Part shown: in pieces, positions 1 through 34,511 of the stretch
How the letters are laid out: each line of letters starts with the position of its first letter
Position numbering within the stretch: position 1 is the first letter of the stretch
Origin: an uncultured Candidatus Saccharibacteria bacterium
Lineage (GTDB): Bacteria > Patescibacteriota > Minisyncoccia > Sungbacterales > SURF-37
NCBI GenBank assembly: GCA_964373475.1
Contig: CAYJUX010000001.1
Location: 1-34,511, forward strand
Reading direction: 5' to 3'
Length of the DNA stretch: 34,511 bases
The notes under the pieces: generated by a model
Database searches by the model: none
Seen by the model: only the letters and a program-made list of their open reading frames with translations
Told to the model about the DNA's origin: nothing
Translations under genes and position numbers: made by a program

Positions 1-33
1 CCATTATACTACACCCCGGAATGCCGTTAGATC

Positions 34-243
34 TTATTTCTTTCCTTTATGCAATGTCTTGATACAGGCGACGCAGGCCTTGACCCGTTTTTTGGACGCC
101 AAGCCCGCCTGACCGGCAGGCAGGCGCACCCATTGCAGGTTGGGGTATTTGCGCTCTCTCTTGGTAAGATTGTAATGTCCCCGGAGGAGCTTTCGCTTGC
201 CGGCCATGATGGAGCCCTTGCCGCAGATGGCGCACTTTCGCAT
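34..243 (-). CDS. rpmB: 50S ribosomal protein L28 (Cys-rich form)
   Basis: 69-aa ORF MRKCAICGKG...RGHYNLTKRERKYPNLQWV. It has the L28-type YN-x-T...PNLQ core plus CxxC...CxxC. Confidence 0.85.
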   Translation of the reverse strand: MRKCAICGKGSIMAGKRKLLRGHYNLTKRERKYPNLQWVRLPAGQAGLASKKRVKACVACIKTLHKGKK

Positions 244-246
244 GAG

Positions 247-374
247 TTTTACCGATTACGGATTGAATACGGATATACCGATACGATTGGGTAAGGCGTG
301 CCTATAGTACAACAGAAGATAAGACCGTACAACTCATTCATTCGTAAATCCGTACAGATCCGTAATCCGTAAAG
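247..374. repeat. Long imperfect inverted repeat, family D copy 1 (TTTACGGATTACGGAT-type words)
   Basis: The left arm tttaccgattacggattgaatacggatataccgatacgatt pairs with the right arm cattcgtaaatccgtacagatccgtaatccgtaaag. Same word family as 13538-13640. Confidence 0.8.
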
Positions 375-376
375 TT

Positions 377-1021
377 ATGGATTCCGCAATTTTCATCGTC
401 TTCCAGCTCGCCATCCTGATCTTCTCCGTGATCATCCACGAGGTTGCCCACGGCCTTACGGCCAACGCCTTGGGTGACCCGACGGCCAAGCATGCCGGCC
501 GTCTGACCCTGAATCCGGTAAGCCACCTTGATCCGGTCGGGTCCGTCCTCGTGCCGCTGGCCAGTTTTTTCCTCGGCGGTATTATCATCGGCTGGGCCAA
601 ACCCGTACCCTATGATCCCCGTAATCTTCGCATCCGGAACCAGGATATCGGCTCGGCCATTGTCGGGGCGGCCGGGCCGGCCGCGAACATACTGATCGCG
701 CTGATATTCGGCTTGGCGCTCCGGAGTGGGGGCTCCTGGCTAGCACTATTCGGCAGCGCGGCACCCCCGCTTATGGAAATAATCGGCGCCATCGCGTTCT
801 TAAATTTGGTGCTGGCGGTCTTCAACCTCGTGCCTATCCCGCCGCTCGACGGCTCCAAGGTCCTCTTCTCTTTCCTCCCGGCGCGCTGGTATGGGCTCCG
901 GAGCACGCTGGAACGTTACGGTTTCATGCTCCTGCTTTTCTTTATTTTCTATTTCTCCCAGTGGATCAGTCCTATTGTCCAGTTTCTCTTCCGGGTCATT
1001 ACCGGTCTAGCCGCGTTTTAA
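377..1021 (+). CDS. Site-2 protease family (peptidase M50-like) membrane zinc metalloprotease
   Basis: 214-aa hydrophobic ORF with an HEVAHG (HExxH) motif followed by GDPTAK..GRLTLNPVSHLDPVGS, typical of the small S2P/M50 family. Confidence 0.8.
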   Translation: MDSAIFIVFQLAILIFSVIIHEVAHGLTANALGDPTAKHAGRLTLNPVSHLDPVGSVLVPLASFFLGGIIIGWAKPVPYDPRNLRIRNQDIGSAIVGAAGPAANILIALIFGLALRSGGSWLALFGSAAPPLMEIIGAIAFLNLVLAVFNLVPIPPLDGSKVLFSFLPARWYGLRSTLERYGFMLLLFFIFYFSQWISPIVQFLFRVITGLAAF

Positions 1022-1266
1022 ATACTTGACCGGATGGGGCCGCTCGCATACCATAAGTCGGTATATCTCCCATGCCCGGTAGTGAAACTTCGAACAGGCC
1101 GCCCGAGTTCGATGTGCTGGAAACGCTTCTTGGGGGTGACAGAATTGCCGGGCAGGTGCGGTTTCCGGGGCGGCCAGGGAGCATTCCGTACTGCATTTTC
1201 CAGGGGTATGCAGTATATAACGTTTTCGATGGTTCTTAATTTTTATTCGAAGTTCTACTACCGGGC

Positions 1267-1677
1267 ATGCCGACTATCAGCCAACTCATCAAGCACGGCC
1301 GCGAGCCGCGCCGTTACAAGCCCAAAGCGCCCGCGCTCCTCAAGGGTTTTAACCTTTTAAAAAATCGTCCGGTGGAGTACCCGTCGCCCTTTAAGCGCGG
1401 CGTCGCCATTAAGGTGACGACCGTAACGCCCAAAAAGCCGAACTCCGCCCTGCGCAAGGTGGCCCGGGTCCGCCTGACCAACGGCATGGAGGTCACGGCC
1501 TATATCCCCGGCGTCGGCCATAACCTGCAGGAGCACTCCATCGTGCTCATCCGCGGCGGCCGGGTAAAGGACCTCCCGGGCGTGCGCTATCACATCGTGC
1601 GGGGCGTGCTGGATACCGGGGGCGTAGTAGGCAGGAAGCAGCAGCGCTCAAAGTACGGAGCCAAACGCCCCAAATAA
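1267..1677 (+). CDS. rpsL: 30S ribosomal protein S12
   Basis: [12 protein letters not shown]...[18 protein letters not shown]...[18 protein letters not shown]; canonical S12. Confidence 0.97.
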
Positions 1678-1790
1678 ATCTCTAAATCCTAAACCCTAAT
1701 GTCTAAACAAATTCAAAACTCAAATCTCGAAACACTTTGACATTGGAGATTATTTAGAGATTAGAGATCCGAGATCAGAGATTTTCACAG
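1676..1790. repeat. Long imperfect hairpin, family E copy 1 (CCTAAACCCTAAT / TCTCTAAAT words)
   Basis: aaatctctaaatcctaaaccctaatgtctaaacaaat pairs with attatttagagattagagatccgagatcagagattt. Shares cctaaaccctaatNtctaaa and cgaaacac with 15021-15158. Confidence 0.7.
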
Positions 1791-1791
1791 T

Positions 1792-2259
1792 ATGCGGCGG
1801 AAGCGCAGCGTTGAGCGACAACTGGATCCCGATCCGCGCCACGGCAATACGCTGGTCACGAAGTTCGTGCATTACGTCATGCGCCAGGGCAAGAAGTCCA
1901 TAGCCGAGAAGGTCGTCTACGGCGCGTTTGCCATTGTCGCGCGGGAGACCGGCGAGGATCCGCTTATTGTTTTTCAGCGCGCCATTGCCAACGCCTCGCC
2001 GCTCCTGGAGATCAAGTCGCGGCGCATCGGCGGGGCCAACTACCAGGTGCCCCGCGAGGTGAATCCCAAACGCCGTACGGCGCTGGCATTCCGCTGGATC
2101 ATCGGCGCGGCCCGCGCCAAAACGGGCAAGCCCATGGCCTCAAAGCTGGCCGAGGAACTTACCTTGGCGGCCAAGAACGAGGGCATCGCCATCAAACGCA
2201 AGGCGGACATGCATCGGATGGCCGAGGCCAATAAGGCCTTTGCCCATTTCGCGTGGTGA
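1792..2259 (+). CDS. rpsG: 30S ribosomal protein S7
   Basis: 155 aa, MRRKR...LVTKFVHYVMRQGKKSIAEK...RRIGGANYQVP...AFAHFAW; canonical S7 at the syntenic position after rpsL. Confidence 0.95.
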   Translation: MRRKRSVERQLDPDPRHGNTLVTKFVHYVMRQGKKSIAEKVVYGAFAIVARETGEDPLIVFQRAIANASPLLEIKSRRIGGANYQVPREVNPKRRTALAFRWIIGAARAKTGKPMASKLAEELTLAAKNEGIAIKRKADMHRMAEANKAFAHFAW

Positions 2260-2299
2260 AATTGAGCCGCAGGCGAAGGTTTCCCAGTTGCGAAATGGA

Positions 2300-2452
2300 G
2301 CACCCCGCACGAATTTTACGCCTCTGAATGGGTTTAATATGGATAAGATTGAATATCAGAGAACATCTCGCGGCGCGCGTGGGCGAATAGCCCATCCCGC
2401 TTCGGGCGCAGCGCGTCGCCATGGTAGGGTTCGTAAAATTCGTGCTGGGGTC
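2300..2452. repeat. Structured palindromic element, family A copy 1 (MITE/REP-like, 153 nt)
   Basis: Terminal inverted repeat gcaccccgcacgaattttacg / cgtaaaattcgtgctggggt. The core gcgtgggcgaatagcccatcccgcttcgggcg is homologous to the copies at 7337-7487 and 14647-14798. Confidence 0.8.
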
Positions 2453-2472
2453 GCCCATTTTGCGCGGTAGTG

Positions 2473-2639
2473 TGCTTCGCATATCACGTTTTTCTCCACG
2501 CCTCTATTTTGAGAAAATCGCTTCGCGATTTTCAGCCAAAGGATCCCACCGCCCTTTTGCCCCCCGCAAAAGCCCTGGGCTGCCGACTGGCAGCCCGTCG
2601 CTCCGCGACCCCGATGGAGAAAAACGTGATATGCTTCGC
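2473..2639. repeat. Inverted-repeat element, family C, flanked by the direct 8-mer TGCTTCGC (TSD-like)
   Basis: 18-bp IR atatcacgtttttctcca (2481-2498) / tggagaaaaacgtgatat (2615-2632). The direct repeat tgcttcgc occurs at 2473-2480 and 2632-2639. Three internal perfect hairpins: gaaaatcgc-ttc-gcgattttc, cttttgc-ccccc-gcaaaag, gggctgcc-gac-tggcagccc. Confidence 0.7.
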
Positions 2640-2653
2640 TGATGATTAACGTA

Positions 2654-2800
2654 TGGAATTGAAGAGCGAGGAGAAAATAATCCAACTGATGACCGAGATG
2701 CGCGACATCATGCGTAAGCACGATCGCGGCGTGCGCCCCACGGTATTGATATTGCTTGTTCTACTGGCAGTGCTGGTTATTGTTACTTGGCTCAAATGAT
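2654..2800 (+). CDS. Possible 48-aa tail-anchored small membrane protein (speculative)
   Basis: ATG-started ORF MELKSEEKIIQLMTEMRDIMRKHDRGVRPTVLILLVLLAVLVIVTWLK with one C-terminal TM helix. No clear SD. Below the ORF-track length cutoff. Confidence 0.25.
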
Positions 2801-2849
2801 TTTTAATTTTGATCTGTCATTTTGATTTTTGCATTTTGCATTTTTATTT

Positions 2850-5024
2850 ATGCCCCGCGATTACCCCATTGAACGCACGCGCGATATCGGCATCATCGCG
2901 CACATAGACGCCGGCAAGACCACCGTCTCCGAGCGCATTTTGTTCTACACCGGCATTTCGCATAAGATCGGCGAGGTGCATGAGGGCACGACCGTCATGG
3001 ACTGGATGGAGCAGGAGCGGGAGCGGGGCATCACCATCACCGCCGCGGCGACCAACGTATTTTGGATGCCCACGTATCTCTATCCCGGCGGAAGCCCGCC
3101 TTTGCCGGAGGCCATGGCGGACGCTCAGTTTTCCAGTCAGATCAAGGATCTGAAGAAAGCCGGCGAGTACCGCATTAACATCATTGATACGCCGGGGCAC
3201 GTGGACTTTACGGTTGAGGTGGAGCGATCCCTGCGCGTGCTTGATGGCGGGGTGGTGGTGTTTGACGGCGTGGCCGGCGTGGAGCCGCAGTCCGAAACCG
3301 TGTGGCGCCAGGCCGACAAATATAAAGTTCCCCGCATCTGCTTCATTAATAAGCTGGACCGTACGGGCGCCTCATTTGATTTTTCCCTCCGTTCCATTCA
3401 GGAGCGGCTGACCCCCCATACGGCCGTCCTTACCGTTCCCATCGGGCTTGAATCCAATTTTGAAGGGGTCATTGAAGTGCTTTCCCGCGAGGCCGTCCGC
3501 TTTTCGGGTGCGCATGGCGAAGTGGTCAAGCGCGAGCCCGTTCCGGAGGAACTCCGGAAAACGGCCGACCAGTGGCATCGTCGCCTCGTAGAGCAGATAG
3601 CCGAGACCGATGACGCGCTGACGGAGCAGTATCTGAAAGGGGAGGAAATACCGGTCGAGACCCTGAAAACCGCCCTGCGGAAAGCCACGATTTCTGCGCG
3701 GCTGGTTCCCGTTCTCTGCGGTTCGGCCCTGAAAAATAAGGGCGTGCAGCTGGTGCTGGACGCGGTCATTGATTACCTGCCCTCGCCGGCTGATATGCCG
3801 CCGGTGAAAGGCATCAATCCGAAAACCGGTGCTGAGGAGGAACGACCGGCCAGCGACAACGCGCCCTTCGCGGCGCTGGCTTTCAAGCTCCAGACCGATC
3901 CTTTCGTCGGCCAGCTGACATTCTTCCGGGTGTATTCGGGCACGCTTGCGGCCGGTTCCTATGTGCTGAATTCGACGCGCTCCGAATCGGAGCGCATCGG
4001 CCGGATCCTCCGCATGCATGCCAATCACCGGGAGGAATTAAAGGAGATCCAAGCCGGGAATATCGGGGCCATCGTGGGCCTTAAAGGCACGCGCACCGGG
4101 GACACGCTCTCGGACCCGGAGCATCCCATTCTCCTGGAGGAGATCTCCTTCCCGGAGCCGGTCATGTCGCTGCGCATTGAGCCCAAGACCAAAGCCGACC
4201 AGGAAAAACTCGGCGTGGCCTTGCGGCGCCTGGCCGAAGAGGATCCGACATTCCATTTGAAGGGCGATCCGGAAACCGGGGAGACGATCATTTCGGGCAT
4301 GGGCGAGCTGCATTTGGAGATCATTGTGGACCGGATGAAGCGGGAATTTTCCGTGGAGGCCAACGTCGGCCGCCCCCAGGTGGCCTACAAGGAAACCGTT
4401 CGCGCCGCGGCCGAGGCCGAGGGCCGCTATATCCGCCAGTCCGGCGGCCGGGGACAGTACGGCCATGTATGGCTCCGCGTGGAGCCGGCCGAGCGCGGCC
4501 AGGGCTTTGAATTTTCAAACGAGATCCGGGGCGGCACCATTCCCCAGGAATTTATTCCGGCCGTGGAAAAAGGCGTCAAGGAAGCGCTCGATCGGGGGGT
4601 GCTGGCCGGGTTTCCGCTGGTGGATGTCATTGTGGCGCTCTATGACGGCTCGTACCATGAGGTGGATTCCTCGGAGGCGGCGTTCAAGATAGCCGGTTCC
4701 CTTGCCTTGCAGGAGGCCGCGCGCCGCGGCGGCCTGGCGCTCCTCGAACCCATTATGCGGGTAGAGGTGGTTACGCCCGAGCAGTTCTTGGGCGAGGTGA
4801 CCGGAGACCTTAACGCCAAGCGGGCGCGCATTGAGAGCATGGATGAGCGCGGCACCGGCATTAAGGTGATCTCCACCAAGGTTCCGCTGGCCGAAATGTT
4901 CGGCTACGCCACCACCGTGCGGTCGTTGACGCAGGGGCGGGCCAGCTTTACCATGGAGTTTGATCATTACGAGGAAGTCCCGGCCAATATCACCCAGGCC
5001 ATCGTCGAGGGAAGGGCTAAATAA
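2850..5024 (+). CDS. fusA: Elongation factor G
   Basis: [25 protein letters not shown]...[13 protein letters not shown]...NKLD; full-length EF-G. The ATG at 2850 is preferred over the TTG at 2829 used by the ORF track. Carries a ~31-aa G-domain insertion. Confidence 0.95.
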
Positions 5025-5070
5025 CGTACGGCGCAAAGGCGGCTAAAGGCCTCAACGGACACCCCGGCCA

Positions 5071-5098
5071 TTGAATTTTTACCCCCCTTTGCTATATT
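5071..5098 (+). promoter_or_regulatory. Sigma70-like promoter candidate TTGAAT-16 nt-TATATT
   Basis: ttgaat at 5071-5076 and tatatt at 5093-5098. The ATG at 5107 lies 8 nt after the -10, implying a leaderless or near-leaderless mRNA. Confidence 0.45.
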
Positions 5099-5106
5099 CC
5101 TAAAAT

Positions 5107-5412
5107 ATGTTCGACCAGCTAAAACCTATCATGCAGAACGGCGAGCGCTACATCGTCGTGGAAGGCGGCAGGCCGGAGTATGTACTGATGCGCTTTTCCG
5201 ATTATGCCCGCATCGCCGGTCATCGGGAAAGCACTGGCGTTAGAGGCGAATATGGACGCGCGCCGGGGCAAAACCCGGGCGAATGGGAGCGCGCCAATGC
5301 GGAACTGGAGGAAGTGCGCGCGACCGAGCCCGCGGCGCGCACGGCCGATTTTGGTACCGCCTTCCCCTCCGCCGACCCCACGACCATCCGCCTGGAAGAT
5401 CTCCCGCTCTAA
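5107..5412 (+). CDS. Small protein with a Phd/YefM-antitoxin-like N-terminal domain; no toxin partner present
   Basis: 101 aa. The N-terminus NGERYIVVEGGRPEYVLMRFSDYARI resembles the Phd/YefM beta-strand core. The C-terminal half is acidic and low-complexity and ends in EDLPL. Inserted between fusA and tuf. Confidence 0.5.
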   Translation: MFDQLKPIMQNGERYIVVEGGRPEYVLMRFSDYARIAGHRESTGVRGEYGRAPGQNPGEWERANAELEEVRATEPAARTADFGTAFPSADPTTIRLEDLPL

Positions 5413-5427
5413 ATGGCGGGCGGGGTA

Positions 5428-5456
5428 TTGACCGTTGGCCAGTGGCTTGCTAGGAT
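5428..5456 (+). promoter_or_regulatory. Promoter candidate TTGACC-17 nt-TAGGAT upstream of tuf
   Basis: ttgacc at 5428-5433 and taggat at 5451-5456, 64 nt upstream of the tuf ATG. Confidence 0.35.
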
Positions 5457-5519
5457 GAATTTTGTTGTCCTTGCGCCGGAAAGGGCGCACATTCATTAAC
5501 GCTTTTTTGTTTTATTGCT

Positions 5520-6713
<1,194 letters not shown>

Positions 6714-6725
6714 GGAAGTTTGCAG

Positions 6726-6747
6726 GCGCGCGGCTCGAGCCGCGCGC
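6726..6747. repeat. Perfect 22-nt GC palindrome / hairpin after tuf (processing or attenuation site?)
   Basis: gcgcgcggc-tcga-gccgcgcgc, not followed by a T-run. Confidence 0.5.
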
Positions 6748-6780
6748 TTCATGATCGGCACTGCTTGTTCTTTCCCCACT

Positions 6781-7113
6781 ATGGCGACCCCGAAGGAAGT
6801 TGAAGTGAAGCCCCGCATCCGGATCCGCGTCCGGGCCTACGACTCCAAGATCATTGACGCTTCGGTGCGTCAGATCGTGGATACCGCGCGCCGGCACGGC
6901 GCCGAGGTCATCGGGCCCGTGCCCCTGCCGACGGAGATAAAGAAGTACACGGTAAACCGTTCGTCCTTCGTGCATAAAGACGCGCGGGAGCAATATGAGA
7001 TGCGGGTGCATAAGCGCCTCATTGATATCGTGAGCCCGACGCCGAAGACCATTGACGCGCTGATGAACCTGACCTTGCCGGCCGGCGTGGATGTGGAGAT
7101 AAAGATGCAATAG
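6781..7113 (+). CDS. rpsJ: 30S ribosomal protein S10
   Basis: [51 protein letters not shown]. The ATG at 6781 gives a normal S10 length; the ORF-track start at 6751 is a spurious extension. Confidence 0.95.
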
Positions 7114-7132
7114 ATCGGTCGGTGGATAGTTG

Positions 7133-7172
7133 CCCCTCACCAGTTTCCCGTGCCAAAGAAACTGATGAGGGG
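7133..7172. repeat. Hairpin with family-B-like CCCCTCACC ends
   Basis: cccctcaccagtttc-(10 nt)-gaaactgatgagggg. The ends match the CCCTCACC termini of the elements inside rnpB. Confidence 0.6.
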
Positions 7173-7336
7173 GAGCGATCCGCATCGCTTCACTCGGTTG
7201 TATGGAATTCAATAGCCCCACTGGCTAGTCCAAATACGTAACCCCGTGTTGCTTTTAGGCGCCGGGCAACCGGCTTTTTCATTTGCCGGCCTGCGAGCGC
7301 AAGCCCGTGGCGCCGCGCGAGCAGCTGCCGCAAATG

Positions 7337-7487
7337 AACCCCGCACCAATTTTGCCGGCGCAAAGGGGGCAGCGTGGATGCGCCCTCGCGATCGGCAAAC
7401 TCATGCGAAGCGCGTGGCCGAATAGGCCGTCCCGTTATGGGCGAAGCGCTTCGCCGTGGCATACCTCGCAAAATTGGTGCCGGGGTT
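7337..7487. repeat. Structured palindromic element, family A copy 2 (151 nt)
   Basis: TIR aaccccgcaccaattttgc / gcaaaattggtgccggggtt. Core gcgaagcgcgtggccgaataggccgtcccgttatgggcgaagcgcttcgcc. Confidence 0.85.
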
Positions 7488-7503
7488 TGCTGCAAGAACA
7501 TCC

Positions 7504-8103
7504 ATGAAATTCCTCCTGGGCAGAAAACTTGGCATGACGCAGGTCTTTGACGGCGGGAGCGCTGTTCCGGTCACGCTCATTGAGGCCGGGCCCCTCTCGG
7601 TCATCCGTGAAAAGACCGAAGCCAAGGACGGCTACGCCGCCCTCCAGCTGGGATTTGGCACGCGGAAGACGAAGCGTATCGCCAAACCCCAGCGTGGAGA
7701 GTGGAAAGACCTCCCCGCTTTTGCCGCGGTGCGCGAGGCACGGGGCATGTCCGGCAAGACCAGGGGCGAGACGCTTGACCTCACCCAGTTCCAAACGGGC
7801 GACATCGTGAGCGTCGCCGGTATCTCCAAAGCCAAGGGCTTCCAGGGCGTGGTAAAGCGCCATGGCTTCCACGGCGCGCCGGCCACGCACGGCACCAAGC
7901 ACGCCCACCGCGAGCCGGGCTCCATCGGGCCGACCTGGCCGCAGCGCGTTATCAAGGGGCGGCGCATGGCCGGGCGTATGGGCGGAGAGCGCGTGACGGT
8001 CCGGAATCTGAAGATCGTAAAAATAGACCCGGAGCGGCAGTTAATCGCGCTTGAGGGAGCAGTTCCTGGGAGACGGGGCACGCTCGTTGAGATCAGGGGA
8101 TAG
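7504..8103 (+). CDS. rplC: 50S ribosomal protein L3
   Basis: MKFLLGRKLGMTQVFDGGSAVPVTLIEAGP...; canonical L3 N-terminus at the ATG at 7504. The ORF-track start at 7456 reads through repeat A2. Confidence 0.95.
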   Translation: MKFLLGRKLGMTQVFDGGSAVPVTLIEAGPLSVIREKTEAKDGYAALQLGFGTRKTKRIAKPQRGEWKDLPAFAAVREARGMSGKTRGETLDLTQFQTGDIVSVAGISKAKGFQGVVKRHGFHGAPATHGTKHAHREPGSIGPTWPQRVIKGRRMAGRMGGERVTVRNLKIVKIDPERQLIALEGAVPGRRGTLVEIRG

Positions 8104-8157
8104 GGTCTGCTTGATAGTTTATAAGTTTAAAAGTTTGTAAGTTTATAAGTTCGGGTG

Positions 8158-8230
8158 CTGATCCCGCATCTATATCAATGGTATATACCATTGATATAGA
8201 TGCGAGGGAGTACCTTCTCTGCGGGATCAG
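8158..8230. repeat. Nested palindrome: 38-nt perfect palindrome inside an 11-bp outer inverted repeat
   Basis: gcatctatatcaatggtatataccattgatatagatgc (8166-8203) is perfectly self-complementary. Outer arms are ctgatcccgca and tgcgggatcag. Flanked by AAGTTTRTA-type low-complexity words. Confidence 0.9.
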
Positions 8231-8271
8231 GAGTTAGGGAATAGGTTATAGGGATTTCGGGGCGTCCGAAT

Positions 8272-8302
8272 AAAAAAAACGCCATGACGTTTCGGGTCAT
8301 GG
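8272..8302 (-). terminator. Rho-independent terminator for the antisense gene 8297-8551
   Basis: Minus strand reads ccatgac-ccgaaac-gtcatgg followed by cg + T8. The stem overlaps the stop codon. Confidence 0.6.
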
Positions 8303-8551
8303 CGCCGCGCTGGCACGGCGCGTGCGGTCCTCCTGTCGCATAAGGAGTTCAAGTATGGTTGTTGCGCCGAGGACCGCTTCGGTGCCGAGGTGCCCCTCAA
8401 GACCGATGAGGAAAAGTTTCAGTGCTGGCGTTTCCTCGTCAATCACCGCATGGATCCGCCGTTGAAACCCCGAGGGATCCCTGGTGTACTCTGCGAACTG
8501 TAACAGGCAGAATTCATCAGTCAACTGAGAGAGTAGCTGGCGGGTGTGCAT
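8297..8551 (-). CDS. Hypothetical 84-aa protein encoded antisense to the S10 operon
   Basis: ATG start preceded by GAGGAG 5 nt upstream (rc of ctcctc at 8557-8562), with its own terminator. Predicted helical (MHTRQLLSQLTDEFCLLQFAEY...); no family recognised. Confidence 0.55.
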   Translation of the reverse strand: MHTRQLLSQLTDEFCLLQFAEYTRDPSGFQRRIHAVIDEETPALKLFLIGLEGHLGTEAVLGATTILELLMRQEDRTRRASAAP

Positions 8552-8604
8552 TTTTTCTCCTCAACGGTAACGCGTGCCAATTCGTACTGATACTAATAAT
8601 ACGG

Positions 8605-9267
8605 ATGACAGTGAATGTCAATGTCTATAACCAAGAAGGGAAGGCGGCTGGCACGATGGAACTGCCGGAGGTTTTTAGCTCGCGCTGGAATGCCGACCTG
8701 GTGCATCAGGTGGTGGTGGGCCAGGCGGCCAATCGCCGCCAGAATGTGGCGCATGCCAAAGGCCGCAGTGAGGTATCGGGCGGCGGGCGAAAGCCGTGGC
8801 GCCAGAAGGGGACGGGGCGGGCGCGCCATGGCTCCATCCGTTCTCCCATTTGGAAGGGCGGCGGGGTGACGCATGGCCCCTTAAAGGAAAAGCAATATAA
8901 GAAAAAAATAAACCGGAAAATGGCGGCGCGTGCCTTGGCCCTGGTGCTGGCGGCAAAAGCGCGCGATCAGGAACTGGTGGTGATAGACGGCCTGGCGTTC
9001 TCAAGCGCCAAGACCAAGGAGGCCCTGGGCGTTTTTAAAAACCTTTCCCAAGAGAAGATGCTGGCTGATATCATCGCGAAACCGAAGCGGGCGCTGGTGC
9101 TCCTGCCGGATAGCGGCCAGGAACTGCGGCGCGCGCTCCGGAACATCCCGGCGCTGGAATTGGCGGAGGCCCGGAATGTAACGGCGCTTGATATCATGCA
9201 GAGAAAATATATCGTCCTCCCGAGGCCGAGCGTTGAAATTCTCATCCGGCGCCTTACCCATGTTTAA
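8605..9267 (+). CDS. rplD: 50S ribosomal protein L4
   Basis: MTVNVNVYNQEGKAAGTMELPEVF...GGGRKPWRQKGTGRARHGSIRSPIWKGGGVTHGP; ATG at 8605. Confidence 0.93.
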   Translation: MTVNVNVYNQEGKAAGTMELPEVFSSRWNADLVHQVVVGQAANRRQNVAHAKGRSEVSGGGRKPWRQKGTGRARHGSIRSPIWKGGGVTHGPLKEKQYKKKINRKMAARALALVLAAKARDQELVVIDGLAFSSAKTKEALGVFKNLSQEKMLADIIAKPKRALVLLPDSGQELRRALRNIPALELAEARNVTALDIMQRKYIVLPRPSVEILIRRLTHV

Positions 9268-9661
9268 TCCTTTTAAAAAATTTAAAAAAGCCGCCCCCCG
9301 CTCCGTAAGACCAAGGCGGCCCGTAGCGCCGAAAGCCGACGCGCCCGCCGAGGCGCCCCGCGCCGCCCTCCTCCCGGCCAAAGAGCGCCGCCTGGTCGGC
9401 TACCTGACGGTCCGGCACCAGACCGAAAAGGCCACCGCGGCCGAGGCCGGAGGATGGTACACCTTTCAGGTCCGCTCCGACGCCACCAAGGGAGGCGTTC
9501 GCAAAGCCGTTGAGGAGCGCTACGGCATCGCGGTGACCCGGGTGCGGATGCTCGCGGCCCGGCCCAAGGCAGTGCGGCTCGGCCGCATCCGGGGCCAGAC
9601 CCCCGGCTTCAAGAAAGCGATGGTGAAGATAGCGGCCGGGCAGTCCATAAACTTCACGTGA
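9260..9661 (+). CDS. rplW: 50S ribosomal protein L23 with a ~35-aa basic/Pro-Ala N-terminal extension
   Basis: The ATG at 9260 overlaps the rplD stop. C-terminal core YLTVRHQTEKAT...YTFQVRSDATKGGVRKAVEERYGIAVTRVRM...KKAMVKI. Confidence 0.88.
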   Translation: MFNPFKKFKKAAPRSVRPRRPVAPKADAPAEAPRAALLPAKERRLVGYLTVRHQTEKATAAEAGGWYTFQVRSDATKGGVRKAVEERYGIAVTRVRMLAARPKAVRLGRIRGQTPGFKKAMVKIAAGQSINFT

Positions 9662-9665
9662 GCAT

Positions 9666-9750
9666 AATGCAAATCTACGAATGGTATGCGAATGCCGCGA
9701 ATCACCTATCGCTATTCGTAGCATTCGAATGCGATTTGTAGATTCGAATT
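9666..9750. repeat. Long imperfect hairpin filling the rplW-rplB spacer (family F)
   Basis: aatgcaaatctacgaatggtatgcgaatgc pairs with gcattcgaatgcgatttgtagattcgaatt. Confidence 0.75.
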
Positions 9751-9757
9751 ACATTCC

Positions 9758-10579
9758 ATGAAGAAGTATTCCCCGACAAGTCCCGGGCGGCGCCAAGGAG
9801 AGATATTTGATACCGCTCTCCTGACCAAAAAAGAACCGGAGAAGCGGCTCACGGCGGGTTTTCATCGCGCCGTGGGACGGAATGCCCAGGGCCGCATCAC
9901 CACCCGGCATAAGGGCGGCGGCGTAAAGCGCCTGTTCCGGACCATTGATTTTCGCTACGACAAAAAGGATATCCCCGCCGTGGTAGAGGCCATTGAATAC
10001 GATCCCAACCGTACCGCTTTTATCGCGCTCCTCCGTTACGCCGATGGCGAGCGGCGCTATGTGCTTTGCCCCCAGGGCTGGCGGCCGGGATCAAAGTTCC
10101 TCGCCTCTTCGTCCGCGCCGGTGGAAACCGGAAATCGCCTGCCCCTGGGGTCCATTCCTGTCGGCGCGTTCGTATTCAACGTGGAGCTCGAGCCGGGGAA
10201 AGGGGCGCAACTGGTGCGATCGGCCGGAGTGGGCGCGGAAGTATTGGCCCAGGAAGGCGGCTACGCCCAATTAAAGCTCCCCTCGGGCGAGATCCGCATG
10301 CTCCCGGTCACCAGCTGGGCCACGATCGGCTCGCTTTCCAATTCGGAGCGCGCGCTCATGACCTGGGGCAAGGCCGGGCGCATGCGCCTGCGCGGTATCC
10401 GTCCGACGGTCCGCGGCTCGGCCATGAATCCGCGCGATCATCCCTATGGCGGCGGCGAGGGCCGACAGCTTCGGGGCACCAAGCGCCCCAAGACCATGTG
10501 GGGCAAAGTCACGGGCGGCGTAAGAACCCGAACGCCCGGCCGGTCGGATCGCCTTATCCTTCAGCGGCGCAGGAAATAA
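9758..10579 (+). CDS. rplB: 50S ribosomal protein L2
   Basis: 273 aa, ...GRNAQGRITTRHKGGG...RGSAMNPRDHPYGGGEG; canonical L2. Confidence 0.97.
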   Translation: MKKYSPTSPGRRQGEIFDTALLTKKEPEKRLTAGFHRAVGRNAQGRITTRHKGGGVKRLFRTIDFRYDKKDIPAVVEAIEYDPNRTAFIALLRYADGERRYVLCPQGWRPGSKFLASSSAPVETGNRLPLGSIPVGAFVFNVELEPGKGAQLVRSAGVGAEVLAQEGGYAQLKLPSGEIRMLPVTSWATIGSLSNSERALMTWGKAGRMRLRGIRPTVRGSAMNPRDHPYGGGEGRQLRGTKRPKTMWGKVTGGVRTRTPGRSDRLILQRRRK

Positions 10580-10581
10580 CC

Positions 10582-10902
10582 ATGGCCCGTTCACTCAAAA
10601 AAGGACCCTACATCCACCCGAGCATCACCAAATGGATGGGACGGGTGAAGCCGGGGGACCGCACACCTATCAAGACCTGGGCGCGCGATTCCACCATCAC
10701 GCCGGAAATGATCGGCTATACCTTCGCCGTCCATAACGGCCGCACCTTCACCGAGGTGCGGATCAGCGAGGAAATGGTGGGCCAGCATTTGGGTGAATTC
10801 TCGCCCACGCGAAAGTTTATCCGTCACGGCGGCCGCATCCAGCGTGAGCTGGAAATTAAGGCCCAGGAAGCGGCCAAACCCGCGGCTCCGCCGGCGAAGT
10901 AA
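10582..10902 (+). CDS. rpsS: 30S ribosomal protein S19
   Basis: MARSLKKGPYIHPS...GYTFAVHNGRTF...GQHLGEFSPTRKF. ATG at 10582, inside the longer ORF-track frame. Confidence 0.95.
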   Translation: MARSLKKGPYIHPSITKWMGRVKPGDRTPIKTWARDSTITPEMIGYTFAVHNGRTFTEVRISEEMVGQHLGEFSPTRKFIRHGGRIQRELEIKAQEAAKPAAPPAK

Positions 10903-10906
10903 CACC

Positions 10907-11422
10907 ATGGAGATCCGAACGGAATTGAATTATCTTCGCATGTCGCCGAGAAAGGTGCGCCTGGTTGCCGATGCCATCCGCGGCAAATCCGTGCCCGAGG
11001 CCGAGGCCGCGCTCCGGTTCCTTAGTCGCCACGCGGCCGCTCCCGTGGCCAAGCTCCTGGCTTCAGCAGTAGCTGACGCGCGTCAGAACTTCCAGTTCAC
11101 TTCGCCCGCCGCGCTGGTTATCCGTCACATCCGCGTGGACGGCGGGCCGATCCTGAAGCGTTCGCGGCCGAGAGCCATGGGGCGCTCGTTTCCCATACAT
11201 AAGCATACGAGCCACATCACCCTCATACTGGAGAGCCAGGGCCAGGCGCCGGAAAAGCGCCGGCGGAGGAAAGCCGATATTGCGCTCGTCAAAGGCGGAG
11301 CCCCGGTCTTGATTGCGCCTGAGAAACGGGAAAGCGCGCATACGGTATTCCGGGAACGGCCCAAAGTAATAACCAAGCCGACCGGTTTCGTACGGCGGAT
11401 GTTCCAGAGGAAAGCCATCTGA
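10907..11422 (+). CDS. rplV: 50S ribosomal protein L22 with a ~55-aa C-terminal extension
   Basis: MEIRTELNYLRMSPRKVRLVADAIRGKSVPEAEAALRF...; ATG at 10907. Confidence 0.92.
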   Translation: MEIRTELNYLRMSPRKVRLVADAIRGKSVPEAEAALRFLSRHAAAPVAKLLASAVADARQNFQFTSPAALVIRHIRVDGGPILKRSRPRAMGRSFPIHKHTSHITLILESQGQAPEKRRRRKADIALVKGGAPVLIAPEKRESAHTVFRERPKVITKPTGFVRRMFQRKAI

Positions 11423-11503
11423 TCAGTTTTGAGTTTAATGAGTCACGCTTCGCTACAGTTGTGTCAAATCGTAACCCATTAAACTGATTAAACTCATAAA
11501 CTC
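11423..11503. repeat. Imperfect hairpin filling the rplV-rpsC spacer (family G), centred on CGCTTCGC
   Basis: ttgagtttaatgag pairs with ctgattaaactcat; the central loop is agtcacgcttcgctacag. Confidence 0.65.
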
Positions 11504-11505
11504 AT

Positions 11506-12219
11506 ATGACTCATAGAGTGCACCCCTACGTATTCCGTCTCGGCCAGACCACGACCTGGAAGTCGCGCTGGTTCAGTGCCAAGCGCTTCCCGTCGTACCT
11601 GCGCGAGGACACACTCCTCCGGGAATGGCTGTGGCAGCGCCTCCGCGAGGCCCATGTTTCCTCCATTGAGATTGAGCGCTCGCCCAATGTCATGAACCTC
11701 ATCATTCGCACTTCCCGGCCCGGCATCCTGATCGGTCGCGGGGGCGAGGGCATTGAGCGACTCAAGAAGGACACGGTGAAGAAACTTTCATCATTCCAGA
11801 AAAAAGTCCGGCCCGGAGCGTCCCGGCGTATGCCGGCCGAGGAGCGCCGCGACCTGAAGCTCGTCATTGAAGAGGTACGCTCCCCGGAAACCGATGCCCG
11901 CATCGTGGCCGAGCAGATCCGGGACGACATTGAGAAGCGCATCCGTTTCCGGCGCATCCTCAGGCAGACGGTGGAGAAGGTGATGTCGCATAAGGAAGTG
12001 GAGGGCGTAAAGGTCATGCTCTCCGGCCGCCTGGACGGCGCGGAAATGTCGAGGACCGAGTGGTCCAAGAAAGGCCGCATCCCCCTGCAGACGCTCCGCG
12101 CGGCCATTGACTATGCTTTCACCGAGGCGCATACCACCTACGGCACCGTCGGCATAAAGGTGTGGATCTATAAGGGGGAAGTGTTTAAGGAGAGTGAGCA
12201 GGTTAAGCAAGTTAAGTAA
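11506..12219 (+). CDS. rpsC: 30S ribosomal protein S3
   Basis: MTHRVHPYVFRLGQTTTWKSRWF...; KH/S3 core. The last codons (QVKQVK-stop) lie inside repeat H1. Confidence 0.95.
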   Translation: MTHRVHPYVFRLGQTTTWKSRWFSAKRFPSYLREDTLLREWLWQRLREAHVSSIEIERSPNVMNLIIRTSRPGILIGRGGEGIERLKKDTVKKLSSFQKKVRPGASRRMPAEERRDLKLVIEEVRSPETDARIVAEQIRDDIEKRIRFRRILRQTVEKVMSHKEVEGVKVMLSGRLDGAEMSRTEWSKKGRIPLQTLRAAIDYAFTEAHTTYGTVGIKVWIYKGEVFKESEQVKQVK

Positions 12220-12267
12220 ATTAAGTGAATTAAGCTTAACTCGCTTAACTTGCTTAATTCACTTAAT
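12198..12267. repeat. Palindromic element, family H copy 1 (TTAAGCAAGTTAAG words), overlapping the rpsC 3' end
   Basis: gcaggttaagcaagttaagtaaattaagtgaattaagc + ttaactcgcttaacttgcttaattcacttaat. Both arms are identical to 21301-21396. Confidence 0.9.
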
Positions 12268-12278
12268 CAGCTCAAGTT

Positions 12279-12683
12279 ATGTTGCAGCCCAAAAAAGTCA
12301 AACACCGAAAATGGTTCAAAGGCCGTTCCCGCGGCATTGAGACGCGCGGAGCCGATCTGGCCTTCGGCAGTTTTGGCCTGAAGGCCGAGGAGGCGCGCTG
12401 GCTTACCGCGCGGCAAATAGAGGCGGCGCGGCGCGCCATTACCCATCATATTCAGCGCGGCGGCAAGGTATGGATACGGGTATTCCCGGATAAGCCGGTG
12501 ACGAGAAAGCCGCCGGAAGTTACGCTCGGCGGCGGCAAGGGGTCGGTCGACCACTACGTATTCCCGGTCCGCCCGGGACGGATCCTGTTTGAGATGGATG
12601 GCGTCTCGCCCGAAGTCGCCGCCGAAGCGCTCCGCCGCGCGGCCGCCAAACTGCCGTTACGGACCCGCATTGTTTCCGCCTAG
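12279..12683 (+). CDS. rplP: 50S ribosomal protein L16
   Basis: [19 protein letters not shown]...; canonical L16. Confidence 0.96.
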
Positions 12684-12693
12684 CCCCCCCCTT

Positions 12694-12882
12694 ATGCGCG
12701 CCGCTGAACTGCGAAAAAAGACAAAAAGCGAGCTGGATGAGATCCTCCGGGAGCGAGCGCTCCGCGGCGAGGAACTCGTCACGCTCCTCCGGCAGAAGAA
12801 AACAAAGAACGTGAAAGAGCTCTGCGGCGTCAAGCGCGATATTGCCCGCATCCATACGCTCCGCCGCGCCCGCACATTATGA
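12694..12882 (+). CDS. rpmC: 50S ribosomal protein L29
   Basis: MRAAELRKKTKSELDEILRERALRGEELVTLLRQKK...; 62 aa, ATG at 12694. Confidence 0.9.
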   Translation: MRAAELRKKTKSELDEILRERALRGEELVTLLRQKKTKNVKELCGVKRDIARIHTLRRARTL

Positions 12883-13172
12883 CGAGAACATTCCAGGGGA
12901 CCATTGTGTCCAACCGCATGCAAAAAACGCTCGTGGTGCGCGTGGATCGCCTCCGGCAGCATCCCAAATACCGGAAGTATTATCGCGTTTCTGAAAAGTT
13001 CAAAGTCCATGCCGAGGACGCATCCGCCCACGCGATCGGGGACGTGGTCAAGATCACCGAGACGCGGCCGCTCTCCAAGGAAAAGCGATGGAGGCTGGTG
13101 CGGGTAATACGCCCGGCCCCGGCGCAACAGGAGGATCTGGCACCGGGAGAGGACGCAACCGAAACCGTATGA
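12879..13172 (+). CDS. rpsQ: 30S ribosomal protein S17
   Basis: [47 protein letters not shown]...; ATGA overlap with rpmC. Confidence 0.93.
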
Positions 13173-13534
13173 TCCAACCACGCAGCATGTTGAAAGTAGC
13201 CGATAACTCTGGAGCCAAGCTGATCCAGGTCATTAAGGTGCTCGGCGGGAGCCGGCGCCGCTATGCCGGGTTGGGGGACGTCATCGTGGCCGCGGTGAAA
13301 ATAGCCGAGCCGAGAAAGGCCGTTAAAAAGAAAGATGTCGTCCGCGCGGTCATTGTTCGTCAGCGGCGCCTGCATCAGCGCGCCGATGGCACCGGCGTTC
13401 GGTTCGATGATAATGCCGCGGTCATTGTGGACGGGGTGGAGCCCAAGGGCGGGCGCATTTTCGGGCCGGTCGCGCGCGAGCTGCGGGAGCGGGGATTTGC
13501 CAAGATCATTTCGCTCGCCCCGGAAGTTATATAA
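13169..13534 (+). CDS. rplN: 50S ribosomal protein L14
   Basis: [27 protein letters not shown]...; the ATG at 13169 overlaps the rpsQ stop. Confidence 0.96.
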
Positions 13535-13537
13535 ACC

Positions 13538-13640
13538 TTTACGGATTACCGATGTGTACGGATATACCGATTCGAATTCGAATGGCCGGATACTCGTACG
13601 ATTTCCATCCGTATATCCGTATTGTTCCGTAATCCGTAAA
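13538..13640. repeat. Long imperfect inverted repeat, family D copy 2
   Basis: tttacggattaccgatgtgtacggatataccgattcgaat pairs with ...ccatccgtatatccgtattgttccgtaatccgtaaa. Same words as 247-374. Confidence 0.85.
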
Positions 13641-13645
13641 CCCCC

Positions 13646-13957
13646 ATGAAACTCAAAAAGGGCGACACCGTGAAGATACTCTCCGGCAAGGACCGCGGAA
13701 AACGCGGTAAGGTCTTGGGCGTATTCCCTAAAGAGGCGCGTATCCTGGTGGAAGGCGTGAATGTGAAAAAAAGGCACCGCCGTTCCCGGCGGCAGGACCG
13801 CAAAGGGGAAATAGTGCTTCTGCCGGCGCCGTTTCCCGCATCGATCGCCCAGCTTATCTGTCCCCAGTGCTCCCGGCCGACCCGGGTAGGAATGCGCCAG
13901 GAAGCGGCGGGCGCCAAAGTCCGGGTGTGCAAGAAATGCCGCGAGGTCATGGCCTGA
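13646..13957 (+). CDS. rplX: 50S ribosomal protein L24 (CxxC...CxxC variant)
   Basis: MKLKKGDTVKILSGKDRGKRGKVLGVFPKEARILVEGVNVKK...; the C-terminal part is ICPQCSRPTRVG...VRVCKKCREV. Confidence 0.92.
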   Translation: MKLKKGDTVKILSGKDRGKRGKVLGVFPKEARILVEGVNVKKRHRRSRRQDRKGEIVLLPAPFPASIAQLICPQCSRPTRVGMRQEAAGAKVRVCKKCREVMA

Positions 13958-13964
13958 TATGAAT

Positions 13965-14076
13965 CCCGTTGGGGACCGCGGTCGCGTATACGTATTTTGG
14001 AAATTAACCATGGAAAGCCAATTATCAGCAATTTATAGTAGCCGGGCGCGGCACGACCGCGACCTGTCTCTAACGG
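13965..14076. repeat. Long-range inverted repeat filling the rplX-rplE spacer (family I)
   Basis: cccgttggggaccgcggtcg pairs with cgaccgcgacctgtctctaacggg across a ~65-nt AT-rich loop. Confidence 0.6.
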
Positions 14077-14077
14077 G

Positions 14078-14641
14078 ATGAGCCAGGCATCCCTCCAGGA
14101 ACGATATCAGAGCGTTGCCGTGCCTAAGATGCAGGAGGCCTTTGGCTTTAAGAATGCGATGGCCGTGCCGAAGGTAGAGAAAGTGGTCGTCAATGCCGGC
14201 GTCGGACGGATCCGCGATGAAAAGCAGCACGAGGTCATCCGGCGGTCGCTGGCGCTCATTACCGGTCAAAAAGCCGCCGCGCGTACGGCCAAGAAAGCCA
14301 TCGCCGCCTTCAAGACGCGTAAAGGCCTCGTGGTCGGCTACCAGATTACGCTTCGCGGCAGGCGGATGTGGGATTTTCTGGAGCGCCTCATATCCATTGC
14401 CATCCCCCGGCAGCGGGACTTTCGCGGGATCAGAGAAAAATCGGTTGATGCCCGCGGCAATTTGACACTGGGCCTTAAAGAGCATATCGTTTTCCCGGAG
14501 ATGATCGGCGAGGATATGCCGTTCATTTTTGGCCTGGAGGTTACAATCACCACCACGGCGCGCCGCCGGGAGGAGGGGATGGCGCTCTTAAAATTCCTTG
14601 GTCTCCTGTTCAGCAGTGAAGACGAGGAGAGGAGAAAATAA
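14078..14641 (+). CDS. rplE: 50S ribosomal protein L5
   Basis: MSQASLQERYQSVAVPKMQEAFGFKNAMAVPKVEKVVVNAGVG...RDFRG...; canonical L5. Confidence 0.95.
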   Translation: MSQASLQERYQSVAVPKMQEAFGFKNAMAVPKVEKVVVNAGVGRIRDEKQHEVIRRSLALITGQKAAARTAKKAIAAFKTRKGLVVGYQITLRGRRMWDFLERLISIAIPRQRDFRGIREKSVDARGNLTLGLKEHIVFPEMIGEDMPFIFGLEVTITTTARRREEGMALLKFLGLLFSSEDEERRK

Positions 14642-14646
14642 CTATG

Positions 14647-14798
14647 GCACCCCGCACCAATTTTGCAACCAGTTCTCTCGCGAACCGCTTCGCCCATCGC
14701 GGGATGGCCTATTCGGCCACGCAGTTCGCGAGCATATCCGAAGTTATTACCACTCTGTGCACATGGCGAAAAAACAGCGCAAAATTGGAGCGAGGTGC
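14647..14798. repeat. Structured palindromic element, family A copy 3 (152 nt, inverted relative to copies 1 and 2)
   Basis: TIR gcaccccgcaccaattttgc / gcaaaattggagcgaggtgc. The core ctcgcgaaccgcttcgcccatcgcgggatggcctattcggccacgcagttcgcgag is the rc of the copy-2 core. Confidence 0.85.
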
Positions 14799-14799
14799 T

Positions 14800-14838
14800 C
14801 ATGTTTCTAGTCAGTCGCTTCGCTCCTGAAGAAACATG
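14800..14838 (+). promoter_or_regulatory. Hairpin sequestering the rpsN start codon
   Basis: catgtttct-(21 nt containing cgcttcgc)-agaaacatg. The 3' arm contains the ATG at 14836-14838. Confidence 0.45.
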
Positions 14839-15021
14839 GCAAAGAAATCCGTCATTGCGCGCGCGCTCCGCCCCCCGAAGTTCAAATCCCGGGTGGTACG
14901 CCGTTGCTTTCGCTGCGGCCGGAAACGCGGATATCTAGGCGCGTTTGATCTTTGCCGCATCTGCTTTCGGGAGCTGGCCAATAAGGGCGAAATACCCGGC
15001 ATCCGGAAGTCATCCTGGTAA
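14836..15021 (+). CDS. rpsN: 30S ribosomal protein S14, short zinc-binding type (type Z)
   Basis: 61 aa, [61 protein letters not shown]. Confidence 0.94.
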
Positions 15022-15158
15022 AACCCTAAGCCCTAAACCCTAATCTCTAAATAAGTCCCAATGACCAAAGTCCAAATGACCGAAACACGTTCCGTTGAAT
15101 TTCGAACATTAGGATTTTGGATTTGTTTAGGGTTTAGAAATTAGGATTTAGGATTTTC
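15021..15158. repeat. Long imperfect hairpin, family E copy 2
   Basis: aaaccctaagccctaaaccctaatctctaaataag... pairs with ...ggatttgtttagggtttagaaattaggatttaggatttt. Central motif cgaaacacg. Confidence 0.75.
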
Positions 15159-15162
15159 GACC

Positions 15163-15549
15163 ATGGACCCCATCGCTGACATGTTCGTCCGTATCGTGAA
15201 CGGATATCGCGCCAAAAAAGAGGTAGTGATTTTTCCGCATTCGCGGCTGAAAGGGGAGCTGGCTAATATCCTGCAGGCAAAAGGCCTCATTGCCGGCGTG
15301 GAGAAAAAAGGCAAGAAGGTCCGCAAATTCCTTGAAGTAACGCTTTCCTACTCCCATGCCGCAGCGGCGCTTTCCGGGTTCCGCCGGGTTTCCAAACCCT
15401 CACGGCGGCTCTATACCCCGGCCAAGGCCATCCGCCCGGTCCGCGGGGGCCTCGGGACGCTTATCCTTTCCACCTCGCGGGGTCTCATGACCGGGGAGGA
15501 CGCAAGGAAAATCGGCATTGGCGGCGAGCCAATGGTAGAGGTATGGTAA
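15163..15549 (+). CDS. rpsH: 30S ribosomal protein S8
   Basis: MDPIADMFVRIVNGYRAKKEVVIFPHSRLKGELANILQAKGLI...; canonical S8. Confidence 0.95.
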   Translation: MDPIADMFVRIVNGYRAKKEVVIFPHSRLKGELANILQAKGLIAGVEKKGKKVRKFLEVTLSYSHAAAALSGFRRVSKPSRRLYTPAKAIRPVRGGLGTLILSTSRGLMTGEDARKIGIGGEPMVEVW

Positions 15550-15550
15550 A

Positions 15551-15643
15551 AAATAAAATAGTAAATATTAAAAATAAAAATTTTGGAAGTCGCCGGAGGC
15601 GACTTCAAATATTTTACTTTTTTCTTTTTACTTTTTAATTTTA
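15551..15643. repeat. AT-rich long hairpin with a GC clamp (family J)
   Basis: Central ggaagtcgcc-gga-ggcgacttc, flanked by complementary A/T-rich arms (aaaataaaatagtaaatatt... / ...aaatattttacttttttcttttta). Confidence 0.7.
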
Positions 15644-15646
15644 TAT

Positions 15647-16192
15647 ATGTCCCGTATCGGTAAACAACCCATTGCACTCCCCGAAGGGGTCAGCGTCGCC
15701 GAAGCCGGAGGCACGGTAACGGTCACCGGCCCCAAAGGAACGCTTTCCCTTATCCTCCGTCCGGAGGTGGGGTTATCTTTTGAGGGAAAGAGCGTATGCG
15801 TGCTGCCGGTGCGGGCGACCAGAAAAACTCCCGCCTACTGGGGCCTCACCCGTTCGCTCCTCGCCCGGATGGTGGAAGGGGTAAGCCGGGGATTTCAACG
15901 CAAGCTCGAGATCGAGGGCATTGGATACCGCGCCGCGTTGGAGGGCGCGTCCTTAGCGCTCGCGCTCGGGTTCTCCCATCCGGTGCGCGTGGCGGCGCCG
16001 GAGGGTATCGCGTTCAGCGTGGAAAAAAACGTTATTACCGTCTCCGGCATTGATCCGGTATTGGTGGGGGATGTTGCCGCCGGCATTCGCCGGCTCCGCC
16101 CGCCCGAGCCCTATAAGGGCAAAGGCATCCGCTATGCCGGCGAGATCATCCGGCGAAAATCCGGCAAGAAGGCCGTAAGCACGGGCGGCTAG
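15647..16192 (+). CDS. rplF: 50S ribosomal protein L6
   Basis: MSRIGKQPIALPEGVSV...GPKGTLS...; canonical L6. Confidence 0.95.
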   Translation: MSRIGKQPIALPEGVSVAEAGGTVTVTGPKGTLSLILRPEVGLSFEGKSVCVLPVRATRKTPAYWGLTRSLLARMVEGVSRGFQRKLEIEGIGYRAALEGASLALALGFSHPVRVAAPEGIAFSVEKNVITVSGIDPVLVGDVAAGIRRLRPPEPYKGKGIRYAGEIIRRKSGKKAVSTGG

Positions 16193-16199
16193 CCCTTCC

Positions 16200-16571
16200 A
16201 TGACCAGCGCACTCAAACAAACTCGTATCCAACAGCGAAGGCGCGCCCGGCGCGTGCGGGCGCGCATTCGGGGTACGGCCGAACGGCCGCGGCTGTCAGT
16301 ATTCCGTTCCCATCGGCATATCAGCGCCCAGCTCATTGATGATGCGGCGGGCCGTACGATGGTTGCCGCTTCGGATGGAAGGAAAAAAAGCGTAAGATCA
16401 AGATCAAGGATGACCCCGACGGCGCGGGCGAGCCAGGTGGGCGAGGAGCTGGCTCATGCCGCCACAGCCAAGGGGATCGGCTACGCCCGCTTTGATCGGG
16501 GCCGCTATCGCTACCATGGTATTGTCCGCGCACTGGCCGCAGGCGCACGAAAGGGCGGGTTGAAATTTTAG
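16200..16571 (+). CDS. rplR: 50S ribosomal protein L18
   Basis: ...RRVRARIRGTAERPRLSVFRSHRHISAQLIDD...RGRYRYHGIVRALAAGARKGGLKF. Confidence 0.93.
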   Translation: MTSALKQTRIQQRRRARRVRARIRGTAERPRLSVFRSHRHISAQLIDDAAGRTMVAASDGRKKSVRSRSRMTPTARASQVGEELAHAATAKGIGYARFDRGRYRYHGIVRALAAGARKGGLKF

Positions 16572-16577
16572 TAACGC

Positions 16578-16683
16578 GACACTAATACACGAATGAGCAC
16601 GAATAACACCAATCGTTCTACTCAAAGATGTAGTTCCTGGGCCTTCGTATTTGTGACATTCGTGAAATTTGTGTATTAGTGTC
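16578..16683. repeat. Long imperfect hairpin (family K) overlapping the rpsE upstream region
   Basis: gacactaatacac (16578-16590) pairs perfectly with gtgtattagtgtc (16671-16683). The arms continue through cacgaatg... Confidence 0.8.
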
Positions 16684-16690
16684 CTTGTTC

Positions 16691-17170
16691 ATGCCACGAC
16701 GAGAGCGAATGAGAGGGGGAGAGCGGGAGCGTTCTGAATTTGACCAGAAGCTTCTGGATGTCCGGCGCGTCGCCCGCGTGGTTGCCGGGGGGCGGCGCTT
16801 TAGTTTCCGCGTGACCGTGGTCATCGGGAACCGGAAGGGAAAGGTGGCCGTGGCCGTGGCCAAGGGAGCCGACGTTTCCAGCGCCATTGAGAAAGCCGTC
16901 AGCCGCGCCAAAAAGCATCTCTTCGTCGTGCCGATCACGCCCTGGGGTTCGATCGGGCACGAGGTACGCGCGAAATACGGCGCGGCGCGCGTGCTCATCC
17001 GCCCGCGGCCGGCCGGGTCGGGCATCGTGGCCGGCGGTTCGGTGCGGGCCGTGGCTGAACTTGCGGGCATTACCAATATCTCCTCCAAGATCCTCTCGCG
17101 TACCACGAATAAGCTGACCAATGCCATGGCCACGCTGGAAGCACTCAAGCAACTTAAAACGAGAATCTAG
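16691..17170 (+). CDS. rpsE: 30S ribosomal protein S5
   Basis: MPRRERMRGGERERSEFDQKLLDVRRVARVVAGGRRFSFRVTVVIGNRKGKVAVAVAKG...; the ATG at 16691 is preferred to the GTG at 16679. Confidence 0.92.
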   Translation: MPRRERMRGGERERSEFDQKLLDVRRVARVVAGGRRFSFRVTVVIGNRKGKVAVAVAKGADVSSAIEKAVSRAKKHLFVVPITPWGSIGHEVRAKYGAARVLIRPRPAGSGIVAGGSVRAVAELAGITNISSKILSRTTNKLTNAMATLEALKQLKTRI

Positions 17171-17261
17171 AATATAGAATTTAGAATCTAGAATCGCCCG
17201 AATAACTACTATCATTACCGATGTCCCAAATTCTAGATTCTAGCTTCTAGATTCTAAATTC
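17166..17261. repeat. Long hairpin (family L, TCTAGAAT words) occupying the position where rpmD (L30) normally lies
   Basis: gaatttagaatctagaatc (17177-17195) pairs with gattctagcttctagattctaaattc (17237-17261). The left arm overlaps the rpsE stop. Confidence 0.85.
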
Positions 17262-17271
17262 CATTCTTGTT

Positions 17272-17703
17272 ATGCAGATCCATCAGCTAAAATCGAATAC
17301 CGCATGGCGGCGGAAACGCCGCGTGGGGCGCGGCGGCAAGCGCGGCACGACCTCGGGCCGCGGCACGAAAGGCCAGAAAGCCCGCGCCGGCGCCAAGATC
17401 CGCCCGGCCATCCGCGATATTATGAAGAAATTCCCCAAGCTGCGGGGATATCGTTTTCATTCTTTTCGCCCCAAGCCGGTCATCATTGATCTCGGGCGGA
17501 TCGCAGCCCATTTTCCTTCGGGCGCAACCGTTGACCCGGCCGCATTGCTCCAAGCCGGCCTCATCCATAAGATGAAGGGCAGGACCCCGGCCCTGAAAGT
17601 ACTCGGCTCGGGCGCCATAAAGAAAAAGTTCCACCTCCGCGGCGTCGCGCTCTCCGCTTCCGCGCGCGCGCGGGTCGAGGAGGCCGGGGGTATGATCGGC
17701 TGA
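17272..17703 (+). CDS. rplO: 50S ribosomal protein L15
   Basis: MQIHQLKSNTAWRRKRRVGRGGKRGTTSGRGTKGQKARAG...; canonical L15. Confidence 0.93.
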   Translation: MQIHQLKSNTAWRRKRRVGRGGKRGTTSGRGTKGQKARAGAKIRPAIRDIMKKFPKLRGYRFHSFRPKPVIIDLGRIAAHFPSGATVDPAALLQAGLIHKMKGRTPALKVLGSGAIKKKFHLRGVALSASARARVEEAGGMIG

Positions 17704-17713
17704 CCCCATTCTC

Positions 17714-18979
17714 ATGCTTGAGCAACTTCTTTTTATCTGGAAGCTTCCTGATCTGCGGAAGAAAATATTTTTTGTCCTGGCCATTCTCGGCATATTCCGG
17801 CTGATCGCGGCCATTCCCGTCCCGGGCGCCGACCCGGTGCGATTGAAGGAGTTTCTGGCCGGGAACCAGTTCTTCGGCCTCCTGAACATTTTTTCCGGGG
17901 GGGTGCTGGAGAATCTCTCCATTGTCATGCTCGGCGTTGGGCCCTATATCACGGCCTCCATCATCATGCAGCTCCTGACTATGATCTTCCCCCGCCTGAA
18001 GGAAATGTATCAGGAGGAGGGCGAAGCCGGCCGGCAGCGTTTTAACCAGTATTCGCGTCTGCTGACCGTGCCCTTGGGCCTGCTGCAGGCCTATGGCCTG
18101 CTCATCATTCTCGTCCGCCAGCAGATCCTCCCGCCCCTTTCGCTTTTTGAATATCTGACCAGCATGATCACGGTGACCGCCGGGACGGTATTCCTCATGT
18201 GGCTCGGCGAGCTTATTTCTGAGAAAAATATCGGCAACGGCATCTCGCTTTTGATCTTCGCCGGCATCGTGTCGCGCCTGCCGGTGGATTTCCGTCAGAT
18301 ACTCCTGACCTTTGATCCCTCCCAGATCCCGGCCTACCTGGCGTTCATCGTGGTCAGCCTCATCGTCATTACGGGCGTGGTCATCATTACCGAGGGCCAG
18401 CGGAACATTCCGGTATCCTATGCCAAGCGTATCCGCGGCAACCGCGTATTCGGCGGCGTCCAGACGCACCTGCCGCTCCGCGTCAACCAGGCCGGCGTCA
18501 TCCCCATCATCTTTGCCATTTCCATCATTCTCTTCCCGGGGCTTATCGGGAATTTCCTGGCGACCGTACCCAATGCCGCCCTGCAGGCGGTATCGCAGTT
18601 TTTGATCACGCTTTTGAATAACCAGTGGCTCTACGGCACCCTCTATTTCCTCCTCGTGTTCGTCTTCACGTATTTTTACACCGCGGTGACCTTTGATCCC
18701 CAGGCTATTGCCCTGAACATCCAGAAGCAAGGCGGGTTCATCCTGGGCATGCGCCCGGGCCGGCCCACGGCCCAATTCCTGCAGTACATCCTGCATCGCA
18801 TTACGCTCTTCGGGGCGCTGTTCCTCGGCGCCATTGCCGTCCTCCCGCTCGCTGTCCAGGCCGGATTTGGCATCTCGGCCCTAACGCTCGGCGGGACATC
18901 CCTCCTCATCGTGGTTTCCGTGGTGCTGGAAACCCTGAAGCAGGTCCAGGCCCAGGTGGTGATGCACGAATATGAATAG
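17714..18979 (+). CDS. secY: Preprotein translocase subunit SecY
   Basis: 421 aa, 10-TM pattern, ...LGVGPYITASIIMQLL...NQAGVIPIIFA...; syntenic after rplO. Confidence 0.96.
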   Translation: MLEQLLFIWKLPDLRKKIFFVLAILGIFRLIAAIPVPGADPVRLKEFLAGNQFFGLLNIFSGGVLENLSIVMLGVGPYITASIIMQLLTMIFPRLKEMYQEEGEAGRQRFNQYSRLLTVPLGLLQAYGLLIILVRQQILPPLSLFEYLTSMITVTAGTVFLMWLGELISEKNIGNGISLLIFAGIVSRLPVDFRQILLTFDPSQIPAYLAFIVVSLIVITGVVIITEGQRNIPVSYAKRIRGNRVFGGVQTHLPLRVNQAGVIPIIFAISIILFPGLIGNFLATVPNAALQAVSQFLITLLNNQWLYGTLYFLLVFVFTYFYTAVTFDPQAIALNIQKQGGFILGMRPGRPTAQFLQYILHRITLFGALFLGAIAVLPLAVQAGFGISALTLGGTSLLIVVSVVLETLKQVQAQVVMHEYE

Positions 18980-19565
18980 CCAGCGGCGGGCTTCTTCTGG
19001 GCGCACGTTCGTTTTCCTCGGCCTTTCGGGTTCGGGCAAAGGCACGCAGGCAGCGCATCTCCTCCGGGTTCTCCCGAGGAGCATGAACATCAGCACCGGA
19101 GCCGCGTTCCGCCGCATGGCCGGGCGCCGGAACCTGACCGGCCGCTACATCCGGAATATTCTCCGGCGGGGGGCGCTCGTGCCCTATTGGGCGCCGATAT
19201 ACGTGTGGCTGGATGCATTCTTCCGGCGCATGGCCGGGGACGAGCATGTGGTTTTCGACGGCGCTCCGCGCCGGGTGGAGGAGGCGCAGGTGATGGACGA
19301 TTTCATGCGCGATGTCGGCCGACCGCTGCCGGTCGCGATTTACCTCCGGCTTCCCGAGACTCGAGCGCGGAAGCGGCTTCTCGGACGCGGACGGGCCGAT
19401 GATCGTTCTTCGGCCATAGCCGGCCGCTTCCGCTTTTTTCGTGAGCATGTGTTGTCGGTCATCGGCTACTATCGCCGCCGCGGCCGCCTCATCACCATTA
19501 ACGGCGATCAGCCCATCCCAGCGGTGTGGCGGGATATTAAACGGGCGCTCGGCATTCGGAGATAG
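18972..19565 (+). CDS. adk: Adenylate kinase-like nucleoside monophosphate kinase (short, divergent)
   Basis: P-loop FLGLSGSGKGTQ; syntenic position after secY with an 8-nt overlap. No long LID insertion is visible. Confidence 0.75.
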   Translation: MNSQRRASSGRTFVFLGLSGSGKGTQAAHLLRVLPRSMNISTGAAFRRMAGRRNLTGRYIRNILRRGALVPYWAPIYVWLDAFFRRMAGDEHVVFDGAPRRVEEAQVMDDFMRDVGRPLPVAIYLRLPETRARKRLLGRGRADDRSSAIAGRFRFFREHVLSVIGYYRRRGRLITINGDQPIPAVWRDIKRALGIRR

Positions 19566-19566
19566 C

Positions 19567-20031
19567 ATGCCCCACATTCACGAACTTATTGATTTTGTCG
19601 TGAACGCCTATATCGTCCATAACGGTCGCGTGCTTTTGGTTGACCATCGCGAGCATGGCATGTGGCTGCAGCCCGGAGGGCACGTGGAACTGGACGAGGA
19701 TACGGATCAGGCGTTATGGCGGGAAATTGAAGAAGAAACAGGGTTAACCCCTAATCAGCTCGAAATCTTTTCTGAAAAAGTTGATTTTAACGCGGGAACG
19801 GCTGTCGCACTGTGGCCACCGCGGTGGATGAATATCCATCGCGTCAACGATCGACACCGGCATATTGGACTCAACTATCTCCTCCGCGCGAAATCTGATA
19901 CGGTTCGTCTTGCAGAACGTGAACACCGCGATATCCGATGGTTTTCCGACCGTGAATTTGATCTGCCAGCGTTCAATATTCCGTTCGATGTGCGTTTGTA
20001 TGCCAAAGAAGCAATTCGCCTCGTAGCATGA
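19567..20031 (+). CDS. NUDIX hydrolase
   Basis: MPHIHELIDFVVNAYIVHNGRVLLVDH... with the NUDIX box GGHVELDEDTDQALWREIEEETGL. The ATG at 19567 is preferred over the ORF-track start at 19441. Confidence 0.85.
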   Translation: MPHIHELIDFVVNAYIVHNGRVLLVDHREHGMWLQPGGHVELDEDTDQALWREIEEETGLTPNQLEIFSEKVDFNAGTAVALWPPRWMNIHRVNDRHRHIGLNYLLRAKSDTVRLAEREHRDIRWFSDREFDLPAFNIPFDVRLYAKEAIRLVA

Positions 20032-20843
20032 TCATCGCGAACGACGGCGAGCTCGCCACGATCCGGGGATGTGGAACGCGCCTGGCACGCATTGTAGCAG
20101 AACTCGTTGCCGCGGTGAGCCCCGGCATTTCGACGAGCGAACTTGACCGCCTCGCGGAGCAGCTGATTTATAGGCAGGGCGGATTTCCGGTATTCAAGGG
20201 CTACCGCTCCCATAAGGGCGAGCGGCCGTTCCCGGCGAGCATCTGCACCTCGCTCAATGAGGAAGTGGTGCACGGTATCCCGAGCCCTAAACGAATATTG
20301 AAGGACGGCGATATTATCGGCATTGATATCGGCATGCGCTGGCCGTCACAGGATCAAAAATCAAAAATAAAAAATAAAAGCGATGGAGCTGAAGTGGGGT
20401 TGATCACGGATATGGCTCTGACGGTTCCGGTCGGCGAGGTTTCTCCGCTTACCCGTCGGCTGCTGGATACGACCCAAGGGGCGCTGGCAGCGGGCATCCG
20501 CGTTCTCAGGCCCGGTATGCGTCTCGGCGGTCTGGGGCGCGTTATTCAGGAGGCCATCGAATCGGATGGATTTTCCGTGGTGAGAGACCTGGTCGGGCAT
20601 GGGGTTGGGAAGAAACTGCATGAAGAGCCCTATGTTCCTAATTACGGGGATCCCGGGGAAGGAGAGTTTATTCGCGAAGGGATGGTGCTGGCCCTTGAAC
20701 CCATGGCCGCGAGCGGCAGTGCCGCGGTGGAACTGGCCCCAGACGGCTGGACTTGGCGCACGGCCGATGGCTCGCTGGCCGCGCATTTTGAACATACGGT
20801 GGTGGTAACAAAGGGGGGAGCGGAGATACTCACGAAGTTATGA
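20028..20843 (+). CDS. map: Methionine aminopeptidase type I, with an internal low-complexity insertion
   Basis: ...CTSLNEEVVHGIP...GDIIGIDIG...GHGVGKKLHEEP...LALEPM...HFEHTVVVT; pita-bread metal ligands recognisable. ATGA overlap with the NUDIX gene. Confidence 0.92.
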   Translation: MIIANDGELATIRGCGTRLARIVAELVAAVSPGISTSELDRLAEQLIYRQGGFPVFKGYRSHKGERPFPASICTSLNEEVVHGIPSPKRILKDGDIIGIDIGMRWPSQDQKSKIKNKSDGAEVGLITDMALTVPVGEVSPLTRRLLDTTQGALAAGIRVLRPGMRLGGLGRVIQEAIESDGFSVVRDLVGHGVGKKLHEEPYVPNYGDPGEGEFIREGMVLALEPMAASGSAAVELAPDGWTWRTADGSLAAHFEHTVVVTKGGAEILTKL

Positions 20844-20940
20844 AATTACAAATCACAAGCACCAAAATACAAATAAGCACCAAATCCCAAGCACTAAATC
20901 CCAATCACTTTGTAATTTGGAATTTGTGATTTGGAATTTT
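20843..20940. repeat. Long imperfect hairpin (family M, AAATCACAA words)
   Basis: aaattacaaatcacaa pairs 15/16 with ttgtgatttggaattt. Low-complexity CA-rich loop. Confidence 0.75.
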
Positions 20941-20944
20941 ACGC

Positions 20945-21322
20945 ATGCGCTACCTCGGCATTGACTACGGCAAAAAGCGCATTGGGCTTGCGCTCTCCGA
21001 CCCTGAGGGCCGGATGGCATTCCCCGCGGCAACGGTCGAGCGGGAGGGCGAGATATTGGAGTTCATCGCCGAGAAAGAAATAGCGGCCATCGTTATTGGT
21101 CTGCCGCTCGGCCTTGATGGCGGAGAATCGGATGCATCCTCCCGGGCGCGTGCGTTTGCGGCGCGGCTTGGTACATCGGTACAATTACCTATAGCGTTTG
21201 AGAATGAAATGTTCACCACCAAAATAGCCGAGGAGCATTCTTCGGGCGAGCACGCCGACGCCGCCGCCGCCGCCCTGATACTGCAGTCGTATTTGGATAA
21301 GCAGGTTAAGCAAGTTAAGTAA
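20945..21322 (+). CDS. ruvX: Putative pre-16S rRNA nuclease / Holliday junction resolvase-like YqgF
   Basis: MRYLGIDYGKKRIGLALSDPEGRMAFP...AIVIGLPLGLDGGES...; the last codons (QVKQVK-stop) lie inside repeat H2. Confidence 0.88.
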   Translation: MRYLGIDYGKKRIGLALSDPEGRMAFPAATVEREGEILEFIAEKEIAAIVIGLPLGLDGGESDASSRARAFAARLGTSVQLPIAFENEMFTTKIAEEHSSGEHADAAAAALILQSYLDKQVKQVK

Positions 21323-21396
21323 ATTAAGTGAATTAAGCTGATAAGGCTTTCTGCTCCGCTCGGCTTAACTCGCTTAACTTGCTTAATTCACTTAAT
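21301..21396. repeat. Palindromic element, family H copy 2, with a 26-nt central insert
   Basis: Arms identical to 12198-12267; the extra centre is tgataaggctttctgctccgctcgg. Confidence 0.9.
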
Positions 21397-21403
21397 AAAC
21401 TTG

Positions 21404-22135
21404 ATGTACCTAAGTTGGATCATTCCGGCATACCGTGAAGAACGGCGGATCTTAAAAACCCTTGAGGAGGTGAGCGCGTATTTGCGCCGGAAGGATTTTC
21501 CGGGAGGGTATGAGATCATCGTCGTGGATTCGGCTTCGCCGGATCGGACGGCGGCCATAGTCAAGGGTCTCCAAAGCCGTATACCCGAGCTTCGGCTTTT
21601 GAGCGTGGAAAATCGCGGCAAGGGCTGGGCGGTGCGCGCCGGGATGCTGGAGGCCAAAGGTGCTATTCGGATATTTTCCGACGCCGATAACTCAACTCCG
21701 CCCGAATTCTTCGATGCCATGGCACCGCTTTTTGCCGCGGGTTACGACGTGGTTATTTCTTCCCGCGATCCCAAAGATGTGCCCGGCGCCTCGCGGGATG
21801 TGGAGGAGCCGTGGTATCGCGAGGTACTGGGGAACCTCGGTAACCTCTTGATCCAGATCGTCGGCGGCATGTGGGGGATTTGGGATACCCAGAACGGTTT
21901 TAAAGCCATGACGGCGCGGGCGGCTGGTGTTATTTTTCCCCGTATGGTCATGCGAGGGTTCTCATTCGATATCGAACTCTTAGCGCTCGCGCGGCGAGCT
22001 GGCCTCCGCATTGGTGTTATTCCCATCCGGTGGCGATTCGACCCAGATAGCAAGGTGACGCTCAAGGCCTACCTCCAGGTGTTCGCCGACGTGTTTCGCA
22101 TCCGGTGGAACCTTCTGACCGGTCGCTACCGCTGA
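21404..22135 (+). CDS. Glycosyltransferase family 2 (dolichyl-phosphate glucosyltransferase-like)
   Basis: WIIPAYREERRI...YEIIVVDSASPDRT...NRGKGWAVRAGMLEAKG..IFSDADNSTP; GT-A DxD-type signature. Confidence 0.85.
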   Translation: MYLSWIIPAYREERRILKTLEEVSAYLRRKDFPGGYEIIVVDSASPDRTAAIVKGLQSRIPELRLLSVENRGKGWAVRAGMLEAKGAIRIFSDADNSTPPEFFDAMAPLFAAGYDVVISSRDPKDVPGASRDVEEPWYREVLGNLGNLLIQIVGGMWGIWDTQNGFKAMTARAAGVIFPRMVMRGFSFDIELLALARRAGLRIGVIPIRWRFDPDSKVTLKAYLQVFADVFRIRWNLLTGRYR

Positions 22136-22136
22136 T

Positions 22137-23168
22137 ATGAAAAATATATCCGAACTCCGGCAGGACATCGTGACCGGCGATTGGGTGGTAGTGGCCACCG
22201 GACGGGCCAAGCGCCCGCACGCCTTCGCGCGCCACACGCCGGAGCGGCCGCAGCCGAAATCAACCTGCCCCTTCGAACGGCTCGAACCAAAGGCGGTTCT
22301 TGTGTACGATCGCGCGGGTGAGCGCTACCGCCTGACCGCCAAGGACCGCCGGCACCTCGAACGGGCCTGGTGGCTTCAGGTTGTCCCCAATAAGTATCCG
22401 GCCTTCAGCGAACGCGCCACCTGCCCGGCGATCGCATCGTATGGATCGTACCGCCGGACCGACGGTGTCGGGTTCCACGAGGTCGTGGTGACGCGGCATC
22501 ACACCCGCTCGCTTACCGCCATGTCTGCCGGGGAGGCCGCCATCGTCATCCGCGCCTACCGTCAGCGCTACCTCGCGTTGAAGGATGAGGAGTGTGTTCG
22601 GTACATATCGATCTTCCACAACCACGGCCGTGATGCCGGGGCTACCCTCTCGCACCCGCACTCGCAAATTATCGCCATCCCGGTGATTCCGCCGGACGTC
22701 AGGCGTTCGCTCCAAGGATCGGCCAGCTACTACCGAAAGCACCGTCGGTGCGTGCACTGCGCCATACTCGCCTTTGAGCGCCGCGACGGCAAGCGGATCG
22801 TCTATGAGAATCGGGATTTCGTGGTCTTCTGCCCGTATGTCTCTCGCAGCGCCTTTGAGGTCAGCATCTTCCCGAAGCGCCACCAGCCGGAGTTCGAGGC
22901 CATTGACGACCGCGAGACGCTGGCTGCAGCCGACGCCCTCCGTACTGCCCTCGCCAAGCTCGGGCGCGGTTTGAAGGATCCCGCCTACAACTTTTTCATC
23001 CACACCGCTCCCACCGCCGGCGGCCGGCGCGCTCCGCACTACCATTGGCACATCGAGATCCTGCCGAAGACGGCGGTCTGGGCGGGTTTTGAGATCGGCA
23101 CCGGCATCGAAATCTCAACTATTTCACCAGAAACTGCAGCGCGGTTCTTGCGCCGCATCCGGTTATGA
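22137..23168 (+). CDS. galT: Galactose-1-phosphate uridylyltransferase (HIT superfamily)
   Basis: 343 aa, ...CPFE...NKYPAF..., HIT-like SHPHSQIIAIP, ...HYHWHIEILP. Confidence 0.85.
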   Translation: MKNISELRQDIVTGDWVVVATGRAKRPHAFARHTPERPQPKSTCPFERLEPKAVLVYDRAGERYRLTAKDRRHLERAWWLQVVPNKYPAFSERATCPAIASYGSYRRTDGVGFHEVVVTRHHTRSLTAMSAGEAAIVIRAYRQRYLALKDEECVRYISIFHNHGRDAGATLSHPHSQIIAIPVIPPDVRRSLQGSASYYRKHRRCVHCAILAFERRDGKRIVYENRDFVVFCPYVSRSAFEVSIFPKRHQPEFEAIDDRETLAAADALRTALAKLGRGLKDPAYNFFIHTAPTAGGRRAPHYHWHIEILPKTAVWAGFEIGTGIEISTISPETAARFLRRIRL

Positions 23169-23188
23169 AGCCCCTCATTGTTGCCAAT
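23165..23188 (+). pseudogene. 8-codon duplicate/relic of the tpiA 5' end (MKPLIVAN), ATGA-coupled to the galT stop
   Basis: atgaagcccctcattgttgccaat compared with the real tpiA start atgaaacctcttatcatcgccaat 125 nt downstream. The frame closes after 16 codons. Confidence 0.6.
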
Positions 23189-23193
23189 TGTCC

Positions 23194-23275
23194 CGAAAAT
23201 ATCCGAACGAAGTGAGGAAATATTTTCGAGGATCCTCGCAACCGTAACCGCTCCTTACGTCGCGGACGGTTGCGG
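23194..23275. repeat. Two 9-bp-stem hairpins inside the 125-nt segment that separates the tpiA start duplicates
   Basis: cgaaaatat...atattttcg (23194-23228) and cgcaaccgt...acggttgcg (23237-23275). Confidence 0.7.
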
Positions 23276-23289
23276 GAGAAAATGGACCC

Positions 23290-24066
23290 ATGAAACCTCT
23301 TATCATCGCCAATTGGAAAATGAATCCGACGTCCGCGCGGGCGGCGCGGGTTCTTTTCGCAAATTTCCGACGCCTCCTTGCCGGCGTTCGCGGGGTTGAG
23401 GTGGCGATCGCGCCGCCTTTTCCCTATCTTGGCCTGGCGCGCGGGCGGCGAGCATTCCGGCTGGCCGCCCAGGATGTTTTTTGGGAGGCGAGCGGACCCT
23501 ACACCGGCGAAGTATCTGCGGCCATGTTAAGGGATCTTGGCGTCCGCTATGTCCTTATTGGCCATTCAGAACGACGCCGCGTATTTGGCGAGGGCAAGGA
23601 AACGATCAGCCGCAAGATCCACGCGGTCATCCGGGCCGGCCTGGTACCCATCCTGGCCGTCGGAGAAGATAGGCGCGAGTCGGAGGAGGTAGTCCCGAAA
23701 ACGCTTTTCCTTCAGCTCCAAGAGGCGCTGGCAGGCATCCCGAAGCGCGCCGTAAGAGGTATCGTGATCGCCTATGAGCCGGTATGGGCCTTGTCCACTT
23801 CGGCCGGCGGGAAGCCGGCTACGCCGGATGAGGCCACGCGGCGGGCCCTCTATATCCGGAAGCTCCTCGTAAAAACACTCGGGCCGAGGATCGCCGCTAC
23901 CATCCGCATCGTGTATGGCGGTTCGGTGAGCGCCAGGAATGCCGCCGACTATCTCGCCTCGGATATCCGCGGCATGGAAGGGCTCCTCGTCGGGGGGGCA
24001 AGTTTGCAGCCGCGAGAATTTGGCGCGATCGTCAAAGCCGTGGCCGGAAAACAGCGGCGGGGCTAG
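23290..24066 (+). CDS. tpiA: Triosephosphate isomerase
   Basis: MKPLIIANWKMNPT...IGHSERR...AYEPVWALS...YGGSV; canonical TIM. Confidence 0.93.
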   Translation: MKPLIIANWKMNPTSARAARVLFANFRRLLAGVRGVEVAIAPPFPYLGLARGRRAFRLAAQDVFWEASGPYTGEVSAAMLRDLGVRYVLIGHSERRRVFGEGKETISRKIHAVIRAGLVPILAVGEDRRESEEVVPKTLFLQLQEALAGIPKRAVRGIVIAYEPVWALSTSAGGKPATPDEATRRALYIRKLLVKTLGPRIAATIRIVYGGSVSARNAADYLASDIRGMEGLLVGGASLQPREFGAIVKAVAGKQRRG

Positions 24067-24168
24067 CCCTCCTTAATTTAATTTTGCTCCCCTGCCGTAA
24101 ACAGGAACGCTGGAAGAAAGCGGGGAAGTCACATGACCCAAGGCGGAGAATTAAATTATGGAGGGCTA
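24064..24168. terminator. Long-range inverted repeat spanning both stop codons of the convergent tpiA and ndh-like genes (candidate bidirectional terminator)
   Basis: tagccctccttaatttaatt (24064-24083) pairs with aattaaattatggagggcta (24149-24168). Confidence 0.5.
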
Positions 24169-25473
24169 GTCATTTTTCGCGCAGTAGCGCATAGCCCGGA
24201 ACCAGGTGCGAGCGGCCACCCGCCAGGGAAGAATGGAAAGGAGGTAGCAGAGTTCAACCAGCTGCTTGAGGCACCAGCCGGCGAAGCCGAAGAATTTTAT
24301 AATGACCAGGTCCGTTACCGCGTATTTCCCGCCGACGGCGAGGATGAACGGGTACTCGCGAGCGGGACGGAAGGATTTTTTCCCCTGCCCGGTTATCTCG
24401 GCGATGATATTTTTTACGGCCAGCCGCGCTCCGGCCTCGGCGACCGGTACGTTCCCGGCCAGGGGTCTCCCGGTTTTGGGGTGGATGAAATACGCATTGT
24501 CGCCGATGGCGTAGACGCGTCCGGACGGGAGCGCTACCCCCGGGGCGGGCGCTCCCGTCTCCGGGCGCGCTTCAAGGAATGCATTGACCGCGATACTCCC
24601 CTTGGTGGTCAGGGACAGAGCGAAGTTTTTAAGGACTGATGGCGGGCGGACCCCGCCGGCCCAGATAAGGATGTGGTAGGGGAGGGTTTTGCCGCTATCT
24701 AAGAGGACGTCCGTTACCCATACTTCCCGTATGCGGGTAGCGGTAAGAATGGAAACCCCAAGTTTTTTCAGGCGGCGCGTCGCCCGCTGGATAACCTCCC
24801 CGCTAAAGCCAGGCAGGATCTGGGGCGAGGCCTCGATAAGGGTAATTTCTTCCCGATATTTTCCGGCTGGCATATGCCTTTTTAAGTGACAGAGAAAGTT
24901 TACCAGTTCCGCTGCAAGCTCCACGCCGGTGGCTCCGCCGCCGGCGACGAGAATACGGAAGTTCCCCGCCGTGACCCGGATGAGGTCTTCCATGCGATTT
25001 CGGAGGCCGAGCGCATCCGCAAAGGTTTTTACCGGGAACGAGCGCTCCGCCATACCGGGGATACCGAGGAAATCCGTCTCGGCGCCCAGGGCTACGATAA
25101 GGTATTCAAAGTTCAGCTGATTGCCGCTGGCAAATGTGATGAGGTGGCGCCCCGGATCAATGGCGCGTGCGGTTTCCCCAATGAACCGGACGCCGGGAAG
25201 GCGCCGGATGATGTCCGCAATGGGAATGCAGATGGAGGTCCTCAGCCGTGCCGTGCCTGCCGCGCCCCGGGGGATGGCCGCGATCTCGTAGAGCGCGGGC
25301 GTGTAGAGATGGTATGCGTTTTGGTCCACGAGGACGATAGGGTAGCGATGCCCGAGACGGCGCCGCCGGAGACCGCGGTGCAATTTTAAAAGTGCCGTGA
25401 TCCCGCCGAATCCGGCACCGAGTACGACGATGTTTTTTTGCCCTGATTCAAGTATTGCCACGCCCGATGACAT
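24166..25473 (-). CDS. NDH-2-like FAD/NAD(P)-dependent oxidoreductase (pyridine nucleotide-disulfide family) with a C-terminal hydrophobic tail
   Basis: KNIVVLGAGFGGITALLKL... and a second GxGxxG (ILVAGGGATGVELAAEL); 435 aa. Confidence 0.85.
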   Translation of the reverse strand: MSSGVAILESGQKNIVVLGAGFGGITALLKLHRGLRRRRLGHRYPIVLVDQNAYHLYTPALYEIAAIPRGAAGTARLRTSICIPIADIIRRLPGVRFIGETARAIDPGRHLITFASGNQLNFEYLIVALGAETDFLGIPGMAERSFPVKTFADALGLRNRMEDLIRVTAGNFRILVAGGGATGVELAAELVNFLCHLKRHMPAGKYREEITLIEASPQILPGFSGEVIQRATRRLKKLGVSILTATRIREVWVTDVLLDSGKTLPYHILIWAGGVRPPSVLKNFALSLTTKGSIAVNAFLEARPETGAPAPGVALPSGRVYAIGDNAYFIHPKTGRPLAGNVPVAEAGARLAVKNIIAEITGQGKKSFRPAREYPFILAVGGKYAVTDLVIIKFFGFAGWCLKQLVELCYLLSILPWRVAARTWFRAMRYCAKND

Positions 25474-25493
25474 TTTAGCAAAAACGGACTACG

Positions 25494-26609
25494 ATGGGAA
25501 CCATGCTGCGATATCTCTCCAAAAGTTCTGTGAGGGGAAAACGCGTGCTGGTCCGGGTCGATGTCAATGTTCCCATGCAGAGCGGGCGCGTCAACGATGA
25601 TTTTCGCATCCGCGCCGTACTCCCAACCATCCGCCGGCTCCTCGGCCATGGCAACCGGGTGATATTGTTTTCGCATCATTCCGATCGCGGCCAGACACTG
25701 CTCCCGGTTGCCCGTGTTTTGAGCCGGCTGCTGGGCGAGGACGTTGCCTTTATTCGGGATCCGGCGAGTAGCAATAGAACTCGCCGCGAACGCGTGTTAC
25801 TCATGGAGAATCTCCGCTTTTGGCCGGGGGAGGAGGCGGCCAGCCCTCACTTCGGGCGGCTCCTCGCCCGCTGGGGCGATGTGTTCGTGAATGACGCGTT
25901 TAGTGTTTCGCATCGCCGGAGCGCCTCTCTTACCCTTTTGCCCCGTCTTTTACCCTCTTACCTCGGGATCACTTTTGAGAAGGAGTTGGCGCTGGTGAGC
26001 CGATCAATGGGCGGCGCCAAGCATCCGCTGGTGGTCATTGTCGGCGGAGCGAAAATGCGAACAAAACTCGGCTTATTGCAGCGCCTGGCCCGCATTGCCG
26101 ACGGCCTGGTGGTCGGAGGCGGGGCGGCCAATACCCTGCTCCGCGCCAAGGGTATTGCCATTGGCCGCTCGCTTTCAGCTCCGGCCAGCGCGTCTATCAG
26201 GAAATTGGCGCGCTCGCAAAAACTGCTCCTGCCGGTTGACGCGGTGGTCCGGGGCCGTCGCGTGCGCATCGTTCCCATTCATAAGATCGGGGCCAATGAA
26301 CGCGTTCTTGATATCGGGCCGAAGACCGTAGCGCTCATTCGGAATTCTATTCGCTCGTCCCGCACCATCATCTGGAGCGGGCCACTGGGGCTTTGCGAGG
26401 AGAAGAGATTTGCTTCCGGCACGCTCGCGGTCGCCCGCATGCTGGCCCGCAGCCGGGGATCCGTGCTGGTCGGCGGGGGAGATACGGTCGCATTTCTCCG
26501 ACGGGTTGGGTTGGCAAGGCGCTTTCGGCACCTCTCGACCGGCGGCGGGGCAATGCTCGCCTACCTCGCGGGTGAAAAACTTCCTGGCCTTGAGGCCCTG
26601 CGGCGATGA
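25494..26609 (+). CDS. pgk: Phosphoglycerate kinase
   Basis: ...GKRVLVRVDVNVPM...RIRAVLPTI...; 371 aa, PGK N- and C-domain motifs (...GGGDTVA...STGGGA). Confidence 0.93.
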   Translation: MGTMLRYLSKSSVRGKRVLVRVDVNVPMQSGRVNDDFRIRAVLPTIRRLLGHGNRVILFSHHSDRGQTLLPVARVLSRLLGEDVAFIRDPASSNRTRRERVLLMENLRFWPGEEAASPHFGRLLARWGDVFVNDAFSVSHRRSASLTLLPRLLPSYLGITFEKELALVSRSMGGAKHPLVVIVGGAKMRTKLGLLQRLARIADGLVVGGGAANTLLRAKGIAIGRSLSAPASASIRKLARSQKLLLPVDAVVRGRRVRIVPIHKIGANERVLDIGPKTVALIRNSIRSSRTIIWSGPLGLCEEKRFASGTLAVARMLARSRGSVLVGGGDTVAFLRRVGLARRFRHLSTGGGAMLAYLAGEKLPGLEALRR

Positions 26610-27052
26610 AAAAAATAATACCGGATATTATTATCTATACCGATGGCGGTTCCCGCGGTAATCCCGGGCCGGCGGCTATCGGCGTGGCGTTGGCGGACCG
26701 CAGGGGGCAGGTTATAAAGCGTTACGGCAAAACCATTGGCCGCAAGACCAATAACGAGGCGGAGTACGAGGCCGTGCTCTTTGGCCTTACGAAGGCACGG
26801 GCACTCTACGGCAAAGATCGCATACAGAAGATGGTCTTTGAGGTGCGGATGGACTCCGAACTGGTATGCCGGCAACTGGAGGGCCAATACAAGATAGAGG
26901 AGGAGCGGCTGTGGCCGCTTTTCATGGGGATCTGGAATACCAGGCGCGATTTCGGCGCACTTCTATTCCGCCATGTCCGGCGCGAGGAAAACCGCGAGGC
27001 CGACCGCCTGGTCAATGAGGCCCTGGACCGCGAGCAGGGGACCCTGCTTTGA
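26606..27052 (+). CDS. rnhA: Ribonuclease HI family protein
   Basis: IIIYTDGGSRGNPGPAAIG...NNEAEYEAVLFGL...ENREADRLVNEAL (DEDD catalytic pattern); ATGA overlap with pgk. Confidence 0.85.
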   Translation: MKKIIPDIIIYTDGGSRGNPGPAAIGVALADRRGQVIKRYGKTIGRKTNNEAEYEAVLFGLTKARALYGKDRIQKMVFEVRMDSELVCRQLEGQYKIEEERLWPLFMGIWNTRRDFGALLFRHVRREENREADRLVNEALDREQGTLL

Positions 27053-27060
27053 GACCAGGT

Positions 27061-27122
27061 GGATGGGGTCCCAATGGATGGGGTCCCAATGGGTGGCGGT
27101 TTCAATGGATGGCGGTTTCACC
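27061..27122. repeat. Tandem direct repeats, 2 x 15 nt + 2 x 16 nt
   Basis: ggatggggtcccaat x2 (perfect), then gggtggcggtttcaat / ggatggcggtttcacc. Lies 77 nt upstream of the PaaX-like gene. Confidence 0.9.
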
Positions 27123-27198
27123 GGACACCCTCCTCCATCCCAATTTTTGCTATCGCGGAAATATTGATGGTATTAGAGATTTGGGTTAGCATCGGGGT

Positions 27199-27765
27199 AT
27201 GGCGCGGCCGCGGGGTGAGATCAGTAGAACGATCCTGATGCTCCTGCTCGGCGGTTTCGCGTTGGGGCTGAGCGGCTCACCCCGCCGCTACGCACTGATC
27301 CTCCGGCAGCTCAAAAAGGAATTTTGCAGGATCCAATACGAAGCGGCCGCAGAAGCGGTGCGGAAGCTCTATCGGAGTAAACTGGTTGATTACCACGAGG
27401 ATCGGGAGGGGACGATCACGCTTTTCCTTACCGAGCAGGGAAAGCAGCGGGCGATCAGCGCTAAATTGGACCAGCTTTCCATTCCGAAGCCGCAGCAATG
27501 GGATGGCAAGTGGCGGCTGGTGATGTTTGATATTCCCGAGCGGTTCAAAAGAGCGCGGGATGCACTCCGTATGCAGCTGAAGCAGCTGGGATTCCTTGAA
27601 TTCCAGCGGAGCGTATTCGTGCATCCGTTCGAATGCCGCGATGAAGCCGATTTTATCATTGAGTTCTATCAGGTCCGTCCGTGGGTGCGGTACGCCACCG
27701 CCGAGGCCATCGATGTTGATCCCCATCTCCGACTGAAGTTCCGCCGTATTATTGGATCAGCTTAA
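27199..27765 (+). CDS. PaaX-C-terminal / Cas2-fold-like domain protein with a hydrophobic N-terminus (putative regulator)
   Basis: WDGKWRLVMFDIPERFKRARDALRMQLKQLGFLEFQRSVFVHPFECRDEADFIIEFY matches the W-x-G-x-W..FDIPE..R..LR..L..GF..Q.SVFV.P pattern of PaaX-like/Cas2-like ferredoxin-fold proteins. Confidence 0.6.
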   Translation: MARPRGEISRTILMLLLGGFALGLSGSPRRYALILRQLKKEFCRIQYEAAAEAVRKLYRSKLVDYHEDREGTITLFLTEQGKQRAISAKLDQLSIPKPQQWDGKWRLVMFDIPERFKRARDALRMQLKQLGFLEFQRSVFVHPFECRDEADFIIEFYQVRPWVRYATAEAIDVDPHLRLKFRRIIGSA

Positions 27766-27809
27766 TTTATGCGATCGCGCGGATATTGATGATGGATTTT
27801 TTTTGAGCA

Positions 27810-27836
27810 CAAAACGCCCGCGAAGCGGGCGTTTTG
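27810..27836. terminator. Bidirectional intrinsic terminator (12-bp stem around a GCGAAGC core)
   Basis: caaaacgcccgc-gaa-gcgggcgttttg, followed by taattttgtt on the + strand and by gtgctcaaaaaaaa on the - strand. Lies between the PaaX-like gene and the rnpB 3' end. Confidence 0.7.
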
Positions 27837-27872
27837 TAATTTTGTTCCCCATTCCGGTAAGCCGAATTCTGT

Positions 27873-27904
27873 CCCCGCCCCTGTTTTGAAAAACAGGGGC
27901 GGGG
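27873..27904. repeat. Perfect 14-bp hairpin inside rnpB, between the putative P2 3' strand and the ACAGAA (P4 3') strand
   Basis: ccccgcccctgttt-tgaa-aaacaggggcgggg. Confidence 0.7.
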
Positions 27905-28210
27905 GATGGCCATCTGTCTAGCCCCGCAATTACTTGCGGGATCAAGCGGGTCCCCCAGCCCCATGAAACTGGGGCTGGGCCCCCTTGCACCAGGTAGGTG
28001 TTTTCCTCACCCCGCAAGTCGCCTTGCGGGACTGTGGGCTCTTACCGTACCCCGCGTGCCGCCGGCATAGCCTATGGCGACGCTCGGCCGAAGCGGAGCA
28101 CCCCGCGTAGGCGGGCCACTCTTTTCACCCTTTACCTCCTCCACGCTGGAAACTTTTAGGGTTTCCGTAGTGACGATCGGTAGTATGGTCTCTGTGGTAC
28201 TGTCCCGTTC

Positions 28211-28313
28211 CCCCTCACCGATTTTACATCCGAGTTCTGTCCTGCTATACAATCGCTTCACGCAAAATTGAACGCTGTCGGTTAGTAATCTCCGATGTAA
28301 AATCGGTGAGGGG
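28211..28313. repeat. Palindromic element, family B copy 1 (103 nt), at the P9 position of rnpB
   Basis: TIR cccctcaccgattttacatccgag / ctccgatgtaaaatcggtgagggg (23/24). Lies immediately 3' of the P8-like hairpin in RNA sense. Confidence 0.8.
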
Positions 28314-28398
28314 TATGGTGGCCGTTAGCCACTACCTTTGACCCCAATGCTCCGCATTGGATGCGAAACACTGGAGACGGTGTTCGGACTTTCCTCAT

Positions 28399-28500
28399 CC
28401 CTCACCAATTTTACACCCAAGCACTGCCCTATCATTCAATCGCTTCGCGCAGAATTGACATGCTATCGCTCAGAAATCTCCGATGTAAAATTGGTGAGGG
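28399..28500. repeat. Palindromic element, family B copy 2 (102 nt), at the P3 position of rnpB
   Basis: TIR ccctcaccaattttacaccc / ctccgatgtaaaattggtgaggg. About 75% identical to copy 1 without indels. Ends 2 nt before GAGGAAAGUCC in RNA sense. Confidence 0.8.
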
Positions 28501-28530
28501 ACGCGGCCATCCAGAACAGGGAACAGCATA

Positions 28531-28559
28531 AACATAGCAGGATACTAGAAGGAAGTCAA
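28531..28559 (-). promoter_or_regulatory. Promoter candidate for rnpB: TTGACT-17 nt-TATGTT
   Basis: Minus strand has ttgact (rc of 28554-28559) and tatgtt (rc of 28531-28536). The predicted TSS falls ~6-7 nt downstream, at the start of the proposed P1 strand. Confidence 0.45.
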
Positions 28560-28618
28560 GAGGCGTCAAGGTGCTTTCAAGAGTCGGCGCAGATGCGGTA
28601 TCGGACTTCAAGAGACCC

Positions 28619-29200
28619 TTATTCCACAATGACCGTACCGGTCATAGAGGGATGCGGCGCGCAGTGGTAGCCGAAGCTTCCCTTCTCGCTGAAGGCGCGC
28701 GCAAACGTTTGCCCCTGACTCAACGTGTTGCTCCCGAATGCGCCGTTGTCCGCCGTTACCGTATGACCCGCGGCGTCCTGGTGCGTCCAGCGCACCGTGG
28801 TACCGGCCTTTATGCGGACCTCGGCGGGCAGGAAAGCGAAGTTTTTTATCGTCACATCAACCGTTGCCGGGACTTGCGCGGCTGGCGGTGGGGTTGGCGG
28901 CTGAGGCGGAGGCGTTGGCGTGGGCGTCGGCGCGGGCGCCGGGAGTGACGAGGCCGGCGGCGGGGTCTTTGGGGGCGCCGGTGTGGGCGCCTGTGACGGC
29001 GCGGTCGGCGGCGGGGTTAGCGGCGTTTGCCCTGAGCTGGTCGAAGGGGGCGGAGGCGTAGTGGGTATAGACGGCAATGCGCCTTTTTGGCCCGATGGAA
29101 CGGGCGCGGACGCCGGGGCGTCCTGTTTTTGCGTCTTGAGGATGAATCCAGCGACGACGACCGCGAGAACGATGACGATGATGGTAACTACTGCTTTCAT
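28619..29200 (-). CDS. Membrane-anchored cupredoxin (plastocyanin/amicyanin-like blue copper protein) with a Pro-rich linker
   Basis: N-terminal TM helix, ~70-aa P/T/S/A linker, and a C-terminal domain ...VRWTHQDAAGHTV...YHCAPHPSMTGTVIVE with type-1 Cu ligands H..C..H..M. Confidence 0.8.
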   Translation of the reverse strand: MKAVVTIIVIVLAVVVAGFILKTQKQDAPASAPVPSGQKGALPSIPTTPPPPSTSSGQTPLTPPPTAPSQAPTPAPPKTPPPASSLPAPAPTPTPTPPPQPPTPPPAAQVPATVDVTIKNFAFLPAEVRIKAGTTVRWTHQDAAGHTVTADNGAFGSNTLSQGQTFARAFSEKGSFGYHCAPHPSMTGTVIVE

Positions 29201-29319
29201 TTGGGGGTATGGATGAATGAATGAGCATTTGGTGCGACCGTATGGATATTCCCCTTGAGGATATCTCTAGCGTAAACAACTCCTGTTGCCGGGTCAACGC
29301 CAAGTCCTATCAAGAGAAG

Positions 29320-29476
29320 GGGATTGCACTCCCATCTCCAGCTTACCTCGCTCAGATATTGCTCGGATATGCGGCCAGCGGGGATCGAACCTGCGTTTCG
29401 AGCTTGCTTCCACACCAATGCGAGTGACGGGGATCGAACCCGTGTCCCCAGCTCTTGCCCTCCCACCTTTTCGCTG
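29320..29476 (-). pseudogene. Tandem tRNA 3'-half relics (two clear, one degraded)
   Basis: Minus strand carries T-arm + acceptor 3' strands acgggttcgatccccgt-cactcgc-a (29419-29443) and gcaggttcgatccccgc-tggccgc-a (29370-29394). No matching 5' halves exist. A third, weaker unit lies around 29320-29368. Confidence 0.6.
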
Positions 29477-29564
29477 ATGCGGGATACCAGAATCGAACTG
29501 GTACTTACTGCTTGGGAAGCAGCCGTTCTGCCACTAAACTAATCCCGCGTAAAAGGTGGGAGGG
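29458..29564. repeat. Perfect 14-bp inverted repeat bracketing tRNA-Gly
   Basis: ccctcccacctttt (29458-29471) and aaaaggtgggaggg (29551-29564). Confidence 0.9.
29478..29548 (-). tRNA. tRNA-Gly (anticodon CCC), CCA not encoded
   Basis: gcgggat-ta-gttt-agtggca-gaac-g-gctgc-ttCCCaa-gcagt-aagt-accag-ttcgatt-ctggt-atcccgc-a folds into a canonical 71-nt cloverleaf. Confidence 0.88.
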
Positions 29565-29565
29565 T

Positions 29566-29602
29566 GAAGGAAGCTGATGTTCTGCCACTATATTAATGTC
29601 GC
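29566..29602 (-). pseudogene. tRNA-Gly 5'-half-like relic overlapping the gatB stop codon
   Basis: Minus-strand gcgacattaatatagtggcagaacatcagcttcc compared with the tRNA-Gly sequence gcgggattagtttagtggcagaacggctgcttcc. Confidence 0.5.
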
Positions 29603-31065
29603 TTGCTCAATTTCTCACGGAGTAAATTCTGTACGGCATCGGGGTTGGCGCCGCGCATTTGCTTCATAACCTGGCCGACGAGGAACTGCAAGGCGCCGGC
29701 ATTGCCGGCTTGGTAGTCGTCCACGGCTTTTTTATTCTCGGTGAGCACGGCATCAAGCAGAGTGCCCAGGGTTGAGTCGTCCGAAATCTGCCAAAGTCCT
29801 TTTTCCTCAATAATGATAGAGGGGTCGGCGCCATGGGCCATCATTTCGGCCAGCACTTCCTTTCCCGCTTTTGAGGATATTTTCCCCGCGCTAAGATAGG
29901 CGATCAATTCCGCGAAGTTTTCGGGGTCCAGTCGCTCGCGGATAGGCGCGCCGGCCAGGCGGCTCAATACATCCGTCGTGAGGTAGTTTGCGGCAAGCGG
30001 GAACGCCCGGGGGTCATTCTTTTCTCCGCCGGCCGCGGCAAGCCATGGGGGGAGTTCGGATACGGTGGCCTCAAAAAAAGCCGCCACATCCCGGTCCTGG
30101 ACCAGTATGGAGGCAAGTTTGGCGCTTATCTTAAATTCGTCCCGGAAACGGGCAAGCTTTTGGGCGGGCAGTTCGGGGAGCGAGCGCTTGAGCTCCTCAA
30201 TGGTTTCCGGGGTGATCGTAAGCGGGGGCAGGTCCGGCTCGGGGAAGTAGCGATAATCTTCTGACCCCTCTTTTAAGCGCTGGCCCACGGTTACCCCGCG
30301 CTGGGCATCCCAGCCCCGCGTTTCCTGGACCACCCCTTCCCCGCGCTCCAAAAGGCCGGCTTGGCGGACAACTTCATATCGAATGGCATCCTCCACGAAA
30401 CGGAATGAGTTGATGTTTTTCAGCTCCACTTTGGTACCGAGCGTATCTGTACCGATAGGCCGAATAGATACATTGGCCTCAATGCGCATTTCTCCTTTTT
30501 CCATATTGGCCTCCGATGCTCCGACATATTGGAAAATACGCTGGATATTTTGGGCGGCCAGGCGCGCGTCGGCGGCAGTGCCAAGATCGGGCTCGGTCAC
30601 GAGTTCCATCAGTGGGATGCCGGCGCGGTTGAAATCAACCAGCGTCGCCTTGGAGGCGGGATCGTGGACGAGGCGTCCGGTGTCCTCTTCCAGATGCACC
30701 CGCCGGATACGGAGCCGCCTTACCTCGCCTTCGGCATCCGCGAACTCAAGCATACCGCTCTGGACCAGCGGGAGGGCGTACTGCGAGATCTGATAGCCCT
30801 TGGGGAGGTCGGGGTAAAAATAATTCTTGCGTTCAAATTGGGTGGCGAGGGCGACTCTCCCCGAAAGCGCGAGGCCGACGCGGAGCACATGTTCCACCGC
30901 GGCGCGATTTATGACCGGCAGAGTTCCGGGGTGCGCCATGCACACCGGGCAGATGTTTATGTTTGGCCTCGCCTCATCGGGGTCGTTCAAAGAATCGCAG
31001 AACATCTTGGTCCTCGTTTTGAGTTCGGCGTGAATCTCTAACCCAATTACTGGCTCCCACGTCAT
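29593..31065 (-). CDS. gatB: Asp-tRNA(Asn)/Glu-tRNA(Gln) amidotransferase subunit B
   Basis: MTWEPVIGLEIHAELKTRTKMFC...CPVCMAHPGTLPV...; 490 aa, canonical GatB. Confidence 0.95.
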   Translation of the reverse strand: MTWEPVIGLEIHAELKTRTKMFCDSLNDPDEARPNINICPVCMAHPGTLPVINRAAVEHVLRVGLALSGRVALATQFERKNYFYPDLPKGYQISQYALPLVQSGMLEFADAEGEVRRLRIRRVHLEEDTGRLVHDPASKATLVDFNRAGIPLMELVTEPDLGTAADARLAAQNIQRIFQYVGASEANMEKGEMRIEANVSIRPIGTDTLGTKVELKNINSFRFVEDAIRYEVVRQAGLLERGEGVVQETRGWDAQRGVTVGQRLKEGSEDYRYFPEPDLPPLTITPETIEELKRSLPELPAQKLARFRDEFKISAKLASILVQDRDVAAFFEATVSELPPWLAAAGGEKNDPRAFPLAANYLTTDVLSRLAGAPIRERLDPENFAELIAYLSAGKISSKAGKEVLAEMMAHGADPSIIIEEKGLWQISDDSTLGTLLDAVLTENKKAVDDYQAGNAGALQFLVGQVMKQMRGANPDAVQNLLREKLSKRH

Positions 31066-31080
31066 GCAGGTAAATTAACA

Positions 31081-31110
31081 TAAAACATCCGCTCTGACAA
31101 GCGGATGTTT
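31081..31110 (-). terminator. Hairpin terminator downstream of the MerR-like gene
   Basis: aaaacatccgc-(8 nt)-gcggatgtttt, with a T-rich 3' side on the minus strand. Confidence 0.5.
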
Positions 31111-31133
31111 TACATTCTAATCTGGTTCGAACC

Positions 31134-31364
31134 CTACACCTCGGCGCTAATCTGTAATTTTTGAACCTCGCCGCGGCGCGGCCCGGTTTTTTTCATCTCA
31201 GCGATGAAATCAGCCACATCGGCATAGCGGTACATGCGGTAGTTATTGACTGGGTTACGGAAGGCCAAAAGCACGCCCTTGCGGTCCCAGTTGCGAAGTG
31301 TCAAGGGGGTAACGCCGATAATTTTAGAAACTTCGCGGATCGTAATATAGCGCTCGTCCATCAT
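31134..31364 (-). CDS. Small MerR-family helix-turn-helix DNA-binding protein (76 aa)
   Basis: YITIREVSKIIGVTPLTLRNWDRKGVLLAFRNPVNNYRMYRYADV matches the MerR N-terminal HTH pattern. Confidence 0.7.
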   Translation of the reverse strand: MMDERYITIREVSKIIGVTPLTLRNWDRKGVLLAFRNPVNNYRMYRYADVADFIAEMKKTGPRRGEVQKLQISAEV

Positions 31365-31753
31365 AAAGGTCTTCGTATACTATCAAGCTTTAGTAAAGTT
31401 CCCGTAGCAAGGTTTATATAAATGCACCAACGTTTTTAATTCCTCGGGCACCTAATCCTAAAACATGATCCTATTTTACCGCCATCGCCGGATGAGCGGA
31501 AACTTGTTATCCACAGCTAAAATGCGAGGAATGGCACGGTAGTATGGAGATATACGGAACATATGCAAAAGTTCTTCCCAGGATGTGCAGCGCTTTTACA
31601 CCGACTACCCAGATAACAATTTTTTGCTCCAAGGACATTCATGGGCGGGTTCTGCATCGGCACTTCGCAGGGCAGGAGTAATCCATTCGGAATGGCTTCG
31701 TATATCCGGGGCCCAAGAATTTTTGGCGCGCTCTGCACCTGGGGAATAGAGAA

Positions 31754-34511
31754 ATGATAGTAAAAGACAATCGAATTTACCTATCGCTAAAGGAGATCGC
31801 TCCGTCGAGTCCCTACTCTGCGGACTACCTCCGTATACGGATCCTCCAAAGGAAACTCCAGGGTATTAAGGTTGGCCGCGAGTGGTATATCACCAAGGAG
31901 TGGCTGAATGAGTATCTCTCTCGATACGGCATGAAGCGAATGGAGCCGGTACTGCCGGTAACGGGGTCGGAGCCAGGGGGAGCGATACCCGAGGCGGCAC
32001 CGGCGGCAATTCCCGCGCAAGAGCCAGTTCCAGTTTTTTTTGAGGCGGCAACGGAACCCATCGTTTCGCTGGCGCCCGCGCTTGCGGCAATTGAGCAGCC
32101 GGAAGGAACTTTTGACCCCGCAGTAACGGTGCCCTCCGCCGAGTTGCCGCTGTCCCGGCCCGAGGAGGAGATCATTCCGGCTGCGGCAGTAGCGCGATTG
32201 CCCGAGCCGATCCGCGTTTCCAAGGAGGAAATTTTTCGGCGGCATGACTTTCGCGAGTTTTCAAAAGGTCTCCGCCTGCCTATTTCTGGAAAAATTTTAG
32301 CGGCGCCGCTGCTGGCCGCTCTCCTCTTTTTTTTCATCTCGCCGACTGGAGCGTCATTTTTTCCGTGGCGGGGCGCGCTCGCGTCCCGCGCCGTTTCTCT
32401 TCTTGATGGCACCGGCGCATTTCTCTTAGAGGCCCAACTGCCTCGCCTGAGCGCGCTTCGCGTCCCCGAGCGATGGGTGCGCTGGCCCGACGTGGTTACT
32501 GAGGAGCTTGTCCAGGTCAATTTTGGACCTGTTACTTCCTCGTGGAATGGTTTTCGCCACGGGATAACCGCCTCAGTCAGCTTTTTTGGTGGGTATATTG
32601 CATTCCCTCCTGACGCGATCGGAGGCGCAGTTTTAGAGATGGACATCCCAGAGTTGGCCAGGGCCGGCGATCGCCTGGGGGCGATCTTTTCGCCTCTGGC
32701 TGGGTTCGCGGCTGCATCGCGAGAATATAACGCATCTGCTTTTTCTTGGGACCCCGCGTGGTATGAGGATATTCCTGAATTTCCCGGCAAGCTCCGCGAT
32801 GCCGGCGCCTATGCGTTCCGTCATATCGGTGATGCGCTGGTGGAGTTTGACCCTCCCTCGCGAAAAGATATCGCGGCCGGAGCAAAAAGAGCTGCCAATG
32901 CTTCGGACAATGCTATTGCCGGCCTTGCTCATATAGGGAATATTGCCTGGGATCTCTCCGGTGGATTAAAAGAGTATGCGGCGCATTCGCTTTCCTCCAT
33001 CCAAAGCGCCGATGTCCTCGGGGCACTGCGGCGTTTTATTGCTGATCTGCCCCGTCCGAAACTGCCTGAGCGGATGGCCAGATTTTTCAACCTTTCTTCG
33101 CCGCCGCTGACGGCGCCGCAAGCCAACGCGCCGGTGCGTCGGGCGTTGGATAAGAATCAAGAAGCAGGGATCATGAAGCAGGAAGCAAGAAGCACGAAGC
33201 AAGAAGGGGGCGCAGTTGCGGCCGCTCCGGCAGTGACGCCAGTCCGTGAAATCGTGGAAACGCGGGAGGTAGTCCGGCCGGCCGATGCTTCGCTCTTCCA
33301 GGCAAAACTGGATGAATTGAACGCCGGCCTCTCCGGACGGGCAAATAAACTTATTTCCGAATTGGCCGGTCTTTACGAGGGGAAAGAGATCAAGGCGTCG
33401 GTCATCCGGATATTCTCTCCCTCCCAGTCCATCAATGAGCTCCAGGAAGAGTTGGCCAGGGCCGGCGATCGCCTGGGGGCGATCTTTTCGCCTCTGGCTG
33501 GGTTCGCGGCTGCATCGCGAGAATATAACGCATCTGCTTTTTCTTGGGACCCCGCGTGGTATGAGGATATTCCTGAATTTCCCGGCAAGCTCCGCGATGC
33601 CGGCGCCTATGCGTTCCGTCATATCGGTGATGCGCTGGTGGAGTTTGACCCTCCCTCGCGAAAAGATATCGCGGCCGGAGCAAAAAGAGCTGCCAATGCT
33701 TCGGACAATGCTATTGCCGGCCTTGCTCATATAGGGAATATTGCCTGGGATCTCTCCGGTGGATTAAAAGAGTATGCGGCGCATTCGCTTTCCTCCATCC
33801 AAAGCGCCGATGTCCTCGGGGCACTGCGGCGTTTTATTGCTGATCTGCCCCGTCCGAAACTGCCTGAGCGGATGGCCAGATTTTTCAACCTTTCTTCGCC
33901 GCCGCTGACGGCGCCGCAAGCCAACGCGCCGGTGCGCCTGGCCCTTACGCCGAAAGATGAGAAGCAGGAAGCGGGCGCAGCTCCGGCGGCGCCAGTTCGC
34001 GAGATCGTGGAAACGCGCGAAGTAGTCCGGCCGGCTGATGTCTCCTCGTTCCAGTCCCAACTGGACCAGCTGAACGCCGGGCTGCGCACCCAGGTCGCAA
34101 AGCTCATCACCGATGTGGCCACCCTGTACACGGTCACGGATAGGAAGGTCACCACCATCACTTCCTTTGCCCCGTCCCAGAGCATTGACGAACTGCAAAA
34201 CTTGAAAGTGGACAGCGGCCTTACGGTCCGCTCCGGGAATTTTTTTATTTCCGCGGGCGACCTTACGGTTACCGGGAGTGGACGCGTTACCGGCACGCTC
34301 GCCATTGACGGCACTTTTTCCGCCGCATCCCTTTCCACCGGTGGCCTCGTTACCTCGACTGGTTCCGGCACCAGTACCTTCTCCGGCGGCGGCTCCTTCG
34401 CCGGCCTGGCCTCATCAAATGGCCTGCGCGTCTCGGCCGGAGATACCGTGCTCGCCGGCGGCCTCGCGGTTACCGGCTCCTCCAACTTCACCGGCAGTGT
34501 CGGCATCGGGA
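31754..34511 (+). CDS. Large HTH-TM-repeat protein, 3'-truncated by the window end (>919 aa)
   Basis: Open frame from the ATG at 31754 to the window end (absent from the ORF track, probably because there is no stop). N-terminus IYLSLKEIAPSSPYSADYLRIRILQRKLQGIKVGREWYITKEWLNEYL (excisionase/MerR-like HTH); TM helix ILAAPLLAALLFFFISP; two ~266-aa repeats; G/S/T-rich beta-helix-like tail. Confidence 0.75.
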   Translation, partial: MIVKDNRIYLSLKEIAPSSPYSADYLRIRILQRKLQGIKVGREWYITKEWLNEYLSRYGMKRMEPVLPVTGSEPGGAIPEAAPAAIPAQEPVPVFFEAATEPIVSLAPALAAIEQPEGTFDPAVTVPSAELPLSRPEEEIIPAAAVARLPEPIRVSKEEIFRRHDFREFSKGLRLPISGKILAAPLLAALLFFFISPTGASFFPWRGALASRAVSLLDGTGAFLLEAQLPRLSALRVPERWVRWPDVVTEELVQVNFGPVTSSWNGFRHGITASVSFFGGYIAFPPDAIGGAVLEMDIPELARAGDRLGAIFSPLAGFAAASREYNASAFSWDPAWYEDIPEFPGKLRDAGAYAFRHIGDALVEFDPPSRKDIAAGAKRAANASDNAIAGLAHIGNIAWDLSGGLKEYAAHSLSSIQSADVLGALRRFIADLPRPKLPERMARFFNLSSPPLTAPQANAPVRRALDKNQEAGIMKQEARSTKQEGGAVAAAPAVTPVREIVETREVVRPADASLFQAKLDELNAGLSGRANKLISELAGLYEGKEIKASVIRIFSPSQSINELQEELARAGDRLGAIFSPLAGFAAASREYNASAFSWDPAWYEDIPEFPGKLRDAGAYAFRHIGDALVEFDPPSRKDIAAGAKRAANASDNAIAGLAHIGNIAWDLSGGLKEYAAHSLSSIQSADVLGALRRFIADLPRPKLPERMARFFNLSSPPLTAPQANAPVRLALTPKDEKQEAGAAPAAPVREIVETREVVRPADVSSFQSQLDQLNAGLRTQVAKLITDVATLYTVTDRKVTTITSFAPSQSIDELQNLKVDSGLTVRSGNFFISAGDLTVTGSGRVTGTLAIDGTFSAASLSTGGLVTSTGSGTSTFSGGGSFAGLASSNGLRVSAGDTVLAGGLAVTGSSNFTGSVGIG
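32650..33138 (+). repeat. Direct repeat copy 1 (489 bp, identical by eye to copy 2)
   Basis: agagttggccagggccggcgatcgcc...gccaacgcgccggtgcg recurs exactly 798 bp downstream. Confidence 0.9.
33448..33936 (+). repeat. Direct repeat copy 2 (489 bp)
   Basis: Same sequence as 32650-33138. The offset of 798 bp equals 266 codons, so the repeat is in frame. Confidence 0.9.

Follow-up and report, generated by a model that had tools for sequence, protein, structure and literature searches.

The window, by which we mean the whole 34,511-nt stretch of DNA analysed, was re-annotated and carries a str/S10/spc cluster without L30 on the + strand, from S12 (1267) to Map (20843). Ahead of the cluster lie rpmB (34-243, - strand), which matches PF00830, and a + strand gene (377-1021) presumed to encode an M50 protease, a name that rests on its HExxH start and not on a family search.

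Genes and spacers of the window

Spacer lengths are bimodal, being either ≤10 nt (or overlapping) or ≥59 nt. Folding was assessed with RNAfold against 200 dinucleotide shuffles per spacer. The long imperfect hairpins of the original prediction are real: 11 spacers between S12 and the glycosyltransferase (GT) gene, and also 244-376, each form a single long imperfect hairpin that folds well beyond the shuffles (z -2.3 to -8.1), whereas 46 coding segments of 105 nt each gave a median z of 0.04, with 4 % below -2. The arms are made of complementary AT-rich words, as predicted, and are 17-48 nt long and 77-96 % complementary. The GC content of these spacers is 0.22-0.43, compared with approximately 0.59 for coding DNA. 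All 25 of the inverted-repeat pairs listed are outside annotated genes or at their first or last few codons. The stems start a few nucleotides from the upstream stop codon, at times inside the last codons, and mostly end 0-7 nt 5' of the downstream ATG (15 nt at YqgF-GT).

However, the claim that nearly every spacer is of this type was overstated. From the M50 gene to tpi there are 21 spacers of ≥20 nt. AT-rich word hairpins account for 11 of them and GC-rich inverted-repeat elements for two. Four are stretches or composites of 245-590 nt (M50-S12, S7-EF-G, S10-L3 and L3-L4), the GalT-Tpi spacer is GC-rich (121 nt, z -2.7), and three showed no significant structure relative to the shuffles (EF-G-orf101, z +0.4; orf101-EF-Tu, z -0.8; EF-Tu-S10, z -1.5). 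The hairpin predicted at 247-374 exists, but it lies between divergent start codons and not within the operon. The AT-rich word hairpins are listed here by forward-strand position, with the limits of the folded spacer in brackets where these differ.

244-376, between rpmB (-) and the M50 gene (+): TACGGAT family; fills the whole gap between the two start codons; z -4.1 on the + strand and -3.8 on the - strand
1675-1790, S12-S7: CCTAAAC family, diverged copy with right-arm words AGAGATT; z -2.3, GC 0.34 (1678-1791)
9662-9757, L23-L2: CGAATG family; z -4.6
11423-11505, L22-S3: GAGTTTAA family; z -2.6
12197-12272, S3-L16: TTAAGC family; left arm encodes the last codons and stop of S3 (QVKQVK-stop); z -5.75 (12220-12278)
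13538-13640, L14-L24: TACGGAT family; 34-nt arms, 82 % complementary; z -5.2 (13535-13645)
15019-15158, S14-S8: CCTAAAC family; ORF-less, with the cassette ORF start AAATGACCGAAACAC kept at about 15075-15089; z -5.0 (15022-15162)
15547-15645, S8-L6: A-run/T-run hairpin, 48-nt arms; z -4.2, GC 0.22 (15550-15646)
16578-16683, L18-S5: ACACGAAT family; z -4.6 (16572-16690)
17160-17264, S5-L15: TCTAGAAT family; 32-nt arms, 88 % complementary; S5 stop codon TAG lies within a repeated word; z -8.1 (17171-17271)
20843-20939, Map-YqgF: AAATCACAA/AAGCAC family; z -3.9 (20844-20944)
21300-21401, YqgF-GT: TTAAGC family, second copy with a centre 24 nt longer; provides the QVKQVK-stop tail of YqgF/RuvX; z -7.4 (21323-21403)

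Three word families are present twice each. The hairpins at 244-376 and 13538-13640 belong to one family, and the arms of the two TTAAGC copies are 100 % (a 40-nt arm) and 95 % identical. The S12-S7 hairpin is 72 % identical to 15019-15076, and its arm has matches in 21 loci. The S8-L6 hairpin includes a 9-bp GC-rich core (15586-15606) that is terminator-like on both strands and looks like a two-way intrinsic terminator.

AT-rich word arms had also been predicted at 13965-14076, but the hairpin found there has a GC content of 0.52, is not built of repeated words, and is of a class distinct from the AT-rich word hairpins. The GC-richer inverted-repeat elements are as follows.

13959-14077, L24-L5: GC-rich element of 119 nt (ATGAATCCCGTT..CTAACGGG); z -2.65
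14647-14798, L5-S14: GC-richer element of about 150 nt with termini CCCCGCACCAATTTTGC / GCAAAATTGG..
2303-2449: copy of the ~150-nt element identified by alignment within the 590-nt S7-EF-G spacer
7339-7484: copy of the ~150-nt element identified by alignment within the 390-nt S10-L3 spacer; 91 % identical over 43 nt to the L5-S14 copy, in inverted orientation

A 61-aa ORF (14644-14829) over the L5-S14 element is probably spurious. L001, the closest relative, has an empty site for the 119-nt element (TGA-T-ATGAGCC); in the window the site is filled, with ATGA on both sides. A second copy is found between GT and GalT in L001, where the junction is 120 nt; the window is empty at this position, with a 1-nt junction (TGA-T-ATGAAAA). 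A separate GC-richer inverted-repeat element is located in RNase P RNA.

Turnover and dispersal of the hairpins

The r-proteins of L001 are 77-98 % identical to those of the window. Nevertheless, at seven junctions that are 59-194 nt in the window, the genes of L001 overlap or are 1-7 nt apart. These are L23-L2 (5 nt versus 96 nt in the window; 1 nt in L004 and 8 nt in L005), L22-S3 (-4 versus 83; an ATGA overlap in L001, L002 and L004), S3-L16 (2 versus 59, with a different S3 C-terminus in L001), L14-L24 (7 versus 111; overlapping in L002), L24-L5 (1 versus 120), L5-S14 (2 versus 194) and L18-S5 (4 versus 119). Where the junction is long in both (S5-L15, Map-YqgF, YqgF-GT and S8-L6), the sequences are unrelated; the S5-L15 spacer of L001 is 156 nt and the S8-L6 spacer 70 nt, the latter junction being 5 nt in L002 and 4 nt in L004. 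In L004, L009 and L017 the operon is nearly identical in content, and its genes are only a few nucleotides apart almost throughout. Hence, close relatives differ by gain, loss and replacement of the hairpins, which are not a conserved operon architecture. An operon-wide role in setting r-protein stoichiometry is not supported.

The word families of the window recur at non-orthologous junctions in other metagenome-assembled genomes (MAGs). The CGAATG family is found at S14-S8 in L121 and at L23-L2 and L5-S14 in L002, which also contains three copies of a AATCATGA family. The ACACGAAT family matches S8-L6 of L008, words related to TCTAGAAT are present at L24-L5 of L007 (a Portnoybacteria MAG), and AAATCACAA/AAGCAC arms match L003 (at L14-L24), L012, L083, L195 and L200. 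Words resembling the GAGTTTAA family were seen by eye at YqgF-GT of L005, but BLAST returned no match.

The CCTAAAC family is very widely dispersed: its 23-nt arm is nearly invariant and is present in at least 116 contigs from metagenomes of many environments (contig GC 0.27-0.59). The arm pattern matched at least 120 contigs, and 4 of 80 examined were telomere-like chance matches. Three further complete copies were found in IMG/VR contigs. The arms consist of tandem 7-9-nt words that differ in number between copies, and 'solo arm' singlets occur as well as inverted doublets. Copies lie in both orientations between co-directional, divergent and convergent genes, and the neighbours include leuC-leuD, groES-groEL and tRNA genes. 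The suggestion that the hairpins originated as selfish REP-like DNA is therefore supported, because presence varies between relatives, the same families sit at unrelated junctions and one family is in at least 116 contigs. However, the AT-rich elements showed neither an associated mobility enzyme nor a target-site duplication or a defined target, and the label 'insertion element' is accordingly based on their distribution and not on mechanism.

The PF05635 cassette and known repeat elements

[quoted passage not shown] Pfam scans of three cassette ORFs gave E values of 6e-11 to 1e-13, above the gathering score, and NCBIfam scans of two identified TIGR02436 (6e-17 and 3.6e-21). The S14-S8 copy in the window is 78 % (left) and 87 % (right) identical to the full-length arms of L104, and retains the ORF start. 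Full-length, decaying and ORF-less forms all exist, and the CCTAAAC hairpin is, on sequence comparison, an internally deleted, ORF-less miniature of an intervening-sequence (IVS)-type PF05635 cassette. The original prediction had held that the hairpins could not be assigned to a described class, and this no longer applies to the CCTAAAC family, though it stands for the others. The link to the cassette is established for a single family, representing two (possibly three) of the window's hairpins. A PF05635 remnant was not detectable in the other window spacers or in L001-L080. In L106 a PF05635 ORF lies between arms of another word family, TTTCCAT/ATGGAAA. The cassette proteins of L104 and L100 are only 40 % identical, whereas their arms are the same. 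The arms are thus far more conserved than the protein, and could be a functional site for a host factor rather than merely selfish DNA.

IVS with an S23p/PF05635 ORF are known in the 23S rRNA genes of Leptospira, Coxiella, Brucella and Xanthomonas, and also in CPR rRNA genes. In Coxiella, the IVS is closed by a 28-bp terminal stem, its arm contains tandem heptamers and its loop a PF05635-family ORF, and RNase III excises it from 23S rRNA (PMC4990558). In CPR rRNA genes, 23S_rRNA_IVP ORFs are found along with numerous short non-intron insertions that lack an ORF (PMC11270868). The CCTAAAC family shares with the 23S rRNA IVS the terminal inverted repeats forming a long stem, tandem heptameric arm words, a PF05635 ORF located in the loop where the copy is full-length, ORF decay, and a patchy distribution across phyla that suggests horizontal transfer. 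However, the rRNA IVS sit in helices 25/45, whereas the window elements are in operon spacers and between divergent genes, lack the ORF, are 59-140 nt long and belong to many coexisting sequence families. RNase III excision, a feature of the rRNA IVS, is a prediction for the window elements. PF05635 is also similar to Avd, which binds nucleic acid and is the partner of the DGR reverse transcriptase (PMC10053308), but the cassettes examined were not accompanied by a reverse transcriptase, a template repeat or a variable repeat.

Several other repeats share some of these properties. Correia elements (CREE/NEMIS, in Neisseria), ERIC/IRU, BOX and RUP are likewise imperfect intergenic palindromes of 100-150 nt that are co-transcribed with genes and vary in presence between strains, and NEMIS RNA hairpins are reportedly RNase III targets that alter mRNA stability (De Gregorio/Mazzone-type work). 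Correia elements, however, duplicate a TA target, form one sequence family and plausibly descend from a transposase-bearing element, whereas the AT-rich window elements show no duplication and fall into many word families, and the protein encoded by the longer form is not a transposase. REP/BIME and REPIN-RAYT are also hairpin-forming intergenic repeats in operons, with singlet and inverted doublet forms, and REPs are classical 3'-end mRNA stabilisers. REPs measure 20-40 nt, are rich in GC, are specific to one genome and are associated with a RAYT gene; the window elements share none of these features and no RAYT was seen. Intergenic tandem heptamers include the cyanobacterial STRR and the TAACTGA repeats of Beggiatoaceae, Cyanobacteria and Bacteroidetes (PMC4679880). 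These too are words of about 7 nt directly 5' of start codons, sporadic across phyla and with no known transfer mechanism, but they are direct arrays without a complementary arm, whereas the window words form two inverted arms around a unique centre.

Origin of the hairpins

We consider it likely that the spacers hold a mixture of small non-coding palindromic insertion elements that colonise stop/start junctions, and that at least the CCTAAAC family is an IVS-cassette miniature. An IVS-type cassette consists of two inverted arms of tandem 7-9-nt words, enclosing in full-length copies a gene of about 120 aa for a four-helix bundle. The remaining word families may be the same kind of element, as their anatomy and turnover match those of the CCTAAAC family.

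Ordinary MITEs or REP/REPINs, namely IS deletion derivatives or REP doublets mobilized in trans by a DDE or Y1 (RAYT) transposase with PF05635 as a passenger, would also be short, multicopy and patchy with terminal inverted repeats, and the GC-rich 119-nt element is cleanly inserted at TGAT^ATGA with ATGA on both sides, in two genomes. This origin is unlikely, as the AT-rich families have no visible target-site duplication and their arms are AT-rich word arrays, unlike REPs, which are GC-rich with a GTAG head. No transposase is encoded in the window, though with 34.5 kb of the genome to hand one may be encoded further away. No ORF family of ≥90 aa recurred in more than 5 of 76 element-bearing loci, and no transposase was recognised among the recurrent ORF clusters, which lack Pfam annotation. 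The sole longer form found carries the four-helix-bundle gene.

It is also rather improbable that the hairpins are selected cis-regulatory RNAs (processing sites, 3'-end stabilisers or translational couplers) that tune r-protein cistrons, with structure maintained as the sequence drifts. The stems do reach exactly from stop to start, the CCTAAAC right arm terminates with AGGA at 4-12 nt 5' of many start codons, and the window, L001 and L002 all have a long S14-S8 junction, at which left-arm CCGAAA words are paired by right-arm TTTCGG words in L001. A comparison of strands in 75 strongly folding spacers (window plus 22 related loci) gave slightly better folding for the sense strand (47 versus 27 for the antisense, p = 0.005), which hints at some RNA-level selection, though the trend in the window alone is the opposite. 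Against a regulatory role, hairpins are missing at the seven junctions and whole relatives are compact, the hairpin at 244-376 is between divergent genes, and copies of one element lie in either orientation and beside unrelated genes. Moreover, it is the words that are conserved and not just the pairs, covariation is negligible (term -0.01 kcal/mol), and no Rfam r-protein leader was found.

An origin in place, in which slippage expands words beside a stop or start codon and template switching copies the inverted arm so that nothing moves, is in keeping with the variable word number, the differing heptamer number of Coxiella strains (PMC4990558) and the resemblance of the L22-S3 words AAACTCAT to the S3 start ATGACTCAT, but is very improbable given the defined boundaries, the unique inner sequence in common (including the gene start), the 40-nt arms identical at two unrelated junctions and the 23-32-nt arms near-identical in >100 contigs of very different base composition, dispersed arms that largely refute it for the CCTAAAC and TTAAGC families.

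If the hairpins are insertion elements, self-folding would set the upstream stop codon beside the downstream start codon at the stem base. Insertion into a tightly coupled junction would therefore do little harm, and only inserts of this kind would survive in an essential operon. The number of repeated words may then shift by slippage. In polycistronic RNA, stems of 20-45 bp would be RNase III substrates, like the homologous rRNA IVS stems, and cutting would clip the stems out or segment the transcript. Such cleavage is plausible, with indirect support from the homology of one family to IVS-type cassettes, and by analogy with the rRNA IVS the hairpins are probably cut by RNase III.

Gene setting and spacer hairpins

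The genes on the + strand of the window are ordered S12, S7, EF-G, a 101-aa ORF, EF-Tu, S10, L3, L4, L23, L2, S19, L22, S3, L16, L29, S17, L14, L24, L5, S14, S8, L6, L18, S5, L15, SecY, Adk, a NUDIX protein and Map, followed by RuvX/YqgF, a GT2 glycosyltransferase (GT), a GalT-like gene and Tpi. L30 is missing from this r-protein cluster, and coding GC is approximately 0.59. The nearest loci in the species-level genome collection are from Patescibacteria MAGs, several of them labelled 'Saccharibacteria' by the submitters and one a Portnoybacteria MAG. 3' of map (20945 onward), infA-rpmJ-rpsM-rpsK-rpsD-rpoA-rplQ, which are usual there, are absent and ruvX, the glycosyltransferase gene, the galT-like gene and tpi are found instead. 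The order map-ruvX-glycosyltransferase-galT-like-tpi is common to L001 (the closest relative) and the related loci L002 and L005. The 101-aa ORF (5107-5412, between fusA and tuf) belongs to no Pfam family and is found in the same place in L005 (51 % identity).

Spacers, named here after the two neighbouring genes, are bimodal in length, with genes either overlapping or ≤10 nt apart, or separated by ≥59 nt. A single long imperfect hairpin makes up 11 spacers between the S12 and glycosyltransferase genes, and also 244-376. The arms are 17-48 nt long and 77-96 % complementary, with tandem direct repeats of ~7 nt visible in the sequence, and these terminal inverted repeats pair into one long stem in the window copies as in the copies found in metagenomes. 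The GC content of these hairpin spacers is 0.22-0.43 and their RNAfold folding scores against dinucleotide shuffles (z) are -2.3 to -8.1, compared with a median of 0.04 for coding segments of equal length. The AT-rich spacer hairpins are therefore real. All 25 of the inverted repeats listed lie outside annotated genes or at their first or last few codons. Stems start at the upstream stop codon or a few codons inside it, and mostly end 0-7 nt 5' of the next ATG (15 nt in YqgF–GT).

The original prediction placed such hairpins in nearly every spacer. This holds for about half of the sizeable spacers, with AT-rich word hairpins in 11 of 21; no significant structure was found in the three around EF-Tu. 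The L24–L5 hairpin, which had been included, is GC-rich and belongs to another class. As 244-376 lies between the start codons of the divergent rpmB and M50 protease genes, it is not an operon feature.

No spacer matched an Rfam family when the entire window was scanned (E≤1), the matches being limited to RNase P, one tRNA and two that are attributed to chance. When the hairpins were examined as intrinsic terminators, only the S8–L6 core (15586-15606) fitted among the AT-rich word hairpins; the other AT-rich stems are long and have no U-run. Two weak terminator-like matches are present in the GC-rich L5–S14 element. Sense and antisense folding, compared for the window and 22 related loci to look for selection at the RNA level, gave a weak sense bias overall, with the window alone trending the opposite way. 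RNAalifold applied to 20 copies of the CCTAAAC family (families are named after the repeated word of their arms) predicted 14 pairs, the covariation term being -0.01 kcal/mol. This value is uninformative, as the register is ambiguous due to the repeated words and the right arm was pre-selected by the search pattern.

Turnover, dispersal and GC-richer elements

The same genes were located in the 22 related loci and every junction was tabulated. In L001, the r-proteins of which are 77-98 % identical to those of the window, seven junctions measure 5, -4, 2, 7, 1, 2 and 4 nt versus 96, 83, 59, 111, 120, 194 and 119 nt in the window. Conversely, GT–GalT is 120 nt in L001 and 1 nt in the window. L004, L009 and L017 are compact nearly throughout, and in L003, L005, L007, L011 and L018 long spacers are numerous and located at other junctions. 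S5–L15, Map–YqgF, YqgF–GT and S8–L6 are long in both the window and L001, with unrelated sequences. The long spacers of the relatives are mostly hairpins too (150 spacers including those of the window, median z -2.5, 43 % below -3). Hence, a hairpin in a spacer is a lineage-wide property and each single hairpin is short-lived.

The word families are dispersed. In the window, TTAAGC is found in S3–L16 and YqgF–GT, with 100 % identity over arm segments of 40 and 34 nt; each copy has overwritten the 3' end of the preceding gene and, as a consequence, S3 and YqgF have the common tail QVKQVK*. TACGGAT is found at 244-376 and in L14–L24, and CCTAAAC in S12–S7 and S14–S8. Window families recur elsewhere in relatives, that of Map–YqgF in L14–L24 of L003, that of L18–S5 in S8–L6 of L008, that of L23–L2 in S14–S8 of L121 and the TCTAGAAT words in L24–L5 of the Portnoybacteria MAG. 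The AATCATGA family is present in three copies in L002, two of which make the tail NQES*.

The conserved operon-wide architecture that had been proposed is not borne out by this comparison, as hairpin presence differs between relatives. The conservation of position and structure expected of r-protein autoregulatory leaders was not seen, since presence varies and no Rfam family was detected (E≤1). The selfish DNA option, raised as an alternative, is favoured over operon architecture, because the families are dispersed at unrelated junctions and their presence varies between relatives.

Further elements and features of the window, outside the AT-rich word families, are as follows.

2303-2449, 7339-7484 and 14647-14798: ~150-nt GC-richer inverted-repeat element, three copies, one inverted, with termini CCCCGCACCAATTTTGC and conserved core GCGTGGCCGAATAGGCCATCCCG..GGGCGAAGCG; no Rfam match
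8104-8604: L3–L4 spacer, 501 nt, with a perfect 40-nt palindrome (8165-8204; 91 % conserved in L001) and an antisense ORF of 84 aa (8551-8297) without a Pfam match, then a strong terminator-like hairpin on the - strand (8306-8278)
13959-14077: 119-nt GC-rich palindromic element, also at 13461-13580 of L001
23169-23289: GalT–Tpi spacer, at the beginning of which the first 26 nt of tpi are repeated in diverged form (ATGAAGCCCCTCATTGTTGCCAATTG vs ATGAAACCTCTTATCATCGCCAATTGG)
27842-28377, - strand: RNase P RNA gene, 536 nt versus a 367-position model, scoring 79 bits versus the Rfam gathering threshold of 100
28211-28313: 110-nt insertion in the RNase P RNA, in place of ~13 model positions at a helix tip
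28381-28518: sister element just upstream of the RNase P RNA gene
29379-29602, - strand: tRNA-like pieces repeated beside tRNA-Gly(CCC) (29478-29548), T-arm-like CGGGGATCGAACC at 29379 and 29428 and a 5'-half-like repeat at 29569-29602; not called as tRNA by ARAGORN or Rfam
32650-32949 and 33448-33747: direct repeat of 300 nt, 100 % identical, in two adjacent paralogous - strand ORFs (254 and 259 aa) without a Pfam match

The 119-nt element is inserted at TGAT^ATGA, a stop/start junction, of different gene pairs in the window and L001, with ATGA on both sides. Each genome holds the other's empty site, making this the cleanest insertion polymorphism seen; it suggests that this element targets stop/start overlaps. 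The insert in the RNase P RNA is an element with inverted repeats (CCCCTCACCGATTTTACA..TGTAAAATCGGTGAGGGG), a relative of the GC-richer elements in the operon spacers, and the same RNA contains a second insertion of 78 nt. The galT-like gene and tpi have an ATGA overlap in L001; in the window, the start of tpi appears to have been hit by an insertion and to have been duplicated. The ORFs in composite spacers of 390-590 nt belong to no Pfam family.

The CCTAAAC family and its PF05635 cassette

Metagenomes were searched with a degenerate 23-nt pattern from the CCTAAAC right arm, which covers one family. At least 120 contigs matched; 4 of the 80 loci examined were chance matches (TTTAGGG telomere-like arrays), and the other contigs have a GC content of 0.27-0.59 and come from many sample types. 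Most loci contain the form AAATCCTAAGCACTAAATCCTAAAC-AAAT..centre..-GTTTAGGATTTAGAAATTAGGATTTAGGATTT, typically 100-135 nt, with a conserved asymmetry in which AAGCAC of one arm is opposite AGAAATT of the other. It lies beside start codons and also beside the stop codons of + and - strand genes; the flanking genes are variously co-directional, divergent or convergent. Three complete miniature copies, i.e. hairpins without an ORF, are in predicted viral contigs. In L002 (13227-13396), L121 (~6230-6330) and L138, a GC-rich sequence containing the motif TCATCCTGAGCG(A/T)AGCGAAGGATC is nested in CCTAAAC hairpins, which suggests another dispersed element entering hairpin loops. In metagenome locus L132, the AT-rich CCTAAAC hairpin is itself nested in termini like those of the ~150-nt element.

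Approximately 20 loci apparently had only the right arm. In several of these, the left arm is ~450 nt upstream with an ORF between. The three such ORFs scanned matched PF05635 (23S rRNA intervening-sequence protein; E 6e-11 to 1e-13), two of them also matching the NCBIfam TIGR02436 (four helix bundle protein). An HMM built from the PF05635 ORFs found eight among the loci examined. Five loci have both arms and an intact ORF (L104, L135, L100, L162 and, by look-up, L201), the ORF in L156 is cut at the contig end, and those in L114 and L167 are disrupted. ORF calls in the metagenome flanks are crude, and clustering of 907 ORFs from 76 loci found only the PF05635 family (5 loci) and housekeeping genes to be recurrent, with no transposase recurring near the elements.

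The cassette ORF starts inside the left arm (..CAAATGACCGAAA..), and this exact string, comprising the first 13 nt of the ORF, is kept in the S14–S8 copy of the window. The arms of that copy are 78 % (49 nt) and 87 % (55 nt) identical to those of L104. The retained ORF start and the aligning arms argue that the 140-nt S14–S8 hairpin is an internally deleted cassette. No window hairpin has a PF05635 ORF between its arms and, given the full-length relatives that do, the sequences point to the CCTAAAC family being a derivative of a PF05635 cassette of the intervening sequence (IVS) type, not a full member. The cassette link covers two, perhaps three, window hairpins; the other families, which have the same anatomy and behaviour, may be of the same kind. 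Consequently, the view that the hairpins match no described element class is superseded for CCTAAAC, the one family for which a class can be named, and stands for the rest.

At least 8000 proteins related to the cassette protein are present in the protein collection; among the matches listed, the closest that have a name are from Phycisphaerae and Planctomycetota. In one genome of that type the cassette lies between leuC and leuD. The same arms were found on two cassettes with proteins only 40 % identical, and in L106 a PF05635 ORF has arms of a different word family, TTTCCAT/ATGGAAA. A small PDDEXK_3 (PF13366) gene with neighbours is flanked by direct or inverted CACGGAT arrays in the Phycisphaerae contigs L201 (3930-4410 and 5186-5510) and L197 (10213-11187). 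These arrays resemble the TACGGAT family of the window, and this may be a second cassette type that has word arms.

A general role for AGGA of the right arm as a built-in Shine-Dalgarno sequence, or for TAGGAT as a leaderless -10 box, was rejected because ~40 % of copies are reversed with that arm beside a stop codon, the spacing to ATG varies between 2 and 20 nt and, in several cases, the gene has an AGGAG of its own 3' of the element.

Comparison with known systems

The origin and mobility of rRNA IVSs have been in question since approximately 1990. The IVS of the Coxiella 23S rRNA gene is described as a selfish element with a 28-bp terminal stem, three tandem GACAGAT heptamers in the arm and a decaying ORF of the PF05635 family (S23p) in the loop; it is excised by RNase III, and IVS 'functionality and origin ... 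remain unclear' (PMC4990558). A survey of CPR rRNA genes found 23S_rRNA_IVP ORFs in 16S and 23S insertions, as well as numerous short insertions at established IVS sites that are not introns and contain no ORF (PMC11270868). PF05635 is similar to Avd, an accessory protein of DGRs (PMC10053308). The window elements share the terminal stem and tandem ~7-nt arm words with 23S rRNA IVSs. However, all window copies are between protein genes and none is in a 23S or 16S rRNA helix; the element at the RNase P RNA helix tip is a different, GC-richer one.

As in MITEs, the hairpins are small, lack coding capacity and have terminal inverted repeats. Unlike MITEs, their longer relatives with the same ends encode PF05635 and no transposase, and no MITE-type target-site duplication was found when filled and empty sites were compared, or beside ~15 complete CCTAAAC copies. 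ATGA is present on both sides only of the separate 119-nt GC-rich element, the AT-rich elements having no ATGA duplication, and no target consensus was found for the AT-rich families. REP/REPIN-RAYT elements are GC-rich palindromes of 20-40 nt, in contrast to the longer, AT-rich arms seen here, and no Y1 (RAYT) transposase is encoded in the window or the loci examined. Integron attC sites, which have a similar layout of gene plus imperfect palindrome, were rejected, since no RYYYAAC/GTTRRRY cores were seen in the arms on inspection by eye, and the genes encode core r-proteins and keep their conserved order. TAACTGA repeats are also tandem intergenic heptamers, with an unexplained cross-phylum distribution (PMC4679880). 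Our literature searches found no description of the arm sequences or of IVS-type hairpins in CPR mRNA spacers, and nothing relevant on intergenic hairpins or MITEs in CPR/Patescibacteria.

Beyond the hairpins themselves, their turnover and dispersal, and the cassette-to-miniature series of one family, we infer the following. Junctions in compact relatives are ATGA overlaps or gaps of 1-10 nt. End-to-end pairing of an insert would bring the stop and start back together at the stem base, along with any ribosome-binding site located at the 3' end of the preceding gene, so that translational coupling can survive; inserts that do not fold would be purged. By analogy with rRNA IVSs, from which RNase III removes substrates of this type, stems of 20-45 bp within a polycistronic transcript would be expected to be cleaved, which would trim the stem or separate cistrons. 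The word arrays may grow and shrink by slippage, as in Coxiella strains. Neither a target duplication for the AT-rich families nor, in the window and the loci examined, a transposase was found, and conservation is higher in the arms than in the cassette protein; a conserved factor, perhaps the PF05635 protein, may thus recognise the arms. A far broader reading, which we consider unlikely, is that IVS-type cassettes form one phylum-spanning mobile class specific for structural-RNA helix tips and operon stop/start junctions, mobilised by their own Avd-like four-helix-bundle protein, possibly via an intermediate of RNA or hairpin DNA on which a reverse transcriptase or a host enzyme would act in trans, and that the miniatures in Patescibacteria have been co-opted as RNase III 'punctuation' cutting r-protein mRNAs into single-gene units.

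The hairpins produce spurious ORFs and altered C-termini (QVKQVK*, NQES*), are likely to break CPR assemblies and gene calls, and need masking before searches for regulatory RNAs in CPR genomes. The cassette of arms and PF05635 lives at ordinary gene junctions in several phyla and decays to hairpins of 60-140 nt, and in an essential operon 11 of 21 sizeable spacers are filled by hairpins of cassette-like architecture. A 30-year-old rRNA oddity is thereby linked to a widespread intergenic element, and the IVS moves from an rRNA curiosity to a general class of selfish element with abundant natural pairs of insertions and empty sites for study.

Follow-up and report, generated by a model that had tools for sequence, protein, structure and literature searches.

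In the window, which is the whole analysed stretch of 34,511 nucleotides, the ribosomal protein genes rplC and rplD are separated by a gap of 501 nt (8104-8604), counted from the end of rplC at 8103. The two genes and the features found between them are as follows.

7504-8103, plus strand: rplC, encoding ribosomal protein L3, the left border of the gap; its product is 65-88% identical to L3 in 11 relatives of the family
8111-8151, no strand: a run of 8-nt words (TTNTAAGT, five times), corresponding to a single arm of the 'TAAGTTnn' word arrays
8158-8230, no strand: a nested palindrome with a perfect 40-nt core (8165-8204) and 11-nt outer arms (8158-8168 and 8220-8230)
8272-8306, minus strand: the intrinsic terminator of the ORF84 unit, an 11-bp stem (8306-8278) followed by T8
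8297-8551, minus strand: ORF84, 84 aa with an ATG start, a member of an unnamed all-alpha family
8562-8557, minus strand: a Shine-Dalgarno sequence, GAGGAG, 5 nt upstream of the ORF84 ATG, read from the sequence
8593-8621, minus strand: a candidate ORF84 promoter, with the -35 box TTGACA (8621-8616) within rplD codons, a 17-nt spacer and the -10 box TATTAG (8598-8593)
8605-9267, plus strand: rplD, encoding ribosomal protein L4, the right border of the gap

The rplD gene starts at ATG 8605 or at GTG 8611, the latter being the codon with which the ATG of relatives aligns, and no Shine-Dalgarno sequence precedes it. No terminator-like site on the plus strand was found between rplC and rplD in a terminator scan, and no known RNA family was detected in the gap using Rfam. 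Word arrays of the 'TAAGTTnn' type are present in at least seven other spacers of this genome (G000, a metagenome assembly of 79 contigs that is 95.7% complete), usually as inverted pairs, and the gap carries only one arm. This word run is absent from an earlier description of the locus made from its letters (hereafter the sequence-only reading). A 15-nt repeat (8091-8105 and 8225-8239) was considered as a target-site duplication and rejected, its copies being 87% identical and many chance repeats equally good. The sequence-only reading described an insert of about 500 nt with a nested palindrome at 8158-8230, which agrees with our measurements except that the perfect core is 40 nt and not 38 nt long, and it took the palindrome and the antisense gene for parts of one cassette. 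The gap instead consists of two unrelated layers, a palindromic repeat and a minus-strand gene.

The palindrome at 8158-8230 folds with a computed energy of -46 kcal/mol (z = -6.4), and none of 200 shuffled sequences was as stable. Twelve copies of the repeat were found in G000 and 11 in the sister species G002, whereas a reversed control pattern gave none, and no copy was found in ten other genomes of the family. Site occupancy varied between the two species, and at least five sites filled in G002 were empty at the orthologous positions of G000, one of them as a clean indel of about 57 nt. At the rplC-rplD junction of G002 the palindrome is present without ORF84, so that its assignment to the cassette was given up. 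By these comparisons, the palindrome is a REP/MITE-like repeat specific to the species pair and independent of the ORF84 unit. Like REP and MITE repeats, it is short, intergenic and present in many near-identical copies, it folds into a hairpin whose symmetry is retained by the variants, and it occupies sites in one sister species that are vacant at the orthologous positions of the other. It differs from them in being AT-rich in a genome of 58% GC and in its ends, as alignments of filled and empty sites revealed neither a consistent target-site duplication nor clear terminal inverted repeats. In addition, no match to PF01797, the Y1 (RAYT) transposase, was found in G000, and RAYT-driven mobility of the repeat was rejected. 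While typical REPs lie after the 3' ends of genes, many copies of the palindrome are located 5-35 nt upstream of start codons. A role as a family-wide regulator operator or promoter was dropped because only two species have the repeat, and not at all of the same sites, but a promoter-like role is possible since so many copies stand directly before start codons.

The second layer is the minus-strand gene. The antisense ORF of 84 codons with its GAGGAG ribosome-binding site was correctly described in the sequence-only reading, as was the terminator that overlaps the stop codon. The 11-bp stem includes the stop codon (8299-8297) and six GC pairs, closes a 7-nt loop and is followed by T8 (dG -17 kcal/mol), the stem-loop and U-tract of an intrinsic (Rho-independent) terminator, and the terminator sequence supplies about the last five codons and the stop of ORF84. 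Upstream of the gene, TTGACA-17-TATTAG may serve as its promoter; this candidate was missed by the promoter scanner because position 6 of the -10 box is G. In the relative L016, the equivalent antisense TTGACA in rplD codons begins a perfect TTGACA-17-TATAAT. The GC content of ORF84 at the three codon positions was 0.67/0.44/0.65, compared with 0.64/0.45/0.71 in the genes of G000, and its codon score fell inside the range of real genes. Since the GC content of ORF84 equals that of the host (58%), there is no compositional sign of recent transfer.

Homologs of ORF84 were recovered by an exhaustive phmmer search of 1.84 billion representative sequences, which gave 11 matches at E <= 1e-3, the best with E = 8.6e-16 and 48% identity over 83 aa; a word-indexed protein search with ORF84 alone returned only the query, and the family emerged from the phmmer search only. 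A subsequent profile search yielded 24 proteins, all of them unnamed and without Pfam domains. ORF84 retains all seven invariant columns of a 23-sequence alignment, and dN/dS within the family was 0.08-0.30. With the family alignment, AlphaFold2 predicted a five-helix structure with a pLDDT of 92.3 and a pTM of 0.79, whereas prediction from the single sequence was poor (pLDDT 61). The family includes single- and tandem-domain forms of this five-helix domain of about 80 residues, and a search with the two-domain alignment recovered only its three input members. Judged from its sequence, ORF84 is evidently a genuine gene under purifying selection. Our own estimate gives a chance of about 5% per frame for 84 open codons at this GC content, and the genome was assembled from a metagenome, in 79 contigs; both would be compatible with an ORF that arose by chance in a spacer or with a chimeric join made during assembly. 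Such an artefact is nevertheless scarcely credible, given the significant homologs, the conserved residues, the purifying selection and the confident predicted fold, and given that the left part of the gap, with the palindrome beside rplC, is matched by G002, and its right part, from the terminator toward rplD, by G003 and G005, all at the same junction.

No named family was found for ORF84. Comparison with Pfam, NCBIfam and PHROGs gave no family at E <= 10, in agreement with the statement of the sequence-only reading that the protein was not recognisable. PADLOC gave no match to ORF84 and only chance-level matches (E ~0.03) to two homologs. The best match of the family profile to PDB sequences had E = 0.17 and involved unrelated proteins, and Foldseek searches with the ORF84 model gave best E values of 1.9 in the PDB and 4 in BFVD, without a fold match. 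No homing endonuclease family or fold (LAGLIDADG, GIY-YIG, HNH or His-Cys box) was matched in Pfam, PDB or Foldseek searches. In addition, tblastn with ORF84 and with P0016, a member of the phage clade, found no match in GenBank phages, and the family profile found none among IMG/VR viral contigs. The family is undescribed, unannotated, rare and patchy, and the model gives it a confident predicted fold without a counterpart in the PDB or BFVD.

Across 401 Patescibacteria genomes, the sole clear match to the family was G000 itself, with two further marginal matches (E ~1e-4 to 1e-3). On groundwater Patescibacteria-like contigs, the homologs form stand-alone modules made up of a strong promoter, the ORF and a terminator; their promoters matched the consensus at 12/12, 12/12, 11/12 and 9/12 positions and were accompanied by Shine-Dalgarno sites. 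One homolog (P0002) lies antisense between two true 23S rRNA exons and adjoins a LAGLIDADG_2 gene, and two others (P0004 and P0010) lie in non-rRNA sequence, antisense to the adjacent 23S exon and adjoining LAGLIDADG_1 genes, on contigs that do not include the far exon. Five members are found in phage-like arrays, a label based on the gene arrays and a few PHROG matches, and one shares its contig with a serine recombinase. Ordinary chromosomal settings are represented as well, beside mreC/PBP2 and beside a gene for an aminoacyl-tRNA-synthetase anticodon-binding domain. Among the six single-domain, non-phage members with an examined context, four, ORF84 included, have an antisense position within or next to a ribosomal transcription unit. 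The distribution over rRNA intervening sequences, phage-like arrays and a serine-recombinase contig supports, at the level of sequence context, a sporadic family associated with mobile elements.

These contexts raise the possibility that the family is a new maintenance or homing factor borne by introns or other elements, for instance a DNA-binding specificity or helper subunit, which occupies the usual position of a homing endonuclease and carried itself into the rplC-rplD junction. The three homologs in or beside 23S rRNA genes next to LAGLIDADG genes would fit such a factor, as would the occurrence of single- and tandem-domain forms, which is also seen in LAGLIDADG enzymes, the presence of GIY-YIG genes in the rplC-rplD gap of relatives, and, in L054, the resemblance of the host insertion to the neighbouring LAGLIDADG-bearing group I intron. 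We nevertheless regard it as quite improbable. The 84-aa all-alpha domain has no nuclease motif and matched no endonuclease family or fold in the searches above; in every case the family gene runs antisense to the intron, with a promoter of its own; G000 contains a single copy without an adjoining homing endonuclease; and group I intron matches near the homologs scored below the Rfam gathering threshold, apart from one that is some 600 nt away from the gene.

The sequence-only reading had suggested a mobile or addiction-type cassette. Its mobile part is consistent with the contexts above, while an addiction module, in which ORF84 would act as toxin or antitoxin with an antisense RNA, or a component since lost, as its partner, is very improbable. 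In its favour, ORF84 is a small stand-alone gene associated with mobile DNA, and convergent transcription could in principle yield an antisense RNA partner. However, no other ORF in 8104-8604 has a Shine-Dalgarno sequence, leaving a two-partner system without its second gene, and no toxin-antitoxin or defence family was matched in Pfam, NCBIfam or PADLOC. The protein, at 84 aa, is predicted to be a soluble, compact five-helix domain, in contrast to the hydrophobic type I peptides of usually less than 60 aa, and its homologs occur alone or, in phage-like arrays, beside a kinase, with no conserved gene pair in bacterial contexts.

The rplC-rplD junction was assumed to be normally tight in the sequence-only reading, which also proposed a survey of relatives. 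In 32 genomes of the order, the gap ranged from -7 to 879 nt, and about half of the surveyed genomes had gaps of 300-880 nt, which contradicts that assumption for this order. No ORF84 homolog was found in 60 relatives, and the large gaps contained other backward-facing ORFs: 15 of the 16 gaps of at least 300 nt held a minus-strand ORF starting near rplD, some of them so short that they could be spurious. Two families of occupants are shared between taxonomic families, and GIY-YIG genes are among the occupants. A terminator hairpin of about 33 nt at the same junction is conserved in G003 and G005, so that with G000 it is shared by three genomes from two genera; it has diverged in G010, from a third genus, and the ORFs that accompany it differ. 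A dispersed mobile terminator was rejected as its origin because each genome has one copy only. Of the 16 large gaps, 8 have the antisense TTGACA within rplD codons, compared with 1 of the 16 small gaps; these counts ignore shared ancestry, and the near-consensus TTGACT is also found in many tight-gap genomes. Taken together, the sequence comparisons indicate that the gap is an order-wide slot for backward-facing small genes. Since about half of the surveyed genomes have such gaps with other backward small genes, ORF84 is a newcomer in an old slot whose terminator is conserved, and not a fresh break in an intact operon.

It could be argued that ORF84 is neutral cargo, a real gene at a permissive boundary that neither senses nor affects ribosomal-gene transcription and whose location and direction carry no meaning, insertions being tolerated between rplC and rplD since this point already divides the operon. 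The gap contents vary between close relatives and shrink, within the genus, to 72 nt and 159 nt, expansion also affects further junctions of this ribosomal gene cluster, and family members are found in the ordinary chromosomal places described above. Against this, backward orientation is near-universal in large gaps, the terminator nucleotides are conserved across genera despite changing ORFs, and antisense placement at ribosomal units accounts for those four of six members. We hold neutral cargo to be an unlikely but credible account.

In one published study, insertions in ribosomal gene clusters are described for Gammaproteobacteria and Bacilli, where most lie between operons. They resemble the present case in that accessory or foreign genes are found at a fixed boundary, with variable contents and constant flanks. 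Here, by contrast, the break lies inside the canonical S10 operon, the occupant is one backward-facing small gene, and the site retains a conserved terminator and, within the codons of rplD, a candidate -35 box. Phage 'morons' are independent promoter-gene-terminator units inserted between operon genes. The ORF84 unit is similarly self-contained, with a candidate promoter, a ribosome-binding site and a terminator between two genes of an essential cluster, and its homologs occur in phage-like DNA, but it is hosted by a ribosomal operon of the chromosome instead of a prophage, it is in antisense orientation, and its terminator and candidate -35 box appear to be part of the site and not of the incoming gene. 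The protein of 23S rRNA intervening sequences (PF05635, a four-helix bundle) and other ORFs of CPR rRNA insertions share with the ORF84 family a small, all-helical product and relatives both in 23S intervening sequences and elsewhere. PF05635 genes are located within a 23S intervening sequence; one ORF84 homolog lies between two 23S exons, two more lie in non-rRNA sequence beside a 23S exon, and ORF84 itself is between rplC and rplD. In contrast to PF05635, ORF84 has five predicted helices and no Foldseek match, and PF05635 matched neither ORF84 at E <= 10 nor any of 23 family members at E <= 1; unlike both PF05635 and the other CPR insertion ORFs, the family genes are antisense to the rRNA and have strong promoters of their own. 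A survey of CPR rRNA insertions took only ORFs with known Pfam domains (PMC11270868), and for this reason the ORF84 family is absent from it.

On balance, we favour the reading that the gap combines an independent repeat with a complete minus-strand ORF84 unit, from a mobile-associated family, in a long-lived slot whose contents can be swapped. In this proposal, rplD seems to head a separate transcription unit across the order, and the absent Shine-Dalgarno sequence and AT-rich boxes lead us to infer a separate, possibly leaderless, rplD promoter. The region before rplD would be a slot holding one backward-facing small gene between two fixed ends. One end would be the -35 hexamer TTGACA, the reverse complement of rplD codons (AAT GTC AA), and the other the conserved minus-strand terminator, which would keep antisense transcription out of rplC. 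The content of the slot would have been swapped repeatedly, and in G000 the incoming gene may have been fused to the resident terminator, the putative source of the last codons and stop codon of ORF84. ORF84 would then be transcribed divergently from rplD, out of overlapping promoter DNA, and read-through from rplC, or transcription from the palindrome if this is a promoter, would run head-on into the ORF84 unit and yield RNA antisense to its mRNA. Because of such head-on read-through, ORF84 expression could be inverse to ribosomal gene transcription, a coupling that we infer in its entirety. By extension, the family may be a dedicated cargo of Patescibacteria ribosomal transcription units, placed head-on with its own promoter and more strongly expressed when transcription of rRNA or ribosomal protein genes falls, with a protein that acts on ribosome biogenesis or hibernation or as a new class of maintenance factor of the insertions; this extension is doubtful and is put forward as speculation.

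The S10 operon is treated as among the most conserved in bacteria, and across this order of ultra-small bacteria it appears to be split at rplC/rplD, by a reusable slot for backward genes whose ends, the -35 box in rplD codons and the conserved terminator, would outlast its contents. For annotation, Patescibacteria spacers of this type should not be taken as one element. ORF84 represents a new protein family with a confident predicted fold unmatched in the PDB or BFVD, and if its antisense placement is functional, it would provide a simple way to express a gene inversely to ribosome synthesis.

The 501-nt spacer between rplC and rplD in the S10 cluster contains a complete, conserved gene on the opposite strand, ORF84, with its own ribosome-binding site and terminator.

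Features of the rplC-rplD spacer in the window
8103, end of rplC, left border of the spacer
8111-8151, run of an 8-nt word, TTNTAAGT, repeated five times
8158-8230, nested palindrome with a perfect 40-nt core (8165-8204) and outer 11-nt arms (8158-8168 and 8220-8230)
8306-8278, minus strand, stem of an intrinsic terminator, followed by T8
8551-8297, minus strand, ORF84 (84 aa), its stop codon inside the terminator stem
5 nt upstream of the ORF84 ATG, minus strand, Shine-Dalgarno sequence GAGGAG
8605, ATG of rplD, or GTG at 8611, which aligns with the ATG of relatives; right border of the spacer

The spacer, the minus-strand ORF, GAGGAG and the stem with T8 overlapping the stop codon were all present as a sequence-only reading had described them. 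The palindrome was present too, although its perfect core measures 40 nt and not the 38 nt given there. No terminator-like site was detected on the plus strand between rplC and rplD, and Rfam found no known RNA family in the spacer. The rplD gene of the window begins ATG ACA GTG AAT GTC (8605-8613 region), while the ATG AAT GTC of relatives begins at the GTG position; either a two-codon N-terminal extension was gained or GTG 8611 is the true start. The rpsJ-rplC spacer is also long, 390 nt in the window (7114-7503) and about 190-770 nt in all family members examined (loci L011-L021), indicating that in this lineage rplC-rplD is not the only junction at which the S10 cluster has been opened.

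ORF84 is a genuine gene, and the family to which it belongs is undescribed. Its codon-position GC and codon score are gene-like. While domain libraries (Pfam, NCBIfam, PHROGs) gave no matches and a word-indexed protein search returned only the query itself, exhaustive phmmer found 11 proteins at E <= 1e-3 (best 8.6e-16, 48% identity over 83 aa), several of them about 160 aa long and made of two tandem domain copies. A profile search enlarged the family to 24 proteins, none named and none with a Pfam domain. ORF84 retains all invariant columns of a 23-sequence alignment (L6, C15, G56, G62, A63, L70, E74), and dN/dS within the family was 0.19-0.30 in unsaturated pairs and 0.08 for the members P0004 and P0023. 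Given this conservation, an artefact is scarcely credible. The structure prediction proposed for the protein, run with AlphaFold2 and the alignment supplied, gave a confident model of a compact five-helix domain (pLDDT 92.3, pTM 0.79). A Foldseek search with this model gave no match in PDB, where the best E was 1.9, or in BFVD, where it was 4, and a PDB sequence-profile search gave none either. An addiction-type cassette had also been suggested; ORF84 matched neither toxin-antitoxin families nor PF05635, and a toxin-antitoxin role for this small self-contained gene is very improbable.

Among 401 Patescibacteria species genomes, the only clear match to the family was in G000, the window's own genome, beside two marginal ones (E ~1e-4 to 1e-3), and a search of 60 relatives turned up no member; in such counts intron-borne copies are under-represented because rRNA contigs are often missing from these assemblies. 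Each of the bacterial members forms a stand-alone module. P0002, the closest homolog, from groundwater, lies antisense within a 23S rRNA gene insertion, with true 23S exon sequence on both sides and a LAGLIDADG_2 gene adjoining. P0004 occupies non-rRNA sequence antisense to an adjacent 23S exon (model positions 2046-2341), with a LAGLIDADG_1 gene nearby, and P0010 lies antisense in non-rRNA sequence after model position ~2651 of a 23S gene that itself has a LAGLIDADG_1 insertion; the far 23S exon is absent from both contigs. Such company would suit a selfish or homing-related factor; ORF84 itself matched no homing-endonuclease family, and we regard this reading as quite improbable. P0023 adjoins mreC/PBP2, and P0005 a gene encoding an aminoacyl-tRNA-synthetase anticodon-binding domain. 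Candidate promoters, assigned as consensus matches read off the sequence, scored 12/12 for P0004 and P0023 (TTGACA-16-TATAAT with TG), 11/12 for P0010 and 9/12 for P0002; they lie about 50 nt before a Shine-Dalgarno sequence and ATG, and beyond the stop codon comes a hairpin with a T-run. The 5S and 23S rRNA genes of G000 itself lie at C9:12238-16000, the 23S being interrupted partly by a stretch resembling the LAGLIDADG-bearing insertion of locus L054; this interrupted gene contains no ORF84 homolog.

Five closely related members lie within long same-strand arrays of small genes, an AAA_33 kinase directly following each, and near them are HD-domain, phosphoribosyltransferase, RNA ligase, YopX and GIY-YIG genes, some matching PHROGs. 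"Phage-like" is here a label taken from these arrays and PHROG matches; neither GenBank phages nor IMG/VR yielded a match. An AAA_33 or polynucleotide-kinase-like gene always directly follows phage-like members (L057, L058, L059, L060, L061, L065, L066), overlapping the family gene by 4 nt in L060, with HD-domain, phosphoribosyltransferase and RNA-ligase genes downstream. This neighbourhood looks like an RNA-repair one; the homolog contexts number only a few, and the five that are phage-like come from a single lineage. A large serine recombinase is encoded on the same contig as one two-domain member.

The gap between rplC and rplD is a slot of long standing. In 32 genomes of the order it measured -7 to 14 nt in eight, 68-202 nt in eight and 320-879 nt in 16, so the tight junction that had been taken as the norm does not hold here; in two further genomes a contig break falls inside the gap. 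In 15 of the 16 large gaps a minus-strand ORF has its start no more than about 130 nt from rplD, a count in which a few short ORFs may be spurious, and most have a clear Shine-Dalgarno sequence. Two occupants recur, a hydrophobic, membrane-like protein of about 100 aa (G004, G007, G032, G044) and a small lipoprotein-like protein ending in "..IPW.." (G003, G008, G023); the others, including ORF84, are unrelated to both and to one another. Some gaps carry a plus-strand GIY-YIG gene of about 95 aa flanked by GTCATTGCGAG-type inverted repeats, found in five genomes of four genera: L013 (G006, whose contig ends within the gene), L014 (G003), L016 (G010), L017 (G011) and L034 (G023).

The ORF84 site has variable content, and both its ends are conserved. 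The slot terminator, AAGCGCCACGACGTTTCGGGTCATGGCGCC, is single-copy in each genome, 88-93% identical among G000, G003 and G005 and diverged in G010, and nothing else in these gaps is alignable. This terminator sequence takes in the stop and the final ~5 codons of ORF84 (..SAAP), which do not align with the C-termini of homologs; an incoming gene probably became joined to the terminator already in place. At the other end, TTGACA is the reverse complement of the rplD codons AAT GTC AA; 17 nt downstream on the minus strand comes TATTAG in G000, TAAGAT in G005 and TATAAT in G010, the last completing a perfect promoter match. In G003 (L014), a duplicated rplD start, ATGAATGTCAAGGTCTAC, about 70 nt upstream of the real one, supplies the antisense TTGACA of the backward gene. 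Half of the large gaps, 8 of 16, have an exact TTGACA, versus 1 of 16 small gaps; this association is suggestive only, since these genomes share ancestry and TTGACT is frequent in large and small gaps alike. In G000 and most relatives rplD has no Shine-Dalgarno sequence and an AT-rich -10-like box lies 3-10 nt before its start, which points to a promoter of its own and possibly a leaderless mRNA. The changing occupants would be compatible with ORF84 being pure neutral cargo; given the conserved slot terminator, we consider this unlikely.

The palindrome (8158-8230; folding energy -46 kcal/mol, z = -6.4) had been read as part of the ORF84 cassette. Its core, TATCAATGGTATATACCATTGATA, occurs in 12 copies in G000 (720 kb, 57.8% GC) and 11 in the sister species G002, the reversed control pattern giving 0 matches, and was not found in 10 other family genomes. 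Variant copies alter both arms in step, as in TATCAATAGTATATACTATTGATA and TATCGATGGTATATACCATCGATA. At the rplC-rplD junction of G002 the palindrome stands without the ORF, in a gap of only 72 nt and about 17 nt before the rplD ATG. About five G002 copies are at sites orthologous to G000 copies; for at least five others the orthologous G000 site is empty, one being a clean ~57-nt indel. Overall, the palindrome is a separate dispersed element with the behaviour of a small REP/MITE-like insertion; a search for a Y1 transposase in G000 found none. Since many copies lie 5-35 nt upstream of start codons, a promoter- or operator-like side effect is possible. A 142-aa gene (G000 C61:1597-2163; G002 C31, L070) lies between a variant palindrome upstream and a perfect one downstream in both genomes; its product, TrpR/YerC-type regulator-like by eye, is a candidate cognate palindrome-binding protein. 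The word run at 8111-8151 is a single arm of AT-rich "TAAGTTnn" arrays, which elsewhere in G000 spacers (C6:21061-21126, C8:10772-10833, C10:3809-3840, C35:1248-1318, C62:1644-1659) mostly form inverted pairs that would fold into long hairpins. Distinct from the palindrome, a ~150-nt element directly after rplC in L011 (G001) and L015 (G005), 76% identical across two genera, has complementary ends (GGCAAGCGCACGGGCTTTTT ... AAAAGCCCATGCGCCTGCC) that would form a long hairpin or MITE-like unit.

Phage morons are among the systems closest in kind to ORF84. So are insertions breaking a conserved ribosomal gene cluster (PMC8046335) and the ORFs carried by rRNA intervening sequences, among them the 23S rRNA IVS protein PF05635 (PMC11270868). 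The survey of CPR rRNA insertions annotated only ORFs with Pfam domains, and the ORF84 family would therefore be absent from it (PMC11270868). New here are the identity and contexts of this occupant family, the conserved slot terminator and the apparent fusion of ORF84 to it.

We favour, as reasonably probable, a reading of ORF84 as a mobile accessory gene that occupies a swappable slot and is likely to be transcriptionally coupled to the ribosomal genes. Its unit would be transcribed from a candidate promoter with its -35 inside rplD, at codons 3-5 (from ATG 8605) or 2-3 (from GTG 8611), and would thus share DNA with the rplD promoter region, while the slot terminator would protect rplC against antisense transcription. 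This arrangement would also hold for the three relatives that lie antisense within or next to 23S rRNA genes. Transcription reading through from rplC, or starting at the palindrome if that is promoter-active, would run into the ORF84 unit and yield RNA antisense to its mRNA, so that ORF84 expression should vary inversely with ribosomal-gene transcription.

Follow-up and report, generated by a model that had tools for sequence, protein, structure and literature searches.

Family A is an undescribed, strongly folded non-coding element that sits at gene boundaries of essential operons. We found three copies of it in the window, the whole 34,511-nt stretch of DNA that was analysed. The element has a defined fold with covarying stems, is exactly present or absent between close relatives, lies in a recurrent target context, is bordered by flanking repeats, and has relatives that carry other cargo. 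We suggest that Family A is a low-copy, non-autonomous and structure-dependent insertion element specific to Patescibacteria, a reading that we consider on balance probable.

The three copies are located at 2295-2456 (+), 7331-7491 (+) and 14643-14803 (-), flanked by rpsG/fusA (copy 1), rpsJ/rplC (copy 2) and rplE/rpsN (copy 3). Sequence reading and alignment bore out the first-pass annotation of this DNA, which had placed them at 2300-2452, 7337-7487 and 14647-14798 with the third inverted, and the alignment of the main bodies returned its length of 151-153 nt. Its three sites, after rpsG, before rplC and between rplE and rpsN, were all right. The 21-nt core GTGGSCGAATAGSCCRTCCCG occurs exactly three times in the window, where 0.03 occurrences are expected, and a 17-mer of the terminal stem, with as many as 3 mismatches allowed, is found at 10 places, compared with an expectation of 0.22. 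The ends of the three copies account for six of the ten, and two shorter hairpins near 28.2-28.5 kb for the other four. The mean column identity in the alignment of the three copies is 76%, and their variable parts are unrelated. The closest matches of the L5, S7 and GatB proteins of the window come from 'Candidatus Sungbacteria', and an exact look-up of its S14 protein returned no record.

The fold of each copy comprises a closing stem (P1), a private variable hairpin and a three-way junction, with z-scores of -4.2 to -6.1, so that the variable hairpin of ~48 nt, the conserved core and the closing stem described earlier were recovered in all three folds. Both sets of compensatory changes that had been read from the core stems, GGCC/GGCC versus GGGC/GCCC and GCGAAG/CTTCGC versus GCGAAC/GTTCGC versus GCGGCG/CGTCGC, are present. 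The terminal inverted repeat is a real closing stem of 16-20 bp, but the arm pair that had been quoted for it combines two different copies, the 5' arm GCACCCCGCACCAATTTTGC being that of copy 3 and the 3' arm GCAAAATTGGTGCCGGGGT that of copy 2. The terminal arms vary among copies, and copy 1 reads ...CACGAATTTTAC / GTAAAATTCGTG.... The extent given in the first-pass annotation covered the main body but missed another ~45-60 nt on the 5' side, which form a hairpin (H0), and neither the flanking repeats nor the RNase P RNA relatives were part of its account. The features are as follows.

2241-2302, + strand: H0 of copy 1, whose 5' arm (2242-2259, GCCCATTTCGCGTGGTGA) is the last five codons and the stop of rpsG
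2303-2450, + strand: main body of copy 1, with the 5' strand of P1 at 2303-2319 and its 3' strand at 2433-2450
2320-2369, 2370-2419 and 2420-2432, + strand: variable hairpin, three-way-junction core and linker of copy 1
2453-2470, + strand: downstream direct repeat of copy 1, GCCCATTTTGCGCGGTAG, a decayed duplicate of the rpsG end (15/18 identical) that reads AHFAR*
7261-7279, + strand: native intrinsic-terminator-like hairpin and T run after rpsJ, shared with the relative L063; copy 2 starts directly 3' of it
7278-7338, + strand: H0 of copy 2
7339-7487, + strand: main body of copy 2, with the 5' strand of P1 at 7339-7355 and its 3' strand at 7468-7484
7356-7404, 7405-7454 and 7455-7467, + strand: variable hairpin, core and linker of copy 2
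14644-14649, + strand: ATGGCA, repeated directly at 14836-14841; this is the native start of rpsN, now displaced, which follows the native Shine-Dalgarno sequence
14644-14829, + strand: 61-codon open reading frame through copy 3, from the displaced start to a TGA 6 nt upstream of the working rpsN ATG
14650-14795, - strand: main body of copy 3, inverted, with the P1 strands at 14650-14666 and 14779-14795
14680-14729 and 14730-14778, - strand: core and variable hairpin of copy 3
14796-14841, - strand: H0 of copy 3, the + strand of which holds the working rpsN start codon (ATG at 14836)
28207-28316, - strand: related hairpin in P9 of RNase P RNA, with P1-like termini CCCCTCACCGATTTTACA / TGTAAAATCGGTGAGGGG
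28396-28501, - strand: second related hairpin (80-87% identity to the first), located in P3 of RNase P RNA

Representative genomes and metagenome contigs were scanned once each with the core pattern, which gave 62 loci, and most of these were chance matches in unrelated bacteria that we discarded on inspection. About 20 further distinct true copies were found in Patescibacteria MAGs and in groundwater and sediment metagenomes, which answers in the affirmative the question, raised in the first-pass annotation, of whether copies exist elsewhere. Parcubacteria GW2011_GWA2_42_14 contains two copies, and the other hosts are two MAGs labelled Saccharibacteria, one unclassified MAG and metagenome contigs; the G+C content of the element ranges from 0.38 to 0.68 across hosts (metagenome contigs). 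At most two exact-core matches were obtained per representative genome, and the copy number appears low in most genomes. A covariance model built from 20 copies recovered three extra copies independently of the pattern, at L059 461-663, L029 214-373 and L045 290-457 (here L059b, L029b and L045b).

The copies are always intergenic, single and scattered, and they occur in either orientation. Their neighbours are unrelated housekeeping genes, including murD, efp, mutM, folD, greA, recG, purA and groEL, and about 15 copies lie on the same strand as the neighbouring gene, with 4 antisense to it. A ribosomal-protein autoregulatory leader was rejected, since the element adjoins unrelated genes in both orientations. 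The copies are also not fragments of a conserved protein-coding gene: the reading frames differ between copy 3 and L029b, stops interrupt L049 and L003, and the element is absent in relatives. Rfam 15 contains no match to Family A at the gathering score over the window, and at E <= 10 copy 3 and copy 2 with H0 gave noise only. No description of Family A was found in the searchable literature, including with the literal core sequence as query. When viral contigs were scanned, the core gave 0 matches and the terminal stem 120 matches, all by chance and none with a partner arm or core. Apart from housekeeping proteins, the window codes for no more than an RNase H-like and a Cas2/PaaX-like protein; no transposase (including a Y1 transposase), recombinase or reverse transcriptase was found among its proteins, and no autonomous element with Family A ends and a transposase was found in the window or the viral contigs.

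The earlier proposal that structure is conserved rather than sequence alone is strongly supported by pairing and double changes in the alignment of 20 copies. Standard pairs occupy 98.1% of the cells, and the pairing falls to 36-47% when the partners are slid by 1-3 columns as a control. Double changes occur at 19 of 34 pairs compared with 7.1 +/- 1.7 in shuffles, and none of 500 shuffles reached the observed value. By stem, double changes affect 12 of the 16 pairs of P1 and 6 of the 9 pairs of the core-enclosing stem. P1 measures 16-20 bp, and its two arms change jointly across organisms while the pairing is kept. The core consists of hairpin B (GUGGCC-GAAUA-GGCCAU), hairpin C (CCCG-NNNU-GGG) and a CGAA joiner, the near-invariance of which is partly imposed by the core search pattern. 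The fold and the GAAUA loop are both retained in all three of the copies that the model found without this bias. Among them, L045b carries the compensatory hairpin B GUGCGC/GCGCAU, in L059b hairpin C is followed by an inserted hairpin of ~40 nt, and hairpin C is weakened in two (L029b and L045b).

The fold is a property of one strand, as judged from an excess of G-U pairs and the stability of the sense strand. There are 19 variable G-U pairs plus one that is invariant in 20/20 copies, at the foot of hairpin B, against 7 A-C mismatches. In copy 3, the strand matching copies 1 and 2 folds at -75.7 kcal/mol, compared with -56.8 kcal/mol for its complement. The sense strand is the more stable one in 17/23 copies with RNA parameters and in 14/23 with DNA parameters, and the bias under DNA energy parameters is modest. 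The strand may act either as RNA or as DNA, and the fold data fit both. We also compared the variable segment, as a possible guide or copy of nearby sequence, with its own locus and obtained no significant match.

H0 is a second conserved and covarying hairpin, which lies directly 5' of P1, measures 46-62 nt and is present in 21/21 copies examined. It was seen by alignment with 220-nt flanks and by folding the upstream 100 nt of every copy, and it was analysed from per-copy folds, as MAFFT had shifted some arms by one column. H0 rises from a foot of 3 bp through a 3'-strand bulge, 9-10 bp, a second 3'-strand bulge, ~4 bp and an internal loop to a small apical hairpin, GC(C)-GNRA/GAA-(G)GC in type. 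The lower bulge, of 1 nt, is found in roughly half of the copies and the others have a continuous lower stem, while the upper bulge measures 2 nt in 17/21 copies and 3 nt at the same position in 4/21. The arm sequences of H0 diverge greatly among copies with the pairing kept, and some copies have extra upper hairpins. Since H0 adjoins P1, the whole inserted unit amounts to ~190-215 nt, that is, 192 nt in copy 3, ~201 nt in copy 2 and 213 nt in copy 1.

H0 meets the host genes in several ways. In about 10 copies, of which copy 2 is an example, an intrinsic-terminator-like hairpin and T run lie directly 5' of H0. H0 overlaps the last five rpsG codons and the stop in copy 1 and in L018. It overlaps the ATG of rpsN (copy 3), rplL (L010/L049), groEL (L029b) and a gene for a 406-residue protein (L003), and the element runs antisense to all four genes. 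We rejected a pre-existing spacer hairpin as the origin of H0, as the empty sites have no such hairpin.

These empty sites come from the nearest relative, GCA_964365675.1 with matching Hainich contigs, whose S7, EF-Tu and L5 proteins are 97%, 96% and 82% identical to those of the window. All three window sites are empty there, without visible replacement. First, its rpsG ends ...GCGCACTTTGCGTGGTGA and fusA starts 18 nt on; the corresponding distance in the window is ~590 nt. Second, its rpsJ terminator is followed directly by the rplC leader. Third, its rplE and rpsN are separated by a 2-nt gap, ...GAGGAAAATAAATAACTATGGCCAAGAAATCC (the junction is also ...AATAACTATGGCCAAG), where the window has AAAATAACTATGGCA, then the element, and then GAAGAAACATGGCA-AAGAAATCC. 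Five related genomes, covered by 146 kb of their ribosomal-protein regions, gave no match to the covariance model.

At the rpsG end, L070, L071 and L072 (S7 identities to the window of 0.97, 0.84 and 0.85) lack the element, and the much more distant L018 (S7 0.73) carries it. L018 and copy 1 have in common the H0, compensatory changes in P1 and the variable-region motif AATATGGRTAAG. Either the element was precisely lost several times, or one variant reached this site independently in the two lineages, and judged from the sequences the distribution at the rpsG end is homing-like. Copy 3 and L029b form one subfamily and are found in two organisms, before rpsN and groEL respectively, in the same 11-nt context ACT^ATGGCAAA. 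The occurrence of one context at two different genes argues for sequence-directed insertion.

Flanking direct repeats are significant overall (permutation p = 0.004). They are imperfect, 3-18 nt long, and located around a YAT triplet that recurs at the left junction, and only those of some copies exceed the cross-copy control. In copy 1 the repeat comprises 18 nt with 15/18 identical, so that the downstream AHFAR* stands against the working AHFAW*, and L018 is similar; copy 3 has TGCCAT, L003 and L054 have 5-6 nt, and most others have 3-5 nt. Long repeats are clear only in copy 1/L018, copy 3, L003, L054 and L058, and a long flanking duplication as a universal feature was therefore rejected, being found in a minority of copies. 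The upstream repeat of copy 3 matches the leader of the nearest relative, and its H0 arm, GAAGAAACATGGCA when read on the + strand, is identical to the leader that lineage L066 natively has between rplE and rpsN, GAAGAAACATGGC / AGAAGAAACATGGCC. On the sense strand, the three flank bases 5' of the YAT triplet pair with the three bases before P1, and these two triplets change together between copies (TGC/GCA, CGC/GCG, TGG/CCA and CGA/TCG). If the unit were closed into a circle, H0 and P1 would form one continuous helix with the joining point in mid-helix.

Copy 3 parts rpsN from its Shine-Dalgarno sequence. The 61-codon reading frame that runs through this copy may be a translational-coupling bypass that re-delivers ribosomes to rpsN, judging from its position. 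L029b is arranged in the same way before groEL, and its frame through the core differs from that of copy 3, so that the peptide is not conserved. A frame through the element is absent in L049 and L003, so translational coupling is possible for the copy 3/L029b subfamily only.

The covariance model with filters off also matches, weakly, other hairpins that carry the Family A terminal stem. The region 27842-28377 (-) is RNase P RNA (relaxed Rfam scan, 79 bits, E = 8.5e-24), which falls below the gathering score because of insertions, and comparison with the Sungbacteria relative L194 places the true beginning of the gene near 28525. The 110-nt hairpin at 28207-28316 replaces P9, and this P9 extension is also found in L194. 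The hairpin at 28396-28501 replaces P3, for which L194 has a 7-bp helix that has only CCC...GGG in common with it. Since the P3 hairpin resembles the P9 hairpin and is absent in L194, the module was apparently duplicated to a new helix tip in the window lineage. These two hairpins belong to the same wider group as Family A. A similar stem, CCCTCCCACCTTTT / AAAAGGTGGGAGGG, encloses tRNA-Gly(CCC), which sits between what look like halves of an older, decayed tRNA, and the 5' portion of this layout is also found in the nearest relative. A weak model match in L049 (5697-5780) was set aside as a candidate of this kind, as it does not lie within detectable RNase P RNA.

How an insertion element of this kind would move can be outlined as follows. 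The element would propagate as a folded single strand of DNA or RNA, with H0 and P1 stacked into a single rod. This strand would then be attached to chromosomal DNA at a YAT triplet, in a sequence context similar to the foot of the rod. The joining would duplicate from a few to 18 nt, by which an interrupted stop codon, start codon or terminator would be rebuilt, and the conserved junction would provide the handle for a putative trans-acting enzyme. Spread between genomes at the same site may also proceed through homologous recombination after DNA uptake. The host might tolerate the element because it lands just outside the coding sequence and forms a compact helix. No two copies from different sites are near-identical, which gives no sign of recent copy-and-paste within a genome. 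Here, we need to consider that the absence in relatives could be a precise loss between flanking repeats, which runs counter to the insertion reading, and that a host function would likewise be compatible with a core that hardly varies while the element G+C of the hosts ranges from 38 to 68%. The proposal can be extended to a new class of folded-single-strand mobile elements that takes in the wider group of hairpins with this terminal stem, in which the foot of the rod resembles or pairs with the target, the arm programmes the landing site, the junction recruits a putative enzyme, and the chassis carries RNA cargos (the junction, the tRNA and the RNase P extensions); we regard this extended version as unlikely.

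The first-pass annotation had offered two interpretations, and each of them stood in part. Of a REP/MITE-like element, the insertion is supported by three empty sites, but Family A is neither a REP nor a textbook MITE. REP or REPIN-RAYT was rejected because the unit is ~200 nt with a branched core and no Y1 transposase was found among the window proteins, and a textbook MITE because there is no fixed-length target duplication and the copies within the window are not near-identical. A non-coding RNA made of a scaffold and a variable module agrees with the strand bias and the invariant G-U pair, but it fits the presence/absence pattern poorly.

The latter interpretation leads to the strongest rival, a structured RNA that is useful to the host, which we consider somewhat unlikely. 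P1, and maybe H0, would be a processing or stabilising stem of the RNase III type, and the junction with the variable hairpin would be a small stable RNA or a cis module for mRNA decay, processing or translation. The covariation is like that of functional RNAs, and the invariant G-U pair, the GNRA-like GAAUA pentaloop and the GNRA loops on H0 agree with such a role, as do the P1 compensatory changes between the two rpsG-site copies. Further points in its favour are the excess of copies on the strand of the neighbouring gene (~15 versus 4), the terminator-like hairpin that follows several copies, and the same terminal stem around tRNA-Gly and in the transcribed RNase P RNA extensions. However, all three copies are missing without visible replacement in a relative with 97% S7 identity, and the copies adjoin genes that have no relation to one another. 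Four copies run antisense to the abutting gene, one of which splits rpsN from its Shine-Dalgarno sequence, and about 10 directly follow an intrinsic terminator, where a promoter would have no space and no promoter match was obtained. In addition, there is no Rfam family, and the variable part has no complementarity to nearby sequence.

Derivation from an IS200/IS605 palindrome-associated element or from REP/RAYT, in which a Y1 HUH transposase reads hairpins on one strand and inserts by a short fixed target, seems improbable to us. The strand-asymmetric fold agrees with this origin, and so does insertion by a recurrent YAT that is able to pair with ATG(A) just 5' of the P1 foot. A target duplication of fixed length is absent, the empty sites resemble precise excision or insertion, and the gene-orientation bias could reflect the lagging-strand template. 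On the contrary, the ends form one long inverted repeat rather than two similar subterminal hairpins in direct orientation, there is neither a REP-like unit of 20-40 nt nor a GTAG-type head, the window has no Y1 transposase, and flanking repeats of 6-18 nt, as in some copies, would be unexpected.

An origin without dedicated machinery has a similarly small chance of being correct. Here the copies would arise by template switching or microhomology-mediated illegitimate recombination and pass between genomes by natural transformation and homologous recombination of flanking genes. The variable length of the junction repeats (3-18 nt) is as expected under this scheme, as are the CCC...GGG that alone links the RNase P P3 hairpin to the short P3 of L194, the identity of the copy 3 H0 arm with the native L066 leader GAAGAAACATGGC, and the presence of ComEC-type competence genes in relatives. 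It leaves unexplained why a junction of 50 nt is near-invariant beside 48 nt that change freely across the G+C range, and why copy 3 and L029b have a target context in common. A self-splicing or excised intron-like RNA, with H0 as exon-guide helix and removal restoring the mRNA, is very improbable: the sporadic, homing-like distribution at conserved housekeeping-gene sites and the ideal rpsN leader that excision between the ATGGCA repeats would restore are in its favour, but copies lie both sense and antisense to the host transcript, a search of two copies at E = 10 gave no ribozyme and no group I or group II intron, and intron consensus nucleotides are missing from the ends.

Small folded non-coding insertions in spacers of bacteria are already known as a general kind. 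The Correia elements of Neisseria measure ~105 and ~155 bp, and MITEs such as Correia, ERIC and RUP are co-transcribed with their neighbours. Like these, Family A is small and non-coding, forms one long hairpin, occupies operon spacers in either orientation, and has shorter and longer size classes with common termini. Unlike the bacterial MITEs with long terminal inverted repeats that have been reviewed (PMC3184786, PMC2229807), Family A has no TA or other fixed-length target duplication, its copies within the window are not near-identical, its termini covary, its three-way junction is conserved across distant hosts, it has the extra H0, and it shows no sequence similarity to them and no known parent insertion sequence. 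Integron attC sites and the folded attP of CTX-type phages resemble it in the primacy of structure over sequence, the strand-specific fold, the fixed bulges, the variable central part and the joining at a short triplet, as proposed here for Family A. In contrast to attC, the Family A alignments contain no R/L box consensus (RYYYAAC / GTTRRRY), and the copies are single, carry no gene, and have no cassette array, intI or dif context.

With IS200/IS605 and REP/REPIN-RAYT, Family A shares a hairpin-based organisation, strand bias, precise empty sites and the lack of a classical target duplication, and as in IS200/IS605 its flank can pair with a short internal sequence. It differs from both in its one global inverted repeat, in being far larger than a REP and in the absence of a Y1 transposase in the window. 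Compared with the paired subterminal hairpins of IS200/IS605, H0 and P1 are mutually dissimilar, and P1 extends over the entire body. Intervening sequences of 23S rRNA are extended stem-loops at helix tips that are removed by RNase III. The P1-type relatives likewise extend native P3 and P9 tips of RNase P RNA sporadically, whereas Family A itself lies in mRNA spacers and not in structural RNA. Group IIC introns insert immediately 3' of intrinsic terminators and measure at least 600 nt. About 10 Family A copies also lie directly 3' of an intrinsic terminator; unlike the introns, the unit is ~200 nt with no intron domains and no Rfam match, and it is found in both orientations. Family A is distinct in its conserved junction beside a free variable arm, its covarying termini and the fixed bulge of H0. 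Its variable junction repeats, its low copy number with homing-like spread and its relatives at RNase P helix tips are also distinct.

Patescibacteria genomes are tiny and streamlined, yet in this lineage folded insertions of ~200 nt are tolerated in the stop-to-start spacers of the most essential operons and even in RNase P RNA. If Family A is a mobile element that is read by structure and directed by its arm, it would represent a new mode of moving DNA and a possible programmable insertion tool; as a mobile element it would also account for part of the odd spacer content in these genomes. If its junction is a functional RNA, it would represent a widespread, uncatalogued RNA class in a poorly studied bacterial branch. 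Either way, Family A is a marker of recent turnover at gene boundaries. Gene callers should be used with caution at such places, as the rpsN start, the rpsG end and the RNase P RNA are all disturbed in the window.

Elements resembling the parts of Family A, the folded element of about 190-215 nt found in ribosomal-protein operon spacers, and other structured or uncharacterised features were located in the window and its relatives as follows (strand where assigned).

Structured and coding features
L018 1140-1337, minus: two tandem mini-elements in the rpsJ-rplC spacer
Window 29405-29602, minus: tRNA-Gly(CCC) locus after gatB; counterpart at L193 6470-6610
Window 7126-7180: hairpin CCCCTCACCAGTTTC...GAAACTGATGAGGGG after rpsJ
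Window 2470-2645: inverted-repeat element, arms ATATCACGTTTTTCTCC, in the rpsG-fusA spacer that also holds Family A copy 1
Window ~2655-2801: 48-codon ORF encoding a small, hydrophobic protein, 3' of the inverted-repeat element
Window 1675-1790, 12188-12281, 13538-13640, 15019-15156, 17163-17261, 20843-20939 and 21291-21419: long A+T-rich hairpins
Window 27842-28525, minus: class A RNase P RNA, Rfam match below the gathering score
Window 5107-5412: 101-residue ORF between fusA and tuf
Window 32650-32949 and 33448-33747: 300-nt direct repeat, 100% identical
L070 414-2755 (nearest relative): large serine recombinase (519 residues) and an unknown 240-residue protein, adjoining rpmB, immediately upstream of the str operon

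Each mini-element of the distant MAG L018 consists of two hairpins. The first is like H0, the hairpin directly 5' of the Family A closing stem P1, and shares its 2-nt bulge; the second is plain and G+C-rich. Since these mini-elements lack the junction core, we suggest that H0 and a terminal stem form a chassis that is able to exist without the Family A core.

P1-like stems were also observed elsewhere. The hairpin after rpsJ is P1-like, and structured sequence is found at the matching place in both L063, the nearest relative, and L018; a conserved RNA element of the S10 operon is one possible reading of this hairpin. At the tRNA-Gly(CCC) locus, a 14-bp P1-like stem encloses the tRNA, which is flanked by a degenerate tRNA 5' half, overlapping the gatB stop codon, on one side and a tRNA 3' half on the other. 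The locus looks as if a tRNA cassette were nested in an older tRNA, at its anticodon loop. In place of this nested arrangement, the relative L194 has just one tRNA-Gly, which overlaps the stop codon of gatB.

In the rpsG-fusA spacer, the inverted-repeat element is bordered at both ends by GCTTCGC, which could be a 7-nt target duplication. Neither this element nor the 48-codon ORF has a counterpart in L070. The A+T-rich hairpins, whose arms are ~9-nt repeats, fill spacers between ribosomal-protein genes, and several group into families that each occur twice. The corresponding spacers of L063 are only 2-10 nt, and similar hairpins come after rpsG in L071 and L072.

The RNase P RNA scored 79 bits against Rfam's gathering score of 100 and is missed at that threshold. 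It carries ~105-110-nt hairpin insertions at P9 and P3, a P12 region of 78 nt and a further G+C-rich hairpin (27865-27911), and its true 5' end lies ~150 nt further upstream than the model places it.

Pfam gave no match for the 101-residue ORF, and none is on record for the ORFs of 86-106 residues that likewise occupy the fusA-tuf position in L066-L068 and L070-L072. The 300-nt repeat is contained in a pair of neighbouring paralogous genes, coding for 254 and 259 residues and also without a Pfam match. The rpmB gene, which the L070 recombinase locus adjoins, is the start of the window contig.

Follow-up and report, generated by a model that had tools for sequence, protein, structure and literature searches.

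A 683-nucleotide RNase P RNA gene with related arms at the P3 and P9 hairpins

The rnpB gene and its boundaries

The DNA analysed here (the window, a complete contig of 34,511 nucleotides) contains the str/S10/spc ribosomal operons, secY, pgk, tpi and gatB. On its minus strand, from 28525 to 27843, lies rnpB, which encodes a type-A RNase P RNA of 683 nt and has a terminator and a putative promoter of its own. The parts of the gene and the related features of the window are collected in Table 1.

Table 1. Features of the rnpB gene and of related elements in the window. Sister lineages are given by their L numbers, and R1 is a covariance model of the arm.
Feature	Positions	Strand	Remarks
Putative sigma-70-like rnpB promoter	28531..28559	-	-35 TTGACT, 17-nt spacer with TG, -10 TATGTT; consensus scan
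rnpB	27843..28525	-	Ends taken from P1; aligns with syntenic sister rnpB
P1 5' strand	28511..28525	-	Pairs with 27843-27857, 15 bp, 3 G-U; sequence and MFE fold
P2 5' strand, AUGGCC	28505..28510	-	Pairs with GGCCAU at 27906-27911; same strands in sisters
P3 arm, 104 nt	28398..28501	-	Apparent paralogue of the P9 arm; scores 101 bits with R1
P4 5' strand and J3/4, GAGGAAAGUCCGAAC	28382..28396	-	Conserved in all sisters
Extra hairpin between P5 and P7/P8	28342..28376	-	P5.1-like position; length varies among sisters
P8, GUGGCUAACGGCCAC	28318..28332	-	Rfam alignment, high posterior probability
P9 arm, 103 nt	28211..28313	-	Orthologous in all sister lineages; 102 bits with model R1
P12	28134..28180	-	Ordinary length; same sequence in L202 and L206
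Insertion of ~69 nt, GC-rich hairpins	28047..28115	-	5' side of P13 loop; Rfam alignment and sister alignment
Conserved P13 loop and 3' strand (GGUAAGAGCCCAC), then P14	28010..28046	-	Rfam and sister alignment
P15-17 hairpin	27948..27984	-	Site of a GIY-YIG ORF in L207 and L216
P18, GUAA loop	27923..27940	-	Rfam alignment
P19 hairpin, 15-nt arms	27873..27904	-	100% complementary; P19 present in all sisters
P4 3' strand, ACAGAAUUCGGCUUA	27858..27872	-	Sequence and Rfam alignment
Bidirectional intrinsic terminator, 13 bp	27809..27837	.	Common to rnpB and the convergent PaaX_M/Cas2-like gene (27199-27765, plus)
Dispersed palindromes of ~147 nt	2303-2450, 7339-7487, 14650-14797	both orientations	Ends CCCCGCACCAATTTTGC

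The region had originally been predicted to be rnpB from its motifs, an identification that is now supported by the Rfam model RF00010 and by an alignment with rnpB from sister lineages. At relaxed thresholds, RF00010 matched positions 27842-28377 in one hit (79 bits, E = 4.6e-24). Since this score lies below the gathering score of the model (100 bits), the gene is overlooked by routine annotation; at gathering thresholds, Rfam returned nothing but a tRNA from the whole window. The original prediction had looked to a single hit of the covariance model, and such a hit was obtained for the 3' two-thirds of the gene, which are placed well apart from an unaligned stretch of 110 nt at P9 and another of 78 nt in P13, where the model has 9. 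The 5' end, on the other hand, was misplaced because the insert in P3 is too costly for the model, and the shortfall in score is due to this error together with the insert penalties. Sister genes that have no P3 arm score 155, 135 and 100.3 bits. The true 5' end was fixed by a multiple alignment in which positions 28524-28502 of the window match the P1-P2-P3 base of the sisters almost base for base.

Every type-A hallmark motif of the original prediction was found on the minus strand and in the order proposed. The conserved P4 strands and joining regions, GAGGAAAGUCCG ... ACAGAAnnCGGCUUA, follow one another correctly and are identical in the sisters. The molecule is enclosed by a long-range P1 (15 bp) and P2 (6 bp) that use the same strands in the sisters; both helices had been drawn before, P1 with three G-U pairs and P2 as AUGGCC/GGCCAU. 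When the 683 nt were folded without constraints, the MFE structure (z = -13.5) contained P1, both long arms, P8, P12, P14, P18 and P19. In the specificity domain, the P10-P14 modules with AGGGUGAAA and GGUAAGAGC were aligned by Rfam with high posterior probability. The estimated length of about 680 nt agrees with the 683 nt measured from the ends of P1, and the two elements do lie at P3 and P9, as had been proposed. The region 27843-28525 is thereby confirmed as a real rnpB gene with the P3 and P9 elements inside it. A further perfect hairpin, taken earlier for a feature with 14-bp arms, is indeed there; its arms are 15 nt long, however, and it corresponds to P19, which the sisters have as well. 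The insertion in the P13 loop is common to the window, L207 and L211, and L202, L203 and L206 are without it.

The promoter-like site ends 6-7 nt ahead of the first base of P1. At the equivalent position, L202 and L208 have TTGAC... TATA(T/C)T, and the site in the window may well function as a promoter. No rnpA gene was found within the 34.5-kb window.

Lineage and sister genes

From the sequences of GatB and of the neighbouring genes, the window is assigned to Candidatus Sungbacteria (Patescibacteria/CPR). In a species-level genome set, the relatives of GatB reach at most about 50-59% identity and nearly all belong to Patescibacteria, and the closest named relatives in a larger protein collection are from Candidatus Sungbacteria. 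The window and the Sungbacteria contigs have a common gene order of gatB, tRNA-Gly, rnpB, a PaaX_M-like gene, RNase H and PGK. Because the gene order around rnpB is conserved, syntenic rnpB genes could be obtained from five further lineages. Their lengths and RF00010 scores are 489 nt and 155 bits for L202/L213, 534 nt and 135 bits for L203-205, 865 nt and 100.3 bits for L207, and about 960 nt and 44.8 bits for L216. The gene of L208/L211 (574 nt) was joined from two overlapping contigs of one genome, and its score of 62.1 bits refers to the 3' part in L211 only. L206 contributes a 3' rnpB fragment. By comparison, the rnpB genes of three other Patescibacteria are 296-399 nt in length. The contigs of the closest relatives, L201 (GatB 78%) and L210 (PaaX-like protein 84%), stop just short of rnpB; as a result, it is from more distant sisters that the age and uniqueness of the P3 copy are judged.

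The DNA searched for further copies comprised 34.5 kb of the window genome and about 170 kb of the clade in total. There were no exact matches to the cupredoxin-like protein or the GatB of the window. A scan of metagenomes with CCCKCACCRATTTTRCA gave single chance matches only, as the pattern is too permissive. Two suspicions were discarded. Contig breaks next to P9 were considered as a sign of a genomic repeat, but at P9 the contigs L208 and L211 merely share an overlap of the assembler's k-mer length. A cyanobacterial origin had been suspected from the GCGATCGC site; this octamer occurs 5 times against 2.3 expected, and the proteins are those of Patescibacteria.

The P9 arm

The P9 arm is found at the identical site in six lineages, namely the window, L202/L213, L203-205, L207, L208/L211 and L216. 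In every sister that covers the region, it is 98-104 nt long and lies between CCACC-AU(A/G) and GAACGGGACAG. The arm of the window is composed of a 20-bp stem, one mismatch, three more base pairs, linkers and an apical hairpin. When the six P9 arms were aligned with the P3 arm of the window (seven sequences), the apical motif UGC-N5/6-GCGAUUG within a CAAUU/GAUUG hairpin was invariant and the 23-bp basal stem contained zero indels. For the 30 modelled pairs, 98.6% of the cells in the alignment hold a standard pair, and 13 pairs have changed on both sides, a value that was reached in 0 of 500 shuffles, with slid controls giving at most 2. On the sense strand, there are 17 G-U pairs versus 2 A-C pairs, an excess that is expected of selection on RNA and not on a DNA palindrome.

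The P9 arm of the window is 44-77% identical to those of the sisters, and the rnpB core 69-86%. Similarity at P9 does not track similarity of the core, as L202 and the window share 86% of the core and only 58% of P9. A swapping of P9 variants between lineages could mimic covariation. No Rfam family matched inside the P3 or the P9 arm at E values up to 10.

The original prediction offered two accounts of the elements, one of which was that they are lineage-specific expansion segments. For P9, this account is favoured by the occurrence of the arm at one site in six lineages together with its covariation. As judged from the alignment, the P9 arm is no recent MITE but an old expansion domain of the clade on which selection has acted at the level of the RNA. 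The fixed length of the helix and the fixed tip suggest that both the distance and the phase of the tip are constrained.

The P3 arm

Among the six lineages, the P3 arm is seen in the window only. The P3 helices of the sisters measure 17-38 nt and are either short, as in UCCCGCU-UUU-AGCGGGA, or unrelated to the arm, as in L216 with its P3 of 38 nt. In the window, the loop and the inner stem of P3 are replaced by UCACC...GGUGA, and the junctions fall in UCCC/GGGA bases that are common to P3 and the L208 P9 arm. The comparison with sister genomes that the original prediction called for has a divided outcome: the P9 arm is present in all six lineages, and the P3 arm was not found in the five sister lineages.

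The P3 arm is about 80% identical to the P9 arm of the window, 85% to the P9 arm of L208 and 60-73% to the other P9 arms. The two copies in the window had been described as about 75% identical with no indels, figures that need correction, the identity being about 80% and the copies differing by one 1-nt indel (a spacing of 187 versus 188). By region, the two copies are 88% identical in the stem, 90% in the apical hairpin and 53-70% in the linkers. In the paired columns, all 6 differences keep the pair, two of them by double compensatory change and two by a change to G-U. This pattern reads as that of a maintained copy, not of decaying junk. A neighbor-joining tree groups the P3 arm with the P9 arms of the window and L208, with no order recovered within the trio, so that the copy would be about as old as the split of those lineages. 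By this evidence from sequence, the two arms are paralogues, and the P3 copy is seen in the window only.

The contig belongs to a metagenome-assembled genome, breaks at or beside rnpB occur in several sister contigs, and the RF00010 score is below the gathering threshold, all of which would fit a second copy that was mis-assembled or a non-functional rnpB pseudogene. An artefact of this kind is nevertheless most improbable. The copies are 20% diverged with compensatory changes, which is beyond what an assembler can make; on either side of the P3 copy, the sequence is an exact match to the P3 base of the sisters; the core motifs, the presumed promoter and the terminator are intact; and the breaks in the sister contigs are k-mer overlaps across P9.

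Palindromic elements and mobility

The P3 and P9 elements both end in arms of 20-24 nt that are 96-100% complementary and look like terminal inverted repeats. The terminal motif CCCTCACCRATTTTACA has exactly four occurrences, all at the ends of these elements, and with up to 3 mismatches it gives 7 matches versus 0.13 expected by chance. MITEs are multi-copy, dispersed and usually accompanied by target-site duplications. The arms resemble MITEs and palindromic elements within genes, such as those of Rickettsia, in having terminal inverted repeats, in a size within the range of about 100-150 nt and in their location at tolerated sites. The elements might be MITE-like palindromic DNA that was inserted independently into the P3 and P9 loops and that persists only because a hairpin made from terminal inverted repeats is harmless in RNA.

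Further palindromes are consistent with such an origin. Three of about 147 nt lie between genes of the window in both orientations, and 14-15 of the 17 positions at their ends agree with the arm ends (0.13 such matches expected). One of them is in the L5-S14 spacer, which is 14 nt long in L213. The interiors of these palindromes are unrelated to the arms (about 50% overall identity), and their scores with model R1 are weak (E = 0.007 to 0.5). In L207, P12 is replaced by a 100-nt palindrome. The antisense strand of this element has CGCGAUUGAUUCG, identical to the tips of L202 and L216, and model R1 scores it at 24.7 bits (E = 0.004) with a 13-nt identity to the module core. As the element is itself a palindrome, global identity (64% versus 62%) does not decide its orientation, and the inverted one is backed only by the model score and the 13-nt motif. 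L207 P12 probably carries an inverted copy of the module core. Finally, L207 and L216 have an 85-aa GIY-YIG ORF (Pfam E = 1.5e-16) within the P15-17 hairpin in the sense orientation, on an insert that is bounded by 18-nt inverted repeats, CCCCCCACCACTTTCATG and CATGAAAGTGGTGGGGGG, and has the same ends as the L207 P12 element. No GIY-YIG ORF is present within the window. Taken together, the palindromes of the window and the L207 P12 element point to some mobility at the DNA level, and the peripheral hairpins of rnpB in this clade are sites at which palindromes have inserted repeatedly.

For the P3 and P9 arms themselves, the evidence is of a different kind. In contrast to MITEs, neither dispersed copies (within the 1.0-1.36 Mb searched) nor a target-site duplication were found for the rnpB module, the flanks being GCG/.../UGA at P3 and AUA/.../GAA at P9. 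Model R1 was run against the window and 69 loci (1.0 Mb), and high scores (85-103 bits) were returned for rnpB copies only. The tip motif in its context occurs nowhere outside rnpB in 1.36 Mb, and the arm module has no match in IMG/VR. A gene for a mobilising enzyme bounded by P9-type ends was not found, and the GIY-YIG inserts of L207 and L216 have other ends. The two copies are about 20% apart, yet every pair and the apical motif have been kept, and the palindromes of the window share with the arms only their ends. When added to the identical site of P9 in six lineages, its compensatory changes and the G-U bias of the sense strand, these results make independent insertion of MITE-like DNA unlikely. 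The other account in the original prediction, in which a MITE has colonised the gene twice, is not upheld, as the P3 arm is a paralogue of the one at P9 and no copy of the module was found outside rnpB in the DNA searched. The P9-type module appears to behave as an rnpB-specific domain.

Origin and fate of the arms

The explanation that we favour, and regard as probable, is a functional Sungbacteria rnpB with a normal type-A core, in which an ancestral P9 rod has been joined by a P3 rod copied from it and both are held under the same constraints. The gene would be transcribed from its own promoter to the bidirectional terminator, and the RNA would fold to a normal type-A catalytic core made up of P1-P5, P7-P15 and P18, plus P19. 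The peripheral hairpins P3 and P9 would each be replaced by a rod of about 100 nt, in which a perfect 20-bp helix, followed by one mismatch and 3 further pairs, stacks on the host helix and leads into loosely conserved linkers and the apical hairpin with UGC-N5/6-GCGAUUG. Since the rod is closed by a long helix, it would fold on its own and leave the core undisturbed. The P9 rod would be ancestral to the Sungbacteria clade and subject to purifying selection as sense-strand RNA, and it may be an expansion domain whose role is to offer the apical motif, at a fixed distance, to a protein or RNA partner.

The P3 rod would then have arisen when a P9 rod like those of the window and L208 was copied into the P3 loop. 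As the P3 junctions lie in the UCCC/GGGA bases common to P3 and P9, template switching or ectopic conversion is the probable route. The event would be about as old as the split of the window lineage from the L208/L211 lineage, and the P3 copy would have been under the same constraints as the P9 rod since that time.

A further consideration is what becomes of the arms after transcription. The arms may be intervening sequences that RNase III or some other nuclease removes by cleavage in the basal duplex, leaving a fragmented and active RNase P RNA. This is possible, though we consider it rather doubtful, and it is compatible with the origin proposed above. The basal duplexes are nearly perfect over 20-23 bp, a length that is sufficient for RNase III, and the rRNA genes of CPR bacteria reportedly contain inserted segments that the mature rRNA lacks. 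In Thermodesulfatator indicus, a P12 expansion segment of the P RNA is excised, leaving the RNA fragmented in vivo (PMC9945441). For excision, however, the stem alone would suffice, and the invariant tip, a stem without indels in seven sequences and the 90% identity of the apical hairpins would be left unexplained. Because excision by itself does not account for the invariant tip and the fixed stem length, we lean slightly toward the retention of both rods in the mature RNA.

Relation to known systems

The intervening sequences of 23S rRNA and the insertions in CPR rRNA are sporadic and excised, and some carry ORFs. Like these, the arms of rnpB are extended stem-loops in place of a hairpin loop of an essential RNA, and ORFs are found in the inserts of L207 and L216. 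Unlike these, the P9 arm occurs throughout the clade as a fixed feature, and its tip is conserved. In heterocyst-forming cyanobacteria, rnpB is said to contain short tandem heptamer repeats (STRRs) that are dispersed genome-wide. Both cases would involve a repeat within a peripheral helix that the ribozyme tolerates; the units in the window differ in that they are structured hairpins of about 100 nt found only in rnpB.

The original prediction held that no comparable case had been described for rnpB, which was too strong given the helix extensions of CPR P RNAs (PMC8172020), the excised P12 segment (PMC9945441) and the repeats reported inside cyanobacterial rnpB (Vioque 1997). Lui, Nielsen and Arkin (2021) described type-A P RNAs of CPR bacteria in which helices are greatly extended; these RNAs score under the Rfam cut-offs and had to be refolded by hand, and their features include an extended P15 and missing helices (PMC8172020). 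The rnpB gene of the window is likewise a patescibacterial type-A gene with extended helices and a score under the threshold. A clade-conserved P9 domain, a duplicate of it at P3 and an ORF in rnpB are not part of that description (PMC8172020). The T. indicus segment resembles the arms in that it greatly enlarges a peripheral helix of a type-A P RNA, is lineage-specific and is encoded in rnpB; it differs in being a single copy at P12 that has been shown to be excised in vivo (PMC9945441), the arms of the window being homologous and located at P9 and P3. In the literature searched, neither a duplicated expansion domain nor GIY-YIG genes or palindromic elements had been reported from bacterial rnpB. 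The case is new as a duplicated P9/P3 domain within a known class of enlarged P RNAs, of which helix extensions and an excised P12 have already been published.

Significance

RNase P RNA, a textbook ribozyme, is conserved at a length of about 350-400 nt, and the CPR bacteria stand out by their reduced genomes and trimmed RNAs. The Sungbacteria clade goes against this trend with an enlarged rnpB that, in the window, is nearly twice the normal size. With a structured domain of about 100 nt fixed on P9 and duplicated onto P3 in one lineage, the gene would provide a clear natural example of growth by domain duplication in a catalytic RNA, which is the process assumed by accretion models of RNase P and the ribosome. 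An invariant tip at a fixed helical distance suggests a partner, and the arm may be viewed as a candidate binding module. There is also a consequence for annotation, as rnpB genes of this kind drop below the Rfam cut-offs and their genomes appear to be without rnpB.

A wider picture may be put forward tentatively. The arm of about 100 nt could be a self-contained RNA domain that moves among the hairpin loops of rnpB, with P9 occupied in all lineages, P3 in the window and P12 by an inverted core in L207. It would then belong with other palindromic inserts that target hairpin loops, some of which carry a GIY-YIG gene in the sense orientation. Together these would remodel genes for structured RNAs in Sungbacteria (rnpB and perhaps tRNA-Gly), and a bacterial ribozyme gene would have grown to about 950 nt and come to contain a protein gene. 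The main interest lies in the duplication of a domain inside a ribozyme and in the very large sister genes (about 865-960 nt) that carry an ORF. The presence of a nuclease ORF inside a sister rnpB raises the question of whether this P RNA is fragmented in vivo, or is even an mRNA.

rnpB genes and their neighbours

Two sister Sungbacteria, L207 and L216, carry a GIY-YIG nuclease ORF of 85 aa inside the P15-17 hairpin of rnpB, in the sense orientation relative to that gene. A pair of 18-nt inverted repeats encloses the ORF, and their CATG/CATGA contain its start and stop codons. The L207 rnpB also has a 100-nt palindrome in place of P12, with the same ends as the GIY-YIG insert.

The insertion in P13 of the window rnpB lies 5' of the conserved P13 loop (GGUAAGAGC). 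From a comparison of sister rnpB genes, shorter or longer versions are also present in L207 and L211, and the insertion is missing in L202, L203 and L206. In several lineages, the gene for a PaaX_M/Cas2-like protein is convergent with rnpB and shares a terminator with it. A second paralogue is found near ruvX.

Upstream of rnpB, tRNA-Gly(CCC) lies between CCCTCCCACCTTTT and AAAAGGTGGGAGGG, two 14-nt sequences that are inverted repeats of each other; it was the sole tRNA of its nest detected by ARAGORN and Rfam. The pieces that enclose it resemble older tRNA-Gly-like genes cut in half: two are 3' halves, and the single 5' half overlaps the gatB stop. Among relatives, the L208 nest includes a GIY-YIG ORF, which has a separate set of inverted repeats.

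Repeats elsewhere in the window

The structured-repeat content of the intergenic spacers is unusually high for a CPR organism with a small genome. Three palindromic elements, with both orientations represented, occupy intergenic sites in the str, S10 and spc ribosomal operons; each has the ends CCCCGCACCAATTTTGC, and the core GGCGAAGCGCTTCGCC ... GGCCTATTCGGCC is common to them. One of them lies in the L5-S14 spacer, which is just 14 nt long in the related locus L213. Several further families of AT-rich palindromes and hairpins, all intergenic, recur at distant sites, some with a 9-nt periodicity. Finally, a perfect direct repeat within two adjoining paralogous ORFs suggests either recent gene conversion or an assembly collapse/duplication.

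Locations of features in the window and in related loci
Feature	Location	Strand	Remark
P13 insertion	28047-28115	minus	GC-rich hairpins, ~69 nt
rnpB	L207:5680-6545		~865 nt
rnpB insert holding GIY-YIG ORF	L207:6157-6442
GIY-YIG ORF in rnpB	L207:6172-6429
rnpB with GIY-YIG ORF	L216:~5790-6750	minus	~960 nt
PaaX_M/Cas2-like gene	27199-27765	plus	188 aa
PaaX_M/Cas2-like gene	L202:5456-6013; L211:2442-3008
tRNA-Gly(CCC)	29478-29548	minus	nest region 29380-29620
Comparable tRNA-Gly nests	L201:11470-11717; L208:6560-7190
Ribosomal spacer palindromes	2303-2450; 7339-7487; 14650-14797		~147 nt
AT-rich palindromes/hairpins, grouped sites	12188-12281 + 21291-21419; 1675-1732 + 15019-15076; 268-373 + 13538-13640
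AT-rich palindromes/hairpins, additional	15547-15645; 17148-17264; 20843-20939; 24063-24169
Direct repeat	32650-32949; 33448-33747		300 nt, copies 798 nt apart
Paralogous ORFs	32966-33730; 33727-34506	minus
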